Shown here one piece after another: positions 1 to 64,000 of a stretch of DNA of 64,000 nt (position 1 is the first letter of the stretch; the number at the start of each line of letters is the position of its first letter). The notes under the pieces are model-generated. The model saw nothing but the letters and a program-made list of their open reading frames with translations. It was not told where the DNA came from and did no database searches. The stretch is from Nannocystis sp. (GTDB taxonomy: Bacteria > Myxococcota_A > Polyangia > Nannocystales > Nannocystaceae): assembly GCF_016717175.1 (NCBI RefSeq), contig NZ_JADKFZ010000004.1, one strand, 5' to 3'. The translations under genes were made by a program, and so were the position numbers.

Positions 1-164
1 GCGAGACCTCTTCCGGACATCCGGCTTCTCGAGCCTGCGCGGGCGCCCAGCCGGACCGCACCGGCCCGTGCGACGTCGTCCGCGCCGCCGATCGTTCGCA
101 ACCCCCATGTCGAGGTCCCAGCACCGTGCACGATCAACTGTGGCGAGTTAGCGCCACCGATCGT

Positions 165-1253
165 TCAGAGCCCATGTGTCGAGGAGCCGGTCCGCGGCTT
201 ACACACGAGCAAGGTGTGGCTCATGCCGAGCTCGTGGTGCTGGGCCTCGATCTCGAGGCCCGCCGCCTCGACGCAGGCGAGGAAGGTGGTCGATCGGTAC
301 ATCTGGCTGGTGCCGTTGGCGATCGCGGTGAAGTAGAGCGAGGTCATCTGCAGGCAGAAGCTGGCGGCCCGGAAGCGCTGCTGATCCCAGAAGGCCTCGA
401 GGATGTAGATCCGGCCGTGCTCGGGGATCGCGGCGGCGCAGCGGCGGAGGATCGCCACGATCTCGGCCTCGGAGAAGCAGTCGAGGAACTGGCTCATCCA
501 GATCGCGTCGAAGCCCGGCGGCACGGTGGTCGCGGGGTCGAGGAGGTCGGCGGGGTGGAAGCGGACGCGATCCAGGAGGCCCGCGCCGCGCAGCAGCTCC
601 TCGGCGTTGCGCAGCTGGCCGGGGAGGTCCATCAGCGTGACCTCGACCTCGGGGTCGTGGCGCAGGCAGGCGCGGGCCCACTTGCCGGTGTTGCCGCCGA
701 TGTCGAGCAGGCGCCGCGGCTTGCGGCGAAACACCAGCGGCAGGGTCGAGGCGAAGGCGCCGTCGGAGTAGAAGTGATCGAAGCCGAACCATGAGCGGCG
801 GATCGGCTCGGGCAGCTGGGCGAGGCCCTCGTAGACCGTGCGCCACTCGCCGAAGACCTTGAGCCCGGCGGGCGTGCCGGTGGCGACGGCCTCGCCGAGG
901 CTCGCCATGCCGAGGTAATTCACGTCGCGCGTGAAGTCCATGTTGGCGCGGGTCATCGGGTCGCGCAGGAGGAACACGCCGATCTTGGTGAGCTGGTAGC
1001 GGCCCTCGCTCTCCTTGACGACGCCGATGCCGAGGCCGGCCTCGAGCAGGACGCGGGTGCCGTAGATCGGCAGCTGCGCGGCGTCGGCGGCCTCGGCGAG
1101 GCTGAGGCCGTCGCGGCTGGCCTCGAGCGCGGCGAGGATGCCCCGGTCGCGCAGGACGCAGGCGGCCTGGAACACCATCGGGGCGAAGGCGATCCACTGC
1201 GCGCGCTCGAGGGCCTCGAGCGCGCTGATCGGTTTGTCGGCGGGCTGGTTCAT
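165..1253 (-). CDS. Class I SAM-dependent O-methyltransferase (COMT/plant-type OMT family with N-terminal dimerisation domain)
   Basis: 362-aa ORF; SAM-binding glycine motif LLDIGGNTGKWA, acidic loop DLPGQ, C-terminal substrate-binding region typical of OMT family 2; coherent GC3-rich frame; the overlapping ORFs 126-794(+) and 199-1767(-) are Arg/Pro-rich shadows. Confidence 0.8.
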   Translation of the reverse strand: MNQPADKPISALEALERAQWIAFAPMVFQAACVLRDRGILAALEASRDGLSLAEAADAAQLPIYGTRVLLEAGLGIGVVKESEGRYQLTKIGVFLLRDPMTRANMDFTRDVNYLGMASLGEAVATGTPAGLKVFGEWRTVYEGLAQLPEPIRRSWFGFDHFYSDGAFASTLPLVFRRKPRRLLDIGGNTGKWARACLRHDPEVEVTLMDLPGQLRNAEELLRGAGLLDRVRFHPADLLDPATTVPPGFDAIWMSQFLDCFSEAEIVAILRRCAAAIPEHGRIYILEAFWDQQRFRAASFCLQMTSLYFTAIANGTSQMYRSTTFLACVEAAGLEIEAQHHELGMSHTLLVCKPRTGSSTHGL

Positions 1254-1384
1254 GGCGAGCGGGCGCAGGATAACCGGAGGGCCACGTTTTCGCTGCCCCG
1301 CTGCGGGCCGGAGATCCGCGACGCAGCGGTCGCGCCCAGGAGCTGGCTCCGGCCGATCGCCTCACATGCCTGGGGCTGGCCGCA

Positions 1385-2176
1385 TCAGAGGCATCCGTGC
1401 GCCGGTTGCGGCGAGTCGACGCGGCAGGGCTGCACCGCGAACTCGACGCGGCGCTCCTCGGCCCGTCCGGGCGCTGCGCCGCCGCGGGCGAGCGGCAGCC
1501 CGTCGCCGAAGCCACGCGGGACCAGGCGCTCGCGGGCGACGCCGCGGCGCAGCAACTCCTCGACGACCTCTTCGGCCACGCGCTGGGTGATCTGCAGCGC
1601 GACCGCGGGGTCGCGCTGCGGATCGATGTGGGCGTCGACCCAGACGTGGATGTCGGGCGCCGCCTGCAGGGTCCGGGCGACGCTGTCGAGCAGCCTCGCG
1701 GCGTCGCGCGGGAGCTGGCCGCGGCGATCGAGGCGGAGGCGCTCCGAGATGCGGATCTGGCAGGCATCGACGCGGATGACGTCGGGGCAGCCGTCGAGGT
1801 CCTCGAAGCCGTCGAAGTCCTCGGGCAGGTTGCGGCAGTCGACCTCGTCGCCGCTCTCGCGCTTGCGATCGCAGTTGGTCCAGCGGCCGGCCCGAAGCTC
1901 GTGGGCGTCGGGGACGCTGTCGCCGTCGTTGTCGCGGTCGACGCAGCCGTCCTCGTCTTCGAATTGATCGCGGTCCTCGGGCTCGTCGGGGCAGCGGTCC
2001 TGGGCGTCGGGGACGCCGTCGGCGTCCCTGTCAGCGGGCCTGTCCGCGGGCTGCGAGGCGGGGGCGGGCAGGGCCGTGGGTGCAGGTGTCGTGGCTTCGA
2101 TCAGCGCCACCGGTGGTGTGGCGGGCGGCGTGGGCGTGCAGGCCACGAGCGCGGCCAGGATGGCGATGCGGCGCAC
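1385..2176 (-). CDS. OmpA-family lipoprotein with thrombospondin type-3 (TSP3) Ca-binding repeats
   Basis: N-terminal signal peptide + lipobox (ILAALVAC); multiple DxDxDGxxDxxDxCP repeats; C-terminal OmpA-like peptidoglycan-binding domain (RRVEFAV). Confidence 0.8.
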   Translation of the reverse strand: MRRIAILAALVACTPTPPATPPVALIEATTPAPTALPAPASQPADRPADRDADGVPDAQDRCPDEPEDRDQFEDEDGCVDRDNDGDSVPDAHELRAGRWTNCDRKRESGDEVDCRNLPEDFDGFEDLDGCPDVIRVDACQIRISERLRLDRRGQLPRDAARLLDSVARTLQAAPDIHVWVDAHIDPQRDPAVALQITQRVAEEVVEELLRRGVARERLVPRGFGDGLPLARGGAAPGRAEERRVEFAVQPCRVDSPQPAHGCL

Positions 2177-2188
2177 GGTCCGACGCTA

Positions 2189-3949
2189 TCACAGGCGCGG
2201 GGGCTCGCCCGCGTCGCGGTCCGCGACCCGGGTGCAGCGCCAGACGGCCTCGGCGACCGAGCTGGCGATCTGCAGCATCAAGGCCTGATCCCACTCGATG
2301 GAGCGGGCCACGTCGGCGGGCCCGGCGATGATGACGCCCAGGAACACGCCGCGGCTGTGCAGCGGCAACACTTCGGTCGTGCAGTCCGCGTGCTCGTCGG
2401 GTGACCATGACACGCCGCGTCCCGCCGCGAGCTCGCCGCGCTCGGCGTCGCTGAGCGCGAGCTCCAGCGGCTCATGGCTCACCAGGTCGCGCCAGCCCTC
2501 GCCGCTGCGCAGCGCGACGCGGGCGCTGGCGGCGTTGAAGCCGCCCTTGAAGGCGCGCTGGACACACCAGTCGATCTCGCTCCGGTCCCAGCAATCGACG
2601 AGGTTGCTGGCCGCCTCGGGGACCGCGCGCCTGGCTCGCACGTGCGTCGGCAAGACCAGGATGTCGACCAGCCCCCAGAGCGCGCGGCGTCGCGAGTAGG
2701 TCGTGATAGCGAGGGCCGCTGCTACCCCGAGCAGGACCGCCGGCGTGAAGGACGGGCGCAGCGACGGCGGCAGCAGCAGCGACGCGAGCAGGTGCGCCGC
2801 GGCCAGCAGCAGGGCCCAGCTCGCGGCGAGCAGGTTGACCAGCATCGCGGTCCGAACCCAGGCGACGAGATCGAAGCGCGAGCGCGGCGACAGCCCGTAG
2901 AGGATGCACAGCGGCAGCACCATGGTGGCGATCGGGAACACGACCGACGCGGAGAACTCGGCGGTGAAGGGCGAGACCCAGGGGATGACCGCGGGCAGGA
3001 GCGCGAGCGCGGGCAGCACCAGCGCCAGCGCCACCCAGCGGATCGCCGAGGCACGCCGCCGCGAGGCGCTCCGTCGCTCGCGCACGCGCATCGCCACGAG
3101 GCCGGCTCCGGCGAACAGCAGGTGCCCGATCGTGGCCGCGCCGGCGGGGATGTGCTCGTGCAGCGGCAGCCATGGGAGGTTGCCGACCGCGACGAACGCG
3201 GCCCAGCCGACGATGTAGGCGATGGCGAGGGCGCCGCGGATCTTGCCCTCCGGCAGCGACAGCGCCGCGGTAGCGAGCCCGAGCACCCCGAGGATGAGGG
3301 CGGCCGCGGCGACCGGCCGGTACCACGCCGGCGTGAAGCCGACGTCGAAGGCGCAGCCGAGCGTGGCCGCCAGCAGCGCGCCCGCGAGGGCGGGCGCCGC
3401 GGTCACGCGGGCGGGCGGGAGCAGCAGCAGCGCGCTCGCCAGCAGGACGTTGAGCGTCAGCAGCAGCGCGCCGAAGGCCTCGAGCGCCGCGACCAGCACG
3501 GCGCCGTGCTCGACGCCGCGGCGCGCGAGCGAGGCGACCACCGGGTGGGGGCGCAGCGTCACGATCGCCGCGTCGGGCTCGGCCGCGAGGCGGGGGCTCA
3601 CCCGGCCCTCGACGGTCCACCGCTGGCGCTCCGCGTGCGGCCGATCGCGGGGCGCGTAGGCGAGGCGCAGCAAGGTGTCGACGTCGGCGACCGCGACGCC
3701 GTCGATCGCCCGCAGCGTCGCGCCGACGAAGCGGCCGCAGCCGGTCGGCGCGTCGGCCTCGGACTCGGCCCAGTAGAGCCCGGCGACCCGCCAGCCGCCC
3801 TCGCTGGCCTCGAAGCGGCAGCCGCTCTCGAGCTGGCCGCGCCGACCGATGTCGACGACCCGCGCCGGCGCGGTCGCCACGAGCCCGGCCAGGCCGAGGC
3901 CGAGGCCGATCGCGAAGATCAGCCACGAGGCGACGCGCTGCGGCTTCAT
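2189..3949 (-). CDS. Polytopic membrane protein with N-terminal TM/periplasmic region and C-terminal cytoplasmic GAF-like sensor domain
   Basis: Start MKPQRVASWLIF (ATG 3949-3947) is in ATGA overlap with the stop of the upstream patatin gene (3946-3948); >8 predicted TM helices; C-terminal ~150 aa GAF-like; the upstream 495 aa of the ORF-track entry 2189-5461 are Arg-rich shadow of the patatin gene. Confidence 0.6.
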   Translation of the reverse strand: MKPQRVASWLIFAIGLGLGLAGLVATAPARVVDIGRRGQLESGCRFEASEGGWRVAGLYWAESEADAPTGCGRFVGATLRAIDGVAVADVDTLLRLAYAPRDRPHAERQRWTVEGRVSPRLAAEPDAAIVTLRPHPVVASLARRGVEHGAVLVAALEAFGALLLTLNVLLASALLLLPPARVTAAPALAGALLAATLGCAFDVGFTPAWYRPVAAAALILGVLGLATAALSLPEGKIRGALAIAYIVGWAAFVAVGNLPWLPLHEHIPAGAATIGHLLFAGAGLVAMRVRERRSASRRRASAIRWVALALVLPALALLPAVIPWVSPFTAEFSASVVFPIATMVLPLCILYGLSPRSRFDLVAWVRTAMLVNLLAASWALLLAAAHLLASLLLPPSLRPSFTPAVLLGVAAALAITTYSRRRALWGLVDILVLPTHVRARRAVPEAASNLVDCWDRSEIDWCVQRAFKGGFNAASARVALRSGEGWRDLVSHEPLELALSDAERGELAAGRGVSWSPDEHADCTTEVLPLHSRGVFLGVIIAGPADVARSIEWDQALMLQIASSVAEAVWRCTRVADRDAGEPPRL

Positions 3950-6126
3950 GCCGACCGCTCCCTGGCATCCCCGAGCCAGGCGTGCAGCCACGGGATCAGC
4001 CCCGCGATCACGCCGACCCCCAGCCCCTCGATCACCGGGACCTGGAAGACCACGCTCGGCAGCGCCGTGCCGACGAGCGCGCCGAGCAGCGCGAGCGCGA
4101 CGCTGATGCGAACGCGTCCGGCCCGCTCGGCGCGCCGTCGCCGGGTCTCGCCCTCCCACAGCGGGACCTCCATGCGCGGCAGCGGGGTCGACAGCGAGGT
4201 CAGGCCGAAGCGGGCGAGGAACTCCGGGTCGTCGGCGCGGCGCTCGAAGGCCTCCATCGTGGCGTTGTAGCCGAGCGCGACCAGCTCGGTCAGTGCGGCG
4301 AAGTCGACCACGCCGTAGCCGGCGACGGCCGGCGCGATGTAGACGTCGGCGCCGCGTCGGTTCTCCTCGCCCATGCCCGACACGCACATGGTCTGGGCCA
4401 CCACGGCGCCGAGGTTCGGCGTCTTGCGGCGGGACAGCAGGGGATGCAGCCCCGCGACCACCATGTCGAGGTTGGTCGGCAGGTCGAGGACATCGTCGCC
4501 GACCATCTGCTCGTCCGCGCCGCCGACGTCGACGAGGATGCAGGGCCCGCGGCTCAGCTGGCGCATCACGGCGACCGGCGTGTTGTTGACGACGCCGCCG
4601 TCGACCAGCACCTTGCCGCGGATGTGGATCGGTGGCAGCACGGCCGGCAAGGAGGTCGTCGCGCGCACCGCCTTCCACGCGCGTCCGCGGCGATGGACGA
4701 CCATCTTGCCGGTGACGAGGTCGCACGAGACGGCGAACCACGGCAGCCAGAGGTCCTCGATATCGGTGTCGCCGAACAGCCACTTCGCCGGGCGATCGAC
4801 GGCGTCGCGCTGCAGCAGCGAGCCGTAGGGGATGTCGAAGGCCTGGAAGGGCGCGAGCGTGACGAAGGCGTGGTCGGAGTCCCGGGCCATGCGCGCCGGG
4901 TCGCGGCCCGCGGCGACCATGCACGCGACGCCGCCGCCCGCGCTGGTCCCACCGCTGAGGTCGATCGGCACGCCGAGCTCGCGCAGCGCCTTGACCACGC
5001 CGATGTGGGCGCTGCCGCGGGCTCCGCCGCCGCCGAGCACGAGCCCGATCGCCCGCCCGGTGAGGTGCCTGGCGAGCCGCTCGACGTGGGCGAGCTCGGA
5101 GCTGCGGACATGGAAGACGGACTCGAGGGTGGGGCGATAGGCCAGCCATTCGCGGGTCCCGGCCGGCTCCTGGGTGTCGTCCGCCTCGAGCAGCACGAGC
5201 ATGACGCTGCGGCCGGACGCGGCCATCGCGGCGATCGCCGCCTGCTCCGCCGGGCCGGGCCTCGGGTCGCCGCCCGCGCGGGCCACGACCAGCACGTGAT
5301 CGGCGTTGCGGACGGCGCGGGCGGTCCACGACGAGCCGCCGCGCTCCGCCTCGAGGAACACGAAGCGGTGGCTCCGCTCCTGCGCGCCGAGCCAGCGCGC
5401 GAAGCCCCGATCGGTCTCCGTCCACGCGTCGATGTCGTCGCCGAGCACGCCCTGTCCGCACTGGGCGTCGACCTCGGACATGGGCAGCCAGGTCACTGGA
5501 TCGCGGCGTCCGATCGCGGCGCGCAGCTGCTCGGCGAACTCCGCGAGCGGCACATCATCGCCGGCGGCGACGACCACGAAATTCTCGCTCTTCGGGGCGA
5601 ACGCCGGGGCCTGAGCGCCCGGCACATATCGCAGGAGCGAGCGCGCGAGGTTGCGCCAGAGCAAGGGATGCTCCGCGGCGCATTGGAGGAATGCGCCGAC
5701 CGCGATTGCACCGACCTCGCTGTCGCGCATCGCCTCGACGTCGCCGCTGTGCCGGCCGCTGCCCTGGAGCTCGACGTCGCCGAGGACCTCGCCCACGCCC
5801 GCGTCCTCGACCACCGCGCGCCGCCCGGTCTCACGCAAGACCTCGCCCCACAGCCGCAGCCGGCCGGCGACGACCCACAGTAGGTGCGTGCACGCGTCGC
5901 CCTTGCGGGCGATCGTCGTCTGCCCGGGCACGTAGCACCATTCGACGCGGGCCAGGAACGCGGCGACGGCCGCGGGCGGGAGCCCGTCGAGCAGCGCACA
6001 TCCGGCGATCGATCGGTCGATATCCTCCGTCGAGGGCGCGACGGTCGACGGCCGCAGGGCAGGGTAGACCATGAGGATACGCGGAGGACCGCGACGATAT
6101 CGTGGGCGCCTGGCGCTGGCAAGCAC
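3946..6126 (-). CDS. Cyclic-nucleotide-binding domain + patatin-like phospholipase (NTE-like architecture)
   Basis: N-terminal cNMP-binding fold (..VPGQTTIARKGDACTHLLWVVAGRLRL..); patatin oxyanion-hole/GxSxG motifs GLVLGGGGARGSAHIGVVKAL and GGTSAGGGVA, catalytic Asp in DGGVVNN; start ambiguous (GTG 6126 or ATG 6072 MVYP). Confidence 0.8.
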   Translation of the reverse strand: MLASARRPRYRRGPPRILMVYPALRPSTVAPSTEDIDRSIAGCALLDGLPPAAVAAFLARVEWCYVPGQTTIARKGDACTHLLWVVAGRLRLWGEVLRETGRRAVVEDAGVGEVLGDVELQGSGRHSGDVEAMRDSEVGAIAVGAFLQCAAEHPLLWRNLARSLLRYVPGAQAPAFAPKSENFVVVAAGDDVPLAEFAEQLRAAIGRRDPVTWLPMSEVDAQCGQGVLGDDIDAWTETDRGFARWLGAQERSHRFVFLEAERGGSSWTARAVRNADHVLVVARAGGDPRPGPAEQAAIAAMAASGRSVMLVLLEADDTQEPAGTREWLAYRPTLESVFHVRSSELAHVERLARHLTGRAIGLVLGGGGARGSAHIGVVKALRELGVPIDLSGGTSAGGGVACMVAAGRDPARMARDSDHAFVTLAPFQAFDIPYGSLLQRDAVDRPAKWLFGDTDIEDLWLPWFAVSCDLVTGKMVVHRRGRAWKAVRATTSLPAVLPPIHIRGKVLVDGGVVNNTPVAVMRQLSRGPCILVDVGGADEQMVGDDVLDLPTNLDMVVAGLHPLLSRRKTPNLGAVVAQTMCVSGMGEENRRGADVYIAPAVAGYGVVDFAALTELVALGYNATMEAFERRADDPEFLARFGLTSLSTPLPRMEVPLWEGETRRRRAERAGRVRISVALALLGALVGTALPSVVFQVPVIEGLGVGVIAGLIPWLHAWLGDARERSA

Positions 6127-6269
6127 GGCGCCCGCGAGATTCGACGCTGGCGATATCGTCGGACTGCGCCGCCGAGTGCCCGCCTGGAATCGTAGTTTGC
6201 GCGTGAATGTGCGCCCTCATCCAGCCCCCGTGAGCGCAAAGGGACGCGGTTCTTCGCTACGATGCGCCG

Positions 6270-7049
6270 ATGCGTGAGACCGCGGTCCACCGCGCCTTCG
6301 CGGCGCTGCCCGCCAACGTCGGCTGGCTGGTCCTGCTCGCGGTCTTCACGGGCGCCGCGGCGCTGACCGGCTTCAACCCGATATGGGGGAACATCCCCGT
6401 CAACATCGTGCTCTCGGCGGTCGTGCTCGTCGCGTGCAGGATGGTGTTCTTCGAGCGGCTCAAGCTCTCGACCCTGATCGTGATGCGGCTCCTCGTCGTG
6501 CTCGCCGTGCTCTCGGTGATCCCCGGCGATCTCTTCATCAAGATCCTGTTCGGCTTCCTCGTGGTCAATATCCTCGAGGCGACCCTCACCGACCTGCGCA
6601 AGGGCAAGAACCGCTTGAACTTCGTGACCGGCCTGGCGCTGGCCGGCGCGGTGGCGGTGTTCCGGGGCCGCTGGAACGGCACCTATTACGTCGTCGAGAC
6701 CCCCGGCTTTGTCCCCTGGATCGTCGCCTATACTCTGTGGAACTGGCTGTTCGTGACCCGGGAGTTCGGCCCCGCGATCGCGCGGATGCACCTGGCCGTG
6801 CTGGCCGCGCCGATCGTGGGCTGCCTGGCTCTCCTGCACCCGGGCCTGTGGCTGCTGTTTCGCGGCAACAGCCTGATCACCGCGGGCCTGGTCCAGATCT
6901 CGAGCAAGGAGTTCGTCGAGGGCTACTTCGCCAGCGACCGCTTCGCCCGCTTCGTCGCCCGGGTGCAGGCGACGTCGGTGCAGGCCGCGCTGATGGTCGT
7001 CAATGTCGCTCTGGCCCTGGTGCCGGTGTACTACTATTACTGGCGCTGA
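6270..7049 (+). CDS. Hypothetical integral membrane protein (6-7 TM)
   Basis: Hydrophobic helices with Phe/Ile/Asn/Lys usage atypical of shadow ORFs; the opposite-strand ORF 5493-6839 is a His/Arg/Asp-rich shadow. Confidence 0.55.
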   Translation: MRETAVHRAFAALPANVGWLVLLAVFTGAAALTGFNPIWGNIPVNIVLSAVVLVACRMVFFERLKLSTLIVMRLLVVLAVLSVIPGDLFIKILFGFLVVNILEATLTDLRKGKNRLNFVTGLALAGAVAVFRGRWNGTYYVVETPGFVPWIVAYTLWNWLFVTREFGPAIARMHLAVLAAPIVGCLALLHPGLWLLFRGNSLITAGLVQISSKEFVEGYFASDRFARFVARVQATSVQAALMVVNVALALVPVYYYYWR

Positions 7050-7650
7050 GCTCGCTCGGGGCCGCGAGGCGGGCGAGCGCCACCACCACCGCGATCGGGA
7101 CCAGCACGAGCCACGGCCAGGCCCCCGGCCCGCGCTTCGGGTAGCGCAGGCGCGAGGGCATCAGCGCCGCGGCGATCGCCGCCAGCCACGGCGCGAGCGA
7201 CGGGGCGAGGACGACGGCGACGAGCACCGCCGACGCCGCGGCTGGCGTCGGGACGCCGCGGAACGCCGGGCCCCAGCGCGTCGCGGCGAGCTCGTCCCCG
7301 TCGTACCGGGCGAGCCGCCACACGGCCGTCAGCACATACGCGAGCGCGACCGCCAGCGCTGCGGGCGAGCCGTCCGCGGCGCGCACCAGCATCACGGCGG
7401 GCAGCGCCGCGAAGGCCAGCAGGTCGGCGAGCGAGTCGAGTCGGGCGCCCAGCTCGGAGCTGGTCCCGAGCCGGCGCGCGAGCGGCCCGTCGAGGCGATC
7501 GAGGAGCAGCGAGAGGGCCACGCAGCTGACCATCGCCGCGTCGGTCGCGGCCGCGCTCCACCCGAGCTGGGGTGCGCACAATCCGAGCGCCGCGGACGCG
7601 ACCGACATCAGCGTCAATAGATTGGCGGGGTTGGCCGGAGAATGGCTCAT
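7000..7650 (-). CDS. CDP-alcohol phosphatidyltransferase family protein (PgsA/PssA-like)
   Basis: Exact family signature DGPLARRLGTSSELGARLDSLAD (D-G-x2-A-R-x8-G-x3-D-x3-D); multi-TM; 3' end overlaps convergent gene 6270-7049 by 50 bp. Confidence 0.75.
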   Translation of the reverse strand: MSHSPANPANLLTLMSVASAALGLCAPQLGWSAAATDAAMVSCVALSLLLDRLDGPLARRLGTSSELGARLDSLADLLAFAALPAVMLVRAADGSPAALAVALAYVLTAVWRLARYDGDELAATRWGPAFRGVPTPAAASAVLVAVVLAPSLAPWLAAIAAALMPSRLRYPKRGPGAWPWLVLVPIAVVVALARLAAPSELSASNSSTPAPGPERH

Positions 7651-7965
7651 GGGACAGGTCTAACGCGGGCCGTGGTGAAAGCACAGCGCGCCCCGGATGC
7701 GGTCGAGGAAGCGCAGAACGCCCGCACGAGGGCCGCTGCCCGCACGAGCCCGCGGCGCGGCATGGACGGGAACAGGTGGTGCTCGATCCCGGCCATTTGC
7801 ATGCGCATCCGTGAGCTCGTCGCGGAGTCACGGGATATCGCGAGGCCGGCGAGGCCGCGCACCTTCGCACCGCGGCATGAGATATGGTGCGCCCCGGACA
7901 TGCATCCGTGGCCCCGGAGAGATGGGCCCGGGCCCGTCGTGTACGTCATCGAGAGGGAGCCATTC

Positions 7966-8496
7966 ATGAGTCGTCATTCGAAGTCGTTGCCCAAGCTGTT
8001 CTCCAGCGAATTCGCCAAGCTGCACGGGATCCCCGGGCAGGGCCTCGACGAGGGTCAGGTGCGCATGGGATTGAAGGCGATCCTCGTGATCGCGGGCGCC
8101 GGGAAGAAGCTGTCGGCGAAGACGATGGCGTGGCTGCGCGACGAGCTCAGCGACATCGGCACGCCCGAGGCGGTGATCGACGCCATCGCGGCCTTCGACT
8201 ACAGCAACACCACGCTCGAGCAGATCGCCGCGCCCAAGCCGCTGAACTCGATCCCCGGCGGGCTGGCCAGGAACGTGCTGTTCCGGGCGATCCGCACCGC
8301 CCAGGTCGACGGCTACTCCGACGCCGAGCGGGCCTCGGTCGCGGCCGCGGCCCAGAAGTTCGGGATCCCGGCGAAGGCCGTCAAGGAGCTCGAGGAGCAC
8401 GCCGCCGCCTGGCAGGACGTGGACAAGCAGGACAGCCCCGATCCCGCCGCGCTGCAGACGATGCGCAAGAAGCGTCAGGCGCTGCTGTCGGCCTGA
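7966..8496 (+). CDS. Hypothetical helical protein (possible TerB-like fold)
   Basis: ATG 7966 preceded by GAGAGGGAG Shine-Dalgarno; 176 aa; ORF-track entry 7642-8496 is over-extended upstream; immediately precedes cdsA. Confidence 0.55.
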   Translation: MSRHSKSLPKLFSSEFAKLHGIPGQGLDEGQVRMGLKAILVIAGAGKKLSAKTMAWLRDELSDIGTPEAVIDAIAAFDYSNTTLEQIAAPKPLNSIPGGLARNVLFRAIRTAQVDGYSDAERASVAAAAQKFGIPAKAVKELEEHAAAWQDVDKQDSPDPAALQTMRKKRQALLSA

Positions 8497-8538
8497 GGCG
8501 CGTGAATTCGTGGTCGGGCCCGGAGTGCCACCATTCCC

Positions 8539-9495
8539 GTGAGCGCGTCGATCCTCGCCGCGGCGATCACCGGGTCGCCGCGCCTCCTCCAGCTGGTGTT
8601 GACGGTCTACGCCGTCATCGCCGTGTTCAGCGTGCTGTCGCTCGTCCACCCGCGGCTGCGACGGCCGGAGGGCCGCGCCGTCCGCCACGCGATCAACTCC
8701 TGGTGGCCGCCAGCGCTGATCGGCGGCGCCGCGGTGCTGCTCGGGCCCGCGGTCGCCGTGCTGATCTTCGTCGCGGTCAGCACCTGGGCGCTGGCCGAGT
8801 ACCTGCGCTTCCTGCCCGCGTCCGATCGCACGCCCGACGTGGTCGCGCTGGCGCTGCTGCTCGGGCCGCTGCACTTCGCGGCGCTCGCGGCCGGGCAGGT
8901 CGCGCTCGCCGAGGGCGGCGTGCTGCTGCTGGGCGGCTTCGTCGTGCTCCCGCTGCTCCGCGCGCTGCGTCACGGCCCCGCGGGCCTGCTCGCCGGCGCG
9001 GCGCGGGTCGGGCTCGGCGTCGTGCTCACCGCCTTCAGCCTCGGGCACGTGGCCCGGCTCTGCCTCCTGCCCGCCAGCGTCGGAGCGGCCGGCGGCGCGG
9101 GCCTGGCGGCGCTGCTGCTGATCTGCGTCATGGTCAGCGACGCGGCCCAGTACGTCGCGGGCAAGCTCGCGGGACGGCACGCGCTGGCCCCGGTGCTGAG
9201 CCCGCGGAAGACCTGGGAGGGGCTCGCGGGCGGCGTGCTGATGACGGGGGTGGTGGGCGCGCTGGCGGCTCCGCTGGCGACGTCGTTGTCACGCCCGATC
9301 GGTGCGGCCGTCGGGGTGGCCCTCGCGCTCGTCGGCCTGCTCGGCGACCTCCTGGTCTCGGCGATCAAGCGCGACGTGGGCGTGAAGGACAGCGGCGCCG
9401 TGCTGCCCGGTCAGGGCGGCGTGCTCGATCGCTGTGACAGCCTGATCCTCGCCGCGCCCCTCTACTACCACGCGGTCCAGGCGTGGCTGCTGTGA
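8539..9495 (+). CDS. cdsA: Phosphatidate cytidylyltransferase (CDP-diglyceride synthase)
   Basis: CdsA signature SPRKTWEG....GDLLVSAIKRDVGVKDSGAVLPGQGGVLDRCDSL; 8 TM; GTG start. Confidence 0.85.
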   Translation: MSASILAAAITGSPRLLQLVLTVYAVIAVFSVLSLVHPRLRRPEGRAVRHAINSWWPPALIGGAAVLLGPAVAVLIFVAVSTWALAEYLRFLPASDRTPDVVALALLLGPLHFAALAAGQVALAEGGVLLLGGFVVLPLLRALRHGPAGLLAGAARVGLGVVLTAFSLGHVARLCLLPASVGAAGGAGLAALLLICVMVSDAAQYVAGKLAGRHALAPVLSPRKTWEGLAGGVLMTGVVGALAAPLATSLSRPIGAAVGVALALVGLLGDLLVSAIKRDVGVKDSGAVLPGQGGVLDRCDSLILAAPLYYHAVQAWLL

Positions 9496-9572
9496 TCGGT
9501 CGCTGCGATCCGGGGGCCGCGAGCAGGGGTGGTTGAGCCGGCGCGCGCGCGCGGGTAGAGTCGCGGCTGCGC

Positions 9573-10217
9573 GTGACTGTCTGGCTTCAGCTGAGCGCCG
9601 GTCACGGGCCGCCCGAGTGCAGCTGGGTGGTGCCGCGGCTGCTCGATGCATTGCTGGCCGCGGCGGCCGCGGCGGGCGTGCGCGCGGTCTGCCTCGATCG
9701 CATCGCCGGCGAGCTGCCGCACACGCTGCGGTCGGCGCTGGTCGAGCTGTCCGAAGGGCCATGTGATGAATTCGCCGCGGGGTGGTGCGGCAGCGTGCTG
9801 TGGGTCGGTCGCAGTCCGTTTCGCCCGGAGCACCGGCGCCGCAACTGGTTCGTGCAAGTCACGCGGATCGCTGCGCCGGACGCCGCGGACGGCGATGAGT
9901 TGGCCGCGCCGCGCCCGGAGGAGCTCGAGATCTCGGCGATGCGCAGCGGCGGCGCCGGCGGGCAGAACGTCAACAAGCGCAGCACCGCGGTGCGCGTGCG
10001 GCACCTGCCGAGCGGGGTCGAGGTGGTCGCTCGCGAGGAGCGCACGCAGGCGGCCAACCGCCGGGCCGCGCTCGCCCGGCTCGCGTGGCTGCTGCGCGAG
10101 CGCGCCGAGGCCCGCCGCGACGCCGGCCTGCGCGCGCAGTGGGACGCCAAGGGCCAGGTCGTGCGCGGCGACCCGCGGCGGGTGTTTCGCGGGCCCGAGT
10201 TCCGGGCCGACGATTGA
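9573..10217 (+). CDS. prfH: Peptide chain release factor H (RF-H, PrfH)
   Basis: N-terminus VWLQLSAGHGPPECSWVV matches E. coli PrfH MILLQLSSAQGPEECCLAV; GGQ motif SGGAGGQNVNK; ~214 aa with no RF domain 1; no rtcB-like partner within the window. Confidence 0.8.
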   Translation: MTVWLQLSAGHGPPECSWVVPRLLDALLAAAAAAGVRAVCLDRIAGELPHTLRSALVELSEGPCDEFAAGWCGSVLWVGRSPFRPEHRRRNWFVQVTRIAAPDAADGDELAAPRPEELEISAMRSGGAGGQNVNKRSTAVRVRHLPSGVEVVAREERTQAANRRAALARLAWLLRERAEARRDAGLRAQWDAKGQVVRGDPRRVFRGPEFRADD

Positions 10218-10295
10218 GCCGCCGCGACTCGACGCGTGCGCGACCGCGTTGACGGTGGGTGTTTCACGGGCCCGAGTCTCGGGCCGACGAATGAG
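10176..10295 (+). repeat. Imperfect tandem duplication (~40 bp, 4 mismatches, 76 bp offset) of the prfH 3' end, each copy containing a GGCCCG-N5-CGGGCC hairpin
   Basis: gggtgtttcGcgggcccgagtTCcgggccgacgaTtgag (10179-10217) vs gggtgtttcAcgggcccgagtCTcgggccgacgaAtgag (10255-10293); ORF 10236-10526 re-encodes ..FTGPSLGPTNE. Confidence 0.7.
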
Positions 10296-10635
10296 CGGGC
10301 AGCGGCGCCGCGAGCTCACGGCGTATTCGTCGTGAGCCGCGGCTACTCGACGGCCCCGGGCGGGACGGCCAGCGGCGCGGCGCACTCGGCCGTGCTCGCG
10401 CGCAGGCCGTCGCGGCAAGTGGCGCCGGCCGTCGCGCTCGCCTGGCAGTTGGGCTGGCCGTCCTGCGGGTGCTCGCACCAGCCGCAGATCGGCTGCGAGG
10501 TGCAGGCCACGCAGTTGTTCTCGTAGTCGGGCCGCTGCCGCACGCGCTCGCGGCCGCGGGGTCGCGGACCGGGGCGTCGCTGCGACAGCCGAGGCCGAGG
10601 CCGAGGATCAAGCCGAACAGAGATAGTGCCCTCAT
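10264..10635 (-). CDS. Small secreted lipoprotein with Cys-rich C-terminal region; apparent frameshift
   Basis: ATG 10635 gives lipoprotein signal MRALSLFGLILGLGLGC (ATGA overlap with upstream gene stop 10632-10634); downstream in that frame is Arg/Ala junk, whereas the -1 frame (ORF 10343-10543) encodes a plausible Cys-rich peptide ..CVACTSQPICGWCEHPQDGQPNCQ.. Confidence 0.35.
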   Translation of the reverse strand: MRALSLFGLILGLGLGCRSDAPVRDPAAASACGSGPTTRTTAWPAPRSRSAAGASTRRTASPTARRARRPAPLAATACARARPSAPRRWPSRPGPSSSRGSRRIRRELAAPLPAHSSARDSGP

Positions 10636-11546
10636 CCCTCGTCCCTCCGAACGCCGGCGATCACGCGCCGGGCCACGATCTTGGTCGCGCGCACCAGGTG
10701 CTGCCCCGGCCAGGTCGCGTCGGGGCGGGTCTCCTCGAACAGCGCGGAGATGCGGATGTACGGCCGCGTGCCCGCGTCGCGGTGGGCGTGGATCTGCAGG
10801 AGCAGCGGGTTGTCGCCGACGACGGTGAGCCGCGCCGTATACACGTGGTCCGAGTCGGAGAAGGGGGTCGGGCGGTACCCCGAATAGCTGAGGATGCGAA
10901 AGTCGATCCGCGGCGCGAAGTACAGGGTCTTCGATTGCCCGGTCGCCAGGCCCGCCTCGAGCACGTAGAAGGTCGGGGCGCTGTGGCCGGCGGTGTAGCC
11001 GAGGTACACCGATATCGCCGCGAAGCGGGCCCCGTGCAGCCGCGCCGGCGTGATCACGTCGACCCGCTCGATCACCCCGTCGATCTGGCTGCCGTACTTG
11101 GCCTGGACCTCGGCGACGGTGGCGAGCAGGTGATCCTCCGGCAACACCTCGCCGATCGCGGTGGCGACGGAGCGCGGCGTGGTCGGCGGCAGGCCCACGC
11201 GGACCATGCCGAGGTGGCCGGTGAAGGGGTCGTAGTCGGGCGCCTCGCGGTCGTGGGTGGCGTGGGCCCGGTAGTAGCGCAGGCCCCCGAGATCGCCGGC
11301 CGGCACCCGCAGGCGCGGCGCCTCGGTGCCGTCGCTGCAGGTCAGGCCGAGGCTCGCGGCCATCGCGTCGAGGGCGTCGCGGTAGCGGTCCCAGTCGAGC
11401 CGGATCTCGCTGGTGTCGTCGAGGTAAGCGGTCAACGCGATCGAGGTCAGGAGGTGATCGTCGACCACGGTGTCTGGGAAGCTCTGTCGCAACATCGACG
11501 TGAGCGCCTCCCGGTCGTCCGGGAGCAGGTCCAATTCCAGCTTCAT
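10632..11546 (-). CDS. Hypothetical protein (304 aa)
   Basis: Non-repetitive, balanced composition; good GC3 frame; stop overlaps start of downstream lipoprotein (ATGA). Confidence 0.55.
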   Translation of the reverse strand: MKLELDLLPDDREALTSMLRQSFPDTVVDDHLLTSIALTAYLDDTSEIRLDWDRYRDALDAMAASLGLTCSDGTEAPRLRVPAGDLGGLRYYRAHATHDREAPDYDPFTGHLGMVRVGLPPTTPRSVATAIGEVLPEDHLLATVAEVQAKYGSQIDGVIERVDVITPARLHGARFAAISVYLGYTAGHSAPTFYVLEAGLATGQSKTLYFAPRIDFRILSYSGYRPTPFSDSDHVYTARLTVVGDNPLLLQIHAHRDAGTRPYIRISALFEETRPDATWPGQHLVRATKIVARRVIAGVRRDEG

Positions 11547-11673
11547 CGCGGCATCCTACGCTCGTGCCCCGCGGCTCGCAGCGGGCGAGTGCGCGCCGAT
11601 GCGAGGGTCGCTCTCGAGGCCGTTCTCGCGGCCGCGCTTGCTATCACTGCGAGGGCCGCCGCGAGGGCCGATC

Positions 11674-12489
11674 TTATTGTTCCGTGGCCGGGTGGATCTG
11701 GCCGCGGATGTCGCCGAAGTAGGTCTGTCCGGTGGTGTGGAGGTTGAAGTAGAGCTCGCCCTCGAGGGCGACCTGCAGCATGCCGGCGATGGTCGAGACC
11801 TTGAGCGGCTTGGTGGTGCCGAACGAGCCGCTCGGGATGATGCAGCCGGCCGTGAAGGCGGCGACGGCCCCATGGGCGTGCTCGACGAGGGCGACGAGGT
11901 GCTCGTTTCGCACCTCGACGGTGAGCGTGCCGTCGGCGAGGTCGGCCTTGAGGTCGGTGGTCAGCGAGAAGTCGACGAGGATCGGGCCGAGGGTGCCGGG
12001 CTTGCCGCAATGGATGTGGAACATGTTGATCGTCGCGGGATCGATGCCCTCGATCTTCACGTCGACGTAGGCCCGGCTGAGGTCCTTGGTGAAGCGGACC
12101 TTGCCGTGGGCGCGGTGACCCGCGGCCTCGCGCGCGGCCCGGGTCTGCGAGGGCGTGCTCGACTGGAACACCTTCGGCGTGGTCTTCGGCGTCTCGGTCT
12201 CCTCGCCGGCCTCCTGGAACGGGCTCAGGTAGGACTCGAACACGAGCCCGATCTCCTTGCCGCGCGAGGGGTCGAGGGCGGTGCTCGCTGCCGGGGCCGG
12301 GGTCGCCGCGATCGGGGCCACCGCGCTCGGGGTCGCGGTCGCGGCGGGGGCCGGGCTTGGCGCGGGTGCGGGGCTCGCCGGCGCGGCGGGAGGCGCCGGG
12401 TCCATGGGCGCGTGGGTGGTGCTCGTGCCGCGGGAATCACAGCCCCACAGCATTGCGACGAGAAGGAGGGAAACGCGGGGACTGGGCAT
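11674..12489 (-). CDS. CHRD-domain lipoprotein
   Basis: ATG 12489 preceded by AGGAG; signal + lipobox LLLVAMLWGC; Pro/Ala-rich linker; CHRD-like core with FHIHCGKPGTLGPILVDF. Confidence 0.7.
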   Translation of the reverse strand: MPSPRVSLLLVAMLWGCDSRGTSTTHAPMDPAPPAAPASPAPAPSPAPAATATPSAVAPIAATPAPAASTALDPSRGKEIGLVFESYLSPFQEAGEETETPKTTPKVFQSSTPSQTRAAREAAGHRAHGKVRFTKDLSRAYVDVKIEGIDPATINMFHIHCGKPGTLGPILVDFSLTTDLKADLADGTLTVEVRNEHLVALVEHAHGAVAAFTAGCIIPSGSFGTTKPLKVSTIAGMLQVALEGELYFNLHTTGQTYFGDIRGQIHPATEQ

Positions 12490-12658
12490 CGAGGGCTCCT
12501 GGGTGCGACCGGCTCGGCGACACCTTAGCGGAGCCCCCGGCCGCCGGGGTGGCGGGAGGTGGACATTGGGTGGTCCAACAATGGACGGTCTGCAGCGCGC
12601 GGGCGCGATCGTGGCCCCGAGCAAGTCGACGCGAGGCGCCGCGCCGACTTGTTCGCTA

Positions 12659-13366
12659 TCACGTCACGATCATGTGCTCGGGCTCGCGGCTGAACTCGGC
12701 GGAGCGGATGGTCTTGCGGGTCCCGTCGATCGCGACGTCGAGCTCGAGGATGAAGGGGCCGATGAAGGTGTTGAAGCCCGGACCGGCCTGCTCGCCCGCC
12801 CGCGAGAAGTCGAGATCGCCGAGCTTGTAGCTGATGTTCAGCTCGGTCCCGGCCGGCACCCGCGCGTCCCAGGGCGTGTAGGTGCCCTCGCCGGCCTTCC
12901 ACTGCGTCGGCTTGCGCAGGGTCGTGCTGCCGGCCACGCGCTTGCTCGTCGGGTCGAGCACGCGGACGGCCTCGACGCGAAACTGGCCCGCGAACTCGCT
13001 GTTCACGGCCAGCTGCACGGTGGATTGGGTGCAGGGCTGGCGGAAGCTGTCGCCCTGCTGGGCCGAACGCGCCATGGCGCCGGCGGCCACCTCGCTCGAC
13101 CGGGGCGGCTCGTCGGCGGAGGCCGCCGGGGCGGGATCGGGGCAGTCCGAGTGCAGCTGCACCGATGCGACGGCGACGCGGAAATCAGCGGGGGACTCGG
13201 GCGGCGGGGTCACCGATCCGGTCGGGTCGACCGGCGGCGGCGGGGCGTAGTGCGAGGGCGTCGAGCCGTCGACCGGCGGCGGCGTGTACGAAGGGGTGGC
13301 GCTGTCCCACGCGGCACAGGCGGCGAGCAGCAGGACGACGAGCGGAGTGAGGCGCATTGCGGACAT
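12659..13366 (-). CDS. Hypothetical lipoprotein
   Basis: MSAMRLTPLVVLLLAACAAWDS lipoprotein signal; Pro-rich linker then beta-rich domain; upstream part of ORF 12659-16267 is shadow of the S8 peptidase gene. Confidence 0.6.
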   Translation of the reverse strand: MSAMRLTPLVVLLLAACAAWDSATPSYTPPPVDGSTPSHYAPPPPVDPTGSVTPPPESPADFRVAVASVQLHSDCPDPAPAASADEPPRSSEVAAGAMARSAQQGDSFRQPCTQSTVQLAVNSEFAGQFRVEAVRVLDPTSKRVAGSTTLRKPTQWKAGEGTYTPWDARVPAGTELNISYKLGDLDFSRAGEQAGPGFNTFIGPFILELDVAIDGTRKTIRSAEFSREPEHMIVT

Positions 13367-13600
13367 TGAGAGGACCCCCAGGTGGATGATGCCAGCATCC
13401 AACGCCGGTCGACGCGGTCGGCCTACAGTCGGCGCGCGACGTTCGTTCGCGGGCGCGTTCGCTCGCGCGCGGGGCGGCACCTGCAAGCGTTGCACGCCGC
13501 TGCAGGGCCTGCGGCCGTGGGTCGACGGGTTGTCCATGATCTCGGCCCGCTCGCGTTGGCGCGGTAGTTGCGAACAGGGTGACCCCACGGAGATCCTTCG

Positions 13601-14008
13601 ATGACCACGCTCTCGCGTCCGCAGAAATTCACCCTGGAATCGCTCTACCTCCCTATCCCGGCGAGCTTGGGCGAGGACGGCCCCCCCGCGCACGGCGTGA
13701 AGCTCGGGCTCACCGGTCGCGCTGGGAGCTCCAATCTGGTCGGCACCCTGCAGCTCGACCCCAACGCCTGCACCCTCAATTCGTTCGGGGACCGCGAGAT
13801 GTGCACCAAGATCGCGATTCGCTCGACGTCGGTGACCGCCACCCTGATGCCCGTCCCCGATCCCAAGGGGCTCCACCGCAGCTACTACATGCTGCAGGGC
13901 GAGCACCTCGCGCCGTTGACGGCGCTGATCGTGGATCCGCAGCACCAGCGGCACTATCTCAAGTGCAACGATACGATCGTCGCGCTGTTCCCCGACGACG
14001 GCGCCTGA
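13601..14008 (+). CDS. Hypothetical small protein (135 aa), possibly co-transcribed with the S8 peptidase
   Basis: Locally lower GC, non-repetitive sequence; 13 bp upstream of the peptidase ATG. Confidence 0.5.
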   Translation: MTTLSRPQKFTLESLYLPIPASLGEDGPPAHGVKLGLTGRAGSSNLVGTLQLDPNACTLNSFGDREMCTKIAIRSTSVTATLMPVPDPKGLHRSYYMLQGEHLAPLTALIVDPQHQRHYLKCNDTIVALFPDDGA

Positions 14009-14020
14009 GATACGGACATC

Positions 14021-16660
14021 ATGCTCGCCACGCTCGTCCGCTGGGGATATCCACACAAGGCGCGCACTGAGCCCGGCGCCTGGGGCGACGCGCAATTCGA
14101 CGCGTCGTGGCCGATGGAGGCGATCGACGCGCCCGGGGCCTGGCTGGTCCCTGCGAGCGGGCGCTGCTCGGTGGCCGTGGTCGACACCGGGGTGTACATC
14201 CAGCACCGGGATCTGGCGGGCTGCCGCGCCGTCGCCGGCACGGCCTGGACCGACGCCGCGGGCCACGGCACCGCGGTGGCCGGGGTGGTCGCGGCGAGCC
14301 ACGGCGCCGGCCTCGGGCTCGCGGGTGTATGTCCAGACGTCGGGCTCGCGGCGTACCTCGCCGACGACCAGCTGCTCGACGTGCTCAGCATCCCGGCGCT
14401 CGGCCTGACCCCGCGTCTGACCCGGCTGCTGGCGGCGCTGGCCGAGCTGCACGCGTCGATGGCCGCGCAGCCGCGGCCGGACATCCGCGCGGTCACCCTG
14501 GCCAAGGCCGGGGCGCGAGCGACGGCGAAGGAGGCCGAGGACGAGTGCCGCACGCACTTCCTCGCGCCGATCCGCGACCTGCTCGCCGACGATCTGGTGG
14601 TCGTGCTCGGCGGCGCCAATGCTCCGGTGCCGGCCGCTCGCTGCGTCCCGGCGGCGGTGCAGGGCCTGCTCGGCGGGCACGAGGGCGTGATTGTCGTATC
14701 GGGCAGCGAGCCGCCGTGGGGCAGCCCGTGGGAGCGCAACGCGGACCTCTGCTATCCGGGCCAGGACGACGTCGATCTGTGGGCGCCGGGCGGGCTGCAG
14801 ACCACGCTGGGGATCGCAGATCCGGCGCACTACAACGAATGCCCGGCGGTGGCGAGCGGGCCGACGCCGCTCAACGCCGGCAACTCGCTGGCGATCCCCC
14901 ACGTCGCCGGGGTGGCTGCGTTGCTGGTGCGGATCGATCCGACGCTGGGCGGCGCGGCGGTCGGGCGCCTGATCCGCGAGACCGCGGAGGAGCAGCGCAA
15001 CGCCGCCCACAAGCCGGCGATCCGGGTGCTCAACGCCTTCGCCGCGGCGCTGCGGGCCCACAATCGGGCGTGTCCGGACGCGCAGCTCGCCGGCTATCGC
15101 GTGATGATCCCGCATCGCCTCGAGTTCGTCGGCGGGCCCGAGGAGCTCGAGGGGGCCGTGCTGGTGCTCAGCTCGCCCGGCCACGCGGATCAGGTGGAGG
15201 TGCCATTTGTCTATCTGCCGAAGATCGGCGGACTCTATGCGTGGTGTCGATTCACCGCGCCGGCGTCGCTGCCGCTCGTCGCTGAATTGCAGCACACGAT
15301 CAAGAAGCACGGCGGCGCGAGCGTGACGCGCTGCCTGTGGCGCGGCGCGCTGACCTCGCTGATCGCGGGGGCCCCGGCCGGCGCGGTGAACAGCGCGTGG
15401 TGTCACCCGGCGTGCCCCGAGCTGCGGACGATCCGGCTGCAGGGGCTGGCGATGACGCTGGTCCACGCCGCCGATCCGGCCCGCCCGATCGCGCGGGCGA
15501 AGCTGCGGCTGCGGCACTGCGCGAACGGCAGCGAGTCGGTCTGCGAGACGGCGCTCGACGGCAGCTTCCTGCTGCCCTTCGTCGAGCCCGGGCCGCACGA
15601 GCTGCTCGGCGCCGACATCCCGGGCCTGCCGGGCGGGCTCTGTGTGGCCATGACCCTCGACGAGGGCAAGCTGTACGTCAGCGATCCGGCGACCGGGACG
15701 CAGCCGTTCCTGTCGGTGATGGCGCCGCCGCGGCGCAGCCCGTGGATCGGTCTCTGGGCCGGCGAGGTCGAGCTGGCCGGGGCCGTGGCGCCGGGCAAGG
15801 ACTGCGACGAGGTCGCGGGCGCGGTGACCGTGACGATGCGCGGCAAGCCGCTCGACCGCACCCGCGTGCTCGACCGCTGCATCGAGGCGATCAGCGGGGA
15901 CCACAGCAGCTACGAGGAATTCACCGAGGAGTTCGGCGCGATGCCGGAGGAGGACATGCCGGAGTTTGGCCGCAAGATCACGCGCGTGTTCTCGACGGCG
16001 CTGTGGCGGCTCACCGGGGCGCCGGCCAGCGAGGCGCAGGAGCTGGCGATGGACGACGCGCGCGAGGTGTCGCTGCTCGACTGGAAGGAGGTCGCGCTGC
16101 CGCCGGGCTTCCTGGTCGCCGAGGGAGCCGACGGGCTCGCTGTGTCGCTCGACCTGCGCGAGCTCAGTCGCCGTTTCCTGCAGGCGCACCTCGAGCGCCC
16201 GGACGAGCTGGCGTTCCCCTACGAGCTCGACCTCACCTTCGCGTGGTCGCTCGGCTACCAGACCCACGCGGCCGCCGACGCGAGCACGGCCTACGAGCTG
16301 CGCATCGCCCTCGTCGAGCGGGACCTCGCGCCGATGCCGGTCCCGTGGGCGGTGGTGCCGACCGAGGGCTGGCCGCGGCGCTGGCGGCTCGTGGCCGGGC
16401 CGCTGGCGGGGCCGATCGAGCTGTCGACCGCGCCGGGCAGCCCGCTGCGGATCTCGGCCGACCCGGAGCCGGCGCCGCCGGGGTGTACATCGGCGATCGT
16501 CGAGGAGCCGGCCGACACCTCGCCGGACGCGGCACGAGTGTTTGCGATCGGGCCGGCGGGGGAGGTCGGCGTGATCTCGCGGTGGCTATCCGTGGGCGAG
16601 GCGACCGCGGTCGCGAGCCATATCATCGTCACGCGCCGCGGCGCGCCGGTGCCTGCGTAG
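14021..16660 (+). CDS. Subtilisin-like serine peptidase (S8) with ~500-aa C-terminal extension; no signal peptide or propeptide
   Basis: Catalytic triad motifs VAVVDTGV (Asp), HGTAVAGVVAA (His), GNSLAIPHVAGVAALL (Ser). Confidence 0.8.
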   Translation: MLATLVRWGYPHKARTEPGAWGDAQFDASWPMEAIDAPGAWLVPASGRCSVAVVDTGVYIQHRDLAGCRAVAGTAWTDAAGHGTAVAGVVAASHGAGLGLAGVCPDVGLAAYLADDQLLDVLSIPALGLTPRLTRLLAALAELHASMAAQPRPDIRAVTLAKAGARATAKEAEDECRTHFLAPIRDLLADDLVVVLGGANAPVPAARCVPAAVQGLLGGHEGVIVVSGSEPPWGSPWERNADLCYPGQDDVDLWAPGGLQTTLGIADPAHYNECPAVASGPTPLNAGNSLAIPHVAGVAALLVRIDPTLGGAAVGRLIRETAEEQRNAAHKPAIRVLNAFAAALRAHNRACPDAQLAGYRVMIPHRLEFVGGPEELEGAVLVLSSPGHADQVEVPFVYLPKIGGLYAWCRFTAPASLPLVAELQHTIKKHGGASVTRCLWRGALTSLIAGAPAGAVNSAWCHPACPELRTIRLQGLAMTLVHAADPARPIARAKLRLRHCANGSESVCETALDGSFLLPFVEPGPHELLGADIPGLPGGLCVAMTLDEGKLYVSDPATGTQPFLSVMAPPRRSPWIGLWAGEVELAGAVAPGKDCDEVAGAVTVTMRGKPLDRTRVLDRCIEAISGDHSSYEEFTEEFGAMPEEDMPEFGRKITRVFSTALWRLTGAPASEAQELAMDDAREVSLLDWKEVALPPGFLVAEGADGLAVSLDLRELSRRFLQAHLERPDELAFPYELDLTFAWSLGYQTHAAADASTAYELRIALVERDLAPMPVPWAVVPTEGWPRRWRLVAGPLAGPIELSTAPGSPLRISADPEPAPPGCTSAIVEEPADTSPDAARVFAIGPAGEVGVISRWLSVGEATAVASHIIVTRRGAPVPA

Positions 16661-16718
16661 GTGGTATTCGCCGGCTCACCCGCGTGACGTCGGCGGACTC
16701 GCGGTGGGCGACGATCGC

Positions 16719-19085
16719 TCAGCGAGGGCCGTCGCCCTGGCCCTCGGGGAGCGGGTAGCGACCGAGCAGCTGTTCGGCGGCCGCGAGCGCCGCCTCGACG
16801 CGGGCGAGCGCGACGGCATCCTCGGTGTCGGTGATCCGCGGGCGCAGACGCTGGAGCGCCCGCCGGTTGAGGCCGAGGCCGAGCGGCGAGCCCTTCTCGC
16901 GGTTGAGGCCGATCGAGGAGGCGAGCACGCCGAGTGACTCGCGGATCTGGCCGGTCTCGGCCAGGAGGTCGGCGAGGGCGGCGGTCGTGCGGGCCATGCC
17001 GATCGCGTCGCCGAGCGAGCGCTGGACCTCGAGGGCGGCGGCGAGGCGCTGGCCGGCGCGCTCATGTCGACGCTTGGCGATCTCGATGCGGCCCATGGTC
17101 TCCCACACGCGGGCGACCGCGCGGGCGTCCCCGAGGCGGCGCAGCAGCTTCTCGGCGACCAGCGCGTGGTCGAGGGCCATCGACAGGGCGTCGTCCTCGC
17201 GACCCGGGCGCAGCGGCGCGTGCAGGGGCACGCGCGCGAGCAGGTGGTGGGTATCGGCGAGCTCGCGGAGGGCGACCTTGTCGTCGTCGCCGGCGGCCTC
17301 GAAGACCTGGCGCGAGCTGACCAGCAGGTGGGTCGCTCGCACGTGATCGCCGAGGCGGATGTAGATCGCCGCCTGGTCGTTGAGGAGGGCCGCTGCGCCG
17401 CGGGCGTCGCCAGCGGCCATGAGGGCCTGGCTGGCGGACATCAGGGCGGCGAGCGCCTCCTCGAGCGCCCGCAGGTCGCCGCGATCGTAGCCGACACCGG
17501 CGATCACCAGGGCGACCTCGGCCTGCAGCGCGGGCGGATCGCCGGGCACCACGGCCGCGAGCGCTTGCCGGGCCGTGATCAAAGCTGTCTCGAGGGTCAG
17601 GTGCGCGTCGGTGCCGAGGTCGGTGCCGAGGCTGGACCACTGGATGCGGGCGAGCTCGATGAGCGCGGCGATCCGCAGGCGTCGACGCGCGTCGGTCGGG
17701 GCCAGGCGCTCGAGGATCGCCAGGGCCCGGCGGGCGTGGCCGAGGCCCTGCGCGCCGAGGCCCTGGTCGGCGGCCTGGCGGGCGGCCTGGATGTAGCGCG
17801 CCGCGGCGTCGTCAGCCTCGTCGATCGCGTGGAGATGCGAGGCCGCTCGGGCCGCGTCCGGGCTGCGTCGGTGGCGGTGCGGGGCGTGCACGTGCGGGTG
17901 CTCTGCGCGCGGGACCGGAGCCTGCGGGGTTGGGCTCGCTGGCGCGGGCGCCGGGGCTGGCGCGGGCTGCAACTCGATGGTGACGGCGTGCGGCGTGGTG
18001 ACGGCGGGCGGCGCGGGCGGCGGATCGGTGGTGATCGTGGGCGGCGGATCTGTGGTGATCGTGGGCGGCGGATCGGCGGTGATCGCGGGCGCTGGATCGG
18101 TGGTGATCGTGGCTGGCGTCGAGGCGGTGATCGTGGCTGGCGTCGGGGTCGACTCGGCCGCGCTGAGCAGCGCGGCCTCGCGGGCCTGCGTGTCGCTCGC
18201 GGCCTCGGCATCGGCGCGGCCGGTCTGGAGCGGGTCGCCGCCGAGGATCTCGGCGAGGCGACGATGCCAGTAGTTGGCCAGCGACGGGGTGATGCCGGCG
18301 CGCAACGCCTCGACGATCGCGGGCGGCATGTGGATCCGGCCCTCGCCGCGATCCTCGAGCGGCACGCCGTGATCGATCGCGGCCTGCAGGTGCAGCAGCA
18401 CGGCCAGCGGGCGCTGCTCGAGCAGCGTCGCGCACAGCTCGACCTCGAAGCCGGTGCCGATCGTCGCGCCGGCTCGCAGGGTGGTGAGCGGCTCGGGCCC
18501 GAGGCCGCGCAGGCTCGTGGGGTCGGGGGTGGGGGTCGTCGCGGTCGCCGACTCGCCCGCCGGGGCCTGGATGACGGCGGCGAGGCCCTCGCTCGCGAGC
18601 AGCGCGGCGAGCAGGGAGCCCGCGGCGCCCGCTGGCTCGCGTGAGCGGAACATCAGGAGGATCGGCAGGCGCATCCATCCGGGGCGAAGGATGATCTGGT
18701 GGAGGATCGCTAGGGTCGCCGGGTCCGCGGCCTCGACGGCCTCGAAGACGAGGATCGATCGCCGGGGGTCGCCGTCGGCGAGGCGATTGCCGAGATCGAC
18801 GAGGACGGCGTCGATCTCGGTCGTCGGCGGCTCGCCGAGGAGGCGGCGCCGCAGGCCGCCCAGGACCCGGTCGCGGGCCTGCTCGAGGATCGGCGCCTCG
18901 CCGAGGACGAGCTCGAGGCGGCGACGGGCGTCGTGGAGGGGCCCGAGGGTCGAGGGTGGCACGTCGCAGCTGACCCGGATGAGCCGCAGTTCGCCGGGGG
19001 CGGCCGGCATCGGCAGGCCCACGAGGGCGGCGTGGCGGCCGCTGAGGAGGCGCTCCCAGATTCCGTGGCGATCGGTGTCAGGCAT
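16719..19085 (-). CDS. Large TPR-repeat protein with internal TITTDPPP tandem repeats
   Basis: 788 aa; C-terminal half alpha-helical TPR-like; central low-complexity repeat encoded by a 24-bp tandem array. Confidence 0.6.
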   Translation of the reverse strand: MPDTDRHGIWERLLSGRHAALVGLPMPAAPGELRLIRVSCDVPPSTLGPLHDARRRLELVLGEAPILEQARDRVLGGLRRRLLGEPPTTEIDAVLVDLGNRLADGDPRRSILVFEAVEAADPATLAILHQIILRPGWMRLPILLMFRSREPAGAAGSLLAALLASEGLAAVIQAPAGESATATTPTPDPTSLRGLGPEPLTTLRAGATIGTGFEVELCATLLEQRPLAVLLHLQAAIDHGVPLEDRGEGRIHMPPAIVEALRAGITPSLANYWHRRLAEILGGDPLQTGRADAEAASDTQAREAALLSAAESTPTPATITASTPATITTDPAPAITADPPPTITTDPPPTITTDPPPAPPAVTTPHAVTIELQPAPAPAPAPASPTPQAPVPRAEHPHVHAPHRHRRSPDAARAASHLHAIDEADDAAARYIQAARQAADQGLGAQGLGHARRALAILERLAPTDARRRLRIAALIELARIQWSSLGTDLGTDAHLTLETALITARQALAAVVPGDPPALQAEVALVIAGVGYDRGDLRALEEALAALMSASQALMAAGDARGAAALLNDQAAIYIRLGDHVRATHLLVSSRQVFEAAGDDDKVALRELADTHHLLARVPLHAPLRPGREDDALSMALDHALVAEKLLRRLGDARAVARVWETMGRIEIAKRRHERAGQRLAAALEVQRSLGDAIGMARTTAALADLLAETGQIRESLGVLASSIGLNREKGSPLGLGLNRRALQRLRPRITDTEDAVALARVEAALAAAEQLLGRYPLPEGQGDGPR
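18018..18145. repeat. 24-bp tandem repeat (~5 copies, ggcggcggatcggtggtgatcgtg) inside the TPR protein gene
   Basis: Direct inspection; encodes ATITASTPATITTDPAPAITADPPPTITTDPPPTITTDPPP. Confidence 0.7.
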
Positions 19086-19311
19086 CGCGGCACTTTGCCA
19101 CGCCCCGGCGGCGAATCGTCATTCAATCGTTCGTGGCGCGGGACGTGGATTCCTGCGCGCGCGGCGGACGCAATGCTTGCACTTGTGATACACATCGATA
19201 TGGGAGTGGAACGACGGGCCAGCGATGGCCTGGCGCGGTCGGCCCCGCGACGATCGTCGGCCCGCGCCGGGCTGATGCCCGGCCACGCATGCGTGATACC
19301 CTGCCGCGACG

Positions 19312-20589
19312 ATGCCGTTCGTGATCGGGGATCCGCCGAGCGCCCTGCGCGTGCTTCGCCTCGCGGACGCGCGGACGGCCGGCAGCGAGCTGCAGCAGCT
19401 CGGCGTGACCACGCCCGCGCCGACCCTCGCGCTGGTCGGCGGGGCGGCGAGCCTGGGCGAGGCCGCCCAGGCGGTGCTGCGGCCGCTGTTCGTCGACGGC
19501 CTGGTGCCCGCGGTCGCGGCCCTGGCGGGGATCGTGGTCGACGGCGGCACGGCGGTGGGGGTGATGCGCCTGATCGCGGAGGCGCGCGCAGCCGCCGGGG
19601 CCCAGTTCCCGCTGATCGGCGTCGCGGCGGCGGGCCGCGTCTCGCTCGGCGACGGCGACGCGGGCCACGACACGGTCGCGGCCGAGCCGCGGCACAGCCA
19701 CCTGATTCTCGTCCCGGGCGATCGCTGGGGCGACGAGTCGCCGTGGCTGTCGGAGATCGTCGGGCTGCTCGCCGGGCCCGCGCCGTCGCTGACGGTGTGC
19801 GCCGGCGGCGGCGACATCACCGTCGAGGACCTCGAGAACAGCGTGGCGGCCGGGCGCGCGGTGATCTTGATCGAGGGCAGCGGCGGCACGACCGACGCGG
19901 TCGCGGCGGCCCTGACCACGCGGAGCGCGGACCCGCGGCTGCGTCGCCTGGCCCAGGCCGGCAAGTTTCGCGTCGTGCGCAGCCGCGACGGCGCGGCCGC
20001 GCTGCGGGCTGCGATCGAGGCGGAGCTCCAGCCCGGGGCGCAGGCGTGGCCCGGGCCGAAGCCGCCGGCGCCGGTGCTCGGCGAGGCGGGGCTGCTCGCC
20101 GCGATCGCGGCGCTGCAGCTGGGGGCGACGCAGGTCAATTACCTGAGCGCGCGCTGGCTCGACCAGGTGCGCTGGCTCGACGCCAAGGCGGTCCTGTGCC
20201 AGCGCCGCTACTACCGGTCGCGGCGCAGCATCCTCGTGTGCAGCGCGCTGGTGCCGGTGCTGCTGGCGGCGGCGGAGGGCTACGCGGCGCTGCAGATCGC
20301 CGCCGGCGGGCTCAGCCTGGTGGTGACGATCGCGGCGGGCTGGGAGGCGTTCTTTCGTTACGGCGATCGCTGGCGGCACTACCGGGCGATCGCGGAGCGG
20401 CTGCGGCGGGAGGGTTGGCTGTACATCGAGCGCAGCGGGCCCTACGCGGACTACCCGAGCCACGCCCGGGCCCACGCGGCCTTCGTCCTGAACGCGGAGC
20501 AGATCCTCGCCGACGACGTCGAGCAGTTCGTGTCGCGGATCGCCGCGGAGCCGCAGCGCGGGCAGAGCACGTCCGCCACACCGCCGTGA
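19312..20589 (+). CDS. SLOG (LOG/TRPM-like Rossmann nucleotide-binding) domain fused to C-terminal SLATT (DUF4231-like 2TM) domain
   Basis: LOG-family motifs VDGGTAVGVM (GGxxGxM) and IEGSGGTTDA (PGGxGTxxE); C-terminal two TM helices (ILVCSALVPVLLAAAEGYAALQ / LSLVVTIAAGWEAFF) followed by conserved RWRHYRAIAERLRREGWLY; monocistronic, convergent with nSTAND gene, 15 bp between stops. Confidence 0.65.
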   Translation: MPFVIGDPPSALRVLRLADARTAGSELQQLGVTTPAPTLALVGGAASLGEAAQAVLRPLFVDGLVPAVAALAGIVVDGGTAVGVMRLIAEARAAAGAQFPLIGVAAAGRVSLGDGDAGHDTVAAEPRHSHLILVPGDRWGDESPWLSEIVGLLAGPAPSLTVCAGGGDITVEDLENSVAAGRAVILIEGSGGTTDAVAAALTTRSADPRLRRLAQAGKFRVVRSRDGAAALRAAIEAELQPGAQAWPGPKPPAPVLGEAGLLAAIAALQLGATQVNYLSARWLDQVRWLDAKAVLCQRRYYRSRRSILVCSALVPVLLAAAEGYAALQIAAGGLSLVVTIAAGWEAFFRYGDRWRHYRAIAERLRREGWLYIERSGPYADYPSHARAHAAFVLNAEQILADDVEQFVSRIAAEPQRGQSTSATPP

Positions 20590-20604
20590 GCATGGGCCGC
20601 GCGG

Positions 20605-23600
20605 TCACTTCGCGTTGCAGCGGTCGACCTGCAGGGCGGGGCAGACGTGGGTCGACTGGCGGAGCAGCTGCTCGGCCAGCACGGACTCGTAGGAGTAGTA
20701 ACAGCCGGCCTCGATCACGTGGCACAGGGTCTGCTCGTAGCCGTCGTGCTTGTTGGCCGAGCGGCGCAGGGCGTCGAAGAAGAGGGCCTCGCACTGGAAG
20801 AACTCGTAGGTCTGCGGGCTCTGCGAGTAGAGGGGCTTGGCGTAGTCCTGGCGGGTGAAGACGATCCGCTGGTCGTTGCGGAGGCTGCACAGCAGGTGCT
20901 CGCGCCACGGCGTGAGGTCGCCTTCCTTCTGGAGCTCAGCGTCGGCCAGCGATCGCGGCTTGTCGCAGTCGAGGTCGCCTTTATTCTGCTCGGGGGGGAG
21001 GAGCGCGGAGAGCAGCTTCTCGGCTTCGCCGCGGCGCCCGGCCTGGACCAGGCGCCACCACAGCATCATGGCGACGTAGTGGCGGTCCTCGGTCGCGGTG
21101 CCGGCGATGAAGTCGCGGGCGTGGCCCTCGAAGCCGTCGCCGAGCAGCAGGTGGGCGAAGGCCGGGTGGAGCTCCGCGCCGGGGCCCTGGCCGCGAACGA
21201 CACGCAGCGGTCCGTCGGCGATCCGGGCGGCCTCGATGAGGTCGACGCGGAGCGCGAGGAAGGCGCGCAAGGTGAGGTCGTAGCTGGTCCTGTCGCTGTC
21301 AGGGCCGAGCGCGGCGCCGGCCTCGTCGTAGCAGCCGAGCATGCGCTCGGCGTCGGCGGTGAGCACCCGGCGCTGGGAGGCGCTGATCCCCGCGAGGCCA
21401 GGCGCCTTCAGCTGGGTCCGAAGGGCGCGCAGGCAGCTGCGCCGGACATCGCGGGGCTGCTGGAGGGCCCAGCTGAGCGCGAGCCGGGAGGCGCTGGGGG
21501 CCTTGTCCTTGAGCTGGGCGAGGGGGAGCGCGCAGGTCCGGGTGAAGGTCTCGAAGGCGCCGGGCTTGAGCAGGTTCTTGAGCAGGGTCTCGAGCAGCTC
21601 GGGTGGACCGCCGATCCGCTGGCGGGCGACCTCATCGGCGAGGGCCATGAGCGCCGCGTCGGGGAGGCGGTCCCTCGCCAGGTCGAGCATCAGCTGGGTG
21701 CAGCTGCGACTGTCGAACTCATTGCAGATGTCCAGGGCGCGGTCGTAGGCGGTGTCCCACGCGCCGATGCTCAGGTCGTCGGGCGCGGCGGCTGCGGCGG
21801 AGCGTCCGGCGCCCGCGCTCGCGGGCCCGCGCTCGCCGTTCAGGAGGCCCCGGATCTGGGCGCGGTAGCCGGGGAACTGGTTGCTCTCGAGGGCGGCGCG
21901 CAGGAGGTTGGTGCCGAGCATCAGGCCGGTGCGGGCGTCGCGGCCCGGGTCGGCGAGCGTGCCGAGGATCGTCGCGGGTTCGCGGCCGAGGTCCAGCAGA
22001 TCCTTGCAGACGCGGTCGAAGCCGTCTGGCGGGATGTGGTCCGCCAGGCGATCGAGCATCGTGCGCGAGAAGTGGCGCGAGAGATCGTCGAGCCGCTCGG
22101 GGTGCTCACCGCGGAAGCGACGCGGGTCGCCGAAGCACACGTGATCGAGGCGGGCCCGCAGCAGCTGGTCGACGGTGTCCGGGGCCGCGTAGTTGGCGAT
22201 GAAGTCCGGGCGTAGGTCGCCGCGCTTCGCCGCGGCCAGGAAGATCGCCGTGGCCTCGTCAGGATCGTCGTGGACGAGGGCATCGATGCCCTGGTCCGTC
22301 CAGCTCACGGTCGGGCGCGGCCCGGCCGGGTCAGCGCGCAGGAGATCGAGGAGCCCGGTCGCGGTGCAGGCCTGTGGGTCATTGGCCGCGGCGCAGTACA
22401 CGTGCCAGAAGGGCAGGCTGTGGAGCAGCCAGGGCAGCTGGTCGCGCGCCCGCTCCGGCTGCTCGCTGCGCCACCACAGCGCGCGCACGAGCGCGGGGAG
22501 GTCACGGGCCACGACCGGTTGGGCGAGCCACCGCTCGAGGCCCGGAGGATGATGGATGGCCGCGAGGAGCTCGCTCGCCGAGAGGTCGCCGAAGGGTCGC
22601 GGCGTCGGGATGCCGGCGAAGAGCATGTCGACGATCTCGTCGTGGCCGGGCGGCGGCGGGTCGTCGCAGTGATCATTCGCCGGCAGGTCGGGGTCGGGCC
22701 GGGTGGGGGTCGGCGCGTCCTCGGCGAGCCGGGCCGCGAGCTCGCTGGCCAGGAAGTCGCGCTGGCGGCCGCGGTCCACGGGTGGCACCTCGAGCGCGAG
22801 CAGCCAGTCGACCGCGGCGGGCCAGCGCTCGCCACGGAGGCCGTCGCGGGCCGCGAGGATGAAGGCCTCGCGCAGGCGACCCGCGAGCAGCTCGCGGACG
22901 TGGGGGCGACAAGCGGCGTCGTCGCGGCAGCTCGGTGACCAGCGCAGCGCGGCCTCGCTGGCCTGGCACTGCGCGCGTCGGTCGACCCGCGCGAGCATCG
23001 CCTCGACGAAGTCCGGCGTGACGTAGAGCGAGGGGTCGGCGGCGACGCGGGCGAACGCGGTGGTTGCGATCTCGGCGGCGCTCGCGGGATAGGTGGCGAG
23101 CTCGGGGTGCTGGCGTGCGAGCAGACGCCACAGCGGGGCGCTCCACGCCGCGGCGCGCCCCGGGTGACTCGCCGTGGGATCGTCGCCGGTGAGAAAGCCG
23201 GTGAGAGAACCGGTGAGAAAGCCGGACTCGCGGAGGAGCTTCCAGGGCAGCGAGGGCCGCTCGCGGTCTGGATCCGCGGTCGCTGGGGCCTCCGCCGCGG
23301 GGCGCCGCTCGCGGTCTGGATCCGCGGTCGCTGGGGCCTCCGCCGCGGGGTCGTGGAACACGGCGAGGCCCGGGCGCGGCGGGCCGGAGGGGAGGGTCAG
23401 GCGGACCGACAGCGCGCCGCCGTCGATCTCGAGCTTGAGCTCGTGGTCCGCGAGGCTCGCGTCGCGCCGGGCCAGGACGGCGAGCGGCACGGGGAGGTGG
23501 TGCTCGCGCCAGTGCTGGCCCGCCAGGTTGCGCCACAGCGCGACGATCGCCGGGGAGTCGGAGTCGTCGCCGCGGTGCACGATCGTCAGGGCGGCAGGCT

Positions 23601-25125
23601 TCGCGGGCGCCTGCGTCGGGTCGCAGGGGTCGCGGGGTCCGAGGACGGCGCGCCACACGAGGCCGCGGCGGAGGCCGGCGAGCAGGCCGGCGGTGGTCTG
23701 GCCGCGCAGGCGCCGGATGCTGGCGAAGCGACCGCGGCCCTCGAGCTCGAGGGCCCAGGTCCACAGGCTGCGGGTCGCGCTGTTCAGCTCATCGCAGCCG
23801 CTCGCCGAACGCACCAGCTCGAGCTGGGTCGCCTCCTCGGCGGCATCCCGGGAGATGAGCACGCTGAGCATGGCGATCGGCACGGCGATCACCGACAGGA
23901 CGATCGCGGCGATGACGGCACGGACCCGGGTGCGTTGCTTGCGGCGGGCGGCTGCGGCGACGCGGCCGAGCTCCTCCTCGACGAAGGGGCGCAGCACGCG
24001 GGTGAAGGCGTCGTGGAACAGCTCGACGACCTCGCCGCGGTCGCGGCGGTGGACGATGCGCTCGCGGTCGAGGTGGTCGAGCACTGCGTCGATGCGTGGG
24101 CGCGGGAGCCCCAGCTGGGACGCGAGGACGTCGACCGGGTAGGCCATGCGGACGCCGATCCGCGGCGCGAGCAGGCCGAGCACGCGGGCGGTGTCCTGGC
24201 GGAGCTGGCCGGTGAGCTCGCGGGTCGCGTCCGTCACGAAGGTGGCGACGATGCCGTCGCAGCCGCCGAGCTGGCGGTACAGCGCGAGGGTCAAGCGCGG
24301 CGCGGCGTCGCCGGCGACGGCGGCCCACAGGCGCCGGAGGACGATCTGCAGGAAGGGCAGGGAGATGCCCGCGGGCTGGCTCGTGTCGGTCTTCAGCCCG
24401 CTGGCGACCACGTCGCCGCGCAGGTCGAGCAGCAGCGCCTCGACCAGCCCTGGCTCGACCTCGCCGTGGAATTCGGGCAGGCGCGCGGGCTCGCGGATCG
24501 CCTCCTCGGCCTGCTTGCCGGCCAGCGGCCCCAGGCGGTAGACGGCCTGCGGGATCGTCAGGAAGTGCGGGCGCAGGGCCTCGAGGCTGGCGAGGTACTC
24601 CTCGCGCAGCGACAGCACCACGCGCACCGCTGTGTCGTTGCGCAGCAGCGACCCGAGCGCCGCGCCGAGAGCGTCGAGCTCGGCGGCGTGGCGGATGAAC
24701 ACCTGCTCGAACTGGTCGAGCACGAGGACCAGGCCCTGGGCGTGCGAGGCGGCGGCGAGGCGGGCGGCGGCGGGCAGGTCGCTCGCGCCGGCGCCGAGGC
24801 TCGCGACCAGCGCGGCCTGGATGCTCGCCAGCGGCGATCCGGCCCAGCTGTCGACGTAGACCGGGAGGGCCCCGAGCTCGCGCAGCGCCGGGACGATGAG
24901 GGTCCGCAGCAGCGAGCTCTTGCCGGCGCCGGAGGGCGCGACCATCACCGCCAGCGAGGTGGCGAGGATCGTGTTGCGGACCAGCTTGCCCTCGGGCTGG
25001 CGGCCGAAGAACAGGGCCCGCTCCGACTCGTCGTAGGGGCGCAGCCCGACGTAGGGGCCGGCCGGGCGCGGGCCGAGCGGGCGCGGGCCGAGCGGGCGCG
25101 GGCCGAGCGGGCGCGGGTCGGTCAC
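20605..25125 (-). CDS. nSTAND-type STAND NTPase with ~1000-aa alpha-helical C-terminal region
   Basis: GTG 25125-25123 overlaps upstream stop (GTGA); N-terminal PRPLG x3 then GPYVGLRPYDESERALFFGRQ, Walker A APSGAGKSSL, Walker B LVLVLDQFEQ; the first 515 aa of ORF-track entry 20605-26673 are an out-of-frame shadow of the TIR gene. Confidence 0.8.
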   Translation of the reverse strand: MTDPRPLGPRPLGPRPLGPRPAGPYVGLRPYDESERALFFGRQPEGKLVRNTILATSLAVMVAPSGAGKSSLLRTLIVPALRELGALPVYVDSWAGSPLASIQAALVASLGAGASDLPAAARLAAASHAQGLVLVLDQFEQVFIRHAAELDALGAALGSLLRNDTAVRVVLSLREEYLASLEALRPHFLTIPQAVYRLGPLAGKQAEEAIREPARLPEFHGEVEPGLVEALLLDLRGDVVASGLKTDTSQPAGISLPFLQIVLRRLWAAVAGDAAPRLTLALYRQLGGCDGIVATFVTDATRELTGQLRQDTARVLGLLAPRIGVRMAYPVDVLASQLGLPRPRIDAVLDHLDRERIVHRRDRGEVVELFHDAFTRVLRPFVEEELGRVAAAARRKQRTRVRAVIAAIVLSVIAVPIAMLSVLISRDAAEEATQLELVRSASGCDELNSATRSLWTWALELEGRGRFASIRRLRGQTTAGLLAGLRRGLVWRAVLGPRDPCDPTQAPAKPAALTIVHRGDDSDSPAIVALWRNLAGQHWREHHLPVPLAVLARRDASLADHELKLEIDGGALSVRLTLPSGPPRPGLAVFHDPAAEAPATADPDRERRPAAEAPATADPDRERPSLPWKLLRESGFLTGSLTGFLTGDDPTASHPGRAAAWSAPLWRLLARQHPELATYPASAAEIATTAFARVAADPSLYVTPDFVEAMLARVDRRAQCQASEAALRWSPSCRDDAACRPHVRELLAGRLREAFILAARDGLRGERWPAAVDWLLALEVPPVDRGRQRDFLASELAARLAEDAPTPTRPDPDLPANDHCDDPPPPGHDEIVDMLFAGIPTPRPFGDLSASELLAAIHHPPGLERWLAQPVVARDLPALVRALWWRSEQPERARDQLPWLLHSLPFWHVYCAAANDPQACTATGLLDLLRADPAGPRPTVSWTDQGIDALVHDDPDEATAIFLAAAKRGDLRPDFIANYAAPDTVDQLLRARLDHVCFGDPRRFRGEHPERLDDLSRHFSRTMLDRLADHIPPDGFDRVCKDLLDLGREPATILGTLADPGRDARTGLMLGTNLLRAALESNQFPGYRAQIRGLLNGERGPASAGAGRSAAAAAPDDLSIGAWDTAYDRALDICNEFDSRSCTQLMLDLARDRLPDAALMALADEVARQRIGGPPELLETLLKNLLKPGAFETFTRTCALPLAQLKDKAPSASRLALSWALQQPRDVRRSCLRALRTQLKAPGLAGISASQRRVLTADAERMLGCYDEAGAALGPDSDRTSYDLTLRAFLALRVDLIEAARIADGPLRVVRGQGPGAELHPAFAHLLLGDGFEGHARDFIAGTATEDRHYVAMMLWWRLVQAGRRGEAEKLLSALLPPEQNKGDLDCDKPRSLADAELQKEGDLTPWREHLLCSLRNDQRIVFTRQDYAKPLYSQSPQTYEFFQCEALFFDALRRSANKHDGYEQTLCHVIEAGCYYSYESVLAEQLLRQSTHVCPALQVDRCNAK
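25060..25112. repeat. 15-bp tandem repeat x3.5 (cgagcgggcgcgggc) encoding PRPLG repeats at the N-terminus of the nSTAND gene
   Basis: Direct inspection. Confidence 0.7.
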
Positions 25126-27203
25126 GCGGGTCTCCGGGCCCGCAGGGCGCGGACGAGGGTCGGGAGTTCGATCGAGCTCATGTCGACGTGGAACTGCTCC
25201 CACAGCCGCTGCTCGAGCGTCGAGGCGGGCTCGCGCACGGCGAGCGCACCGCTGCGGCGATCGTCGTCGCGGGCCGCTTCGCGCTGGAGTCGCGGCTCGC
25301 GGCGGAAGAACGCGTGCCCGATCAGGCGATAGTGCCAGATGTCGAGGTTGAAGCCGAGGAACAGCAGGCGCCGGGTGTAAAGCTGCAGGGCGAAGGCGCT
25401 GGGGATCGTCGTGTGCTGGTGCTCGAGCTGGGCGAGGAAGGTGATGTGGTCGCTCTCGGTGATCACGACGGTGTCGAGCTCGCGGTCGCGGACGGCGGGG
25501 TGCTCGGCGAGGAAGGGCGAGCCGAGCAGCTTGTAGATGACGCAGTCGTCGTCGTCGATCTCCGCCTCGAGCTCGGAGGTCAGGCGGACGGCGGCCGCGG
25601 TCGCGGGGTCCCGGCCGCGGGGGTGATGCGCGCTGCGCAGGAGCAGCGCCTTGCCGACGTCGTCGCCGGCCGAGCGGAGGATGTGGCTCACGAGCACGTA
25701 CGGGCGCCCGGCCTCGTCGAGGGCGCGCTCGAGCTCGAGGTCGTGGGTCGTGGAGATCACGAACCATGGCGGCTTCATGTCGAGGATCATGTCGAACGCC
25801 GCCGGCGGCGCGAGCTGGGCCGGTCCGCCGAGGATCTCGCGCAGATCGGCGAGGAAGGGCTGGCGGCGGCGCTCGAACTGCAGCGCCTCCGCGGCGGCGG
25901 CCATCGTCGGGTTGTGGCCGGCGCCGAGGCCGGCGCGCTCGCTGAGCTGCTTGACGATGGCGTAGTAGTTGCGCTGCGAACCGTCCCAGATGCCGTCGCC
26001 GAGGAAGGGGATGAGCTCGCCGCGCCAGAACACCGGGGCGATGCGGTCGACGAACTGTTGCTGCAGCGGGTGGAGCTTGATGTCGGCGAGCACGCTGCCG
26101 CTGCGGCGGCGCAGCTGCATCTCGCTCGGCTTGGTGTTGAAGACCAGCGGCAGGACGCCCTCGCCGAGGGCGACCTGGATCGCCTGCAGGACCTCCTCGA
26201 CGGTGCTGATGCCGTCGTGGTTGCTGTCGGCGGCGTCGTTGCTGAGCGCGTGCAGCAGCAGCCCGGTCAGGGGGCTGTGCGCGTCCTGCCAGGCCTCGGG
26301 GCGCGCCGCCGGGCCCGCGCTGGTGGCCAGCAGGACCTTGCCCGGGCCGGGCCCGAGCTGGGTGCGCAGCTGGGCCTCGACCTCGGCCTTCGCGGTGTCG
26401 CCGTAGCAGGCGTCGAGGACGATGAAGAGGTGGCCGACCTGGGTCTGGTCGAGGAACATCTGCTTGATCAGCGCGAGCGAGACGCCGGCCGGGAGCTCGC
26501 TGTTGCGGGCGGGGAGGAAGGGGCCGAAGCCGGTGAAGCTGACGTGGCCGGCGAAGTACAGCAGGACGAAGTCGTCGTGGCTGGCCGGCGCGAGCAGGTC
26601 GGCGATCGCCCGCATCAGCTGGCGGCCGTCGGGGTCGACGAGGCTGACGACCTCGAACTCGCACTCGGGCCACGTGAGCGCCTCGGCGAGGCGCAGGACG
26701 TTGCGCTCCGCGGCCGGCAGCGCCGGCGCGTCCGCGCCGCGGGACAGCGCGACCAGCAGGGCACGCCGGCCGCTGCGCTTCGGCGCGGACGCGGTGGTCG
26801 CGGGCGGGGCGGCGAGCCAGGCCCGGATGTCCGCGACGAGCTTGCGAAAGGCCGGGGCGCCGCGGTCACCGATCCAGTCGATGAGGTCGATGGTCTGGAT
26901 CTGGTCGTAGGGCTTGGGCGGCGCGACGGGGTCGAGGCGGACCGGGACCAGGACGCCGCGTCGTCGGCCCTCGTCGGCCTCGGAGCGGATCCAGGTCCGC
27001 TGCTCGTCGATCGCGTGCCGCGACCACAGGACGACCACGCAGGCGGCCCGCTCGACCCGCGCCTGCAGCTCGCCGGCGTAGGCCGTGCCGGCGCGGAGGT
27101 CGGCGTCCCACCACACGTCGAGGCCCTCGTCGCGCAGGGCGGTGACGAGGGCTAGGGCGCGCTCGCGATCCTCGCTCGCGTGGCTGACAAAGACCTGGGA
27201 CAT
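25122..27203 (-). CDS. Triple-domain effector: TIR + caspase-like (C14/CHAT) + SIR2-like (SIR2_2 family)
   Basis: TIR: VFVSHASEDRERALALVTALRDEGLDVWWD..CVVVLWS; caspase dyad LLYFAGHVSF / LFIVLDACYGDT; SIR2_2 blocks LIPFLGDGIW, WFVISTTHDLELERAL, VIYKLLGSPF, VVITESDHITFL, LLFLGFNLDIWHYRL. Confidence 0.8.
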   Translation of the reverse strand: MSQVFVSHASEDRERALALVTALRDEGLDVWWDADLRAGTAYAGELQARVERAACVVVLWSRHAIDEQRTWIRSEADEGRRRGVLVPVRLDPVAPPKPYDQIQTIDLIDWIGDRGAPAFRKLVADIRAWLAAPPATTASAPKRSGRRALLVALSRGADAPALPAAERNVLRLAEALTWPECEFEVVSLVDPDGRQLMRAIADLLAPASHDDFVLLYFAGHVSFTGFGPFLPARNSELPAGVSLALIKQMFLDQTQVGHLFIVLDACYGDTAKAEVEAQLRTQLGPGPGKVLLATSAGPAARPEAWQDAHSPLTGLLLHALSNDAADSNHDGISTVEEVLQAIQVALGEGVLPLVFNTKPSEMQLRRRSGSVLADIKLHPLQQQFVDRIAPVFWRGELIPFLGDGIWDGSQRNYYAIVKQLSERAGLGAGHNPTMAAAAEALQFERRRQPFLADLREILGGPAQLAPPAAFDMILDMKPPWFVISTTHDLELERALDEAGRPYVLVSHILRSAGDDVGKALLLRSAHHPRGRDPATAAAVRLTSELEAEIDDDDCVIYKLLGSPFLAEHPAVRDRELDTVVITESDHITFLAQLEHQHTTIPSAFALQLYTRRLLFLGFNLDIWHYRLIGHAFFRREPRLQREAARDDDRRSGALAVREPASTLEQRLWEQFHVDMSSIELPTLVRALRARRPA

Positions 27204-27347
27204 GATCGCAGCGGAGCGCGCAGCGGCTTGTGTACCACCATCGGCCGCTGTGTTGCAGGTGATCGAGGCGGGCTTTCTCGTCGACGTCGTCGATATCGGG
27301 GCCGCGCGAGCGGCCGCGTCCGCGCTGCCCGGCGGCGCCCGGCGGTC

Positions 27348-27785
27348 CTACGGCGAGCTTCGCCGGCGCCGCAGGAGGGGCGTGAGGAGGAGCAGCAGGA
27401 AGGGGGCGGCGGGCGTCCCGGGAGCCACGCGGCAGCCGCTCGTGGTCTTTGCCGGTTGAGACGCCGCGGGGTCTGGCGCTTGTGTCGCTGGCGTCTGCGA
27501 TGCCGGGGTTTGTGATGCCGGCGCTGGTGCTGCCGGCGGGGCCCCGGCCTGACAGCGCAGGCAGTCGTGGCTGACCACCTCGGGCGGCGTGCCCTTCGAG
27601 TAGTCGAGGCGGGAGCAGCGGTCCGCGACGCAGGTCCCGGGGCCGCCGCGGAAGTCGCAGGCGTCGCCGGCCTTGCTGGCGCCGCAGACGAGGTCCTCCG
27701 GGGGCGGCGCCTCGTCGGCGCGGGCCGATGCGGGCAGGACGAGGGCGGCGAGTACGAGGATTGGGAGCGGGAGGCGGGTCGGCAT
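27348..27785 (-). CDS. Small secreted Cys-rich protein with MYXO-CTERM sorting signal
   Basis: Signal peptide MPTRLPLPILVLAALVLPASARA; C-terminal ..SGCRVAPGTPAAPFLLLLLTPLLRRRR (GC + hydrophobic + basic = MYXO-CTERM-like). Confidence 0.6.
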   Translation of the reverse strand: MPTRLPLPILVLAALVLPASARADEAPPPEDLVCGASKAGDACDFRGGPGTCVADRCSRLDYSKGTPPEVVSHDCLRCQAGAPPAAPAPASQTPASQTPATQAPDPAASQPAKTTSGCRVAPGTPAAPFLLLLLTPLLRRRRSSP

Positions 27786-27890
27786 GTCTGTGGATATCTC
27801 CGGGGCTGGGTCGATTAGCGAGGTGGTGCTCATGCGGAGTCGGCGTGGAGCAGGGCCCGGAGGCAGGGGATGACGCCGCGAAGTTGGGGC

Positions 27891-28385
27891 TCACTCGCGC
27901 GGCTCGTCGTCGGTCGGAGCGGACCAGTATCCACGCATCAGCTCGGTCATCCACGCGGGCTGGCGCAGCGGGCCGCGGGGCGCGAATTCCTGCACCCACG
28001 GCTTGAGGTCGAGGACCGGTGTGCCGTCGACGGCGTCGAGGCCGGCGAGCTCGAGCGTGAGGCCGGTGACGCGCTCGATGCGACAGACGCTGAGGCCGAG
28101 TTGGTTCGGGCGATTCTTGCCGCGCTGGGCGAAGATGCCGACCGCGGGCCAGTCGCTGTTGTTGCGCGGGTGCCGGGCGCCGGTCTCGATGCGGGTCGGG
28201 TCGACCTGGTCCATGTGGAAGATGACCTCGACGTGCGAGAAGCTGTCGAGGCCGGCGAGGGCGTCGGGGCTGAAGCGGGCCGGGTCGAGCTCGATGCGGG
28301 CCACCACGGCGTCCCAGTCGTCATCGAGGAGGGGGCGCCGGGTCGAGCGGACGAAGCCGATCGGCTGCAGGATGATCGCGGTCAC
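27891..28385 (-). CDS. tsaA: tRNA m6t6A37 methyltransferase TsaA/YaeB family (UPF0066)
   Basis: VTAIILQPIGFVRS parallels E. coli MSSFQFEQIGVIRS N-terminus; GLDAVDGTPVLDLKPW; probable GTG start 28385; the ORF-track start at 28577 would add an AAPPFS x5 repeat N-extension. Confidence 0.65.
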   Translation of the reverse strand: MTAIILQPIGFVRSTRRPLLDDDWDAVVARIELDPARFSPDALAGLDSFSHVEVIFHMDQVDPTRIETGARHPRNNSDWPAVGIFAQRGKNRPNQLGLSVCRIERVTGLTLELAGLDAVDGTPVLDLKPWVQEFAPRGPLRQPAWMTELMRGYWSAPTDDEPRE

Positions 28386-28400
28386 GCGGCGCCTCCCCGG

Positions 28401-28490
28401 TGGCGCGGCCGAGAAGGGTGGCGCGGCCGAGAAGGGTGGCGCGGCCGAGAAAGGTGGCGCGGCCGAGAAGGGTGGCGCGGCCGTGGAGAA
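28401..28490. repeat. 18-bp tandem repeat x5 (tggcgcggccgagaaggg)
   Basis: Direct inspection; lies in the 5' leader (or N-extension) of the tsaA-like gene. Confidence 0.8.
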
Positions 28491-28609
28491 TCTGCGGAGA
28501 TCCGGGCCGACATCACGGCGAGGGTGACGCGCGGGCGCGGGGTCTGTCAAGCGGGCCACGCCGCCGCGGGCTGTCACCCGTGTTCGCGCCGTCGTGGGCC
28601 CGATTTATC

Positions 28610-28715
28610 GACTCGCTTTGTCCGGACTTGCTTTGTCTGGACTCGCTTTGTCCGGACTTGCTTTGTCTGGACTCGCTTTGTCCGGACTCGATTTGTTCGC
28701 ACTCGCTTGGGGGGC
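28610..28715. repeat. 15-bp tandem repeat x7 (ggactcgctttgtcc / ggacttgctttgtct alternating, i.e. 30-bp unit) in a divergent intergenic region
   Basis: Direct inspection; GGAC...GTCC termini; no spacers so not CRISPR. Confidence 0.8.
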
Positions 28716-28806
28716 CGCCGCGAGCGATCGCGCGTGCGGCCGCGGTCCGTCGGCGCGCGATCATGGATCACGAGGCGGCCGTTCTTTGCCGGTACACTCG
28801 CGGCGC

Positions 28807-29439
28807 GTGGCACCTCGATGGCTCGGGTCGGTGGCGGTGATGGGGCTTGTCGTCGCCTGTCCTTCGGGACAGGCGACACGGCCGCCAGACACGACGGCCG
28901 CGCCGCCGAGCGAGCCCGTTGGCGCCGCCGCGCCGCCGGCGGTGGATCGCTGTCCGCCGGGGAGCACAGCGGAGGGCTGCCCGCCGCTCGACACCGACGG
29001 CGACGGGATCGTCGACGGCGACGACAAGTGCCCGGACAACCCCGAGACCCGGAACGGCTATGAGGACGCGGACGGCTGCCCGGACGAGATCCCGGTGGCG
29101 GTCACGCGGTACAAGGGGACGATCCCGAAGGTACGCTTCGAACGCGACTCGGCGGCGATCAGCGAGTCGCAGGCGCTGCTGGACGCGGCCGTGGCCGTGT
29201 TGCTGGACTACCCGGCCATGCAGGTCGAGATCTCCGGGCACACGGCCGCGGGGGAGCGGCCGGAGCTGTCGCTGCGCCGCGCCGAGGCGGTGCGCGACTA
29301 CCTGGTCGCGCACGGCGTCGCGGGCGAGCGCCTGCGGGTCCGCGGCGCCGCGGAGGAGGAGCCGATCGGTGACCTGGCGACCGCCGCTGGCAAGGCCAAG
29401 AACCGACGCGTCGAGTTCACGATCCTGGAGTCCGAATGA
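28807..29439 (+). CDS. OmpA-family lipoprotein with TSP3 repeats
   Basis: Probable GTG start 28807 giving WLGSVAVMGLVVAC lipoprotein signal; TDGDGIVDGDDKCPDNPE repeats; OmpA C-terminal domain NRRVEFTI. Confidence 0.7.
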   Translation: MAPRWLGSVAVMGLVVACPSGQATRPPDTTAAPPSEPVGAAAPPAVDRCPPGSTAEGCPPLDTDGDGIVDGDDKCPDNPETRNGYEDADGCPDEIPVAVTRYKGTIPKVRFERDSAAISESQALLDAAVAVLLDYPAMQVEISGHTAAGERPELSLRRAEAVRDYLVAHGVAGERLRVRGAAEEEPIGDLATAAGKAKNRRVEFTILESE

Positions 29440-29475
29440 GCGGATTGCGGATCGCAATGGAGGCGGCTGGCGATC

Positions 29476-31518
29476 GTGCGTGAATGTGCGGAGCTGGAGA
29501 TCGGGCTGTCGCGGCGCGACGCGGGGTCGTACGCGGTCGAGCTGCGCTTCACGCAGCCGGGCAGCGACGCCGATGTGCGGGTCGGCGAGGGCGAGGGGCT
29601 GGCCTGCGCGCTGGATCTGGCGGGCCTCAAGGAGCTGCTGGCGCAGCCGGAGGCGTACGGGCGGGCGCTCGGGGCGGGCCTGTTCGCGGCGCCGAAGGTG
29701 GCCGAGACGCTGGCCCGCGCCCAGGCGGCGGCCGCCAGTCAGGACCTGCCGCTGCGCGTGCGCCTGGCGATCGCGGTCGACGTGGCCGAGCTGCACGGGC
29801 TGCGCTGGGAGCTGCTGCGGACGCCGGACGGGACCCTGGTCAGCGCGGGCGAGCGGATCTTGTTCTCGCGTTACCTTGCGAGCGTCGACTGGCAGACGGT
29901 CAAGCTGCGGCCGCAGGCGTCGCTGCGGGCGCTGATCGTGATCGCTGCGCCGGCCGGGTTGGCGGCGTACGGGCTGGCGGAGCTCGACGTCGCGGCCGAG
30001 CTGGCGCGCGCGCAGGCGGTGCTGGCGGGGATCGAGACGGTGGCGCTGGCGGGGCCGGGTCAGGCGACCGCGACGGCGATCATCGACGCGCTGCGCAGCG
30101 GCTTCGACGTGCTGTACGTGGTGGCGCACGGGTCGTGGCAGCGTGGTGAGGCGTTCGTGTGGCTCGAGGACGCGGCCGGCGCGGTGGCCCGGATCGCCGG
30201 GGCCACGCTGATCGCCCGGGTCGCCGAGCTGCAGCAGCGGCCGCGGCTGTGCGTGCTGGCCTCGTGCGAGAGCGCGGGCGCGGGCGCGGGGGAGGACCCC
30301 GCGGTGCTGGCCGCGCTCGGGCCGGGGCTGGCGCGCGCCGGGGTGGCGGCGGTGGTGGCGATGCAGGGCCCGCTGAGCGTGGCGACGGCGGCGGTGTTGC
30401 TGCCGCGGCTGTTCGCGGAGTTGTTGCAGGACGGGCAGGTCGATCGGGCGCTGGCGGTCGCTCGCGCGGCGGTCCGTGAGCGGAGCGACTGGTGGATGCC
30501 GGTGCTGTTCATGCGCCTGCGCTCGGGACGGATCTGGTACACGCCGGGCTTCGGCGGCGAGGGCGGGCAGTTCGAGAAGTGGCCGGCGCTGCTCCGCAGC
30601 ATCGCCCAGGGGCGCTGTACGCCGGTGCTCGGGCCGGCCCTCGGCGACGCGCTGCACGGGTCGTCGCGCGAGCTGGCCCACCGCTGGGCCGACGAGTACG
30701 GCTACCCGATGGCGCCGGGCGGGCGCGAGGATCTGCCGCACGTGGCGCAATACCTGGCGGTCCACCAGGACGAGCGGTTTCCGATGGACAAGCTCGAGGG
30801 GTCGCTGCGCGACGCGGTGGTGTCACGATTCCCGCAGGTGCTCACGGGGGGCGCGGGCGAGGGCACGCTCGACGAGGTGCTGGCGCGGGTGGCCGACTGG
30901 CGGCTGGCGCAGGGGAGCTTCGATCCGTACCAGGTGCTCGCGCGGCTGCCGTGTCCGCTGTATGTGACGACGGCGAGCGACGGGCTGCTGGCGCATCACC
31001 TGCGTCTGGCGGGTCGTTCACCGCAGGTCGCGCTGTGCCCGTGGAACCCCGACGTGGTGGCCGACGCGGCCGTCGCCGAGGCGGCGAGCGTGGAGCGGCC
31101 CGCGATATATCACCTGTTCGGGCATATCTCGGCCCCGAACTCGCTGGTGATCACGGAGAACGATATCTTCGACTTCTTGATCAGCGTGAGCGCGGATCGC
31201 GAGGTGATCCCGCCGCGGGTGCGGGCGGCGCTGGTCGACTCGTCGCTGCTGATCCTCGGGTTTCCGATCGACGATTGGAAGTTTCGCGTGTTCTTTCGCA
31301 GCCTGATGAACCGGGCCGGCGGGGGCCGGCGCAAGCGCTACACGCACGTGGCGGCGCAGATCGATCCGGAGGAGGCGCAGACGATCGACCCGGCGCGCAC
31401 GCGGCGTTACCTCGAGGAGTACTTCGAGGGCTCGGACATCACGATCTATTGGGGCAGCGCGGAGGACTTCCTGCGCGAGCTCGCCGGGCGGCTGCCGGGG
31501 GGGAGGCCGGGCGCTTGA
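29476..31518 (+). CDS. CHAT (caspase-like) + SIR2-like (SIR2_2) fusion effector
   Basis: CHAT dyad YVVAHGSWQRGE / CVLASCESAGAG; SIR2_2 blocks VLGPALGDALHGSS, LYVTTASDGLL, IYHLFGHIS, LVITENDIFDF, LLILGFPIDDWKFRVFF; GTG start. Confidence 0.8.
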   Translation: MRECAELEIGLSRRDAGSYAVELRFTQPGSDADVRVGEGEGLACALDLAGLKELLAQPEAYGRALGAGLFAAPKVAETLARAQAAAASQDLPLRVRLAIAVDVAELHGLRWELLRTPDGTLVSAGERILFSRYLASVDWQTVKLRPQASLRALIVIAAPAGLAAYGLAELDVAAELARAQAVLAGIETVALAGPGQATATAIIDALRSGFDVLYVVAHGSWQRGEAFVWLEDAAGAVARIAGATLIARVAELQQRPRLCVLASCESAGAGAGEDPAVLAALGPGLARAGVAAVVAMQGPLSVATAAVLLPRLFAELLQDGQVDRALAVARAAVRERSDWWMPVLFMRLRSGRIWYTPGFGGEGGQFEKWPALLRSIAQGRCTPVLGPALGDALHGSSRELAHRWADEYGYPMAPGGREDLPHVAQYLAVHQDERFPMDKLEGSLRDAVVSRFPQVLTGGAGEGTLDEVLARVADWRLAQGSFDPYQVLARLPCPLYVTTASDGLLAHHLRLAGRSPQVALCPWNPDVVADAAVAEAASVERPAIYHLFGHISAPNSLVITENDIFDFLISVSADREVIPPRVRAALVDSSLLILGFPIDDWKFRVFFRSLMNRAGGGRRKRYTHVAAQIDPEEAQTIDPARTRRYLEEYFEGSDITIYWGSAEDFLRELAGRLPGGRPGA

Positions 31519-34500
31519 CCGCGACGTCGCCAGCAGGCTCGCCGGCAAACCCGTACGTCGGTCCGCGGGCGCTGCGGAGCGGGGAGGCGCTGTTCGGCCG
31601 CGACCGCGAGGTGGCGCGGCTGTTCGACCTGATGCTGGCGGAGCGCATCGTGCTGCTGTATTCGCCGTCGGGCGCGGGCAAGAGCTCGCTGCTGCAGGCG
31701 GGGCTGGTCCCGCGACTGCACGCCGAGGGCTTCACGGTCCGGCCGGTCGTGCGGGTCGGGATGGCGCCGCCGAGCGACGCGCCGGCGGGGGTCAATCGTT
31801 ATGTGCTGAGCACCTTGCTGAGCCTGGAGGAGGATGTCCCGAAGGACAGGCAGCTCGACCTCGCCGCGCTGGCGGGGTGCACGCTCGCGGCGTACCTCTC
31901 GCGGGGGTCCGAGGCGGACGCCGACGAGGTGCTGTTGATCGATCAATTCGAGGAGCTGCTGACGGTCGACCCGACGGCGGTGGCGGCGAAGCGGGTGTTC
32001 TTCGCCCAGCTCGGCGAGGCGCTGCGGGACACCCGGTTGTGGGTGGTGGTGGCGATGCGCGAGGACTTCATCGCCGGGCTCGACCCGTACCGGGCGGCGG
32101 TGCCGAAGAAGCTGCACACGACCTTTCGCCTCGAGCTGCTCGGGCGCGAGGCGGCGCTGCTGGCCGTGCGGGGGCCGGCTGCAGCGGCAGGGGTGACCTT
32201 CGAGCTCGCGGCGGCGGAGCGGCTGGTCGACGACCTGCGACAGGTGCGGGTGCCGATCGTCGACGGCGGCGTCGAGCTGCGACCGGGGCCGCACGTCGAG
32301 CCGGTGCAGCTGCAGGTGGTTTGTCGCGGGCTGTGGGCGGCGTTGCCGGCGGACGATCGCAGCATCGGGCTCGCCGACCTGGCCGAGCTCGGCGACGTCG
32401 ACCAGGCGCTGGCCCGCTACTACGACGCGCAGGTCCTGGCGGCCGCGCGCGCGAGCGGGGCGCCCGAGCGGGCCCTGCGGCTGTGGCTCGAGCGCGAGCT
32501 GGTGACGGTCCAGGGGCTGCGCACGCAGGTGCTGCGCACGCCGGGGGCGACGCAGGGGCTCGGCGACGCGGCCCTGACGGCGCTGATCGACTCGCTCGTG
32601 CTGCGCAGCGAGACGCGCCGCGGGATGATGTGGGTCGAGCTGGCGCACGACCGCATCGTCGCGCCGCTGCGGGCGAGCAACGCGGCGTGGATGGCGAAGA
32701 ACCTCGCGCCGACCTCGCGGCAGGCGGCGCTGTGGGACAGCCGCGGGCGCCCGGAGTCGCTGCTGCTGGCGACGGCGGCGGAGGCCGAGGCGCTGCTCGC
32801 GGCGGCGGGGGAGTGGACGGCGACCGAGCGGCTGTTCCTCGAGCAGAGCCGGATCGTCCGCCGGCGCGAGGCGGCGACGCGGCGTTATCAGCGGACGATC
32901 CGCGTGCTCGCGGCGGTGGTGGGGCTGCTGGTCGTGGCCGGGCTGTCGGTCGGGATCGTGCTGATCCGGCGGGCCGCGGCGGCGGCGCTGGAGGAGGCCG
33001 AGCAGGAGGCGAGGGCCAGCGCCGAGGCGGCCGCGCGCGCGCAGGCCGAGCAGCGCGCGGCGGAGCAGGCGTTGATCCGTCAGCTCATCGCCCAGGTCGC
33101 GCTGTACCGCGAGCAGCAGCCCGAGCTCGCGGCGCTGCTGGCCGTCGCGGCCTCGACGCGGCTCGCGGACCCGTGGCAGCGCAAGGCGGCGCTGCTCAAC
33201 GCCGCGGTGACGCAGCCGCAGCTGCGGTCGCGGCTGGCCTCAAGGCCAGGTGACGATGGGGCGGGCCCGGCGGCGTTCGTGCAGATCGCGGCGGCGGGCG
33301 GGCAGCTGTACGCGCTCGATCGCCGCGGGCAGGTGCTGCGCCTCGGGCTCGAGGATCGCGGGCAGGCCTCGCTGCTGCCGGCGGGGACGAGGGCCGGGGA
33401 CTTCGCGGCGGACCCGGTGCGCGAGCGCGTGGCGATCGTCGCGGGTCAGGCGATTGAACTGTGGGAGGTCGGGGCGACGACGCCGACGGCGAGCTTCGTG
33501 CTGCCCGCGGATCCGGCGGGGCTGGGCGACGCGCCGCGGCCGGACGCGCGGGTGTGGCTCGAGGGGCTCGGCTTCTCGGCGGACGGTCGCACGCTCGCGG
33601 TCGTGCGCCGTCGCAGCGACGGGCCGAGCCGCGGCTTCGTGATCGACGTCGAGGCGCGATCGATCCGGCCGCTCACGGGCAAGTTGCCGGTGTCGGCGCT
33701 GGCACTGGCGCCCGACGGCGCGCTGGCGGTCGCGGGGCTGCTCGCGGTGGACGGGTCGATCGTCGTGTTCTCGGGGCCGACGCTGGCGCGCGGTGTGCTG
33801 ACGCCGGGTCACGCGGATGTCGGGCGGGTGTACCTCGCCCGCTTCGATCCGCATCGGCCGCGGCTGCTGACCGCGGGCGAGGGCGGGGCGGCGACGCTGT
33901 GGACGGTCGAGGGCGGGACGCTGAGCGCACCGCGGCCGCTCCCGCTGGGCGGCGGCAACGTCCGGGACGCGCTGTTCCTCGCGGACGGCAAGCTGGTGAT
34001 CGCCACGGAGACGCGGATCTCGGTGTGGAGCGGCGAGCCAGAGACGCCGTGGGGGAGCCCGATCACGCCGCCGACGCGGGCGACGGCCACGCTCGCGGCG
34101 GTCGGCGCGGACGGGCTGCAAGTCGCGGTGGTGTCGCTGGCCGACGCGCCGATCCACGTGTTCGACCCGCGGCGGCTGGCGCCGTGGCAGCTGGCGGCGC
34201 CGCGGGTGCCGATGACCGAGGGCGGCGACGCGGCGTTTCAAGGCGTGGCCCCGCGGGTGGCGATCGACCGGGCGGGTGCGCGGGTCGCCGCGACGAGCTT
34301 CGACCGGCGCGAGGGCGGCCGGGTGACCGTGCTCGACGTGGCCAGCGGGAGCTCCGTCGTCACGGCGGCGGGGCAGGGCGAGCAGTTCATGGCCCTGGCC
34401 TTCGCCGACGCCGGCAAGCTGGTGGCGATCGATGCGGCCGGGGCGGTGACGGCGTGGACGGTCGCGGGCGGCGCGGCGCAGACGCTGTGGAAGCTGCCGC

Positions 34501-35298
34501 AGCGGCCGCTGCGGGTCGCGCTGGCGGTCGATCCAGCGGGCCTCGCGGTGGCGGCGGGCGTGGCGTTCGGGGCGACGAGCGTGACGCTGATGGCAGAGCA
34601 AGCGGTGGGGACGGAGCCCTCGCCGCGCACGAGCACGATCGCGGCCGGGGTGCCGATCACGGCGCTGGCCCTCGATCACGCGGCGGAGCGCCTCGCGGTG
34701 GCGACCTGCAGCGAGCGGATCGGCCTGGCGACGTGCGCACGCGGCGAGGTCCGGGTGTACGCGGTCGCCAGCGGGGCCGAGGTCGCGGGTCCGCTGGCGG
34801 TCGATGGCGTGCACGGGCTGGTGTTCGCGGCCGACGGTCGACGCCTCGCCGGGCTCGTGCCCGGCGCGCCGCCGGTGGTGTGGGAGCTCGCCGACGGCGA
34901 GCGCCTCGCGTTGACGGTGCGCCGCTCGCTCGGCGAGTTCATCGCGGCCGACTTCTCCGCGGACGGCGACGTGCTGCTCGCCAGCGCCGAGGCCGACAAC
35001 GCAGCGGTGGCGCTGACGCTGTGGGATCTGCGCTCCGGCGAGGGGCTGGCGCCGCCGCTGGTCGCCCACAACCCCGCGGTCGGCAGCTTCGATCCGGGGG
35101 CGCAGCGGTCCGTGCTGCTGGCGGCGCACAGCGGGCTGGTGGTCAGCAGCAGCTTCGACGGGGTGCTGCTGTGGGATATCGCCGACGCGACGCTGACGAG
35201 CCGCGCGTGCACGCTGGCGGGGCGCGAGCTGACGAGCGCGGAGTGGACGAGGTTCCTCGGCCGCGGCGAGCCGCAGCAGGCGCAATGCGGCGCGCCGC

Positions 35299-35577
<279 letters not shown>

Positions 35578-35762
35578 GCGGCAGGCGGGCACGGCTCCGC
35601 ACGGGCGCTCGGGCTCGGCACGCGCGCGCTGAAGCGCTACCATGCGCGCAGCGAGACCGCTTGCGACAGCCGCTTGACCTCGACACCGAACACCACCGAT
35701 CTCCCGATCTGCGGGCCGCTCTGGCGAGCCTGGCCGATCAGGGAGAGACCGAGCGCGGGGCC

Positions 35763-37433
35763 GTGTTCACGCGGCCTGAGGTGGTCGCCTGCCTCCTCGA
35801 TCTCGCGGGGTACACCGTCGACCAGCCGCTGCATACCTGGCGGATCCTCGAGCCGTCGTTCGGCGCGGGTGACTTCTTGCTCGCGGCGGTCGAGCGCCTG
35901 CTGACGTCGTTCGCGGCGTTCGGGGGCCTGCCGAGCGCGGCGCTCCAGCTGCGCGAGGCGGTGCGGGCGGTCGAGGTGCACCCGGCGTCGTTCGCCGCGA
36001 CGCGCGAGGCGCTCCACTGGCGCCTGGTCACGTGGGGCGCGAGCCGACGCGATGCGGGGGCGTTGTGTGACAGCTGGCTGCTGCGCGACGACTTCCTGCT
36101 GGCGCAGCTGACTGGGCGCTTTGATGTCGTGGTTGGCAACCCGCCCTACGTGCGACAGGAGCGGATCGCGGGGCCCTTGCTCGCGGAGTACCGTCGGCGC
36201 TACGCGACGATCTACGACCGGGCGGACCTGTATGTGCCGTTCTTCGAGCGCGGGCTGCAGCTGCTGCGGGACGGCGGGCGGCTCGCGTTCATCTGCGCCA
36301 ACCGCTGGCTCAAGAACAAGTACGGCGGGCCGCTACGCGGCATGATCGCCCGCGACTTCCACCTCTCGCACTACATCGATATGGCGGGCACCGATGCGTT
36401 CCAGTCGGAGGTCATCGCGTACCCGGCGATCACGGTGATCCGCCGCGGCGAGGGCAGCGTGACCCGGCTCGCGCGGAGGCCAGACGTCACGACGGAGCTG
36501 TGCGAGCTGACGCGCCTGCTGAGCGCACCCGGTCCCGTGCTCGACGAGCGGGTCGAGGAGGTGGAGCACGCGGTCCGCGGCAGCGAGCCGTGGCTGCTCG
36601 ACGCCGCCGATCAGCTGCGCGTGATCCGTCGGCTCGAGCGCGACTTCCCGGAGGTCGAGGAGGCCGACTGCAAGGTGGGGATCGGCGTGGCGACCGGCGC
36701 CGATCGGGTGTTCATCGGCGACCACGCGGCGCTGCCCGTGGAGGACTCGCGCAAGCTGCCGCTGCTGATGGCGCGTGACCTTCAGGACGGCGCGATCGTC
36801 TGGGGCGGCAAGGGCATCGTCAACCCGTTCGAGGCGGACGGCAGCCTGGCCTCGCTCGACCGCTATCCGGCCTTCGGCGCGTACATCCGCGAGCACGCGG
36901 ACGTGCTTTGCAAGCGCCACGTCGCCCGGAAGAGCCCGAGCTGGTACCGCACGATCGACCGCGTGTACGCCGAGCTCACCGGCACGCCGAAGCTGCTCAT
37001 CCCGGACATCAAGGGCGAGCCGATGGTCGTGTTCGACGAGGGCAAGTTCTACCCGCACCACAACCTGTACTACGTGACCTCGTCGACCTGGGACATGACG
37101 GCGCTGGCGACGGTGCTGCGCTCGTCGATCGCGGTGCTGTTTGTGTCGACGTACTGCGTGAAGATGTCGGGCGGCTTCCTGCGCTTCCAGGCCCAGTACC
37201 TCCGGCGGATCCGTGTCCCGCGCTGGCAGGACGTGACGAGGGCCCAGCGCGCCGCGCTGATCGCCGCGGCGCCGACCGACCGCGCGGCGATCGATCACGC
37301 CGCGTTCGCGGCCTACGGGCTCACGGCCGCGGAGGCCCGGACGGCGCAGCGGGCGGCGAGCGCGGCGCTGGTGCAGGGGCGGGCCTCGGTTGATCCCGCG
37401 CTGACGCCGGCGAGCACCCTGGCTATCTCTTGA
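35763..37433 (+). CDS. Gamma-class N6-adenine DNA methyltransferase (Eco57I/TaqI-like) with C-terminal TRD
   Basis: Motif [15 protein letters not shown], motif [11 protein letters not shown]-terminal TaqI_C-like region; probable GTG start 35763 (upstream Arg-rich stretch of ORF 35499 looks non-coding); no REase domain or adjacent REase gene. Confidence 0.7.
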
Positions 37434-37638
37434 GGCTCAGGGGAAATTGCGCAATCAAGGTGCCTGTGAGGGTCACGGTGCCCCCCTTGGTGCTCTCGAC
37501 AATTTCGTTCGACGCAAAAGTGCCCCCAATGCAACGTCACTTCGCGGCGCGCTCACAAGTCCGACCGCTGCGCGTCAGACCGAAGCTGCCGCGAGCACGA
37601 CCTTCCGGGAGGCGGGATTCGCGGGTGGCCCCGTGCGC

Positions 37639-38868
37639 ATGCGGACCCTCATTCTCAGCGATCTGCACCTCGGCTGTGGCCCATGCCCCGGGATCTTCGC
37701 GGGCTCACAGGCCCTCGGCGGGCTCCTCTCGGAGCTCGGGGCCGGCCCGCTGCGGGTCGTTCTCAACGGCGACACCTTCGACTACTGGGCGCAGGTCGAT
37801 CATCGCGACGGCGCGGCCAGGGTCACACAGGCGCTCCTGGAAGACCCGGTCAACGCCGAACTACTGACGCGCCTCGGCGAGGTGGTCCGGGCCGGAGGGG
37901 CGCTGGTCGTGCGTGGCGGGGAGCATGATCGTGACCTGGTCGCTGCGAGTGCGCGGGCGCGGGTGCTCGCCGCGCTCAAGCTCGTCGAGGCCCAATCGGC
38001 GCATGTCACCTGGCATCGGCTTCTGACGCCGAGCGTGCTCGACGTCGGCGCTGCGCGGCTGATCGTCGCCCGCGGCGGCCGCGGTCACGAGGCCGCACGC
38101 CGGCTCGCCGAACTGCTGCTCAATCCGCTGCGTCGTCAGTACGGGGTCGGGTTCGCGGACCTGCTGCGCCCGGACTACGTCGCCTCGGTCCTCGCGGCGC
38201 TCGCGGTCAACCCGACCGCGGCGAAGCTCGTGCTGCGGCAGCTCGCGGACGTCGGCTGGCACCGCCTGCGGAGCGACTGTGAGCGGGCGCTCCGCCTCAC
38301 GGAGACGCTCGCCGCCGCGGGGCTGTCCGCGCGTGAGCGGGAGGTCTTCGGCCTGGCCCTCGACCCGGAGGTCCCGCTCGGCGATGCGTTCGATAGCCAC
38401 GGAGCCCTCGAGCTGGCGCGCCTCAAGCTCTTTCGTCACAGCCTCGGGCGGCGCCCAGAGACGGATGCCGACGGCCTGCGTTCGATAGCCGGGGCGGAGT
38501 GGCACGCGCTCCGTGCCCTGGCGCGCCGACGACATGCGAGCGCCGCCGTGATCGGCCACAGCCACATCGCGGGGTGGCGCAGCGCGGACGGCCTGACCGT
38601 CGCGGACACGGGCACGTGGACCTGGCGCGTCGAGACCCCCGAGGCGAGCGCGAGCGTGGCCTCGTGGCGCGAGACCATGGCGTCCTGGCAGGACGTCGCC
38701 CGCGTCGGCCTGTCGCGCGCGCATGCCGTGGCCGCACGGGCGCGGTTCACCGCGGCGTGGATCGAGCCGCGACCCGCAGGGCAGGGGGCCCATATGGCGC
38801 TCGTCGAGTGGCGCCCCGGCCATGGGCTGGTCGTGCTGCGCGAGCAGGAGCTCGCCCGGGCGCACTAG
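37639..38868 (+). CDS. Calcineurin-like metallophosphoesterase (paralog 1)
   Basis: LILSDLHLG, VLNGDTFDYW, GGEHD, GHSH, DTGTWTW motifs; paralog of 41639-43009. Confidence 0.7.
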   Translation: MRTLILSDLHLGCGPCPGIFAGSQALGGLLSELGAGPLRVVLNGDTFDYWAQVDHRDGAARVTQALLEDPVNAELLTRLGEVVRAGGALVVRGGEHDRDLVAASARARVLAALKLVEAQSAHVTWHRLLTPSVLDVGAARLIVARGGRGHEAARRLAELLLNPLRRQYGVGFADLLRPDYVASVLAALAVNPTAAKLVLRQLADVGWHRLRSDCERALRLTETLAAAGLSAREREVFGLALDPEVPLGDAFDSHGALELARLKLFRHSLGRRPETDADGLRSIAGAEWHALRALARRRHASAAVIGHSHIAGWRSADGLTVADTGTWTWRVETPEASASVASWRETMASWQDVARVGLSRAHAVAARARFTAAWIEPRPAGQGAHMALVEWRPGHGLVVLREQELARAH

Positions 38869-38917
38869 CCTTCGTCATTGTTCACAACCTCGACCCGGCC
38901 GAGTCAGTCCCCGAGTC

Positions 38918-40810
38918 ATGACGACCTCCCGAGCCTCTGATCTCAACCTCCTCATGGTCCACGCCGACGATCACGCGCCGGTGCTGGCCGACGGGCTCGC
39001 CGAATCGACGGCGTGCGGGCAATCGATCCCCACACAATCGGACGAGGCGAGTCATTTTTGGGACGAGGGCGGCGACCCCAATGATATCGAGGTCCAGCGC
39101 TGGGGCGTGATCGCCCCGCAGGGCCCCGAGGGTGACCGTCTGCTCGCGCTGATCAAGCCGCTGATGGCGCATCGCCAGGCGCAGCAGCAGGGCGAGCCCA
39201 TCAAGGTGTATCGCGCGCCGCCGCAGATGACCCAGGACGAGGCGATGCGCTGGAAGAAGCGGGAGTTCGATACCGGCGCCGATCTCAACATTGAGGTCCC
39301 CCGCTATCAACTGATCCTGGGCGACCTCGATCAGGTCCCGCTCGCGCTGCAGCAGGTCCAGGCCAGCGATGGTTATGTCGGCCGCCTCGCCTTCGACAAA
39401 GCGGAGGACTACGCCGCCTATGTCGACAAGGTGCTGCGCTGGGAGCGGAGCGCCGCGGGCCGCGACAAGCCCGACTCGCTGTTCTTCACCGTCCACGACG
39501 GCACCGCGGCCACCGCCGTCGGCCACCGCGCCCTGGTCGCCCCCGGCGTCGAGGTGGTGCGCAAGCGCCAGCGCTCCGGGCAATATCCGGCGAAGGATAT
39601 CGTCGAGTTCGGGGACCCCGTGACGCCCTCGCCCGACGAGCTGCTCGCGCGCGCGGAGGGTCAGGAGGCCAGCGTGCTGTTCACGCTCAGCCACGGCGAG
39701 GGCGCGCCCCGGGGCGGCTGGAGCTCGCCGGAGGAGCAGCGCCGCCGGCAGGGCGCGATGAGCTTCGGCCGCGAGGGCCGGATCTGCGGCGAGGATCTGC
39801 GCAGCCGCCCATTCATGCCTGGCGGCGTGTGGTTCATGCTGGCCTGTTATGGCGCGGGCACCCCGAACAGCAGCGCATACAAGCATTGGCTGGCGGCCCT
39901 CGCCGCGGCCGGACAATTTCGTGGCAAGCCCGAGGCGGTGCTCGCGGGGCTGCCAGGACCGCGGGACCGGCCCTTCACGTCCGCGCTCGCGCAGGCGGTG
40001 CTCGCCAACCCGAACGGCCCGCTCGGGTTCATGAGCCACATCGACCTCGCGTGGACCTACAGCTTCCAGGAGCTCGACTCGGGCGCGACCAACCGGCCGG
40101 CGCGCTACATGGCGATCACCCGCTCGATCCTCAAGCGGGACCGCGTCGGCGTGGCGATGCGCGAGCTGCTGCGCTTCTTCGACCAGACGAACGTCGAGCT
40201 GACGAGCCTGTACGATCAGGAGGCCCGCCAGCGATCCGCGGGCGAGCCCGTGCAGGTCGACGCGGCCCGCCAGGGCCACCTGTGGATGCTGCGCCAGGAC
40301 CTCGCGGCGTACGTGCTCCTCGGCGACCCCGCCGTGCGCCTGCCGGACGGCGGCTCCGCGGGCGGCCCGACGTCGCCGGCAGCGACGGCGGCTCCGATCA
40401 CCGTCACGACGGCCGCGGCTGCCGAGCCCGCGTCGCCAGCAGCGACACCGGCTCCGATCACTGTCACGACGGCCCCGGTTGCCGAGCCCGCGTCGCCCGC
40501 ACCGGCACCGGCCGCGATCGTCGCGGCGCCCGGACCGGCCGCAGTCGCCGCGGCGAGCAGCGATTCGTTCGCGATCCCTGCGCCCGCGGCATCGGCTGCG
40601 AGACCGGCTGTGCCGGTCGCCGACACCCCGCGCGACGCTGCTGTCGACGCCTCGCAGGTCGCGCTCGAGGAGGCCGTCGCCCAGTGCATCCTCGCCGACC
40701 TCGCGGTGACGAGCGCCGCGGCCCGCGTCGGCCTGTCCCGCGACGCGCTCACCCAGCTCGTCGCCCGCTACCGCGAGATCGGCCGACGCGCGCTCGTCGG
40801 CGGAGAGTGA
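38918..40810 (+). CDS. Clan-CD-like (caspase/gingipain-type His-Cys dyad) peptidase domain + PT/PA-rich linker + C-terminal HTH-like domain
   Basis: FTLSHGEGAPRGGW (His) and VWFMLACYGAGTP (Cys); C-terminal LADLAVTSAAARVGLSRDALTQLVARYREIGRRAL; paralog of 56831-58808. Confidence 0.55.
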   Translation: MTTSRASDLNLLMVHADDHAPVLADGLAESTACGQSIPTQSDEASHFWDEGGDPNDIEVQRWGVIAPQGPEGDRLLALIKPLMAHRQAQQQGEPIKVYRAPPQMTQDEAMRWKKREFDTGADLNIEVPRYQLILGDLDQVPLALQQVQASDGYVGRLAFDKAEDYAAYVDKVLRWERSAAGRDKPDSLFFTVHDGTAATAVGHRALVAPGVEVVRKRQRSGQYPAKDIVEFGDPVTPSPDELLARAEGQEASVLFTLSHGEGAPRGGWSSPEEQRRRQGAMSFGREGRICGEDLRSRPFMPGGVWFMLACYGAGTPNSSAYKHWLAALAAAGQFRGKPEAVLAGLPGPRDRPFTSALAQAVLANPNGPLGFMSHIDLAWTYSFQELDSGATNRPARYMAITRSILKRDRVGVAMRELLRFFDQTNVELTSLYDQEARQRSAGEPVQVDAARQGHLWMLRQDLAAYVLLGDPAVRLPDGGSAGGPTSPAATAAPITVTTAAAAEPASPAATPAPITVTTAPVAEPASPAPAPAAIVAAPGPAAVAAASSDSFAIPAPAASAARPAVPVADTPRDAAVDASQVALEEAVAQCILADLAVTSAAARVGLSRDALTQLVARYREIGRRALVGGE

Positions 40811-40817
40811 AGTCAAC

Positions 40818-41642
40818 ATGGGTATCGGCGACCGCTTCGGAAAATTTCTCAAGGACGAGCTGGACTGCCGCTCGGTGTGGCCGCCGGTGCTCACGCCGAT
40901 GCAGCTCGGCGACTACGGCGTCACGGATGGAGCGAGCTTCCAGAAGCTCGGCAACATCACGGACTTCGGGCTCACGCTGGAGATCGAGGTCGGGCAACCG
41001 TCGAGCCTGAACCTCGTGTCCAGCGGCGTGAAGCAGACGCGCCTCGCCGCAGGCGCCGCCGTCCCCGCGTTCCAGGGGCTCGGCAACGTCGCCGCGAAGC
41101 TGGGCATCGAGTTCTCGCGCAGCGAGAGCTTCGTGCTCAAGTGCCGCCGGGTCGAGCGCACGCAGATCCGCAACCTCGGCGCCCTGGCGCTGCGCCTGTC
41201 GCGGGCCAGGACCGCGGACGGTCAGGCCTGGAAGCACCTCGCGTGGAAGATCGTGTGGCAGCTCTACAGCGGCTGCGACGTGGTGTTCCTCGCCACCCGC
41301 GGCGCCGGCACGCGGGTCGAGTTCAGCGGCAGCGCCGACGCGCTGCAGCAGCTCGAGATGGGCTCGCTCAGCGCCGGGATCGGCGTGCAGACCAGCCACA
41401 GCCTCGGCTGCGAGGTGCTCGGGCAGAGCGGGCCGGTCGGCTACGGCCTCGCGCGCGTCAAGGTCATCGGCGCTGGCGTGAAGTTCTTCTCCTCCGATCT
41501 CGAGGAGGAGGAGGCCGACGCCGTCGAGCACCTGAGCGCCGAAGAACCACCCCTCGAGTCGCTCGCGGACGAGGACGAGCCGGCCGCCGACGCCGGGCCC
41601 GTCACCGCCGATCCCGCGGCGCCCACCAAGGAGCCATCATGA
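40818..41642 (+). CDS. Hypothetical beta-rich protein with ~50-aa acidic C-terminal tail; candidate pore-forming (gasdermin-like) effector
   Basis: 274 aa; N-terminus MGIGDRFGKFLKDEL; many amphipathic beta-strand segments; tail SSDLEEEEADAVEHLSAEEPPLESLADEDEPAADAG; stop overlaps next start (ATGA). Confidence 0.5.
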   Translation: MGIGDRFGKFLKDELDCRSVWPPVLTPMQLGDYGVTDGASFQKLGNITDFGLTLEIEVGQPSSLNLVSSGVKQTRLAAGAAVPAFQGLGNVAAKLGIEFSRSESFVLKCRRVERTQIRNLGALALRLSRARTADGQAWKHLAWKIVWQLYSGCDVVFLATRGAGTRVEFSGSADALQQLEMGSLSAGIGVQTSHSLGCEVLGQSGPVGYGLARVKVIGAGVKFFSSDLEEEEADAVEHLSAEEPPLESLADEDEPAADAGPVTADPAAPTKEPS

Positions 41643-43009
41643 TCACGATCGTCCTCAGCGACATTCACCTCGGCAACGGCGCGGGCTACGACATCTTCGC
41701 CGGCGACGCCGTGCTGCCCCCGGTGCTCACGGCCGCGGCCAGGCAGCGCGCGCGCGTCATCCTCAACGGCGACACCTTCGACTTCCTCATGAACGAGGAC
41801 CCGCTCGAGCTCGACGCGGCGCGGGCCACGGCCCAGGCGCGGGCGATCGTCGCCAACCCCTCGACCGCGGCGGTGATGGCCGGCCTCGGCGAGGTGCTCG
41901 CGGCCGGAGGCGAGGTCGTGCTGCGCCTCGGCAACCACGACGCCGAGGTCGCGCTCGCCGAGGTCCAGGCGGTCCTGCGTGGCGCGCTGCAGCAGCCGCC
42001 CGAGGTCGCCGCCCGCCTGGCCTTCGAGCGCGGCGACAACCCCTCGCTGCTCACGGTCGGCGGGGCCCGGATCTTGCTCGCCCACGGCGAACACAACGAC
42101 CCGTGGAATCGCCTCGACTACAAGAACCTCCCGAGCGCCGGCGACGGCCCCAAGTTTCGCTACCCGCCCGGCTCGCGCCTGGTCAAGACGCTGCTCAACC
42201 CGCTCAAGCGCGGCTTCGGCATGCGCTTCGCCGATCTGCTCAAGCCCGACTTCCAGGGCGCGGTGCTCACGGCCCTCGCCGTCGACCCGACCTCGATGCG
42301 CCTGATCTTCCAGGGCAACACGGCCAGGTTGTTGTGGCAGCTGTTTCGTAAGAGCGGGGAGGGCATGACCTTCGCCGACGGCGAGGAGGGCGAGGGCAAC
42401 CTCGGCATCGCCGACGCCCTCGACCAGGCCGGGCTCTCCGCGGACGAGCGCGCCGCGATGGAGTCGGCCGTCGACCCCGAGGGCGCCGCGACCTTCGCCG
42501 ACGAGGATGTGCTCGATGGGGCCCGCTTCAAGCTCGCCCGCGCCGGCCTCAAGCTGTACGCCGCGGCCCAGCGGGCCCTGACTGGCACCACCGGCGACCG
42601 CTACTTCGACCTCCGCCCCGACGACGGCGAATGGACCGAGGCCCGCCGTCTCGCGGACAAGTTCGCGGCCGACGCGGTCGTGCTCGGCCACACCCACTCG
42701 GCCCGCTGGAAGCAGGAGCCCGGCCTCGCGTTCGTCAACACGGGCACGTGGATCCACCTCATGCGCCTGCCCGCCGCCAGCGACGACGACGCGACCTGGC
42801 TCGGCTTCCTCGACACGATCCGCCGCAACCCGTCGCTCGACGCGGCGCGCGGCCCCGCGGCCCCGCTGGTCACGCGCTTCACTGGCCTCGTGATCCACGA
42901 AGACCCCGCGGGCGGGGCGCTGCTGCAGCTGGTCGAGTGGCAGGCCGGCGCGGCACCGGCGGTGCTCGCCTCGGGCGCGGTCGCGGCGCGCAGCACCGCG
43001 GCTCGATAG
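41639..43009 (+). CDS. Calcineurin-like metallophosphoesterase (paralog 2)
   Basis: IVLSDIHLGNG, ILNGDTFDF, LGNHDAE, LGHTHS, NTGTW motifs. Confidence 0.75.
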   Translation: MITIVLSDIHLGNGAGYDIFAGDAVLPPVLTAAARQRARVILNGDTFDFLMNEDPLELDAARATAQARAIVANPSTAAVMAGLGEVLAAGGEVVLRLGNHDAEVALAEVQAVLRGALQQPPEVAARLAFERGDNPSLLTVGGARILLAHGEHNDPWNRLDYKNLPSAGDGPKFRYPPGSRLVKTLLNPLKRGFGMRFADLLKPDFQGAVLTALAVDPTSMRLIFQGNTARLLWQLFRKSGEGMTFADGEEGEGNLGIADALDQAGLSADERAAMESAVDPEGAATFADEDVLDGARFKLARAGLKLYAAAQRALTGTTGDRYFDLRPDDGEWTEARRLADKFAADAVVLGHTHSARWKQEPGLAFVNTGTWIHLMRLPAASDDDATWLGFLDTIRRNPSLDAARGPAAPLVTRFTGLVIHEDPAGGALLQLVEWQAGAAPAVLASGAVAARSTAAR

Positions 43010-43048
43010 GGCCCGCACGTCGACACGCGCGCCACGTCGCGCTCGTCC

Positions 43049-46000
43049 GTGCGGTGCACGAAGCACGATCGCCCGCGCCAGGTGTGTATCTTGGGCGCCG
43101 TGGTGCTGCGCGAGGTGAACCCGGAGCCGGCCCCCAGCGACGTCGCGCTGCTCGACGCCTCGACGGTCCACGGACCTGCAGCGTCGCCCGCGACCGCGGC
43201 CGACGCTCCGCCGCCCGCGGCCCCGGGCGCGACCCCGCCGCTGACGCCGGCGTGGATCGGCCGCTTCCTCGTCATCGAGCCGCTCGGGGCCGGCGGCATG
43301 GGCCAGGTCTATGCCGCCTACGATCCCGAGCTCGATCGCAAGGTCGCGCTCAAGCTGCTGCACGGCCACGTCGACGCCGGTGACCGGCACGGCGCCGAGC
43401 GCCTCCACCGGGAGGCCCAGGCCATGGCCAGGCTCTCGCACCCGAACGTGGTCACGGTCCACGAGATCGGCGGGCACGCGGGCCAAATTTTCATCGCCAT
43501 GGAGCTGGTCGCCGGCGTCGACCTCGGCCGCTGGCTCGCCGCGGAGCCGCGGCCCTGGGGGGCCGTGCTCGCCATGTTCCGCGCCGCCGGCGAGGGCCTC
43601 GCGGCCGCCCACGAGGCCGGCCTGGTCCATCGCGACTTCAAGCCCGCCAACGTGCTCGTCGGCGACGACGGTCGGGCGCGGGTCGCCGACTTCGGCCTCG
43701 TCCATGCCTCGGGCTCACCGACGACGAGGCCCGGTCACGCCGCCGACGTACGGACCGGGGCCGGCGCCGTGATGGGCACGCCCGCGTACATGGCCCCAGA
43801 GCAGCTGCGCGGCGAGGCGACCGACGCCCGCACCGACGTGTTCGCGTTCTGCCTCGCGCTGTGGGAGGCGTTGCTCGGCAGCCGCCCCTTCGCGGCTGGA
43901 TCGCTGGACCTGCGCCTGCAAGCGATCGAGCGCGGCCTCCCGGACGACCCGCCGCGCCTGCCCCTGCGCGAGCGCTGGCTGCGGCCCCTGCTGCGCCGCG
44001 GCCTCGCGGCGGACCCCGATGCGCGCTGGCCCGGCATGCGGCCGCTGCTCGCCGCCCTCGCCCACGACCCCGTGCTCACGCGGGCCCGTCGCCGACGCAC
44101 CGCGCTGTTCACCGCCGTGTCCCTCGCTCTCGGCGCCGCGCTGCTGTTCGGCGGCTCGGCGCTGTGGTCCTTCGCCCGGACCTACGCGCGCGAGTCGGGG
44201 GCGCAGGCCCGCCTCGAGGCCACGCTCCTGCGCCTCGGTGCGCTGCGGAGCGAGGGCAGCCACGACGAGGCCGAGCGGGTGTTCGCCGGCTTCCTGGCCG
44301 CGCCCGAACATCACGGCACCCGGGCGGAGGTCCAGGCGCGCCGCTGGCAGGCCGAGGACCGGCGCCAGCGCGGCGACCTCGACGGGGCGATCGACGCCTA
44401 CACCAGTGCGTACGCCGCGACCAGGCACGCCGACCAGGTGCCCGAGCTGCTGCTCGGCCTCGCCGCCGTGTTCCGCGAGCGCCAGGCCTGGGCGTCGCTC
44501 AGCTGGGTGCTCGCCACCCTCGAGACGATGCCGTCCATGGCGCCGCGCATCGCCCGGCTGCAACGTGATGTCGCGCTGCACCGCCGCGACGTCGCTACCG
44601 CCGCTGGCCTCGACCCCGCCGGCGCCGCGCTGTTTGCCGCGCTCGGCCAGGCCGAGGCCAGCGACCTGCGGGCCCGCCGCGCCGAGACGATCGACCTCGA
44701 AGGCGACGGCGCGACCTCGGTGATGTTGTGGGCGTCGCTGGCCGGCACTGCGCAGGTGAAGCTGGTCCGCGCCACCCGCGGGCTGCCCGCGATTGCCACT
44801 TTCGACGACACGCTCCACCACGTCGTGCCCCACACCGCCCCGGGCCCCGGGCGCGTCGTCGGCGAGCAGCGCCGCCTGCTCGTGTGGGACGGCGCCCGCT
44901 TCGTCCAGGAGGCCGAATGGCCCGGGGGCTTCGCGGCCGCGGTCGCCAGCGCCGACCTCGACGGCGACCATGCCCGCGAGGTCTACGTCGGCATCAGCCG
45001 CAACGGCCGCCGTCTCCTCGGGCTGCGCCCGGGTCCGTCTGGCTGGGAGAAATTCATCCCTGCGCCCGGCCTCAGCGCCGACGCCGAGGTCCTCGCCCTC
45101 GCCGCGGGTGACCTCGACGGTGATGGTCGCGACGAGCTGGTCGCCGCGCTCGGTCCGCCGGTCAGCCACGGCCTGCGGGTGCTGCGGTCCGGTGCACCGG
45201 CGTTCCCGCTGGTCTCGTGGGTGCACCGGCGTCACGGCACCATCACGGACCTCCAGATCGTGCCCGGGCGCGCCGGCCCGCGGCTCGCGGTCGCCAGCAC
45301 GGTCGATCCGGCGGCGCACCCGGAGGACCCGCCCGCCGGCCTGCATCTCTACCGCCTCCACGGCGGCGAGCTGATCGCGGACGCCCAATACCTGCTCGAG
45401 CCCGGCGCCACGCTGCGCCACCTCGTCGTCGCGGACCTCGACGGCGACGGCGAGCCCGAGCTGATCGGCGAGGTGCAGCGCGGCGAGGAGGTCGACCTGG
45501 CGATCTTCCGCCCCGAGTCCGCCGGCGGCAGCCTGCGCATCAGCGGGCTCTTGCCCCTGACGGCGGTCCAGCTCGACGCGGACCTCGCCGACGAGCTCCT
45601 GGTCGCCGATACCCTCGACGACGATCGAGTGTGGACCCTCGGCGTCGGCGACCAGGCGCTCCCGATCCGCGACCTCGGTCGCCCACCGGTCGCCGTCCCG
45701 CCGCCTCCGGGTGTCGCCGACGACCCGGTGCAGCGCGGGCAGTGGACCCGCGCCGACGAGCTCGCCGGACTCGGGCTGCTCGACGCCGCCAGCCAGCGCT
45801 TCGCCGAGCTCGGCGCCTCCTTGCCGCAGGGCCCGCCTCGCGCGGCCACCCTGGCCCGCGCCGGCGAGCTCGCCGCGGACGCCGGCCTGCTCGCGCGCGC
45901 AGCCGGTCTGTTCGCGGCGGCGGCCGCGGACGACCCGGCCCACCTCGCGCGCGCAGCCGACAGCTGGGAGCGCCTCGGTCGCTTCGACGACGCCCGCCGC

Positions 46001-47407
46001 ACGCTGCGCGCGCTCGGCCCAGCCGACCCGGCCATCGCGGCCGAGCTCGCCCGCTACGAGCAACTCGTGGCCAGCGAGCGGGTGCTCCGCTTCGACGGGC
46101 AGCTCGACCCCGCCTGGCGAGCCCACGACCCGCTGCGCCTCCGCCACGATCCGCTGCGCACCACCCTCGTCGCCGAGCTCGACGCCGGGGCCCCGGTGCT
46201 GTCGCTGCCGTTTGTCGCCGGCCCCGACTTCTCCGTCCGCATCGAGCTCTCGCTCGCCGAGATCGGCCTCGGCGGCAGCTTCGGCTTTCAACTCGCCGAC
46301 AGCTGCGACGCCAAGCAGGCGCGCCACGTCGTCGTCCGCGCCGCCGCCGAGCACGGCGCCAGCGCGGACCCTGGCGCTCGCCTGGTCGTCAGCTTCCGCG
46401 CCGCCGAGGTCGCCGCCGACATCCCGCTGCCGACCCCGGACCAACGCCTCGCGATCGAGCTGGTCCAGCTCGGCAGCCTCGGCGAGCAGCGCCTGAGCCT
46501 CTCCGTCGACGACGTCGTGGTCGGCACCCGAGGCCGTCCGCTCGCCGACCCGCAGCGCCCGGGTTGCCTCGCCATCAAGCGCACCCAAAAGCCCGGCGGG
46601 ATCGCGGCCCCGTGGTCGCGTGTCGAGCTGCACCGCGTCACCACCCGCGGGCTCACCCTGCTCGCGCCCCCGCCCGACCCGTGGGCGCAGGCCGGCGCGC
46701 ACCTCATCGCGGGCGACGGTGCGGCCGCGCTCGCGGCCCTGGCCGTCGCCGAGGCCGCCGGCGAGCCAGCGCCGCCCGAGCTGCCGGTGTGGCGGGCGCT
46801 CGCCCTGGCCACCGCCGGTCGCGGCGGCGAGGCGGTCGCCTTGCTGCGCGAGCGCATCGACATCGACGCACTGGACGCGCCCCTCCAGCGCGCCGCCATC
46901 CGACTCCTGCGCGGGCGACCCGAGCTCGCACCGCTGTTGCAGGACGCCCTCGGGCCCGGCTATCTGCCGCTGTTCGTGGCCGCCTGGGCGCCGCTGCTGG
47001 CCAATGACCTGCGCCGCCCGACCACCCTGCACGCCCTGCTCGAGCACCCGCCGCGCCTGGACCTCCCGACCGAGGCGCCGCTCTCCGAGGCGATCCTGGC
47101 ACTGCGGGTCGCCCGGGTCGCCGCCTTCGCCCAGCTCGGGCAGCCGGCCCGCGCCGCCCGCGAGCTCGCCGAGATCGACCTGACGCAGGCCGCCGCCACG
47201 CGCGAGACCCGGGCCCCGCTGCGCGCCGCGCTGCCCCGCCTCGCGGCGCTGGAGCTCGCCGGCGGCCACCCAGAAGCCGCCTTCGCGCACCTCCACATGC
47301 TGGCGCAGGTGTGCAGCCCGGAGGTCTTCGCCGACCTCGTGAGCGCCGAGCCCGGCCTGCTCGCGCTGCAGAGCGACCCCCGCTGGCGCGAGTTGCCCGG
47401 CGTCTGA
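43049..47407 (+). CDS. Hanks-type Ser/Thr protein kinase, single TM, large extracytoplasmic FG-GAP/beta-propeller + helical domains
   Basis: LGAGGMGQVY, VALK, HRDFKPANVLV, DFGL, GTPAYMAPE; TM ALFTAVSLALGAALLFGG; repeated DLDGDG..EL units; start uncertain within first ~60 codons. Confidence 0.8.
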   Translation: MRCTKHDRPRQVCILGAVVLREVNPEPAPSDVALLDASTVHGPAASPATAADAPPPAAPGATPPLTPAWIGRFLVIEPLGAGGMGQVYAAYDPELDRKVALKLLHGHVDAGDRHGAERLHREAQAMARLSHPNVVTVHEIGGHAGQIFIAMELVAGVDLGRWLAAEPRPWGAVLAMFRAAGEGLAAAHEAGLVHRDFKPANVLVGDDGRARVADFGLVHASGSPTTRPGHAADVRTGAGAVMGTPAYMAPEQLRGEATDARTDVFAFCLALWEALLGSRPFAAGSLDLRLQAIERGLPDDPPRLPLRERWLRPLLRRGLAADPDARWPGMRPLLAALAHDPVLTRARRRRTALFTAVSLALGAALLFGGSALWSFARTYARESGAQARLEATLLRLGALRSEGSHDEAERVFAGFLAAPEHHGTRAEVQARRWQAEDRRQRGDLDGAIDAYTSAYAATRHADQVPELLLGLAAVFRERQAWASLSWVLATLETMPSMAPRIARLQRDVALHRRDVATAAGLDPAGAALFAALGQAEASDLRARRAETIDLEGDGATSVMLWASLAGTAQVKLVRATRGLPAIATFDDTLHHVVPHTAPGPGRVVGEQRRLLVWDGARFVQEAEWPGGFAAAVASADLDGDHAREVYVGISRNGRRLLGLRPGPSGWEKFIPAPGLSADAEVLALAAGDLDGDGRDELVAALGPPVSHGLRVLRSGAPAFPLVSWVHRRHGTITDLQIVPGRAGPRLAVASTVDPAAHPEDPPAGLHLYRLHGGELIADAQYLLEPGATLRHLVVADLDGDGEPELIGEVQRGEEVDLAIFRPESAGGSLRISGLLPLTAVQLDADLADELLVADTLDDDRVWTLGVGDQALPIRDLGRPPVAVPPPPGVADDPVQRGQWTRADELAGLGLLDAASQRFAELGASLPQGPPRAATLARAGELAADAGLLARAAGLFAAAAADDPAHLARAADSWERLGRFDDARRTLRALGPADPAIAAELARYEQLVASERVLRFDGQLDPAWRAHDPLRLRHDPLRTTLVAELDAGAPVLSLPFVAGPDFSVRIELSLAEIGLGGSFGFQLADSCDAKQARHVVVRAAAEHGASADPGARLVVSFRAAEVAADIPLPTPDQRLAIELVQLGSLGEQRLSLSVDDVVVGTRGRPLADPQRPGCLAIKRTQKPGGIAAPWSRVELHRVTTRGLTLLAPPPDPWAQAGAHLIAGDGAAALAALAVAEAAGEPAPPELPVWRALALATAGRGGEAVALLRERIDIDALDAPLQRAAIRLLRGRPELAPLLQDALGPGYLPLFVAAWAPLLANDLRRPTTLHALLEHPPRLDLPTEAPLSEAILALRVARVAAFAQLGQPARAARELAEIDLTQAAATRETRAPLRAALPRLAALELAGGHPEAAFAHLHMLAQVCSPEVFADLVSAEPGLLALQSDPRWRELPGV

Positions 47408-47529
47408 GAGCCCCCGCCCGGCTGGGTTCACAAGCCAGCGACGGCTCCGTCGAGCTCTCGTTGGCGGGGGCCCTCGCGTGTCGATCGTCGATCGACCGCG
47501 GCACCCACGGATATCAAGGGAGTGGGAGC

Positions 47530-58820: not shown

Positions 58821-60068
58821 TCAGTTGTTGAAGCAGTCGGCGCGGCACTTGTATTCGAGGGCGCACAGGGCGAGGTCGCGGCAGTCGGCCTCGACCGCCT
58901 CGGGCGTGCAGTCGTCCTGGCCGATCAGGCCCTTCACGACGCAGCTGCGCCACCTGGGCACCGCGCAGGCCTTCAGATCGACGGCGCACTGCTTGCGCAC
59001 GCACTTCCCACAGACCGGGTTCTTCGGCGCCGGGATGCAGTACTTGAGCGGCGGCGGGAGCGGGGCCACGGTGGGGAGCGGGGCCGGTGGCGGCGTGCCG
59101 GTATCGGTGTCGGTATCGGTGTCGGTATTGGTATCGGTATCGGAATCGGTGTCGGTATCGGTGTCGTTCGTCGGATCACCGGTGCTGCCGGAGGTCGTGA
59201 GATCGGCGGTGTCCTGGGCGCCGGTGCTGGCCGGCTCGACGGTGGGCTCCGCCAGCGGCGAATCGCCGGTGGGCGGCTTGCTGGCCCTGGGCCCGGCGGG
59301 GGCGCGGAGGCGGCCGTTCTCCTGCTTGCATTCGGTCAGCGCCGGGCTCTCGTCGCAGAGCTGGACGCTGGCGGCGGCGCCGGCGAGCGCGCCCGTGCCG
59401 GCGCAGGCGGTGGCGACCACGGCGACCTCGGCCGTCTTGGTGCTGACATACGCGATCGCGACGAGGGGGAAGGAGAGCAGCCATTTCTTGCCGCCGGGGC
59501 GGATCCTGATGTCGTTCGCCAGCAGGCGCCAGCGCCCGCGCAGGAGGTCGCGGAAGGCCCCGAGGTCCTCCTCCTTGACGCCGAGCACGAGGTGCAGGCC
59601 GCCGAGCGGCATCGCGGCCATGCGCGTGAGCGCCTCGACGAAGCGGGTGACCTCGGCGGGGTCGCGCTTGTTGTCGAGGAGCTGCTCGAGGCGGTAGAGG
59701 GCGATCAGCAGCGGTCGATCGGAGCGACGCTCGGCGCGTTGCAGGGCCGCCTCGAGCGCCGCGAGCGGCTTTTGGTCCGGGGGGCCGGCCTCGAGCTCGA
59801 GCTGGCGGTTGATGTGATCGACGAGCTGCTGGACGGTCGGGCCCTGCTTCTTGTCCCAGCGATCGACGATGACGGTGCGGACGTCGACCTGGTCGCGCAG
59901 GCGCGGCAGCACCTCCTCGACCACGAAGGCGTCGAGCTTGGTGGCGGTGGGGGCGTAGATCGTCGAGCAGCGGTACGCCATCAGCTGGCCGACCAGGATC
60001 GTGGCCAGCGCGGCGGGGTCGCTGCGGCGCATCGCCCGGCGATCGACGCGGAGCTCGGCCTTGCTCAT
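58821..60068 (-). CDS. Single-pass membrane protein: N-terminal ~200-aa cytoplasmic helical domain, TM, DTDTD low-complexity linker, extracytoplasmic Cys-rich (14 Cys) C-terminal domain
   Basis: ATG 60068 with GGAGGTG SD, ATGA overlap with upstream CHAT-SIR2 stop; TM FPLVAIAYVSTKTAEVAVVATACAGTGALAGAAA; C-terminus KYCIPAPKNPVCGKCVRKQCAVDLKACAVPRWRSCVVKG..CRADCFNN. Confidence 0.65.
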   Translation of the reverse strand: MSKAELRVDRRAMRRSDPAALATILVGQLMAYRCSTIYAPTATKLDAFVVEEVLPRLRDQVDVRTVIVDRWDKKQGPTVQQLVDHINRQLELEAGPPDQKPLAALEAALQRAERRSDRPLLIALYRLEQLLDNKRDPAEVTRFVEALTRMAAMPLGGLHLVLGVKEEDLGAFRDLLRGRWRLLANDIRIRPGGKKWLLSFPLVAIAYVSTKTAEVAVVATACAGTGALAGAAASVQLCDESPALTECKQENGRLRAPAGPRASKPPTGDSPLAEPTVEPASTGAQDTADLTTSGSTGDPTNDTDTDTDSDTDTNTDTDTDTDTGTPPPAPLPTVAPLPPPLKYCIPAPKNPVCGKCVRKQCAVDLKACAVPRWRSCVVKGLIGQDDCTPEAVEADCRDLALCALEYKCRADCFNN

Positions 60069-62068
60069 GGCTTCACCTCCTCGATGATCTGCGTCAGGTC
60101 GGGCAGGGCCATCGCCACGGCGCGCACGGTGCCCTGGCCGAACAGGCCGCCTGCGCCGCGGTCCCAGATGTCCTTCTCGTTGTTCTCGGGGGCGACGACG
60201 GCGACGCTGACGCGGGAGGGCGGCCGCTGGTCGAGCAGCCAGCGCAGGAGCATGCGGTGGCGCCACTCGAGCACGGAGATGCCGACGCAGAGCATCGGGT
60301 GCGCGCGCAGCCAGCCGACGAACTGACACTCCCAGTCGGGCGGGAAGATGTCGCGGAGATCGATGAGGCCCTGGATATGGTCGTCCTCGGTGAGCTGCGG
60401 GGTGGTGAGCACCGGCTGCGTCTCGGGCGAGTAGCCGCCGTAGAGGCGGAAGATCATGAAGTCGCGGTCCAGGTCGACGTCGGGCGGAGGATCGTCGTTC
60501 TCCTCCCACTCGGGCTTGCCCGCGGCGCGCGTCAGGATCAGGCGCGCCTCGCCGCTGCCGGGCGCCGCCGGCTGAATGACGTGGATCGTGCGGCCCGGGT
60601 GGAGGTCGGCGATCGTCTGCTCGAGGAAGGGCAGCCACAACAGGGTGGTATGCGCGCCGGGCCGCAGGGCCCTGGCGATCGCGCGGATGAAGGGCGGCGC
60701 CTCGAGCTCGACGGTGGTGCCGATGGTCTTCTGGAACAGGCGGCTCAGCTTCCCCTTGCCGTGGCGGAGGGAGAAGCGCTGGGCGACGGCGCTGAGGCCG
60801 AGCCGCTCGGCGTCCTTCTCCCCGTCCTTGCCGAGCTCGGCGACGAGGTCCCGCAGCAGCTCCGCGTGCCCGGGGATGGCGGCGCCGCTGCCCCCGAGCA
60901 CCAGCGAGAAGCGCTCACGCAGCAGGTTGCCGAGGGCGGGGTCGACCTCGCCGAGCGCCCCGCCGGTGAGGCCCGCGACCGGCGCGACCAGGCGGCGCTT
61001 CCTGAAGTCGAGGATCCGCGAGTCCGGGCCGCGCAGGTAGAGCACCGGCGAGAACACCTCGGCGCCGCGCTCGATGAAGGTGCGGCGGGTCGCCTGCAGG
61101 CTGGCGGCGACGTCGCCCATGCCGTCCCTGGTGCCGGTGAGCGTGCGATAGAAGACCGTGGAGATGTCGCGGGCGACCTCGGCCTTGACGGGCCACAGGT
61201 GGGCGAGCACCGCGTCGGCGCCGTCGCGGGCGAGGATCTCGGCGGCGCTGGCGAAGGCGCCGGGCCGGGCCCCGCTGCAGGCCTCGAGCACGACCAGGCG
61301 CAGCTCGGCGCCGAGGTTGGTGCGCAGCTCCTGGGCGAGGGTCTCGGCGAGCAGGAAGCCCGACTCGCCAGCGCCATCCTCGACGAGGTAGAGGCAGGGG
61401 TTTTGCCGCTCGTCGGTGCCGCCGTGGCCGATCCAGTGGATGATGTGCGGCGCGTCGCTGCGGCGCAGGCGCTCGAACAGGCGCGGGCCCGCGGCCTGGT
61501 CGCCGACGATCGGGTCGAGCCATTGCAGCGAGCCCTCGGCGATCGACTCGTGCAACGCGGCCTTGAGGCTGGTCAGCTTGTCCTCCTCGCCGAGCGGCGA
61601 GATGGCGAGCAGACGGACGGCGCGGCGGATCTCGCGGTTCTCGTAGGGCTCGGTCGAGTTGACGCCGCGGGTGACGAGCAGCTCAGGCAGGCAGCCGATG
61701 AAGTCGCGGGCGGTCTCCGGGCGACACATGACCTCCCACGGGAAGCGCTGCAGCTCGGGGTCGCGGATCATCAGGCGCAGCAGGAGCTTGCGGTCCTGCG
61801 CGCGGGCGACCTCGCCGAGGCGCACGAGGAGGTCGCGGAGCTGGTCGCGGAAGAACGCGGCATGCAGCTCGCGGGCGCCGGTGATCACGTGCTCGGGGAG
61901 CGCCGAGCTGGCGGAGACGGCCCGCCGCACGCCGCTCGCCAGGCCCGTCAGGCGCCCGAGGTTGATCGGCGCGAGGTCGAAGGCGGCGATACGCTCGCCG
62001 CGAGAGCCGCGCGCCGACACGCGGATCACCTGATTGTCGCGTTCGACGTCGATCTCTATCCACGACAT
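60065..62068 (-). CDS. CHAT (caspase-like) + SIR2-like (SIR2_2) fusion effector (third copy)
   Basis: CHAT dyad HIIHWIGHGG / LVVLEACSGARPG; SIR2_2 blocks FSLVLGGSGAAIPG, FMIFRLYGGYS, VLTTPQLTEDDHIQ, MLCVGISVLEWRHRMLL. Confidence 0.75.
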   Translation of the reverse strand: MSWIEIDVERDNQVIRVSARGSRGERIAAFDLAPINLGRLTGLASGVRRAVSASSALPEHVITGARELHAAFFRDQLRDLLVRLGEVARAQDRKLLLRLMIRDPELQRFPWEVMCRPETARDFIGCLPELLVTRGVNSTEPYENREIRRAVRLLAISPLGEEDKLTSLKAALHESIAEGSLQWLDPIVGDQAAGPRLFERLRRSDAPHIIHWIGHGGTDERQNPCLYLVEDGAGESGFLLAETLAQELRTNLGAELRLVVLEACSGARPGAFASAAEILARDGADAVLAHLWPVKAEVARDISTVFYRTLTGTRDGMGDVAASLQATRRTFIERGAEVFSPVLYLRGPDSRILDFRKRRLVAPVAGLTGGALGEVDPALGNLLRERFSLVLGGSGAAIPGHAELLRDLVAELGKDGEKDAERLGLSAVAQRFSLRHGKGKLSRLFQKTIGTTVELEAPPFIRAIARALRPGAHTTLLWLPFLEQTIADLHPGRTIHVIQPAAPGSGEARLILTRAAGKPEWEENDDPPPDVDLDRDFMIFRLYGGYSPETQPVLTTPQLTEDDHIQGLIDLRDIFPPDWECQFVGWLRAHPMLCVGISVLEWRHRMLLRWLLDQRPPSRVSVAVVAPENNEKDIWDRGAGGLFGQGTVRAVAMALPDLTQIIEEVKP

Positions 62069-62096
62069 ATGCGTGCCACCCGTCGCGTTTCGTCGC

Positions 62097-63704
62097 TCAT
62101 GGTGAAGGCCCCGGGTTCGTATCGAGCTCGATCAGATCCTCGTTGAGGCCGACCAGGCGGAACTCGATCCGGCGATTGGCGGCGCGGGCGGTGTTGCCGT
62201 CGCTGCCGTCGAGCGGCTGCTCGCCGCCGTATCCGGCCGCGCGCAGGCGGCACTCGACGATGCCCTGATCGACCAGCTCGCGGCGCACGGACATCGCCCG
62301 GCGCAGCGAGAGCGCCTTGTTGACGGCCGGGTCGCCGTCCGCGTCGGTGTGGCCCTGGATCTCGATCTTGATGTGCGGGTGCCGCCGGAGCACCTCGGCG
62401 GCCCTGGCGAGGATCGGCTTGGAGCTCTCGCTCAGACGATCGCTGAGGAAGCCGAAGGTGATACCGCGGAGGGTGCCCAGGATCGCGGCGATGTCGGGCG
62501 GGATCACGTCGGGGCAGCCGTTCTCGTCCTCGAAGCCGTTGACGGTCTCGGGGTCCTTCGGGCACCTGTCGATCAGATCGAGCAGGCCGTCGCCGTCCGA
62601 GTCGGGGGCCGGGCAGCCGTTGTACTCCGCGACCCCGACGACGTCGGGGCAGGTGTCCTTGCGGTCCTCGGGGATGTTGTATTGCCCGGCGTCGTAGAAG
62701 CCGTCGCCGTCCTCGTCGACCAGGGGGGGGCAACCGTCGCGCGCGGCCAGGCCGGACTGCTTCGGGCAGCGATCGTCGAGGTTGCGGATGCCGTCGCGGT
62801 CGTCGTCCGGGCAGCCGCGCAGGCTCCTGACGCCGTGCTCGCGGGGGCACGCGTCCTCGCTGCGGGCGCGCTGGCCTGGGTCGGGCACGCCGTCGCGGTC
62901 GGTGTCGAGGTAGGGTCGATGGAGGGTGACGACGAGGCTGGCGAGGACCTCGGTGTGAAAGGTGCGGGAGGCCTCGACGGTATGGGCGAGCCCGAGGTGG
63001 GTGCGGGCGTCGATCCTGCCGCCGATCCAGCGGGTGGCGAAGACCTTGAGGCCGCCGCCGAAGTGGAGCGAGGGGTCGATGTCACGGCCGAGCGCGCCGC
63101 CGGTGCCGAGGAGGCCGCCGCCGACCAGGACGAAGGGCACGACGCTGTAGAGCGGGAGCTGGGCGACGAGCTGTCCGCGCGCGCCGAAGATCCGGGCCGC
63201 GGCGCCGGCGTCGGTGCGCGTCGGGGCGAGCCCGGCCTCGGCCTCGACGCCGAGCAGCGCGAGCGGATAAAAGCCGGCGCGCACGGCGAGGCTCGTTGCG
63301 GCCGGGGCATAGCGGCGCCACGTGGTGTCGTACTGATAGAGCTCGTGGTCGGCGCTCGGGAGGAGGGCGCCGACGCCGACGCCGAGCTCGACGACGTTGC
63401 GCCCCGGTCGCAGCCGGGTGATCCATCGCTCCGGGGTCGCAAGTCGGGACGCGTTGTCCGTCGCCGGCAGGGGTGGGGTCGATGGCGTGGACGACCGGTC
63501 GGGCGTCGGTGTGGCGGCAGATGGTTCGGCGGTCGCAGGCGGGGCCGCGAGGGTCGCCATGGGCGTGACCATGACCAAGAGCCCCACGATCCACCGGATG
63601 CCGCCCCATCGGGCGTAGGCCTCATCGCGGCCGCCGGCGATCACGGGGGCCTGTCGGTCCGCGTCGCGGCGCAGCAGTCGAAGGTCGGTGTCATCTGCGC
63701 TCAT
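62097..63704 (-). CDS. OmpA-family outer-membrane protein: signal peptide, beta-barrel-like N-domain, TSP3 repeats, OmpA C-terminal domain
   Basis: ATG 63704 (MSADDTDLRLL); signal IRWIVGLLVMVTPMATLAAP; DRDGVPD / DDDRDGIRN / DSDGDGLLD repeats; NRRIEFRLV. Confidence 0.75.
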   Translation of the reverse strand: MSADDTDLRLLRRDADRQAPVIAGGRDEAYARWGGIRWIVGLLVMVTPMATLAAPPATAEPSAATPTPDRSSTPSTPPLPATDNASRLATPERWITRLRPGRNVVELGVGVGALLPSADHELYQYDTTWRRYAPAATSLAVRAGFYPLALLGVEAEAGLAPTRTDAGAAARIFGARGQLVAQLPLYSVVPFVLVGGGLLGTGGALGRDIDPSLHFGGGLKVFATRWIGGRIDARTHLGLAHTVEASRTFHTEVLASLVVTLHRPYLDTDRDGVPDPGQRARSEDACPREHGVRSLRGCPDDDRDGIRNLDDRCPKQSGLAARDGCPPLVDEDGDGFYDAGQYNIPEDRKDTCPDVVGVAEYNGCPAPDSDGDGLLDLIDRCPKDPETVNGFEDENGCPDVIPPDIAAILGTLRGITFGFLSDRLSESSKPILARAAEVLRRHPHIKIEIQGHTDADGDPAVNKALSLRRAMSVRRELVDQGIVECRLRAAGYGGEQPLDGSDGNTARAANRRIEFRLVGLNEDLIELDTNPGPSP

Positions 63705-64000
63705 GAAGGGTCGCCGCTCTCGTGCTTGACGCCCGCCCGCGTGGTCTGTGAACGGCGGCGCGCCGCCGCTCGCCGCCGGTGACGGCGGGACGGTTGCAAA
63801 CCGTCGTGAACCGTTCGCAGCGGCCCCTGGCGGCCCGCAGCGGCCCGCAGCGGCCCGCCCCGCCGTGGCAGGCAGCTTGCAAATCCGGCCCATCGTGACA
63901 CTCCACGCGTGCTCTCCCGCTGTCGTGACCGCCGAACAGTTCTGGGGTCTGTGGCTGCGCGACCGCGACTATTTCCTGCGCAGCTGTCTGCGCTGGCTGC

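Follow-up and report, generated by a model that had tools for sequence, protein, structure and literature searches.

A SLOG-SLATT gene in Nannocystis sp. lies tail to tail with an NTPase gene whose partner encodes a TIR domain, which raises the question of whether the three genes form a Thoeris-like circuit in which a TIR-made signal is sensed by SLOG and executed at the membrane by SLATT, as a first-pass annotation had proposed. We addressed this in a window comprising 64,000 nucleotides of contig NZ_JADKFZ010000004.1, the whole stretch to which all coordinates refer.

The three-gene cassette

Comparison with a related contig (L005) delimits the locus sharply. The 92% DNA identity between the two detected by blastn is confined to positions 19144 to 27342, exactly three genes; no homologue of the related contig's flanking genes occurs in the 64-kb window, and none of the window's flanking genes has one in that contig. 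This region is therefore one discrete 8.2-kb three-gene block. Its left edge is a noncoding region on the plus strand (19144..19311), beginning 168 bp before the first ATG and presumably containing the promoter of the SLOG-SLATT gene, although no sigma-70 consensus was found there. Its right edge, where homology ends at 27342, is the upstream region of the TIR/nSTAND1 operon on the minus strand (27204..27342).

The SLOG-SLATT gene occupies 19312..20589 on the plus strand as an open reading frame running from ATG to TGA, its 425-aa product being a predicted nucleotide-gated membrane effector. GC content by codon position (0.78/0.56/0.96) is as expected of a genuine gene at a genomic GC of 73%, and NCBI lists a Nannocystis sp. 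"DUF4231 domain-containing protein" whose sequence matches the product at 100% identity. The first-pass annotation had the start right but extended the gene to 20607, thereby including the spacer (20590..20604) and the stop codon of the convergent gene (20605-20607). Its spacing of 15 bp between the two convergent stop codons is exact, as read directly from the sequence. Overlapping transcripts are plausible at this junction because no intrinsic terminator was found in or around the gap; the sequence there folds no more stably than shuffled sequence does (z=-0.35).

The convergent gene (20605..25125, minus strand; Pfam nSTAND1, E=3e-43) encodes a protein of 1506 aa with the NTPase at aa 24-376, a predicted single transmembrane helix (aa 399-426; 23848..23931, minus strand; KD 2.76) and a Cys-rich C-terminal region of ~1080 aa. 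Upstream on the same strand is a gene for a 693-aa protein (25122..27203) combining TIR_2 (aa 4-122), caspase-like Peptidase_C14 (aa 146-342), and SIR2_2 (aa 482-673) domains. Its TGA stop overlaps the nSTAND1 GTG start in the sequence GTGA, so that the pair is translationally coupled, and the TIR-bearing partner previously ascribed to the NTPase is thus present. The TIR domain aligns with Brucella TcpB/BtpA and keeps the Glu of WxxxE, the TIR catalytic Glu being conserved in all partner TIRs checked, and the context of the caspase His/Cys dyad is visible (FAGHV and LDACYG).

These are the only TIR domain and the only SLOG-SLATT protein in the 64-kb window, and both fall within the cassette. 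By contrast, a paralogous CHAT-SIR2_2 and nSTAND1 pair at 29476-35342 has neither. Besides this second nSTAND1 system, a gene for a type II methyltransferase lies nearby.

Predicted SLOG pocket and SLATT membrane module

The SLOG domain (aa 37-229; 19420..19998, plus strand) is a TRPM MHR1/2-like Rossmann fold with Gly-rich ligand loops. It matches Pfam LSDAT_prok (PF18171, "SLOG in TRPM, prokaryote") with E=2.2e-56 and 190.6 bits against a cutoff of 25.4, and the family profile of the domain matches human TRPM2 residues 159-376 with E=7e-18. The AF2 model has a pLDDT of 84 and its top Foldseek PDB matches are all TRPM2/4/8, with TRPM2 the best match in both sequence and structure (Foldseek E about 1e-11). 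The first-pass annotation had likened the domain to both ThsA and TRPM channels; the TRPM/LSDAT affiliation is upheld, but the domain does not belong to the STALD family of ThsA. Homology between the TRPM N-terminus and prokaryotic SLOG is already known and is reflected in the naming of the Pfam families LSDAT_prok and LSDAT_euk.

Both glycine motifs pointed out earlier, DGGTAVGVM (aa 77-85) and IEGSGGTTD (aa 187-195), are present and near-invariant among 217 family sequences, as are the Gly-rich loops, the clamp aromatic W139, H128, E142, and D195. W139 aligns with Y295 of TRPM2 and GSGG(192) with GSGR(358). By homology the predicted pocket corresponds to the orthosteric site at which TRPM2 binds ADPR/8-Br-cADPR (PMC6759353). 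The window SLOG and TRPM2 MHR1/2 share the Gly-rich loops, the position of the aromatic clamp, and the GSGxxxD helix N-terminus, the elements that in TRPM2 bind U-shaped ADPR or 8-Br-cADPR (PMC6759353). They differ at the phosphate-binding Arg R358, which is replaced by Gly in the SLOG-SLATT protein and all its STAND-coupled relatives. It is possible, therefore, that the ligand differs from ADPR/cADPR or that the binding geometry does.

The C-terminus is a SLATT-type two-helix module, as the first-pass annotation had it. NCBIfam SLATT_1 matches aa 277-409 (20140..20538, plus strand) with E=1e-30 and 106 bits against a cutoff of 41, Pfam DUF4231 matches aa 284-384 with E=8e-25, and SLATT_3 scores 31.8 bits against a cutoff of 26.3. 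The module is all-helical in the model. Two transmembrane helices are predicted (aa about 306-322 and 326-347; 20227..20352, plus strand), with Kyte-Doolittle maxima of 1.91 and 1.76 over 19 residues and a very short loop making a tight hairpin; the corresponding AF2 helices span residues 272-320 and 325-348. Arg-rich segments on either side (CQRRYYRSRRS and RYGDRWRHYR) place both ends on the predicted cytoplasmic face. SLATT modules have been predicted to be membrane effectors regulated by ADPr derivatives (PMC9503650; PMC7159879) and are annotated as cell-killing membrane effectors (bioRxiv 10.64898/2025.12.03.692087; PMC7159879; PMC9503650).

TIR partners, the proposed circuit, and its alternatives

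A TIR partner is kept in distant homologues (63-37% identity) in at least seven different arrangements and four phyla, whether the genes converge, diverge, or run in the same direction, or TIR is part of a fusion with STAND, WD40, or PASTA modules. TIR, nSTAND1, and SLOG-SLATT genes follow each other on one strand with gaps of 8 and 5 bp (L008), or the SLOG-SLATT gene comes first, followed by TIR-x-SIR2_2 and nSTAND1 (L018), or a TIR-caspase-SIR2_2 and nSTAND1 pair is divergent from it (L010). Elsewhere a TIR-STAND-TPR gene precedes SLOG-SLATT (L001), the partner is TIR-WD40 (L011 and L015), a TIR protein adjoins it divergently (L016), or two TIR-PASTA proteins stand beside it (L019). The co-occurrence that the first-pass annotation anticipated is indeed enriched: TIR lies within 5 kb in all seven fused SLOG-SLATT clusters and in 13 of 18 clusters overall, compared with a local background chance of 0.056 (binomial p about 4e-13, for clusters at 70% identity whose phylogenetic independence is partial). 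The family is found beside TIR and STAND genes and not in cytokinin-LOG housekeeping contexts. In a Nostoc clade of 57 loci, where SLOG and SLATT are encoded by separate genes, no TIR lies within 10 kb, indicating that a local TIR is not obligatory and that the link is strong without being universal. Standalone SLOG loci include one with TIR-TPR-S, SLOG, and two SLATT genes (L098) and two with MAP3K_TRAF_bd-TPR-S, SLOG, and SLATT (L099 and L100).

Drawing on homology and context for the order of activation, the nature of the ligand, and the formation of a pore, we infer that the cassette at 19144-27342 is probably a conflict (immunity or programmed cell death) circuit running from a TIR product through SLOG to SLATT. 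The membrane-anchored nSTAND1 NTPase would act as sensor and switch and, once activated, would turn on its translationally coupled TIR-caspase-SIR2_2 partner. The TIR domain, its catalytic Glu intact, would make from NAD+ a small molecule derived from ADP-ribose (a cADPR isomer or ADPR), and this molecule would bind the TRPM2-like cleft of the SLOG-SLATT protein (19312-20589). Ligand-bound SLOG would then drive the SLATT hairpin to oligomerize or open in the inner membrane, and the ensuing collapse of membrane integrity would lead to cell death or arrest.

An unlikely alternative is that the TIR protein is mainly an NAD+-depleting effector belonging to the nSTAND1 system, the role assumed in Avs/STAND-TIR proteins, the SLOG-SLATT protein being a second-tier amplifier responding to bulk by-products (ADPR, cADPR) with no dedicated messenger. 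Caspase and SIR2-like domains are typical of effector proteins, and the caspase is a candidate killing domain within the TIR protein, so a separate effector is not strictly required. A survey of Thoeris counted STAND-associated TIRs as effectors and excluded them (bioRxiv 10.64898/2025.12.03.692087), and the TRPM2-type pocket binds plain ADPR (PMC6759353). Against this, family members paired with small TIR-only or TIR-TM proteins and no other effector (L016, L019, L082) follow Thoeris logic, with TIR as the signal maker. The difference from a dedicated signal is one of degree.

Envelope topology could also suggest, although we consider it quite unlikely, that the cassette, instead of being antiviral, serves a social myxobacterium in outside-in programmed cell death or kin recognition, a periplasmic Cys-rich nSTAND1 domain sensing an extracellular cue and TIR/SLOG-SLATT executing developmental or allorecognition lysis. 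The five nSTAND1 proteins examined (this one, the second window copy, and those of L005, L008, and L018) all have a single transmembrane helix after the NTPase, with 22 of 23 cysteines beyond it in the window protein (20605-25125), and both transmembrane helices and extracellular PASTA/SBP domains occur in simple TIR partners. The family is found mainly in multicellular lineages (Nostocales, Polyangiaceae/Nannocystis, and actinobacteria), and such systems have been tied to multicellularity (Kaur et al. 2020, PMC7159879). The nSTAND1 topology is, however, a prediction, and envelope sensing of phage or toxin fits it equally.

It is improbable that SLOG-SLATT is autonomous and lies beside the TIR/nSTAND1 operon merely through defence-island clustering, with no signalling between them. 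The opposite strand of the SLOG-SLATT gene means that co-regulation is not guaranteed, and its convergent orientation with a separate promoter, the Nostoc clade, and the island-like surroundings given by the methyltransferase gene and second nSTAND1 system would accord with such a reading; against it stand the conserved block stopping exactly at three genes, the recurrence of TIR adjacency across arrangements and phyla well above local background, and the close single-strand spacing in L008.

Very improbable is a catalytic SLOG (a LOG-like hydrolase of nucleotides or ADPR derivatives) or sponge that breaks down or binds up the TIR signal at the membrane to set a threshold, as a regulator or immunity component and not as the killer: LOG phosphoribohydrolases belong to the SLOG superfamily, a catalytic role is conceivable for the invariant H128, E142, and D195, and the LOG-like protein 1rcu is weakly similar (E=6e-6), but by far the closest relatives are noncatalytic TRPM ligand-binding domains, the Pfam LOG family (Lysine_decarbox) does not match the SLOG-SLATT protein at E<=1, and SLOG is fused or operon-linked to an annotated killing module.

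Relation to known systems

Neither the SLOG-SLATT protein nor the two nSTAND1 proteins match any PADLOC model, Avs models included in the latter case; the TIR and CHAT proteins gave weak matches, none to the Thoeris TIR (ThsB) model, and ThsA was matched by neither the SLOG-SLATT nor the TIR protein. Defence activity consequently has no homology precedent in this search. The functional link suggested by the first-pass annotation thus stands as regards the unity of the cassette and TIR co-occurrence, but not as canonical Thoeris.

Burroughs and colleagues are said to have predicted computationally, in 2015, nucleotide-centric conflict systems built from TIR/DRHyd, TPR-S, SLOG, and SLATT. These have the same domain vocabulary as the window cassette and the same predicted logic of nucleotide-processing enzyme, SLOG sensor, and SLATT pore. 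The standalone SLOG loci described above (L098, L099, and L100) are of this type. The predicted systems differ in that their enzyme is TIR-TPR-S, whereas ours is TIR-caspase-SIR2_2 with a membrane-anchored nSTAND1, and in the fusion of SLOG to SLATT in the window. The definition of nSTAND1 came after 2015, from Kaur et al. 2021 (PMC8195603), whose main text mentions neither SLOG nor SLATT.

Validated type VII Thoeris, described in 2025, pairs a ThsB TIR with a ThsH SLATT effector and uses canonical cADPR (bioRxiv 10.64898/2025.12.03.692087). As in the window, a TIR enzyme adjoins SLATT, and cyclic ADPR is proposed to cause SLATT oligomerization and membrane damage. Going by its published description, ThsH is SLATT only by the authors' annotation, with a pocket proposed between SLATT protomers, whereas the window protein has a TRPM2-like SLOG fused before SLATT; moreover, the window TIR is one domain of a larger protein under an nSTAND1 NTPase. 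Type I Thoeris couples a ThsB TIR to ThsA SIR2-SLOG through 3'cADPR (bioRxiv 10.64898/2025.12.03.692087) and resembles the proposed circuit in that a SLOG fused to a killing domain reads a cADPR isomer made by the TIR, but its SLOG is of the STALD family and its output a SIR2 NADase, in contrast to LSDAT_prok and a membrane module. TRPM2 likewise couples a nucleotide-binding SLOG to a membrane permeability device, as predicted for the window protein, although the membrane parts are unrelated (6-TM TRP channel versus 2-TM SLATT).

STAND/NLR-like conflict systems from multicellular bacteria (Kaur et al. 2020, 2021) and Avs/bNACHT defence proteins share with the window a STAND NTPase, a large C-terminal region, and TIR and caspase effector domains. 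The cassette differs from them in its conserved third gene, which encodes a predicted small-molecule-gated membrane effector and implies that the TIR signals in trans. The cassette is a predicted STAND-gated variant of the TIR and SLOG/SLATT systems, and, since a TRPM2-like SLOG and two-helix module travels with TIR and STAND, SLOG-SLATT most likely serves as the membrane-killing arm of such a predicted circuit, Thoeris-like and acting in immunity or cell death.

SLOG–SLATT gene and its TRPM2-like pocket

Random open reading frames are plentiful at the 73% G+C of the window and genes were therefore called by codon-position GC, which places the SLOG–SLATT gene at 19312–20589 on the plus strand, encoding 425 amino acids. 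The first-pass annotation had the correct start but ran the gene on to 20607, 18 bp beyond the end of the reading frame. The product is 100% identical to the NCBI entry "DUF4231 domain-containing protein [Nannocystis sp.]". It carries a SLOG domain, as had been claimed, with a Pfam match to LSDAT_prok (PF18171, "SLOG in TRPM, prokaryote") at aa 37–229 (E = 2.2e-56, 190.6 bits against a cutoff of 25.4) spanning profile positions 2–191 of 195, and both glycine motifs attributed to it are present, DGGTAVGVM at aa 77–85 and IEGSGGTTD at aa 187–195. The proposed two-helix SLATT module at the C-terminus was likewise recovered by Pfam DUF4231 (aa 284–384, E = 8e-25, 87.7 bits against 24.7), NCBIfam SLATT_1 (aa 277–409, E = 1e-30, 106.3 bits against 41), and Pfam SLATT_3 (31.8 against 26.3), Pfam SLATT_1 falling slightly under threshold (25.4 against 26.3). 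Hydropathy places its two hydrophobic helices at about aa 306–322 and 326–347 with a 3-residue turn between them, in agreement with the AF2 helices. As Arg-rich stretches (CQRRYYRSRRS and RYGDRWRHYR) bracket the pair, the predicted arrangement fits a hairpin with both ends cytoplasmic.

The gene converges on an nSTAND1 gene whose stop codon lies at 20605–20607, leaving the 15 bp between stop codons that had been noted before. No terminator-like or promoter signal was found in this junction, and its RNA folding was no better than that of shuffled controls.

The SLOG domain has a TRPM-like fold in the AF2 model of the protein (pLDDT 84), and TRPM2/3/4/5/8 structures made up 49 of the top 50 Foldseek matches to this model in the PDB (mostly TRPM2, TRPM4, and TRPM8; E down to 2e-12). 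Human TRPM2 was also the best solved relative in a search of the PDB with a profile of 21 homologues (E = 7e-18), aligning over residues 159–376, the MHR1/2 domain. The MHR1/2 cleft of human TRPM2 is the orthosteric site, in which ligand phosphates touch helix alpha7 at its N-terminus as well as R358 (PMC6759353). In the HMMER alignment, TRPM2 Y295 pairs with W139 of the window SLOG, a position occupied by W in 207 and by F in 7 of 217 family sequences, and TRPM2 GSGR(358)xAD pairs with GSGG(192)TTD. The window SLOG is the closest prokaryotic relative of the TRPM2 ADPR/cADPR pocket. The Gly-rich loops VGGA, DGGTxxGxM, GGG/NGG, and GSGxxxD are invariant or nearly so in the alignments of 21 and of 217 sequences, and H128, E142, and D195 are almost invariant in the larger set, a pattern of conservation that a constrained ligand pocket would be expected to show.

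Position 192 (codon 19885–19887) is Arg in 188 of the 217 family sequences, the Arg-bearing proteins being paired with TIR-WD40, TIR-TM, or no TIR, and each of the six STAND-coupled loci that were examined has Gly there (the window and the related contigs L001, L005, L008, L010, and L018). The Gly of STAND-coupled SLOGs may relate to ligand specificity or may merely mark one clade. A housekeeping role as a LOG enzyme (cytokinin riboside 5'-monophosphate phosphoribohydrolase) is not supported: the protein has no LOG-family Pfam match at E ≤ 1, its motif is GSGGTTD and not PGGxGTxxE, and the neighbors of its homologues are TIR, STAND, and WD40 genes, not metabolic ones.

Partner genes and extent of the cassette

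The convergent gene (20605–25125, minus strand) encodes an nSTAND1 NTPase (149.2 bits against a cutoff of 27.1). A start giving a 2022-aa reading frame was rejected, the true start being the GTG at 25125, which overlaps the TGA of the gene at 25122–27203 on the same strand (GTGA). By this overlap nSTAND1 is translationally coupled to a gene encoding TIR_2 (aa 4–122, E = 1.7e-21), caspase-like Peptidase_C14 (aa 146–342), and SIR2_2 (aa 482–673) domains, which bears out the earlier assertion that the partner of the NTPase carries a TIR. Alignment of the TIR with Brucella TcpB/BtpA shows that the glutamate of the WxxxE motif is conserved (WIRSE, Glu75). Its gene lies 4.5 kb from SLOG–SLATT with only nSTAND1 in between, and the whole 64-kb window has a single TIR gene and a single SLOG–SLATT gene.

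Directly after its NTPase, nSTAND1 has a strongly hydrophobic single helix (aa 399–426; 23848–23931, minus strand; KD 2.76), with RRKQRTRVR before it and an acidic stretch after it, and 22 of its 23 cysteines lie past this helix in the 1080-aa C-terminal region. Four further nSTAND1 proteins that were looked at, among them those of L005, L008, and L018, each have an equivalent single helix. Searches of aa 430–1506 for a TPR, WD40, or HEAT supermodule returned no Pfam repeat, the protein having instead its TM helix and Cys-rich region. The predicted topology points to a receptor in the membrane with its sensor part in the periplasm. Three in-frame repeats were also seen in the gene: 15 bp × 4.2 at 25055–25117 (PLGPR repeats, N-terminus), a perfect 48-bp duplication at 23256–23350 (AAEAPATADPDRER ×2) just past the TM helix, and 12 bp × 3.4 at 23185–23225 (FLTG). 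The window protein exceeds its L005 orthologue by 38 aa, and variation in repeat number is possible.

A phmmer search of the PDB with the TIR-caspase-SIR2_2 protein gave no SIR2 match; ThsA-like SIR2 structures were reached only with a 4-sequence profile. The catalytic motifs of SIR2 NADases are TTNYD and KLHGS. Both SIR2_2 domains of the window (25185–25760, minus strand; 30613–31515, plus strand) are degenerate, TTNYD being replaced by STTHD/GSFD and KLHGS by YKLLGS, and may be inactive adaptor or binding domains rather than NADases; the SIR2_2 of L010 retains NYD.

The limits of the cassette are set by L005, a related contig, whose SLOG–SLATT is 95% identical to the window protein. DNA homology between the two is confined to 19144–27342 (8.2 kb, 92% identity), from 168 bp 5' of the SLOG–SLATT ATG to 139 bp 5' of the TIR ATG, and the two sequences share none of the genes flanking this block. 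At the cassette edges (about 19144 and 27342), neither direct nor inverted terminal repeats turned up beyond the 9–10-mers expected by chance in GC-rich DNA, so a mobility mechanism is unsupported. Two adjoining genes were rejected as members, being absent from L005 and every other locus: that of a 788-aa protein whose only match, a weak one, is to TPR_12 (16719–19085, minus strand), divergent from SLOG–SLATT, and next to it that of an S8 subtilase-like peptidase (14021–16660, plus strand).

An internal contrast is provided 2.3 kb from the cassette by a paralogous pair on the plus strand, a CHAT protease-SIR2_2 gene (29476–31518) and a second nSTAND1 gene (31515–35342) whose TTG start overlaps the CHAT-SIR2_2 stop (TTGA). 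This pair has a protease and SIR2_2 but no TIR, and no SLOG–SLATT accompanies it; its nSTAND1 has weak WD40-like matches and a predicted TM helix at aa 461–487. Directly after it lies an Eco57I-type type II DNA methyltransferase (35499–37433, plus strand; PADLOC MTase_II, E = 6e-217), and this region has the character of a defense island. Between cassette and pair, tandem repeats occur at 28399–28483 (18 bp × 4.7, APPFSA repeats) in the N-terminus of a TrmO-like ORF (27891–28577) and at 28610–28708 (15 bp × 6.6, LALSG repeats) at the start of an OmpA-family ORF (28594–29439). Farther on, 43049–58820 encodes large myxobacterial-type proteins, including a Ser/Thr kinase with FG-GAP (43049–47407), an approximately 1990-aa protein bearing Laminin_G_3 and crystallin domains (47008–52983), an RCC1-repeat/DUF4215 protein (53592–56252, minus strand), and two weak Peptidase_C25-like proteins.

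TIR partnership across homologous loci

Relatives of the window protein keep TIR partners in varied arrangements. At L001 (63% identity to the window SLOG–SLATT) a TIR-AAA_16-TPR gene precedes SLOG–SLATT; at L008 (52%) the order is TIR, nSTAND1, SLOG–SLATT with gaps of 8 and 5 bp; at L010 (49%) TIR-caspase-SIR2_2 leads into nSTAND1, divergent from SLOG–SLATT; and at L018 (Polyangiaceae, 44%) SLOG–SLATT is followed by TIR-x-SIR2_2 and then nSTAND1. Other partners are a divergent 333-aa TIR at L016 (41%), two adjacent TIR-PASTA proteins at the actinobacterial L019 (41%), TIR-WD40 about 110 bp downstream in the cyanobacterial L011 and L017 (38% and 37%), and a divergent TIRx3-WD40 at L015 (37%). 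In the 921-aa cyanobacterial TIR-WD40 neighbor, WD40 matches swamp the full-length list, and a Pfam re-scan of the first 160 aa gave TIR_2 at E = 2.5e-28. The L019 proteins (1903–3474, minus strand; 3638–5410, plus strand) combine a TIR on the cytoplasmic side with a TM helix and, outside the cell, PASTA (and SBP_bac_3) domains, an architecture resembling that of transmembrane TIR receptors. All partner TIRs that were aligned retain the catalytic Glu.

Grouping the SLOG(–SLATT) proteins at 70% identity gave 18 clusters, 7 fused and 11 with split genes. With a locally built TIR HMM scanned over 97 loci, which divergent TIRs may escape, a TIR was found within 4.5 kb in all 7 fused clusters and in 6 of the 11 split-gene clusters. 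Against a background probability of 0.056 per ±5 kb, derived from the density of TIR ORFs in the flanks of these loci more than 5 kb out, 13 of 18 corresponds to p of about 4e-13, the clusters not being fully independent, and the co-occurrence expected from the earlier reading is thereby found. Simple inherited synteny is made less likely by the variety of gene orders.

A local TIR is common but not obligatory, as a large Nostoc clade illustrates: its 57 loci (within L020–L081) have adjacent SLOG and SLATT genes 3–9 bp apart and no TIR within 10 kb, as judged by the local HMM and by Pfam on one representative, L067. In L067, SLOG (9914–10666) and SLATT (10670–11284) are neighbored by an M16 peptidase, an ABC ATPase, an IS110 transposase, and, two genes upstream, a small TPR/TPR-S protein. 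Standalone SLOG genes, from actinobacteria among others, have similar surroundings: TIR-TPR-S and two SLATT genes at L098, and MAP3K_TRAF_bd-TPR-S and SLATT at L099 and L100. Burroughs et al. reportedly predicted, in 2015, systems with the domain vocabulary of these last loci (TPR-S, SLOG, SLATT).

Relation to known systems and proposed mechanism

TIRs on bacterial STAND or NLR-like proteins are generally regarded as terminal NAD+-depleting effectors, and plant TIR-NLRs signal in trans via a small molecule. STAND-associated TIRs were left out by design from a recent Thoeris survey, being treated as terminal effectors of this kind (bioRxiv 10.64898/2025.12.03.692087). Among the Thoeris systems described there, type I passes 3'cADPR to a SIR2-SLOG protein in which SLOG is the sensor, type II has a Macro domain with a membrane pore, type IV has a caspase-like protease activated by the TIR signal, and type VII joins a TIR to a SLATT effector, with canonical cADPR as the signal and with the effector, ThsH, annotated by the authors as "SLATT" only (bioRxiv 10.64898/2025.12.03.692087).

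The cassette resembles Thoeris in that its TIR has the catalytic Glu and is encoded near the effector, and, at the domain level only, in that SLOG and SLATT combine a signal-binding with a toxic domain. It differs in that the TIR shares its protein with caspase and SIR2_2 domains and is coupled to nSTAND1, with the effector on the opposite strand. Thoeris, moreover, is a compact operon of an effector and a dedicated TIR protein (ThsB) that itself senses infection, whereas the cassette has no stand-alone ThsB. The SLOG–SLATT protein had no PADLOC matches, ThsA and ThsB models included; the TIR protein matched only CBASS SAVED_TIR, PDC-S66, and caspase models, all weakly, and not ThsB; and neither window nSTAND1 matched any PADLOC family, including Avs/AVAST and bNACHT. 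A PADLOC scan of SLOG–SLATT and six neighbors yielded only weak domain-level matches and the type II methyltransferase. The description of the cassette as Thoeris-like holds for its proposed logic, a TIR signal with a SLOG/SLATT effector, but membership in Thoeris fails on architecture and PADLOC models.

The nSTAND1 match with an adjacent effector gene in GTGA overlap is also like the nSTAND1-centred conflict systems of Kaur et al. (2021), who named nSTAND1 and whose main text mentions neither SLOG nor SLATT (PMC8195603). In Kaur et al. (2020), SLATT genes occur only in GTPase-centred systems (PMC7159879), and the associations of TIR with SLATT and of SLOG with SLATT are established predictions according to two papers (PMC7159879, PMC9503650) and to Pfam domain names. 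The parts and logic of the cassette were predicted a decade ago, and SLATT-based Thoeris has lately been validated; what the cassette would add to them is a signal from a STAND-gated TIR to a membrane effector of TRPM2-like type.

From homology, predicted topology, and gene context one can suggest how such a system might work. nSTAND1 would be an N-in/C-out receptor with an extracytoplasmic sensor, and its activation would switch on the coupled TIR-caspase-SIR2_2 protein, whose TIR would convert NAD+ to an ADPR-type molecule; this molecule would bind the SLOG pocket, and SLATT would then compromise the membrane. The whole pathway may operate at the membrane, since small TIR partners in simpler systems (L016, L019, and L082) also bear TM helices. 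Given the cassette boundaries, the partners that are rearranged but kept, and the statistics, it is very likely that the three genes function together. The complete chain, from TIR product through SLOG binding to damage of the membrane by SLATT, is a prediction that we consider reasonably probable, and comparative genomics supports this candidate circuit, which the first-pass annotation had put forward.

The retention of SLOG–SLATT with TIR/STAND pairs through repeated rearrangements argues that at least some STAND TIRs may signal in trans by a small molecule. Because the TRPM2 pocket has its closest prokaryotic relative in this sensor domain, the small protein of a soluble domain plus two TM helices is a tractable model of how a TRPM2-type pocket couples ligand binding to membrane permeability, and the cassette is compact (8.2 kb, three genes) with evident target residues (TIR E75; SLOG W139, G78/G79, and D195). 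A more speculative joint reading, which we hold only tentatively and think on balance doubtful, is that STAND TIRs would be second-messenger synthases and not mere NAD+ burners, that the sensor gated by this messenger would be a TRPM2-homologous SLOG joined to a membrane pore, that a TM nSTAND1 receptor with a periplasmic Cys-rich sensor would drive outside-in immune or kin-death signalling, and that Gly in place of Arg at the R358 position would be the sign of a separate ligand in the STAND-coupled clade. If true, the cassette would parallel, in bacteria, both ADPR-gated TRPM2 and the route by which plant TNLs signal to helper channels.

Follow-up and report, generated by a model that had tools for sequence, protein, structure and literature searches.

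Two genes on the minus strand of a 64,000-nucleotide stretch of Nannocystis sp. DNA (the window) encode, respectively, a polypeptide with TIR, caspase-like and SIR2-like domains (gene A) and an nSTAND1 NTPase (gene B). A key question is whether the SIR2-like domain is a third effector, as an earlier note on this locus had claimed, or whether it has another role in the pair. We regard as moderately probable that A/B is a two-gene NLR-like conflict module, of the abortive-infection or programmed-death type, in which a dead SIR2 domain (dSIR2) couples the TIR and caspase domains to nSTAND1. The features of the locus are collected in Table 1.

Table 1. Features of the A/B locus and of neighbouring genes, in window coordinates.
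Feature	Coordinates	Strand	Basis
SLOG(LSDAT_prok)-DUF4231/SLATT 2-TM protein, membership uncertain	19312..20589	+	Pfam 2.2e-56, 8.1e-25; NCBIfam SLATT_1
Gene B, 1506 aa, nSTAND1 NTPase - TM helix - orphan C-terminal region	20605..25125	-	Translation, Pfam
Orphan C-terminal region, gene B aa 431-1506	20608..23835	-	Mostly helical, 22 Cys
Predicted single TM helix, gene B aa ~401-424, AVIAAIVLSVIAVPIAMLSVLI	23854..23925	-	Kyte-Doolittle
nSTAND1 module, gene B aa 24-376	23998..25056	-	Pfam E 3.3e-43, 149 bits (cut-off 27.1)
PRPLG x3 + PRPAG repeat, gene B leader	25055..25117	-	TRF: 15-bp unit, 4.2 copies
A/B junction	25122..25135	-	Sequence read directly; GC3 frame switch
Gene A, 693 aa, TIR - caspase-like - dead SIR2	25122..27203	-	ATG start; ORF, Pfam, GC3
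dSIR2 module, gene A C-terminal aa 372-693	25125..26090	-	Pfam SIR2_2 + profile/structure alignment
Peptidase_C14 (caspase-like), gene A aa 146-342	26178..26768	-	Pfam E 1.3e-8, 35.3 bits (cut-off 21.4)
TIR_2, gene A aa 4-122	26838..27194	-	Pfam E 1.7e-21, 77 bits (cut-off 28)
Paralogous effector, CHAT + dead SIR2_2, 680 aa	29476..31518	+	Pfam CHAT 7.1e-25, SIR2_2 1.3e-16
Paralogous NTPase, nSTAND1 - TM - WD40 propeller	31515..35342	+	Pfam nSTAND1 2.4e-37 + WD40
Third copy, possibly decayed	58821..62068

Domains and residues of the two proteins

When the profile check was run, the TIR, caspase, SIR2-like and nSTAND assignments of the earlier note all scored above their Pfam cut-offs, and the 693-aa and 1506-aa ORFs lie where it had placed them. 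The two ORFs run uninterrupted for 2.1 and 4.5 kb and show a strong codon-position bias along their whole length, and the start of gene A is conserved in P0001-P0003. The predicted catalytic residues of the TIR and caspase domains are both intact. The TIR catalytic Glu is E75 (codon 26979..26981, minus strand), which is invariant among orthologues and aligned with the conserved Glu of W-x-x-x-E in the Brucella TcpB/BtpA TIR structures. The caspase dyad consists of H220 (FAGH) and C266 (LDACYG), both invariant in the A1 alignment, and the GH motif is aligned with YYAGHG of MALT1. The NCBIfam model caspase_w_EACC1 reaches 62.9 bits on gene A, under its cut-off of 140, while PADLOC has no model for the A/B system and its ThsB and caspase models match the locus weakly.

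The nSTAND1 module of gene B begins at aa 24, and the NTPase has no N-terminal effector, as had been supposed. Its PYVGLRPY motif, Walker A (S65-G-A-G-K69-S-S71) and Walker B (D137-Q-F-E140) residues are invariant across 15 partner NTPases, and a hydrophobic helix follows at the same position in all partner NTPases examined. In gene B, this helix has a Kyte-Doolittle 19-mer mean of 2.76, is preceded by RRKQRTRVR and is flanked by six positive and no negative residues on its N side and by one positive and four negative residues on its C side. The C-terminal region has no Pfam match, and its only homologues found are those of Nannocystis-like P0021 and P0022: P0021 ('nSTAND1 domain-containing NTPase, Nannocystis sp.') is near-identical to gene B and 100% identical to it over the C-terminal 1076 aa, while P0022 is 85% identical to gene B. 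Cys residues number 22 of 1084 in the C-terminal part vs 1 of 403 in the N-terminal part, an enrichment that is absent from the Zoogloea partner NTPases, and recent duplications are found within the C-terminal region (48-bp x2 at 23256..23350; 12-bp x3.4 at 23185..23225). The monomer structure models are poor (pLDDT 55 and 35), with an AF2 pLDDT of 35 for the gene B C-terminal region. Based on the hydropathy scan and the charge and Cys counts that constitute the topology prediction, the C-terminal region is probably located outside the cytoplasmic membrane; it is presumed to be the sensor. The PRPLG x3 repeats that the earlier note had pointed out before PYVGLRPY are indeed present, with a PRPAG unit between, but the unit count is three in gene B, two in P0021 and zero in P0022, and the repeat is therefore a slippage polymorphism in a strain-variable microsatellite, not a conserved docking motif.

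Pairing of dSIR2 with nSTAND1

The gene A TGA (25124-25122) and the gene B GTG (25125-25123) share a 4-nt overlap (...CGC GTG A...), with a GGAG Shine-Dalgarno sequence (25135-25132, minus strand) 6 nt 5' of the GTG, and third-position GC changes frame exactly at 25125/25126. No alternative start codon exists between this GTG and PYVGLRPY, and the NCBI-annotated P0021 and P0022 have the same gene B start (MTDPRP.../MNDPRP...); both the GTGA coupling and a gene B start at the overlap, not far downstream, are thus borne out. The A/B pair with its 4-nt overlap is kept in the L001-L003 orthologues at 39-47% identity, and the A/B structure is retained in orthologues of 85-95% identity. Such conserved 4-nt-overlap pairing far exceeds chance expectation.

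The pairing of dSIR2 with nSTAND1 is strict and co-evolving. The next gene after dSIR2 encodes an nSTAND1 NTPase in 27 of 27 genome loci, with its start between -10 and +30 nt relative to the stop of the dSIR2 gene; L001-L005 and the two copies of the window show this order too, and nSTAND1 follows a dSIR2 or SIR2 gene at each of the 34 loci examined. Over 30 pairs, the pairwise identities of dSIR2 rise and fall with those of nSTAND1, with a Spearman coefficient of 0.90, and of 0.75 among the pairs of <60% identity, the most divergent being the two pairs from the Nannocystis window against each other, and this co-variation may reflect mere joint inheritance of neighbouring genes. The second effector/nSTAND1 pair of the window is located 2 kb from the A/B pair, and there the TTG start of the NTPase overlaps the TGA stop of the effector gene (TTGA). 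The paralogous effector possesses YHLFGH and TTASD motifs, with Phe aligned with the catalytic His of ThsA YKMHGD, and the TM helix of the paralogous NTPase is at aa 466-484. The related locus L004 is fragmented.

In gene A, the SIR2_2 profile matches aa 482-673 (E 5e-10, 40.1 bits, cut-off 24.5). The dSIR2 domain profile matches the KomC SIR2 domain with an E of 1.6e-6, and the best Foldseek matches of a low-confidence query model are all defence SIR2 domains. The dSIR2 motifs are IPFLGDGIW, STTHD, YKLLGSP, DTVVITESDH and LLFLGFNLDIWHYRL. Alignment to the KomC and ThsA structures places Thr486 at the catalytic Asn of TTNYD and Leu560 at the catalytic His of HG (H146 of KomC). The His is lost in all 23 dSIR2 family members, as well as in roughly the 95 best-scoring of 148 representative clusters from a search of 1.84 billion protein representatives, in which 110 clusters were found at E<=1e-30. 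A hydrophobic residue (Leu, Val, Met or Phe) stands in its place, and the Asn is replaced by Thr or Ser in most members. More distant matches of the profile keep GAGAS/TTNYD/YKMHGS intact, so the loss of both residues is specific to the dSIR2 group. The family has gained near-invariant polar residues, such as D585-H586 in TE(S/T)DH, and keeps the Gly-rich loop and the Asp of TTNxD, by which nucleotide binding is still possible.

In almost every one of the best 150 matches, the dSIR2 domain forms the C-terminal end of the protein; the rare non-terminal cases among them look chimeric or truncated. The modules N-terminal to it vary: Peptidase_C14 (35 of 84), DUF4062/NIR NADase (24 of 84), TIR_2 (14 of 84), CHAT (5 of 84), plus trypsin, EAD1 and EAD5, while TIR, caspase and dSIR2 are found together in 13 of 23 relatives. 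With varying N-terminal effectors and an invariantly C-terminal position, dSIR2 behaves as a coupling module, not a warhead, and the SIR2-like domain of gene A is, judged from its sequence, probably not a third effector. Intact SIR2 is encoded by stand-alone genes followed by nSTAND1 at both loci tested (L033 and L034) and is fused C-terminally to nSTAND1 in P0122 and P0135. Because these intact-SIR2 relatives also pair with nSTAND1, the comparison suggests that an effector became an adaptor; the ancestor was likely a pair of an active SIR2 NADase and nSTAND1, whose catalysis was lost after N-terminal effector fusions. The linking of effectors to nSTAND1 genes by dSIR2 is apparently a recurrent and undescribed wiring.

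Proposed mechanism and competing explanations

We propose that gene B may function as both switch and sensor, with a cytoplasmic nSTAND1, one membrane helix and an extensive, rapidly evolving C-terminal region, and gene A as the payload, comprising an NAD+-cleaving TIR and a caspase-like protease, while dSIR2 would be the constant coupler that binds to, or forms a joint polymer with, the nSTAND1 encoded immediately downstream. Translational coupling would help co-production of the two proteins. Triggering of the sensor would lead to NTP-dependent oligomerisation of nSTAND1 and clustering of dSIR2, by which the TIR and caspase domains would be brought into proximity, with NAD+ depletion or signalling plus proteolysis as the outcome and immunity or suicide as its possible consequence. 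Activation by induced proximity is known for both enzyme types and may also apply here. Physical contact between dSIR2 and nSTAND1 is likewise supposed; in the EfAvs5 filament, the SIR2 and NOD domains are reported to touch and build the filament (PMC11897194). The evidence is consistent with the earlier description of A/B as a split NLR/Avs-like sensor-effector pair. We found no experimentally tested dSIR2-family member or nSTAND1 system in the literature.

That SIR2_2 is a third active NADase with non-canonical catalytic residues is quite unlikely. Its match exceeds the Pfam cut-off, new polar residues such as D585-H586 are near-invariant, and PaAvs5-1, an active NADase with NG replacing HG (bioRxiv 10.1101/2025.07.08.663546), demonstrates that the canonical His is replaceable, by Asn, so that His loss by itself is no proof of inactivity. 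However, Asn and His are both lost in dSIR2, the Asn of TTNxD is essential in PaAvs5-1 (bioRxiv 10.1101/2025.07.08.663546), and a constant domain amid swapping effectors is the signature of a scaffold. It is unlikely, too, that A/B resembles type IV Thoeris in cis, with dSIR2 sensing the NAD-derived product of the TIR and switching the caspase allosterically while the NTPase only triggers the TIR. Co-occurrence of the three domains in over half of the relatives would agree with such a circuit, but dSIR2 is equally frequent without TIR (with caspase alone, DUF4062 alone, CHAT or trypsin), its sole universal partner is the nSTAND1 gene, and the matches of the PADLOC ThsB and caspase models are only weak.

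A diffusible TIR signal might instead be read by the adjacent SLOG-SLATT protein as a pore-forming executioner, in a three-gene, Thoeris-like system. In type I and III Thoeris, SLOG domains bind TIR-made cADPR isomers. SLATT is the type VII Thoeris effector (bioRxiv 10.64898/2025.12.03.692087), the SLOG-SLATT gene ends 15 nt from the gene B stop, and at the Geomonas locus L007 a DUF4231/SLATT gene is directly upstream of the DUF4062-dSIR2 gene. Nevertheless, we consider this arrangement improbable: the SLOG-SLATT gene is convergent with gene B and is therefore transcribed on its own; apart from the SLATT of L007, the 30-odd other loci, among them L001 and L006 as the nearest TIR-caspase-dSIR2 loci, show no SLOG or SLATT gene within 8 kb; and SLOG-SLATT fusions are self-contained in other contexts. 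Least credible is a decaying locus of two adjacent ORFs that no longer form a working system. Several recent tandem duplications within gene B, the possibly decayed third copy and the fragmentation of L004 would be in line with decay, whereas the intact, codon-biased ORFs, the intact catalytic and Walker motifs and the structure shared by the 85-95% identity orthologues make it very improbable.

Comparison with known systems

The arrangement had been called unusual, which holds relative to Avs but not for nSTAND1: in the source data of Kaur et al. 2021 (PMC8195603), nSTAND1 is commonly preceded by an effector encoded as a gene of its own, for instance TIR+DrHyd-> nSTAND1+TM+BetaPropeller and TIR-> nSTAND1+TM, so the effector/NTPase split is not new. 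Like A/B, the nSTAND1/EACC1 systems, which are computational predictions only (Kaur et al. 2020, PMC7159879; Kaur et al. 2021, PMC8195603), contain nSTAND1, in many cases with a TM helix behind it and then a propeller or another variable domain at the C-terminus, as well as caspase-like and TIR effectors and separate upstream effector genes; both they and the A/B type show a preference for aggregating bacteria, among them myxobacteria, actinobacteria and cyanobacteria. The usual published form of the membrane-associated, two-gene EACC1 system is fused (EACC1-> CASPASE+nSTAND1+TM+BetaPropeller), and the supplement text of PMC8195603 has 256 instances of the string 'caspase+nstand1'. In A/B, by contrast, the caspase does not share a polypeptide with the NTPase, and the effector protein terminates in a dead SIR2. 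An EACC1 gene precedes the TIR-less gene A relatives at L005 and L009, and neither an EACC1 gene nor a homotypic EAD pair is present in the window. The supplement file with the nSTAND1 neighbourhood table contains the string SIR2 just 7 times, with zero occurrences of SIR2+nSTAND1, nSTAND1+SIR2, Caspase+SIR2 and TIR+SIR2.

In Avs5 (EfAvs5, PaAvs5), as in A/B, a SIR2 fold is attached functionally, and directly N-terminal, to a STAND NTPase, and in SAMD9 a 'variant Sir2-like domain' is beside the NTPase (PMC5445408), N-terminal of its STAND-like module. Both are single polypeptides, whereas the SIR2 of A/B is on a separate protein. Moreover, Avs5 combines nSTAND3 with a SIR2 that is the active NADase effector, while A/B combines an nSTAND1 bearing a TM helix with a SIR2 that lacks the catalytic Asn and His and carries other effectors. 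The Apaf-1/caspase-9 apoptosome and the NLR inflammasomes also place a STAND sensor and a caspase-family effector on different polypeptides; there they are joined by a non-catalytic adaptor and activated by induced proximity, which by analogy may hold for A/B. Their adaptor is a homotypic Death-fold pair, whereas that of A/B would be a heterotypic, degenerate SIR2 enzyme fold, and in A/B a TIR is on the same effector chain. Type IV Thoeris (Rousset et al. 2025) shares with A/B a TIR whose catalytic Glu is intact and a caspase-like protease whose His/Cys dyad is likewise intact, but it consists of two separate proteins, uses an N7-cADPR signal and has no STAND NTPase, whereas in A/B the TIR and caspase are fused and genetically tied to an nSTAND1 gene.

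The gene A/gene B module

Gene A, which encodes a protein with TIR, caspase-like and SIR2-like domains, and gene B, which encodes an nSTAND1 NTPase, are a real, coherent and conserved two-gene system. Their junction reads GGAGACCCGC-GTG-A, in which the TGA stop codon of gene A and the GTG start codon of gene B overlap by 4 nt, and a GGAG is found 6 nt upstream of the GTG. Third-position G+C marks the coding frame in high-G+C genomes, and in the window, whose G+C content is about 73%, the frame marked in this way switches exactly at 25125/25126, with third-position G+C of at least 0.85 throughout both genes. No alternative start was found between the GTG and the first conserved NTPase motif, and the same start codon is used in the NCBI annotation of a near-identical Nannocystis protein and in an 85%-identical relative. 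Scanning for sigma-70 promoters and terminators revealed nothing informative. The earlier note had described a gene with TIR, caspase and SIR2_2 domains that is translationally coupled to an nSTAND gene, and this observation is correct, because each of the four domains passes its Pfam gathering score and because the ORFs and their junction are as described.

Coordinates of the gene A/gene B module, its domains and neighbouring features
Feature	Position	Strand	Remarks
Gene A	25122..27203	minus	ORF, 693 aa
Gene B	20605..25125	minus	ORF from GTG, 1506 aa
TIR_2	gene A aa 4-122		Pfam E 1.7e-21, above gathering score
Peptidase_C14	gene A aa 146-342		Pfam E 1.3e-8, above gathering score
SIR2_2	gene A aa 482-673		Pfam E 5e-10, 40.1 bits vs cut-off 24.5
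nSTAND1	gene B aa 24-376		Pfam E 3.3e-43, 149.2 bits vs cut-off 27.1
Patatin phospholipase, cNMP-binding	3946..6126	minus	
SLOG(LSDAT_prok)-DUF4231/SLATT two-TM protein	19312..20589	plus	convergent; ends 15 nt from gene B stop
MYXO-CTERM small secreted Cys-rich protein	27348..27833	minus	144 nt upstream of gene A; TIGR03901 21.6 bits vs cut-off 20
CHAT protease + SIR2_2 gene	29476..31518	opposite to gene A/B	2 kb away; same two-gene design
nSTAND1 + WD40 gene	31515..35342		after CHAT + SIR2_2 gene; stop/start overlap TTGA
Eco57I-like methylase with TaqI_C specificity domain	35499..37433	plus	directly after second module
Ser/Thr kinase with FG-GAP repeats	43049..47407	plus	
Third CHAT protease gene	60065..62068	minus	CHAT E 1.4e-17

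When gene A is aligned with the relatives that span its full length, the TIR residue E75 and the caspase residues H220 and C266 are invariant. The conserved Glu in the TIR domain of Brucella TcpB/BtpA is the counterpart of E75, and the GH motif of the caspase aligns with YYAGHG of MALT1. The sole NCBIfam match of gene A, caspase_w_EACC1 (E 2.8e-17, 62.9 bits), is under the cut-off of 140. In the TIR-caspase-dSIR2 orthologues of Zoogloea spp. (L010-L022, L026-L032), the motif LDCI(Y/F)S places an Ile at the position of the catalytic Cys of gene A, and in two of these loci (L018 and L021) the caspase His is replaced by Asn (YYCGNAK). The caspase active site of the Zoogloea orthologues looks partly degenerate, and their protease may be inactive while the TIR Glu is kept.

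The three PRPLG repeats that the earlier note had placed immediately before PYVGLRPY of gene B are present, but their copy number varies and they carry no weight as a motif. They are encoded by a 15-bp tandem repeat of 4.2 copies, within a 23-aa, Pro-rich leader that is a microsatellite product; two Nannocystis-like relatives of gene B, P0021 and P0022, have two PRPLG units and none, respectively, and the leaders of 27 related NTPases are unrelated to that of gene B in both sequence and length. Because of this variable copy number among close relatives and the unrelated leaders of the partner NTPases, a conserved docking motif is ruled out.

The degenerate SIR2-like domain and its nSTAND1 partners

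Gene A had also been described as a three-headed effector, but its C-terminal SIR2-like domain (hereafter dSIR2) is without the catalytic Asn and His and is the constant part of the protein family. A profile of this domain matches KomC (E 1.6e-6). In HMMER alignments to KomC (IYTTNYD) and ThsA, STTHD of gene A is the counterpart of TTNYD, with Thr486 at the Asn position, while YKLLGSP is the counterpart of YK(L/M)HG, with Leu560 bracketed at the His position (catalytic H146 in KomC). The counterpart of the GAGxS NAD-binding loop, LGDGIW, retains both glycines and has lost the Ser, and dSIR2 may still bind nucleotides. In the paralogue found in the window, a Phe is aligned directly to the His of ThsA YKMHGD. 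None of 23 family members, drawn from the window, from metagenomes and from 18 genomes, has His at the His position, where the dSIR2 group has Leu, Val, Met, Phe, Gln or Pro, and the Asn is retained in four. Searching 1.84 billion representative proteins with the dSIR2 profile yielded 110 clusters at E<=1e-30; His is missing in almost all of the top ~95 clusters, where Leu is the commonest residue, and the canonical GAGAS/TTNYD/YKMHGS motifs are seen again only among the more distant matches. An AF2 model of gene A dSIR2, built from six sequences, has a pLDDT of 55 and a pTM of 0.49, and its top Foldseek matches are DSR2, KomC, ThsA and Avs5, although the weakness of the model keeps the TM-scores down to about 0.35. 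NADase activity of dSIR2 appears unlikely, because the Asn and His are both gone and the residue replacing the His is hydrophobic. The three-headed effector should be replaced with a description of gene A as two effectors plus a putative fossil-enzyme adaptor.

In nearly all of the best 150 profile matches, dSIR2 forms the C-terminal end of the protein. The N-terminal modules identified among 84 representatives are Peptidase_C14 (35), DUF4062 (24), TIR_2 (14) and CHAT (5), in addition to trypsin, EAD1 and EAD5; for DUF4062, recent work has demonstrated the function of an NADase effector ('NIR'). The three-domain architecture of gene A is not rare, given that TIR+caspase+dSIR2 is present in 13 of the 23 examined members, whose carriers include many Zoogloea species, a Polyangiaceae MAG and a Casimicrobiaceae MAG. 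An almost unique three-domain protein, as suggested by the three full-length matches of a word-indexed search, was a sensitivity artefact, and the genome scan gave 27 loci. A tblastn search of a plasmid collection found only an unrelated TIR.

The gene following dSIR2 is equally constant. The dSIR2 profile found 27 genome loci, and in every one of them the next gene has its start -10 to +30 nt from the stop codon; its product opens with a leader that is short and variable, after which come PYVG[LMI][RK]P[YF]...FFGR and then a Walker A motif. All 15 sampled partner NTPases are nSTAND1 by Pfam, and the same pairing is found in the five metagenomic loci. Overlaps of 4 nt (ATGA, GTGA or TTGA) recur in distant dSIR2 members. 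The pairwise identities of dSIR2 and of the partner NTPase module co-vary across 30 pairs (Spearman 0.90; 0.75 below 60% identity), and the two pairs of the window share 20% and 28% identity, gene A/gene B being closer to pairs of Betaproteobacteria or Acidobacteriota. As the identities co-vary and the pairs of the window are mutually the most distant, the dSIR2/nSTAND1 pairs evolve and move as units.

Single-chain fusions of dSIR2 followed by nSTAND1 were not found among the dSIR2 profile matches, where only the nSTAND1-SIR2 order occurs. The four representatives with a C-terminal SIR2 (P0122, P0135, P0137 and P0152) are 819-908 aa long, and two of them, P0122 and P0135, have both Asn and His intact. 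The SIR2 domain of these fusions takes the usual place of the sensor domain. For the stand-alone, ~300-aa proteins with intact SIR2, an nSTAND1 gene is next in both loci looked up (L033 and L034). That intact-SIR2 relatives precede or are fused with nSTAND1 suggests that the ancestral pair was [SIR2 NADase][nSTAND1] and that catalysis may have been lost after effectors were fused to the SIR2 N-terminus, the order of these events being inferred.

Gene B carries the N-terminal PYVGLxPF/Y motif, Walker A GK[ST] and Walker B DQFE, and its S65, G66, G68, K69 and S71 as well as D137, Q138, F139 and E140 are invariant in 15 partner NTPases. The NTPase module is followed by a purely hydrophobic stretch of 24 residues (aa 401-424), with RRKQRTRVR before it and an acidic stretch after it, and each of the partner NTPases examined likewise has, at this point, a hydrophobic helix with a basic N-flank. 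The C-terminal 1080 aa have no match in Pfam, and only close Nannocystis-like relatives were found as homologues; over its C-terminal two-thirds, gene B has 100% identity to an NCBI protein assigned to Nannocystis sp. This region is predicted to be mostly helical, and AF2 of its 1076 aa, with an alignment of three sequences, gave a pLDDT of 35 and no usable fold. It contains 22 cysteines, compared with one in the 403 N-terminal residues. By these simple statistics, gene B fits a putative N-in/C-out receptor with an extracytoplasmic sensor.

Relation to described conflict systems

Among described systems, the computationally predicted nSTAND1 and EACC1 conflict systems (Kaur et al.; PMC7159879; PMC8195603) come closest to the gene A/gene B pair. 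Their commonest form is fused, EACC1-> CASPASE+nSTAND1+TM+BetaPropeller, with 'caspase+nstand1' occurring 256 times in the supplement text, and the 2021 source data contain many 'nSTAND1+TM+BetaPropeller' proteins (PMC8195603). The earlier note had considered the split arrangement unusual. It does differ from the Avs/AVAST proteins, in which effector, STAND NTPase and C-terminal repeat sensor are in one polypeptide whereas effector and NTPase here are separate ORFs, but a split as such is not new for nSTAND1, because the tables of Kaur et al. (2021) hold many split forms, e.g., TIR+DrHyd-> nSTAND1+TM+BetaPropeller (PMC8195603), where DrHyd is apparently the authors' term for DUF4062. Gene B shares the nSTAND1 NTPase module and its motifs with these systems, which link the effector by fusion or by a homotypic EAD/bDLD pair, whereas the link here would be the C-terminal dSIR2 domain; no EAD or Death-like Pfam domain was found in gene A or gene B.

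The dSIR2 family is tied to the EACC1 system, because an EACC1 gene is found upstream of the caspase-only relatives of gene A in L005 and L009. In the EACC1 two-gene system (System 4; Kaur et al., 2020), a 5' gene encodes a single-TM EACC1 protein and the second protein has an N-terminal caspase of the EACC1-associated type. The gene A caspase is an internal domain that follows the TIR. The window is without an EACC1 gene: the ORF upstream of gene A has no EACC1 match, and tblastn with EACC1 of L005 was blank across the window. In the two-gene operon of Thoeris type IV, the TIR (ThsB) and the caspase-like effector each stand alone, whereas both are fused here in the ORF preceding the NTPase gene. 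PADLOC gave no system-level match and no Avs model for either gene; its best model for gene B was mad8 (E 0.0048), and on gene A the ThsB models had E values of 0.03-0.06 and the caspase model 5.6e-5.

Avs5 (PMC11897194) and SAMD9 (PMC5445408) have a SIR2 fold, active in Avs5, that is fused to and works against a STAND NTPase. By analogy, they offer a structural precedent for the dSIR2/nSTAND1 pair, in which dSIR2 is on a separate polypeptide instead. 'SIR2' is absent from the main text of Kaur et al. (2020; PMC7159879); in the nSTAND1-neighbourhood supplement file of PMC8195603 it occurs seven times, and the strings SIR2+nSTAND1, nSTAND1+SIR2, Caspase+SIR2 and TIR+SIR2 are absent. In the literature, of which coverage was incomplete, we found no earlier account of nSTAND1 coupled with a dead SIR2. 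The gene A/gene B module is probably an nSTAND1/EACC1-type, NLR-like conflict system, in which the dSIR2 coupling module would be new.

Proposed mechanism and genomic neighbourhood

In most descriptions, STAND/NLR-type immune switches are single chains or use small homotypic adaptor domains. The dSIR2 family suggests a third wiring solution, in which SIR2, once an NADase effector, survives as a fossil in the role of a dedicated heterotypic adaptor on a separate polypeptide, with at least six effector types joined to it, including TIR, caspase, CHAT, trypsin and the NIR/DUF4062 NADase. In the best-supported model, gene B would sense a cue and oligomerise on NTP binding, dSIR2 would dock on, or co-polymerise with, the nSTAND1 NTPase, and the clustered TIR and caspase domains would be activated by proximity, a step that we infer here. 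In other systems, TIR NADases and caspases are known to be activated in this way.

Different, less likely functions may be proposed for the same parts. As a non-canonical NADase, dSIR2 would have a parallel in PaAvs5-1, whose NADase is active with NG in place of HG and whose TTNxD Asn is essential (bioRxiv 10.1101/2025.07.08.663546); Thr occupies that Asn position in gene A. Alternatively, dSIR2 could be a sensor of TIR products, or the TIR of gene A could signal to the SLOG-SLATT neighbour. An extension of the docking model that we consider doubtful is a transmembrane NLR, in which a periplasmic C-terminal region of gene B would act through the single helix on nSTAND1, and the fossil-sirtuin scaffold would polymerise and fire TIR and caspase. 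The cue would then be extracytoplasmic, for instance the adsorption of a phage, damage to the envelope or contact with non-kin. If true, bacteria would have in this system a counterpart to receptor-adaptor-caspase death signalling that was built from an enzyme turned adaptor, and into this adaptor, as a general socket, at least six effector types could be plugged.

The points of interest are the putative effector-to-adaptor conversion, the strict split and the possible transmembrane sensing. If confirmed, the first would be a concrete, testable case of such a conversion, would hint at a structural role of 'variant' Sir2-like domains beside STAND NTPases, as in SAMD9, and would provide an annotation rule, in which a SIR2_2 match without N/H upstream of nSTAND1 is not an NADase. 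The module would also be a tractable entry to the predicted nSTAND1/EACC1 conflict systems of multicellular bacteria and a way into the question of whether some bacterial NLR-like proteins sense across the membrane.

The region looks like a conflict-gene island, and the MYXO-CTERM sorting signal encoded upstream of gene A marks its host as a myxobacterium. In addition to the second module, 58821..62068 (minus strand) may hold a third bipartite module of this kind that has decayed, as the ORF continuing past the stop codon of the third CHAT gene has a sub-threshold nSTAND1 match (E 0.026). By eye, the C-terminal 330 aa of this CHAT protein contain degenerate dSIR2 motifs (LVLGGSGA, FRLYGGYSP, LTEDDH and VLEWRHRML).

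Small membrane proteins recur beside dSIR2/nSTAND1 pairs. For instance, a DUF4231/SLATT gene (6713..7303) is directly upstream of the DUF4062-dSIR2 gene in L007 of Geomonas azotofigens, and in L005 and L009 its position is held by the single-TM EACC1 gene. SLOG-SLATT was rejected as a conserved third gene, since it is not conserved among the loci, with L007 having the one SLATT neighbour. In L004, an ENA metagenome contig, a caspase/dSIR2/nSTAND1 locus (3384..6083) is split into several short ORFs beside a DDE transposase, through either pseudogenisation or frameshifts in the assembly.

Young in-frame tandem repeats are unusually dense around the module (23185..23350, 25055..25117, 28399..28483 and 28610..28708). 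Those of gene B, a 12-bp repeat of 3.4 copies and a 48-bp repeat of two copies besides the 15-bp PRPLG repeat, are fewer or absent in the 85%-identical P0022. The TrmO-like gene contains an 18-bp repeat of 4.7 copies (AAPPFS), and the next intergenic or 5' region a 15-bp repeat of 6.6 copies.

Follow-up and report, generated by a model that had tools for sequence, protein, structure and literature searches.

The window, a 64,000-nucleotide stretch of Nannocystis sp. DNA, contains three genes whose products join N-terminal effector domains to a C-terminal SIR2-like domain (P1 to P3), each followed by a partner gene (N1 to N3).

25122..27203 (-): P1, TIR-caspase-SIR2-like protein, 693 aa (ORF and Pfam)
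26838..27194 (-): TIR domain of P1, residues 4-122, W71-x-x-x-E75 kept (Pfam TIR_2, 1.7e-21)
26178..26768 (-): caspase domain of P1 (Peptidase_C14/paracaspase-like), His220/Cys266 dyad (Pfam, 1.3e-08; motifs AGH, DAC)
20605..25125 (-): N1, nSTAND1 NTPase partner of P1, 1506 aa (Pfam nSTAND1, 3.3e-43)
29476..31518 (+): P2, CHAT-SIR2-like protein, 680 aa (ORF and Pfam)
29659..30492 (+): CHAT protease domain of P2, His218/Cys264 dyad (Pfam CHAT, 7e-25)
31515..35342 (+): N2, nSTAND1-TM-WD40 partner of P2, 1275 aa (Pfam nSTAND1, 2.4e-37)
60065..62068 (-): P3, CHAT-SIR2-like protein, 667 aa (ORF and Pfam)
61070..61876 (-): CHAT protease domain of P3, His215/Cys264 dyad (Pfam CHAT, 1.4e-17)
58821..60068 (-): N3, partner of P3, 415 aa, nSTAND1-derived nucleotide-binding domain (hhalign)

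All three effector ORFs lie in the high-GC3 coding frame, and P2 is 100% identical to a Nannocystis sp. protein. The sequence-only reading had described P1, P2 and P3 as three copies; the ORFs are indeed present at these coordinates, but they are not recent copies, their mutual identity being about 25-32% over short stretches only. That reading had also regarded the protease-SIR2 tandem as uncommon, whereas the pairing proved widespread (925 clusters at 50% identity with E<=1e-30). Neither the N-terminal TIR domain of P1 nor the nSTAND1 partner genes had been mentioned in it.

Pfam further placed Peptidase_C14 at residues 146-342 and SIR2_2 at residues 482-673 (5e-10) of P1, and SIR2_2 matched P2 at 1.3e-16 and P3 at E=0.06. 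Relative to the 24.5-bit gathering score of SIR2_2, P1 reached 40.1 bits and P2 61.4 bits, with P3 below the cutoff at 13.9 bits. In the TIR domain of P1, phmmer aligned E75 to the Glu of WPARE in the Brucella TcpB/BtpA TIR (4c7m); we take the Glu at this W-x-x-x-E position to be the catalytic residue of TIR NADases. The P1 caspase family profile matched the MALT1 paracaspase (7e-11), and the domain is nearest to the 'EACC1-associated' caspase type (NCBIfam 2.8e-17, below cutoff). The P3 family profile aligned through the GHG...AC region with a CHAT protein of solved structure (8tl0). The clan CD His-Cys dyad is kept in P1, P2 and P3 and hardly varies within the P2 or the P3 family. Among relatives the N-terminal effector varies (CHAT, caspase, TIR plus caspase, TIR plus an unassigned region, or C25 plus CHAT), and the SIR2-like domain and nSTAND1 are the constant parts.

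Partner and neighbouring genes

P1, P2 and P3 each overlap the downstream partner gene by 4 nt and are in translational coupling with it, the partner being an nSTAND1 NTPase gene or, for P3, a dead descendant of such a gene. The TGA stop of P1 overlaps the GTG start of N1 (GTGA; start assigned by frame switch and start codon), that of P2 the TTG start of N2 (TTGA) and that of P3 the ATG of N3 (ATGA). N1 and N2 both retain the P-loop GAGKS. Hydropathy indicates one TM-like segment in N1 (residues 399-427), which also has a large C-terminal region without a known domain, and a TM-like segment in N2 (residues 460-490). N3 had no match in Pfam and was aligned to the nSTAND1 NOD by hhalign (97.4%, E 1.3e-11). 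Its Walker A (PTATKLD) and Walker B (LYRLEQ) motifs are destroyed. After the NOD come a hydrophobic segment, a linker rich in Thr and Asp, and a C-terminus rich in Cys. Partners of the N3 type also follow P3 relatives at two other loci (L005 and L007).

Of 72 loci, drawn from Chloroflexota, Acidobacteriota, Actinomycetota, Proteobacteria and other groups, 64 (89%) have an nSTAND1 NOD that begins no more than 400 nt downstream; the pairing was also observed at L001, L003, L004 and L009. The pairing of protease-SIR2-like proteins with nSTAND1 is common, not rare, and we found no description of the SIR2-like/nSTAND1 pairing in the literature. In some relatives the two halves are a single protein: the SIR2-like domain is fused to nSTAND1 in gene order in P0345, P0343 and P0358, P0317 is an nSTAND1-CHAT-SIR2-like fusion, and P0388 bears an extra C-terminal EAD7 adaptor on the fusion.

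Three neighbouring genes are candidate further components.

56859..58808 (-): X4, clan-CD Peptidase_C25-like protein with SHG and AC motifs, directly downstream of N3 (Pfam C25 9e-05, sub-threshold)
38723..40810 (+): X4 paralog, 42% identity, with a C-terminal HTH (tblastn 1.5e-103; Pfam C25 weak, HTH_28)
19297..20589 (+): SLOG (LSDAT_prok) plus SLATT/DUF4231 two-TM effector (Pfam 2.3e-56 / 8e-25)

X4 is probably the third component of the P3 system; a homologous ORF occurs in 27 of 79 related loci, and L067, P0335 and probably P0255 carry an X4-type ORF joined to CHAT-SIR2 as a fusion. The paralog lies on the same strand as N2, 3.4 kb downstream of it, and we infer that it may be the third component of the P2 system. 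The SLOG-SLATT gene is convergent with N1, 15 bp from the N1 3' end, and its product could possibly receive a signal made by the P1 TIR, a functional link that is speculative. No EACC1 gene was found within the window, and the ORF upstream of P1 (27348-27833) had no Pfam match.

Catalytic positions of the SIR2-like domains

25134..26036 (-): SIR2-like domain of P1, about residues 390-690; T486 (STTHD) at the Asn position, L560 (KLLGS) at the His position (hhalign to ThsA/KomC)
30580..31491 (+): SIR2-like domain of P2, about residues 369-672; A500 (TTASD) at the Asn position, F548 (HLFGH) at the His position
60074..60940 (-): SIR2-like domain of P3, about residues 377-665; L476/L477 (TTLLW) at the Asn, W478/L479 at the Asp and Y543 (RLYGG) at the His position (AF2, Foldseek, hhalign)

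The reference catalytic residues are the Asn of ThsA (N112) and DSR2 (N133) and the His of the same proteins (H152 and H171). All the motif strings quoted in the sequence-only reading (STTHD, TTASD, TTLLW, KLLGS, HLFGH and RLYGG) were found in P1, P2 and P3, and its claim that the catalytic Asn and His are missing is borne out by profile and fold evidence. Searched against the PDB, a P2-family profile matched SeThsA (E 4.6e-12) and BcThsA (E 8.9e-10), and the ThsA alignment sets the TTNYD Asn at A500 and the KMHG His at F548. In hhalign comparisons with ThsA/KomC fragments, the P2 family scored 98.7% (E 2.5e-16) and the P1 family 95.8% (E 8e-9), the latter with T486 at the Asn and L560 at the His. 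The SIR2 fold of P3 was detected by profile and structure comparison only, not by Pfam above cutoff: its family aligned to the P2 family (99.1%, E 1.4e-18) and to the P1 C-terminal family (97.6%, E 4.4e-12), and its AF2 model (pLDDT 91) matched ThsA in Foldseek at E 6.5e-9. The Asn equivalent of P3 is L476 in the register of the sequence-only reading or L477 in that of hhalign; the TTLLWLP stretch contains neither Asn nor Asp at any position, and Y543 is the His equivalent. The Rossmann fold with its helical insertion is present in these domains.

The canonical NADase residues are confirmed, at the level of sequence, to be absent from the ThsA N112- and H152-equivalent positions of P1, P2 and P3. 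A profile alignment, which the sequence-only reading had named as the way it might be overturned, was run against ThsA/KomC and places non-catalytic residues at both positions. Chance does not account for the loss, since the match scores lie well beyond threshold and entire families have the substitutions fixed; profile, profile-profile and fold evidence show that it is no alignment artefact either. At the His position, 150 representatives of 50%-identity clusters have F127/Y11/L11/A1, and 81 genomic copies from 79 loci have F72/L4/Y4. The P3 family has Tyr there in 117 of 121 sequences and Leu at the Asn position in 119 of 121. Every P1-family member covering the His position has the Leu of KLLGS, with Asn or Thr at the Asn position. 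Among the 150 representatives, the 81 genomic copies, the 121 P3-family sequences and the P1-family members covering the position, none has His. The Asn position is relaxed family-wide, with Asn in only about 50%, and varies within families.

The domain is nonetheless under strong purifying selection and is not decaying. Pairwise identity is 60% for the SIR2-like domain and 59% for CHAT in the P2 family, and 50% and 57%, respectively, in the P3 family.

Roles for the SIR2-like domain

P1, P2 and P3 may each act as effector subunit in an NLR-like conflict or immune system made up of two, sometimes three, genes. Their N-terminal part would supply enzymes typically switched on by induced proximity, namely a CHAT/caspase-type protease with intact His/Cys and, in P1, a TIR domain. 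The C-terminal part would be a complete ThsA-type SIR2 fold that lost its His long ago and, in P1, P2 and P3, its Asn; no longer an NADase, it would serve as a constant non-enzymatic module linking the effector to the nSTAND1 NTPase of the overlapping gene. The partner, predicted to cross the membrane once, with its NOD on the cytoplasmic side at the N-terminal end and a large sensor (WD40 propellers in N2) at the C-terminal end, would sense a cue and oligomerise. Through docking on the NOD or beside it, the dead SIR2 domains would then gather the protease and TIR domains; they might also associate with one another, as their relatives ThsA, KomC, Avs5 and FAM118B do in forming filaments. The gathered effectors would become active, and their downstream targets may include the C25-like peptidase.

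This exapted non-catalytic scaffold, coupling oligomerisation-activated effectors (CHAT/caspase, TIR) to a STAND sensor in analogy to the SIR2-like domain of SAMD9, is our leading explanation, and we give it an even chance of being correct. Gene context favours it, because the dead SIR2 domain is almost always encoded directly before a membrane-spanning NLR-like ATPase. The more general idea of the sequence-only reading, a sensor or scaffold rather than an NADase, agrees with the absence of the His from the 150 representatives and 81 genomic copies and with a domain conserved like the protease. Several observations speak against a scaffold. An adjacent nSTAND1 is missing in 8 of the 72 loci, the separate EAD7 adaptor of P0388 suggests that the SIR2-like domain is not always enough for coupling, and the fused ORFs come from metagenome assemblies, two of them being fragments. 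Unlike SAMD9, the domain also keeps the helical insertion ('lid') and the G-x-G loop, so a ligand pocket may persist, which fits a sensor as well as a scaffold.

Such a pocket is central to a second, rather unlikely reading, in which the dead domain binds NAD+, ADP-ribose or a TIR-made ADPR-derived signal uncleaved and allosterically licenses the adjacent protease. Its role would resemble that of the SLOG in ThsA, or that of the still uncharacterised domain at the C-terminus of the caspase in type IV Thoeris, and is compatible with docking. The G-x-G of the GAGxS loop is conserved (G 144, P 93 and G 110 of the 150 cluster representatives), the TTNYD Asp is retained in P1 and P2, P1 carries in cis a TIR with a catalytic-type Glu, and the SLOG-SLATT gene adjoins. 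TIR-to-caspase signalling is known in type IV Thoeris (bioRxiv 10.1101/2024.10.24.620036). However, the operon lacks a TIR or any other enzyme that would generate a signal in most of the family, P2 and P3 among them, and the Leu, Trp and Tyr that replace the Asn, Asp and His of P3 would fill or remodel the nicotinamide-ribose site.

The conservation of the domain is very strong for a non-enzyme, and an active site of an unrecognised kind could be built from conserved polar residues: the His two residues before the lost one (YHLFG) is present in 112 of 150 P2-family representatives, and the P1 and P3 families show T-E-x-D-H with little or no variation. Catalysis by such a non-canonical residue set (as NADase, ADP-ribosyltransferase or other enzyme) is nevertheless improbable in our view. 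The candidate replacements are not common to the three families, the -2 position being Lys in P1 and Arg in P3, and since Lys also occupies -2 in active ThsA, this residue is not a relocated base. The His position is always hydrophobic or aromatic (F/Y/L) across families, and in DSR2 the NADase activity falls strongly when the canonical Asn or His is mutated (PMC10981675). Least credible of all, and effectively refuted by the conservation data, is a functionless remnant of a former SIR2 effector, which would account for the lost catalytic residues but not for a domain as conserved as the active protease across phyla, kept in hundreds of 50%-identity clusters and marked by derived motifs (W-x-[FYH]-R, for example) that the three families share and hold fixed.

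Comparison with known systems

The ThsA-type NADases (Thoeris ThsA and Kongming KomC; SIR2_2) differ from the present domains, in which the His is always F/Y/L and the Asn relaxed or lost, no SLOG or other sensor domain is present, and the derived W-x-[FYH]-R motif has appeared. Here the domain also follows a protease within the polypeptide and has a STAND NTPase as its neighbour. Avs5 (AVAST type 5) has a SIR2-NOD-sensor architecture activated by filamentation (PMC11897194), and its SIR2 is an active NADase effector (PMC11897194, PMC12931631). In contrast, the SIR2 here appears dead, with protease/TIR effectors in front, the halves mostly occur as distinct proteins, and an nSTAND1 with a TM segment serves as the NTPase; N2 showed no sequence match to solved Avs5.

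In SAMD9/SAMD9L, animal antiviral STAND proteins, the SIR2-like domain of SAMD9 has no catalytic activity; it makes contact with the NOD and mediates the SIR2/SIR2 dimers that activation requires (PMC13600222). The SAMD9 domain lacks the NAD lid, whereas the helical insertion is kept here, as indicated by secondary structure and by 270 residues aligning to ThsA against 179 to SAMD9. Similarity to SAMD9 is much weaker than to ThsA, and the P2-family profile search of the PDB gave no sequence-level link to it. SAMD9 is also a single soluble polypeptide with a tRNase effector and the SIR2-like domain N-terminal to the NOD, while here the proteins are separate and fused only in rare relatives.

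By description, P1 can be likened to type IV Thoeris in combining a TIR, a caspase-type protease and a C-terminal non-protease domain after the caspase, although in that system TIR and caspase are separate proteins and there is no STAND. The C-terminal domain of that caspase has been proposed to bind N7-cADPR (bioRxiv 10.1101/2024.10.24.620036). Multicellular bacteria carry nSTAND1 and EACC1-caspase conflict systems (Kaur, Burroughs, Iyer, Aravind 2020/2021), which resemble the present loci in having a Pfam nSTAND1 NTPase as partner and, here, a myxobacterial host; in those papers we found no mention of a SIR2 domain or its inactivation. The two-gene EACC1-caspase system (Kaur et al. 2020) differs in its 5' EACC1 gene, which is not beside P1, but a P1 relative (L009) is encoded in an EACC1 - caspase-SIR2_2 - nSTAND1 operon.

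Catalytic positions of three SIR2-like domains

Three proteins encoded in this window (GC content of 73%) combine protease-type domains with a SIR2-like domain, and the ORFs that we located agree exactly with the coordinates assigned to them in an earlier sequence-only reading:

25122-27203, minus strand: P1, a TIR-caspase-SIR2-like protein (Pfam TIR_2, Peptidase_C14 and SIR2_2)
29476-31518, plus strand: P2, a CHAT-SIR2-like protein (Pfam CHAT and SIR2_2)
60065-62068, minus strand: P3, a CHAT-SIR2-like protein (Pfam CHAT; SIR2_2 match sub-threshold, E 0.06)

A protein recorded as 'CHAT domain-containing protein [Nannocystis sp.]' matches P2 at 100% identity. The N-terminal TIR domain of P1, absent from the earlier account, retains the glutamate of the W-x-x-x-E motif, and the protease His/Cys dyads are intact in all three proteins. 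Mutual identity is only 25-32% over short stretches (BLASTP), so the three proteins are related only distantly and a recent triplication is rejected. In a collection of 5.8 billion proteins, P2 and P3 were present at 99-100% identity; for the C-terminal half of P1, nothing identical or nearly so was present, the best match being at 47%. P1 is overlapped by a stop-to-stop ORF of 2022 aa in a different frame (20605-26673, minus strand), and this region may therefore have been mis-called by gene callers.

The sequence-only reading had proposed, from an alignment by eye, that the catalytic Asn and His of SIR2 NADases (N112 and H152 of ThsA) are missing from all three proteins, and profile and profile-profile alignments now bear this out. 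Family profiles were needed, as single-protein phmmer searches against PDB gave only marginal ThsA matches (E 0.6). A P2-family profile built from 65 sequences and searched against solved structures (PDB) matched SeThsA (4.6e-12) and BcThsA (8.9e-10), placing ThsA YWTTNYDRLIE on IYITTnvDnLLe and ThsA VVYKMHGDVEHP on LVYHLFGrleep, with P2 A500 on N112 and P2 F548 on H152. Against an alignment of ThsA/KomC fragments, hhalign matched both the P2 family (98.7%, E 2.5e-16) and the P1 family (95.8%, E 8e-9); in P1, STTHD lies on TTNYD with T486 at the Asn position, and KLLGS on KLHGD with L560 at the His position. The P3 family gave no significant direct match to ThsA fragments (hhalign, E 0.067), and the sole PDB match of its profile was a CHAT structure. 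Its SIR2 assignment therefore rests on a fold search and on transitive hhalign matches to the P2 family (99.1%, E 1.4e-18, spanning CHAT and the C-terminal domain) and to the P1 C-terminal family (97.6%, E 4.4e-12). The His position of P3 is Y543 and the Asn position L476 or L477, depending on register; since TTLLWLP contains neither Asn nor Asp, the Asp of TTNYD, which is required for DSR2 activity (PMC10981675), is lost as well.

In the P2 family, a His is conserved at position -2 relative to the lost catalytic His (YHLFG; H in 112 of 150):

31111-31113, plus strand: P2 H546, the His at -2

This position is Lys in P1 and in active ThsA, and Arg in P3, for which reason we consider it unlikely that the -2 His is a relocated catalytic base.

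Loss of the catalytic His extends across the families. The position is F107/Y9/L4 in 120 close P2 homologues, F127/Y11/L11/A1 in 150 representatives (50%-identity clusters from exhaustive phmmer) and F72/L4/Y4 in 81 copies from 79 loci of species-level genomes. The Asn position is N55/A33/D14 among the 120 homologues, the rest having other residues, and Asn is kept in only 80 of the 150 representatives. The P3 family occurs in Nannocystis and Sorangium, each genome having several paralogs; 119/121 of its members have L476 and 117/121 have Y543. Every P1-family member covering the site has Leu at the His position, with N or T at the Asn position; these statistics are thin because a word-indexed search with the C-terminal half of P1 recovered only eight relatives, P1 itself not among them.

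Mean pairwise identity of the SIR2-like domain is 60% in the P2 family, versus 59% for CHAT, and 50% in the P3 family, versus 57% for CHAT. All three families also have derived features in common that ThsA lacks, such as a W-x-[F/Y/H]-R motif following the GF..D strand (DIWHYR, DDWKFR and LEWRHR). Judged from these comparisons, the SIR2-like domain is not decaying and is under strong constraint. Conservation in the P2 family is highest in the linker that joins CHAT to the SIR2-like domain (residues 340-368, 30493-30579; SGRIWY.PGFG...FEKWPALLRSI), where mean pairwise identity is 75% versus about 59-60% in both domains.

nSTAND1 partners and neighbouring genes

The genes for P1, P2 and P3 each share four bases with the start of the gene that follows (GTGA, TTGA and ATGA, respectively), and these partner genes went unmentioned in the sequence-only reading. 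Pfam identifies N1 (partner of P1) and N2 (partner of P2) as nSTAND1 NTPases (3.3e-43 and 2.4e-37, respectively); in both, the nucleotide-binding NTPase domain (NOD) starts within about 12-25 residues of the N-terminus. In N2, WD40 propellers follow the NOD, for which a search of PDB sequences gave no match; at the N-terminus of N1, three in-frame PRPLG repeats lie just ahead of the NOD (25030-25125, minus strand). In every nSTAND1 partner examined, in this window and across other phyla (loci L001, L003, L004 and L009), one strongly hydrophobic, TM-like segment directly follows the NOD and precedes a large C-terminal region (WD40 in N2):

about 23845-23931: hydrophobic segment of N1, residues 399-427
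about 32892-32984: hydrophobic segment of N2, residues 460-490

With this single segment, the partners look like single-pass membrane STAND proteins, and the sensor of such receptors may be extracytoplasmic.

Among the 72 genome loci with enough downstream sequence, 64 have a same-strand nSTAND1 NOD that starts within 400 nt downstream of the SIR2-like domain; neighbours in the other eight are unrelated. Examples of the pairing come from Anaerolineae, Sorangium, a Chloroflexia genome of 11 Mb and a P1 relative. The SIR2-like domain is constant, while the N-terminal effector varies (CHAT, caspase, TIR + caspase, TIR + unassigned region, C25 + CHAT). Three cluster representatives (P0345, P0343 and P0358) are SIR2-like-nSTAND1 fusions in gene order; another (P0317) has the order nSTAND1-CHAT-SIR2-like, and P0388 carries an appended EAD7 adaptor. 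A position beside an nSTAND1 NOD is thus the rule for this SIR2-like domain, with occasional fusion. Homologous loci are found in culturable Serratia ureilytica and Cupriavidus (L079, L086 and L072), which makes the system testable.

Downstream of P3 lie a more divergent partner and a further protease-like protein, the latter with a paralog elsewhere in the window:

58821-60068, minus strand: N3, partner of P3; no Pfam hit, nSTAND1-derived NOD by hhalign
56859-58808, minus strand: X4, downstream of N3; a clan-CD protein resembling Peptidase_C25, its SHG and AC motifs conserved
38723-40810, plus strand: paralog of X4 (42% identity) with a C-terminal HTH, 3.4 kb downstream of N2

N3 and two orthologues matched the nSTAND1 NOD at 97.4% (E 1.3e-11, hhalign), with PTATKLD in place of PSGAGKS at Walker A and LYRLEQ in place of LDQFEQ at Walker B. 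Both motifs are destroyed, and the P3 system therefore combines a dead SIR2 with a dead NTPase. After the NOD, N3 has a hydrophobic segment, then a linker rich in Thr and Asp and finally a tail rich in Cys. N3-type partners also follow P3 relatives at 76% and 60% identity (L005 and L007), and a Sorangium paralog of P3 (45% identity) has an ordinary nSTAND1-WD40 partner. ORFs homologous to X4 lie near CHAT-SIR2/nSTAND1 pairs at 27 of 79 related loci (L010-L088), usually on the same strand, and in some cases the C25-like protein is fused to CHAT-SIR2 (L067, P0335 and probably P0255); it may be a third component or a protease-cascade step.

Several other genes adjoin these operons, and the window looks like a conflict/defence island. 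A gene for a SLOG (LSDAT_prok, 2e-56) and SLATT/DUF4231 two-TM effector protein (19297-20589, plus strand) is convergent with N1 and 15 bp from its end, and so adjoins the only system that contains a TIR; its product could receive a nucleotide signal made by the TIR, or the gene may be an unrelated defence gene. P2 and P3 each have an OmpA-family gene (28594-29439, plus, and 62097-63893, minus, respectively) immediately upstream in the same orientation, as do the P3 relatives from other assemblies (L005, 5421-6977; L007, 5702-6985); none was present at the loci examined from Chloroflexota and Sorangium. This placement could be lineage-specific operon membership or coincidence. Repeated units occur near the start of the first OmpA gene (28400-28700), with direct repeats at 28635-28657 and 28665-28687. 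An Eco57I/TaqI_C/N6_Mtase-type methyltransferase gene (35343-37433, plus strand) begins right after the N2 stop codon and is followed by a weak Metallophos_2 ORF (37447-38868). A promoter scan of this 73% GC DNA gave nothing useful.

Possible roles of the SIR2-like domain

These families thus preserve, under strong constraint, a complete SIR2 fold that has lost its catalytic His, alongside intact protease dyads. We infer, with confidence that is evenly balanced, that the SIR2-like domain was exapted as a constant coupling module between oligomerisation-activated effectors and a STAND sensor, and two precedents support this. In SAMD9, a non-catalytic SIR2-like domain touches the NOD and forms SIR2/SIR2 dimers required for activation (PMC13600222). 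Helical or filament assemblies are also what was solved for each of the closest relatives by structure, ThsA, KomC, Avs5 and FAM118B (structure entry titles; PMC11897194); self-association is thus ancestral, and a domain without catalytic activity could have retained it.

A broader evolutionary reading is offered more tentatively. The proteins may represent a large, cross-phylum ThsA-like SIR2 clade in which a NADase effector was anciently turned into a non-catalytic, possibly ligand-gated assembly platform, nucleating protease/TIR activation on transmembrane, NLR-like nSTAND1 receptors of extracytoplasmic cues. This would be a bacterial counterpart of, and possibly an evolutionary model for, the 'SIR2-like on NOD' switch of SAMD9, with P3 as the extreme in which SIR2 and NTPase are both enzymatically dead.

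The retained lid and G-x-G loop, together with the TIR in cis on P1 and the adjoining SLOG-SLATT gene, favour the alternative of a ligand sensor for NAD+ or an ADPR-type signal; we regard this as doubtful, however, given that a signal generator is absent from most family members and that the P3 site is filled by Leu/Trp/Tyr. A cryptic enzyme is unlikely, as the candidate replacement residues differ among families and the Lys at -2 is already present in active ThsA. That the domain is a mere relic is contradicted by the conservation data and highly improbable.

If the domain is a coupling scaffold for STAND receptors, it would set a precedent in prokaryotes for SAMD9, which a non-catalytic SIR2-like domain was recently shown to control. 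It would also open a route to studying the recruitment of separate effector subunits to NLR-like ATPases where Death-like or EAD adaptors are lacking, and would indicate a class of STAND receptors that cross the membrane once and carry external WD40 sensors.

Relation to known systems

In prokaryotic immunity, a SIR2 domain is taken to be an effector that depletes NAD+, and the present proteins carry the label 'SIR2-like' in annotation pipelines. Lacking the catalytic His, this very large family (925 clusters at 50% identity and E<=1e-30) should not be counted among NADase effectors. Its size, which rises to 3678 clusters at E<=1e-3, and the CHAT + SIR2_2 Pfam architecture already visible in public annotation, also mean that the protease-SIR2 pairing is not rare, contrary to the sequence-only reading. 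PADLOC v2 and NCBIfam hold no specific model for the system or any component. Literature searches on CHAT-SIR2, inactive SIR2 in STAND systems and PF13289, mostly without subscription papers, yielded no account of this module, although absence is not proof here.

Defence SIR2 NADases share their fold with P1, P2 and P3, but their defining catalytic features are absent from the three proteins, which should therefore not be filed with them. Kaur and colleagues have described nSTAND1 and EACC1-caspase conflict systems in multicellular bacteria (PMC7159879, PMC8195603), and it is with these that the operons are to be grouped; neither the SIR2-like domain of those systems nor its inactivation is described in these papers or in other searchable literature. 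A P1 relative sits in an EACC1 - caspase-SIR2_2 - nSTAND1 operon, and no EACC1 gene was found in this window. EACC1 was rejected as the constant module, being a small TM domain on a separate gene. With a mechanism that we infer, the system is a solid, testable lead that links these conflict systems to SAMD9 biology.
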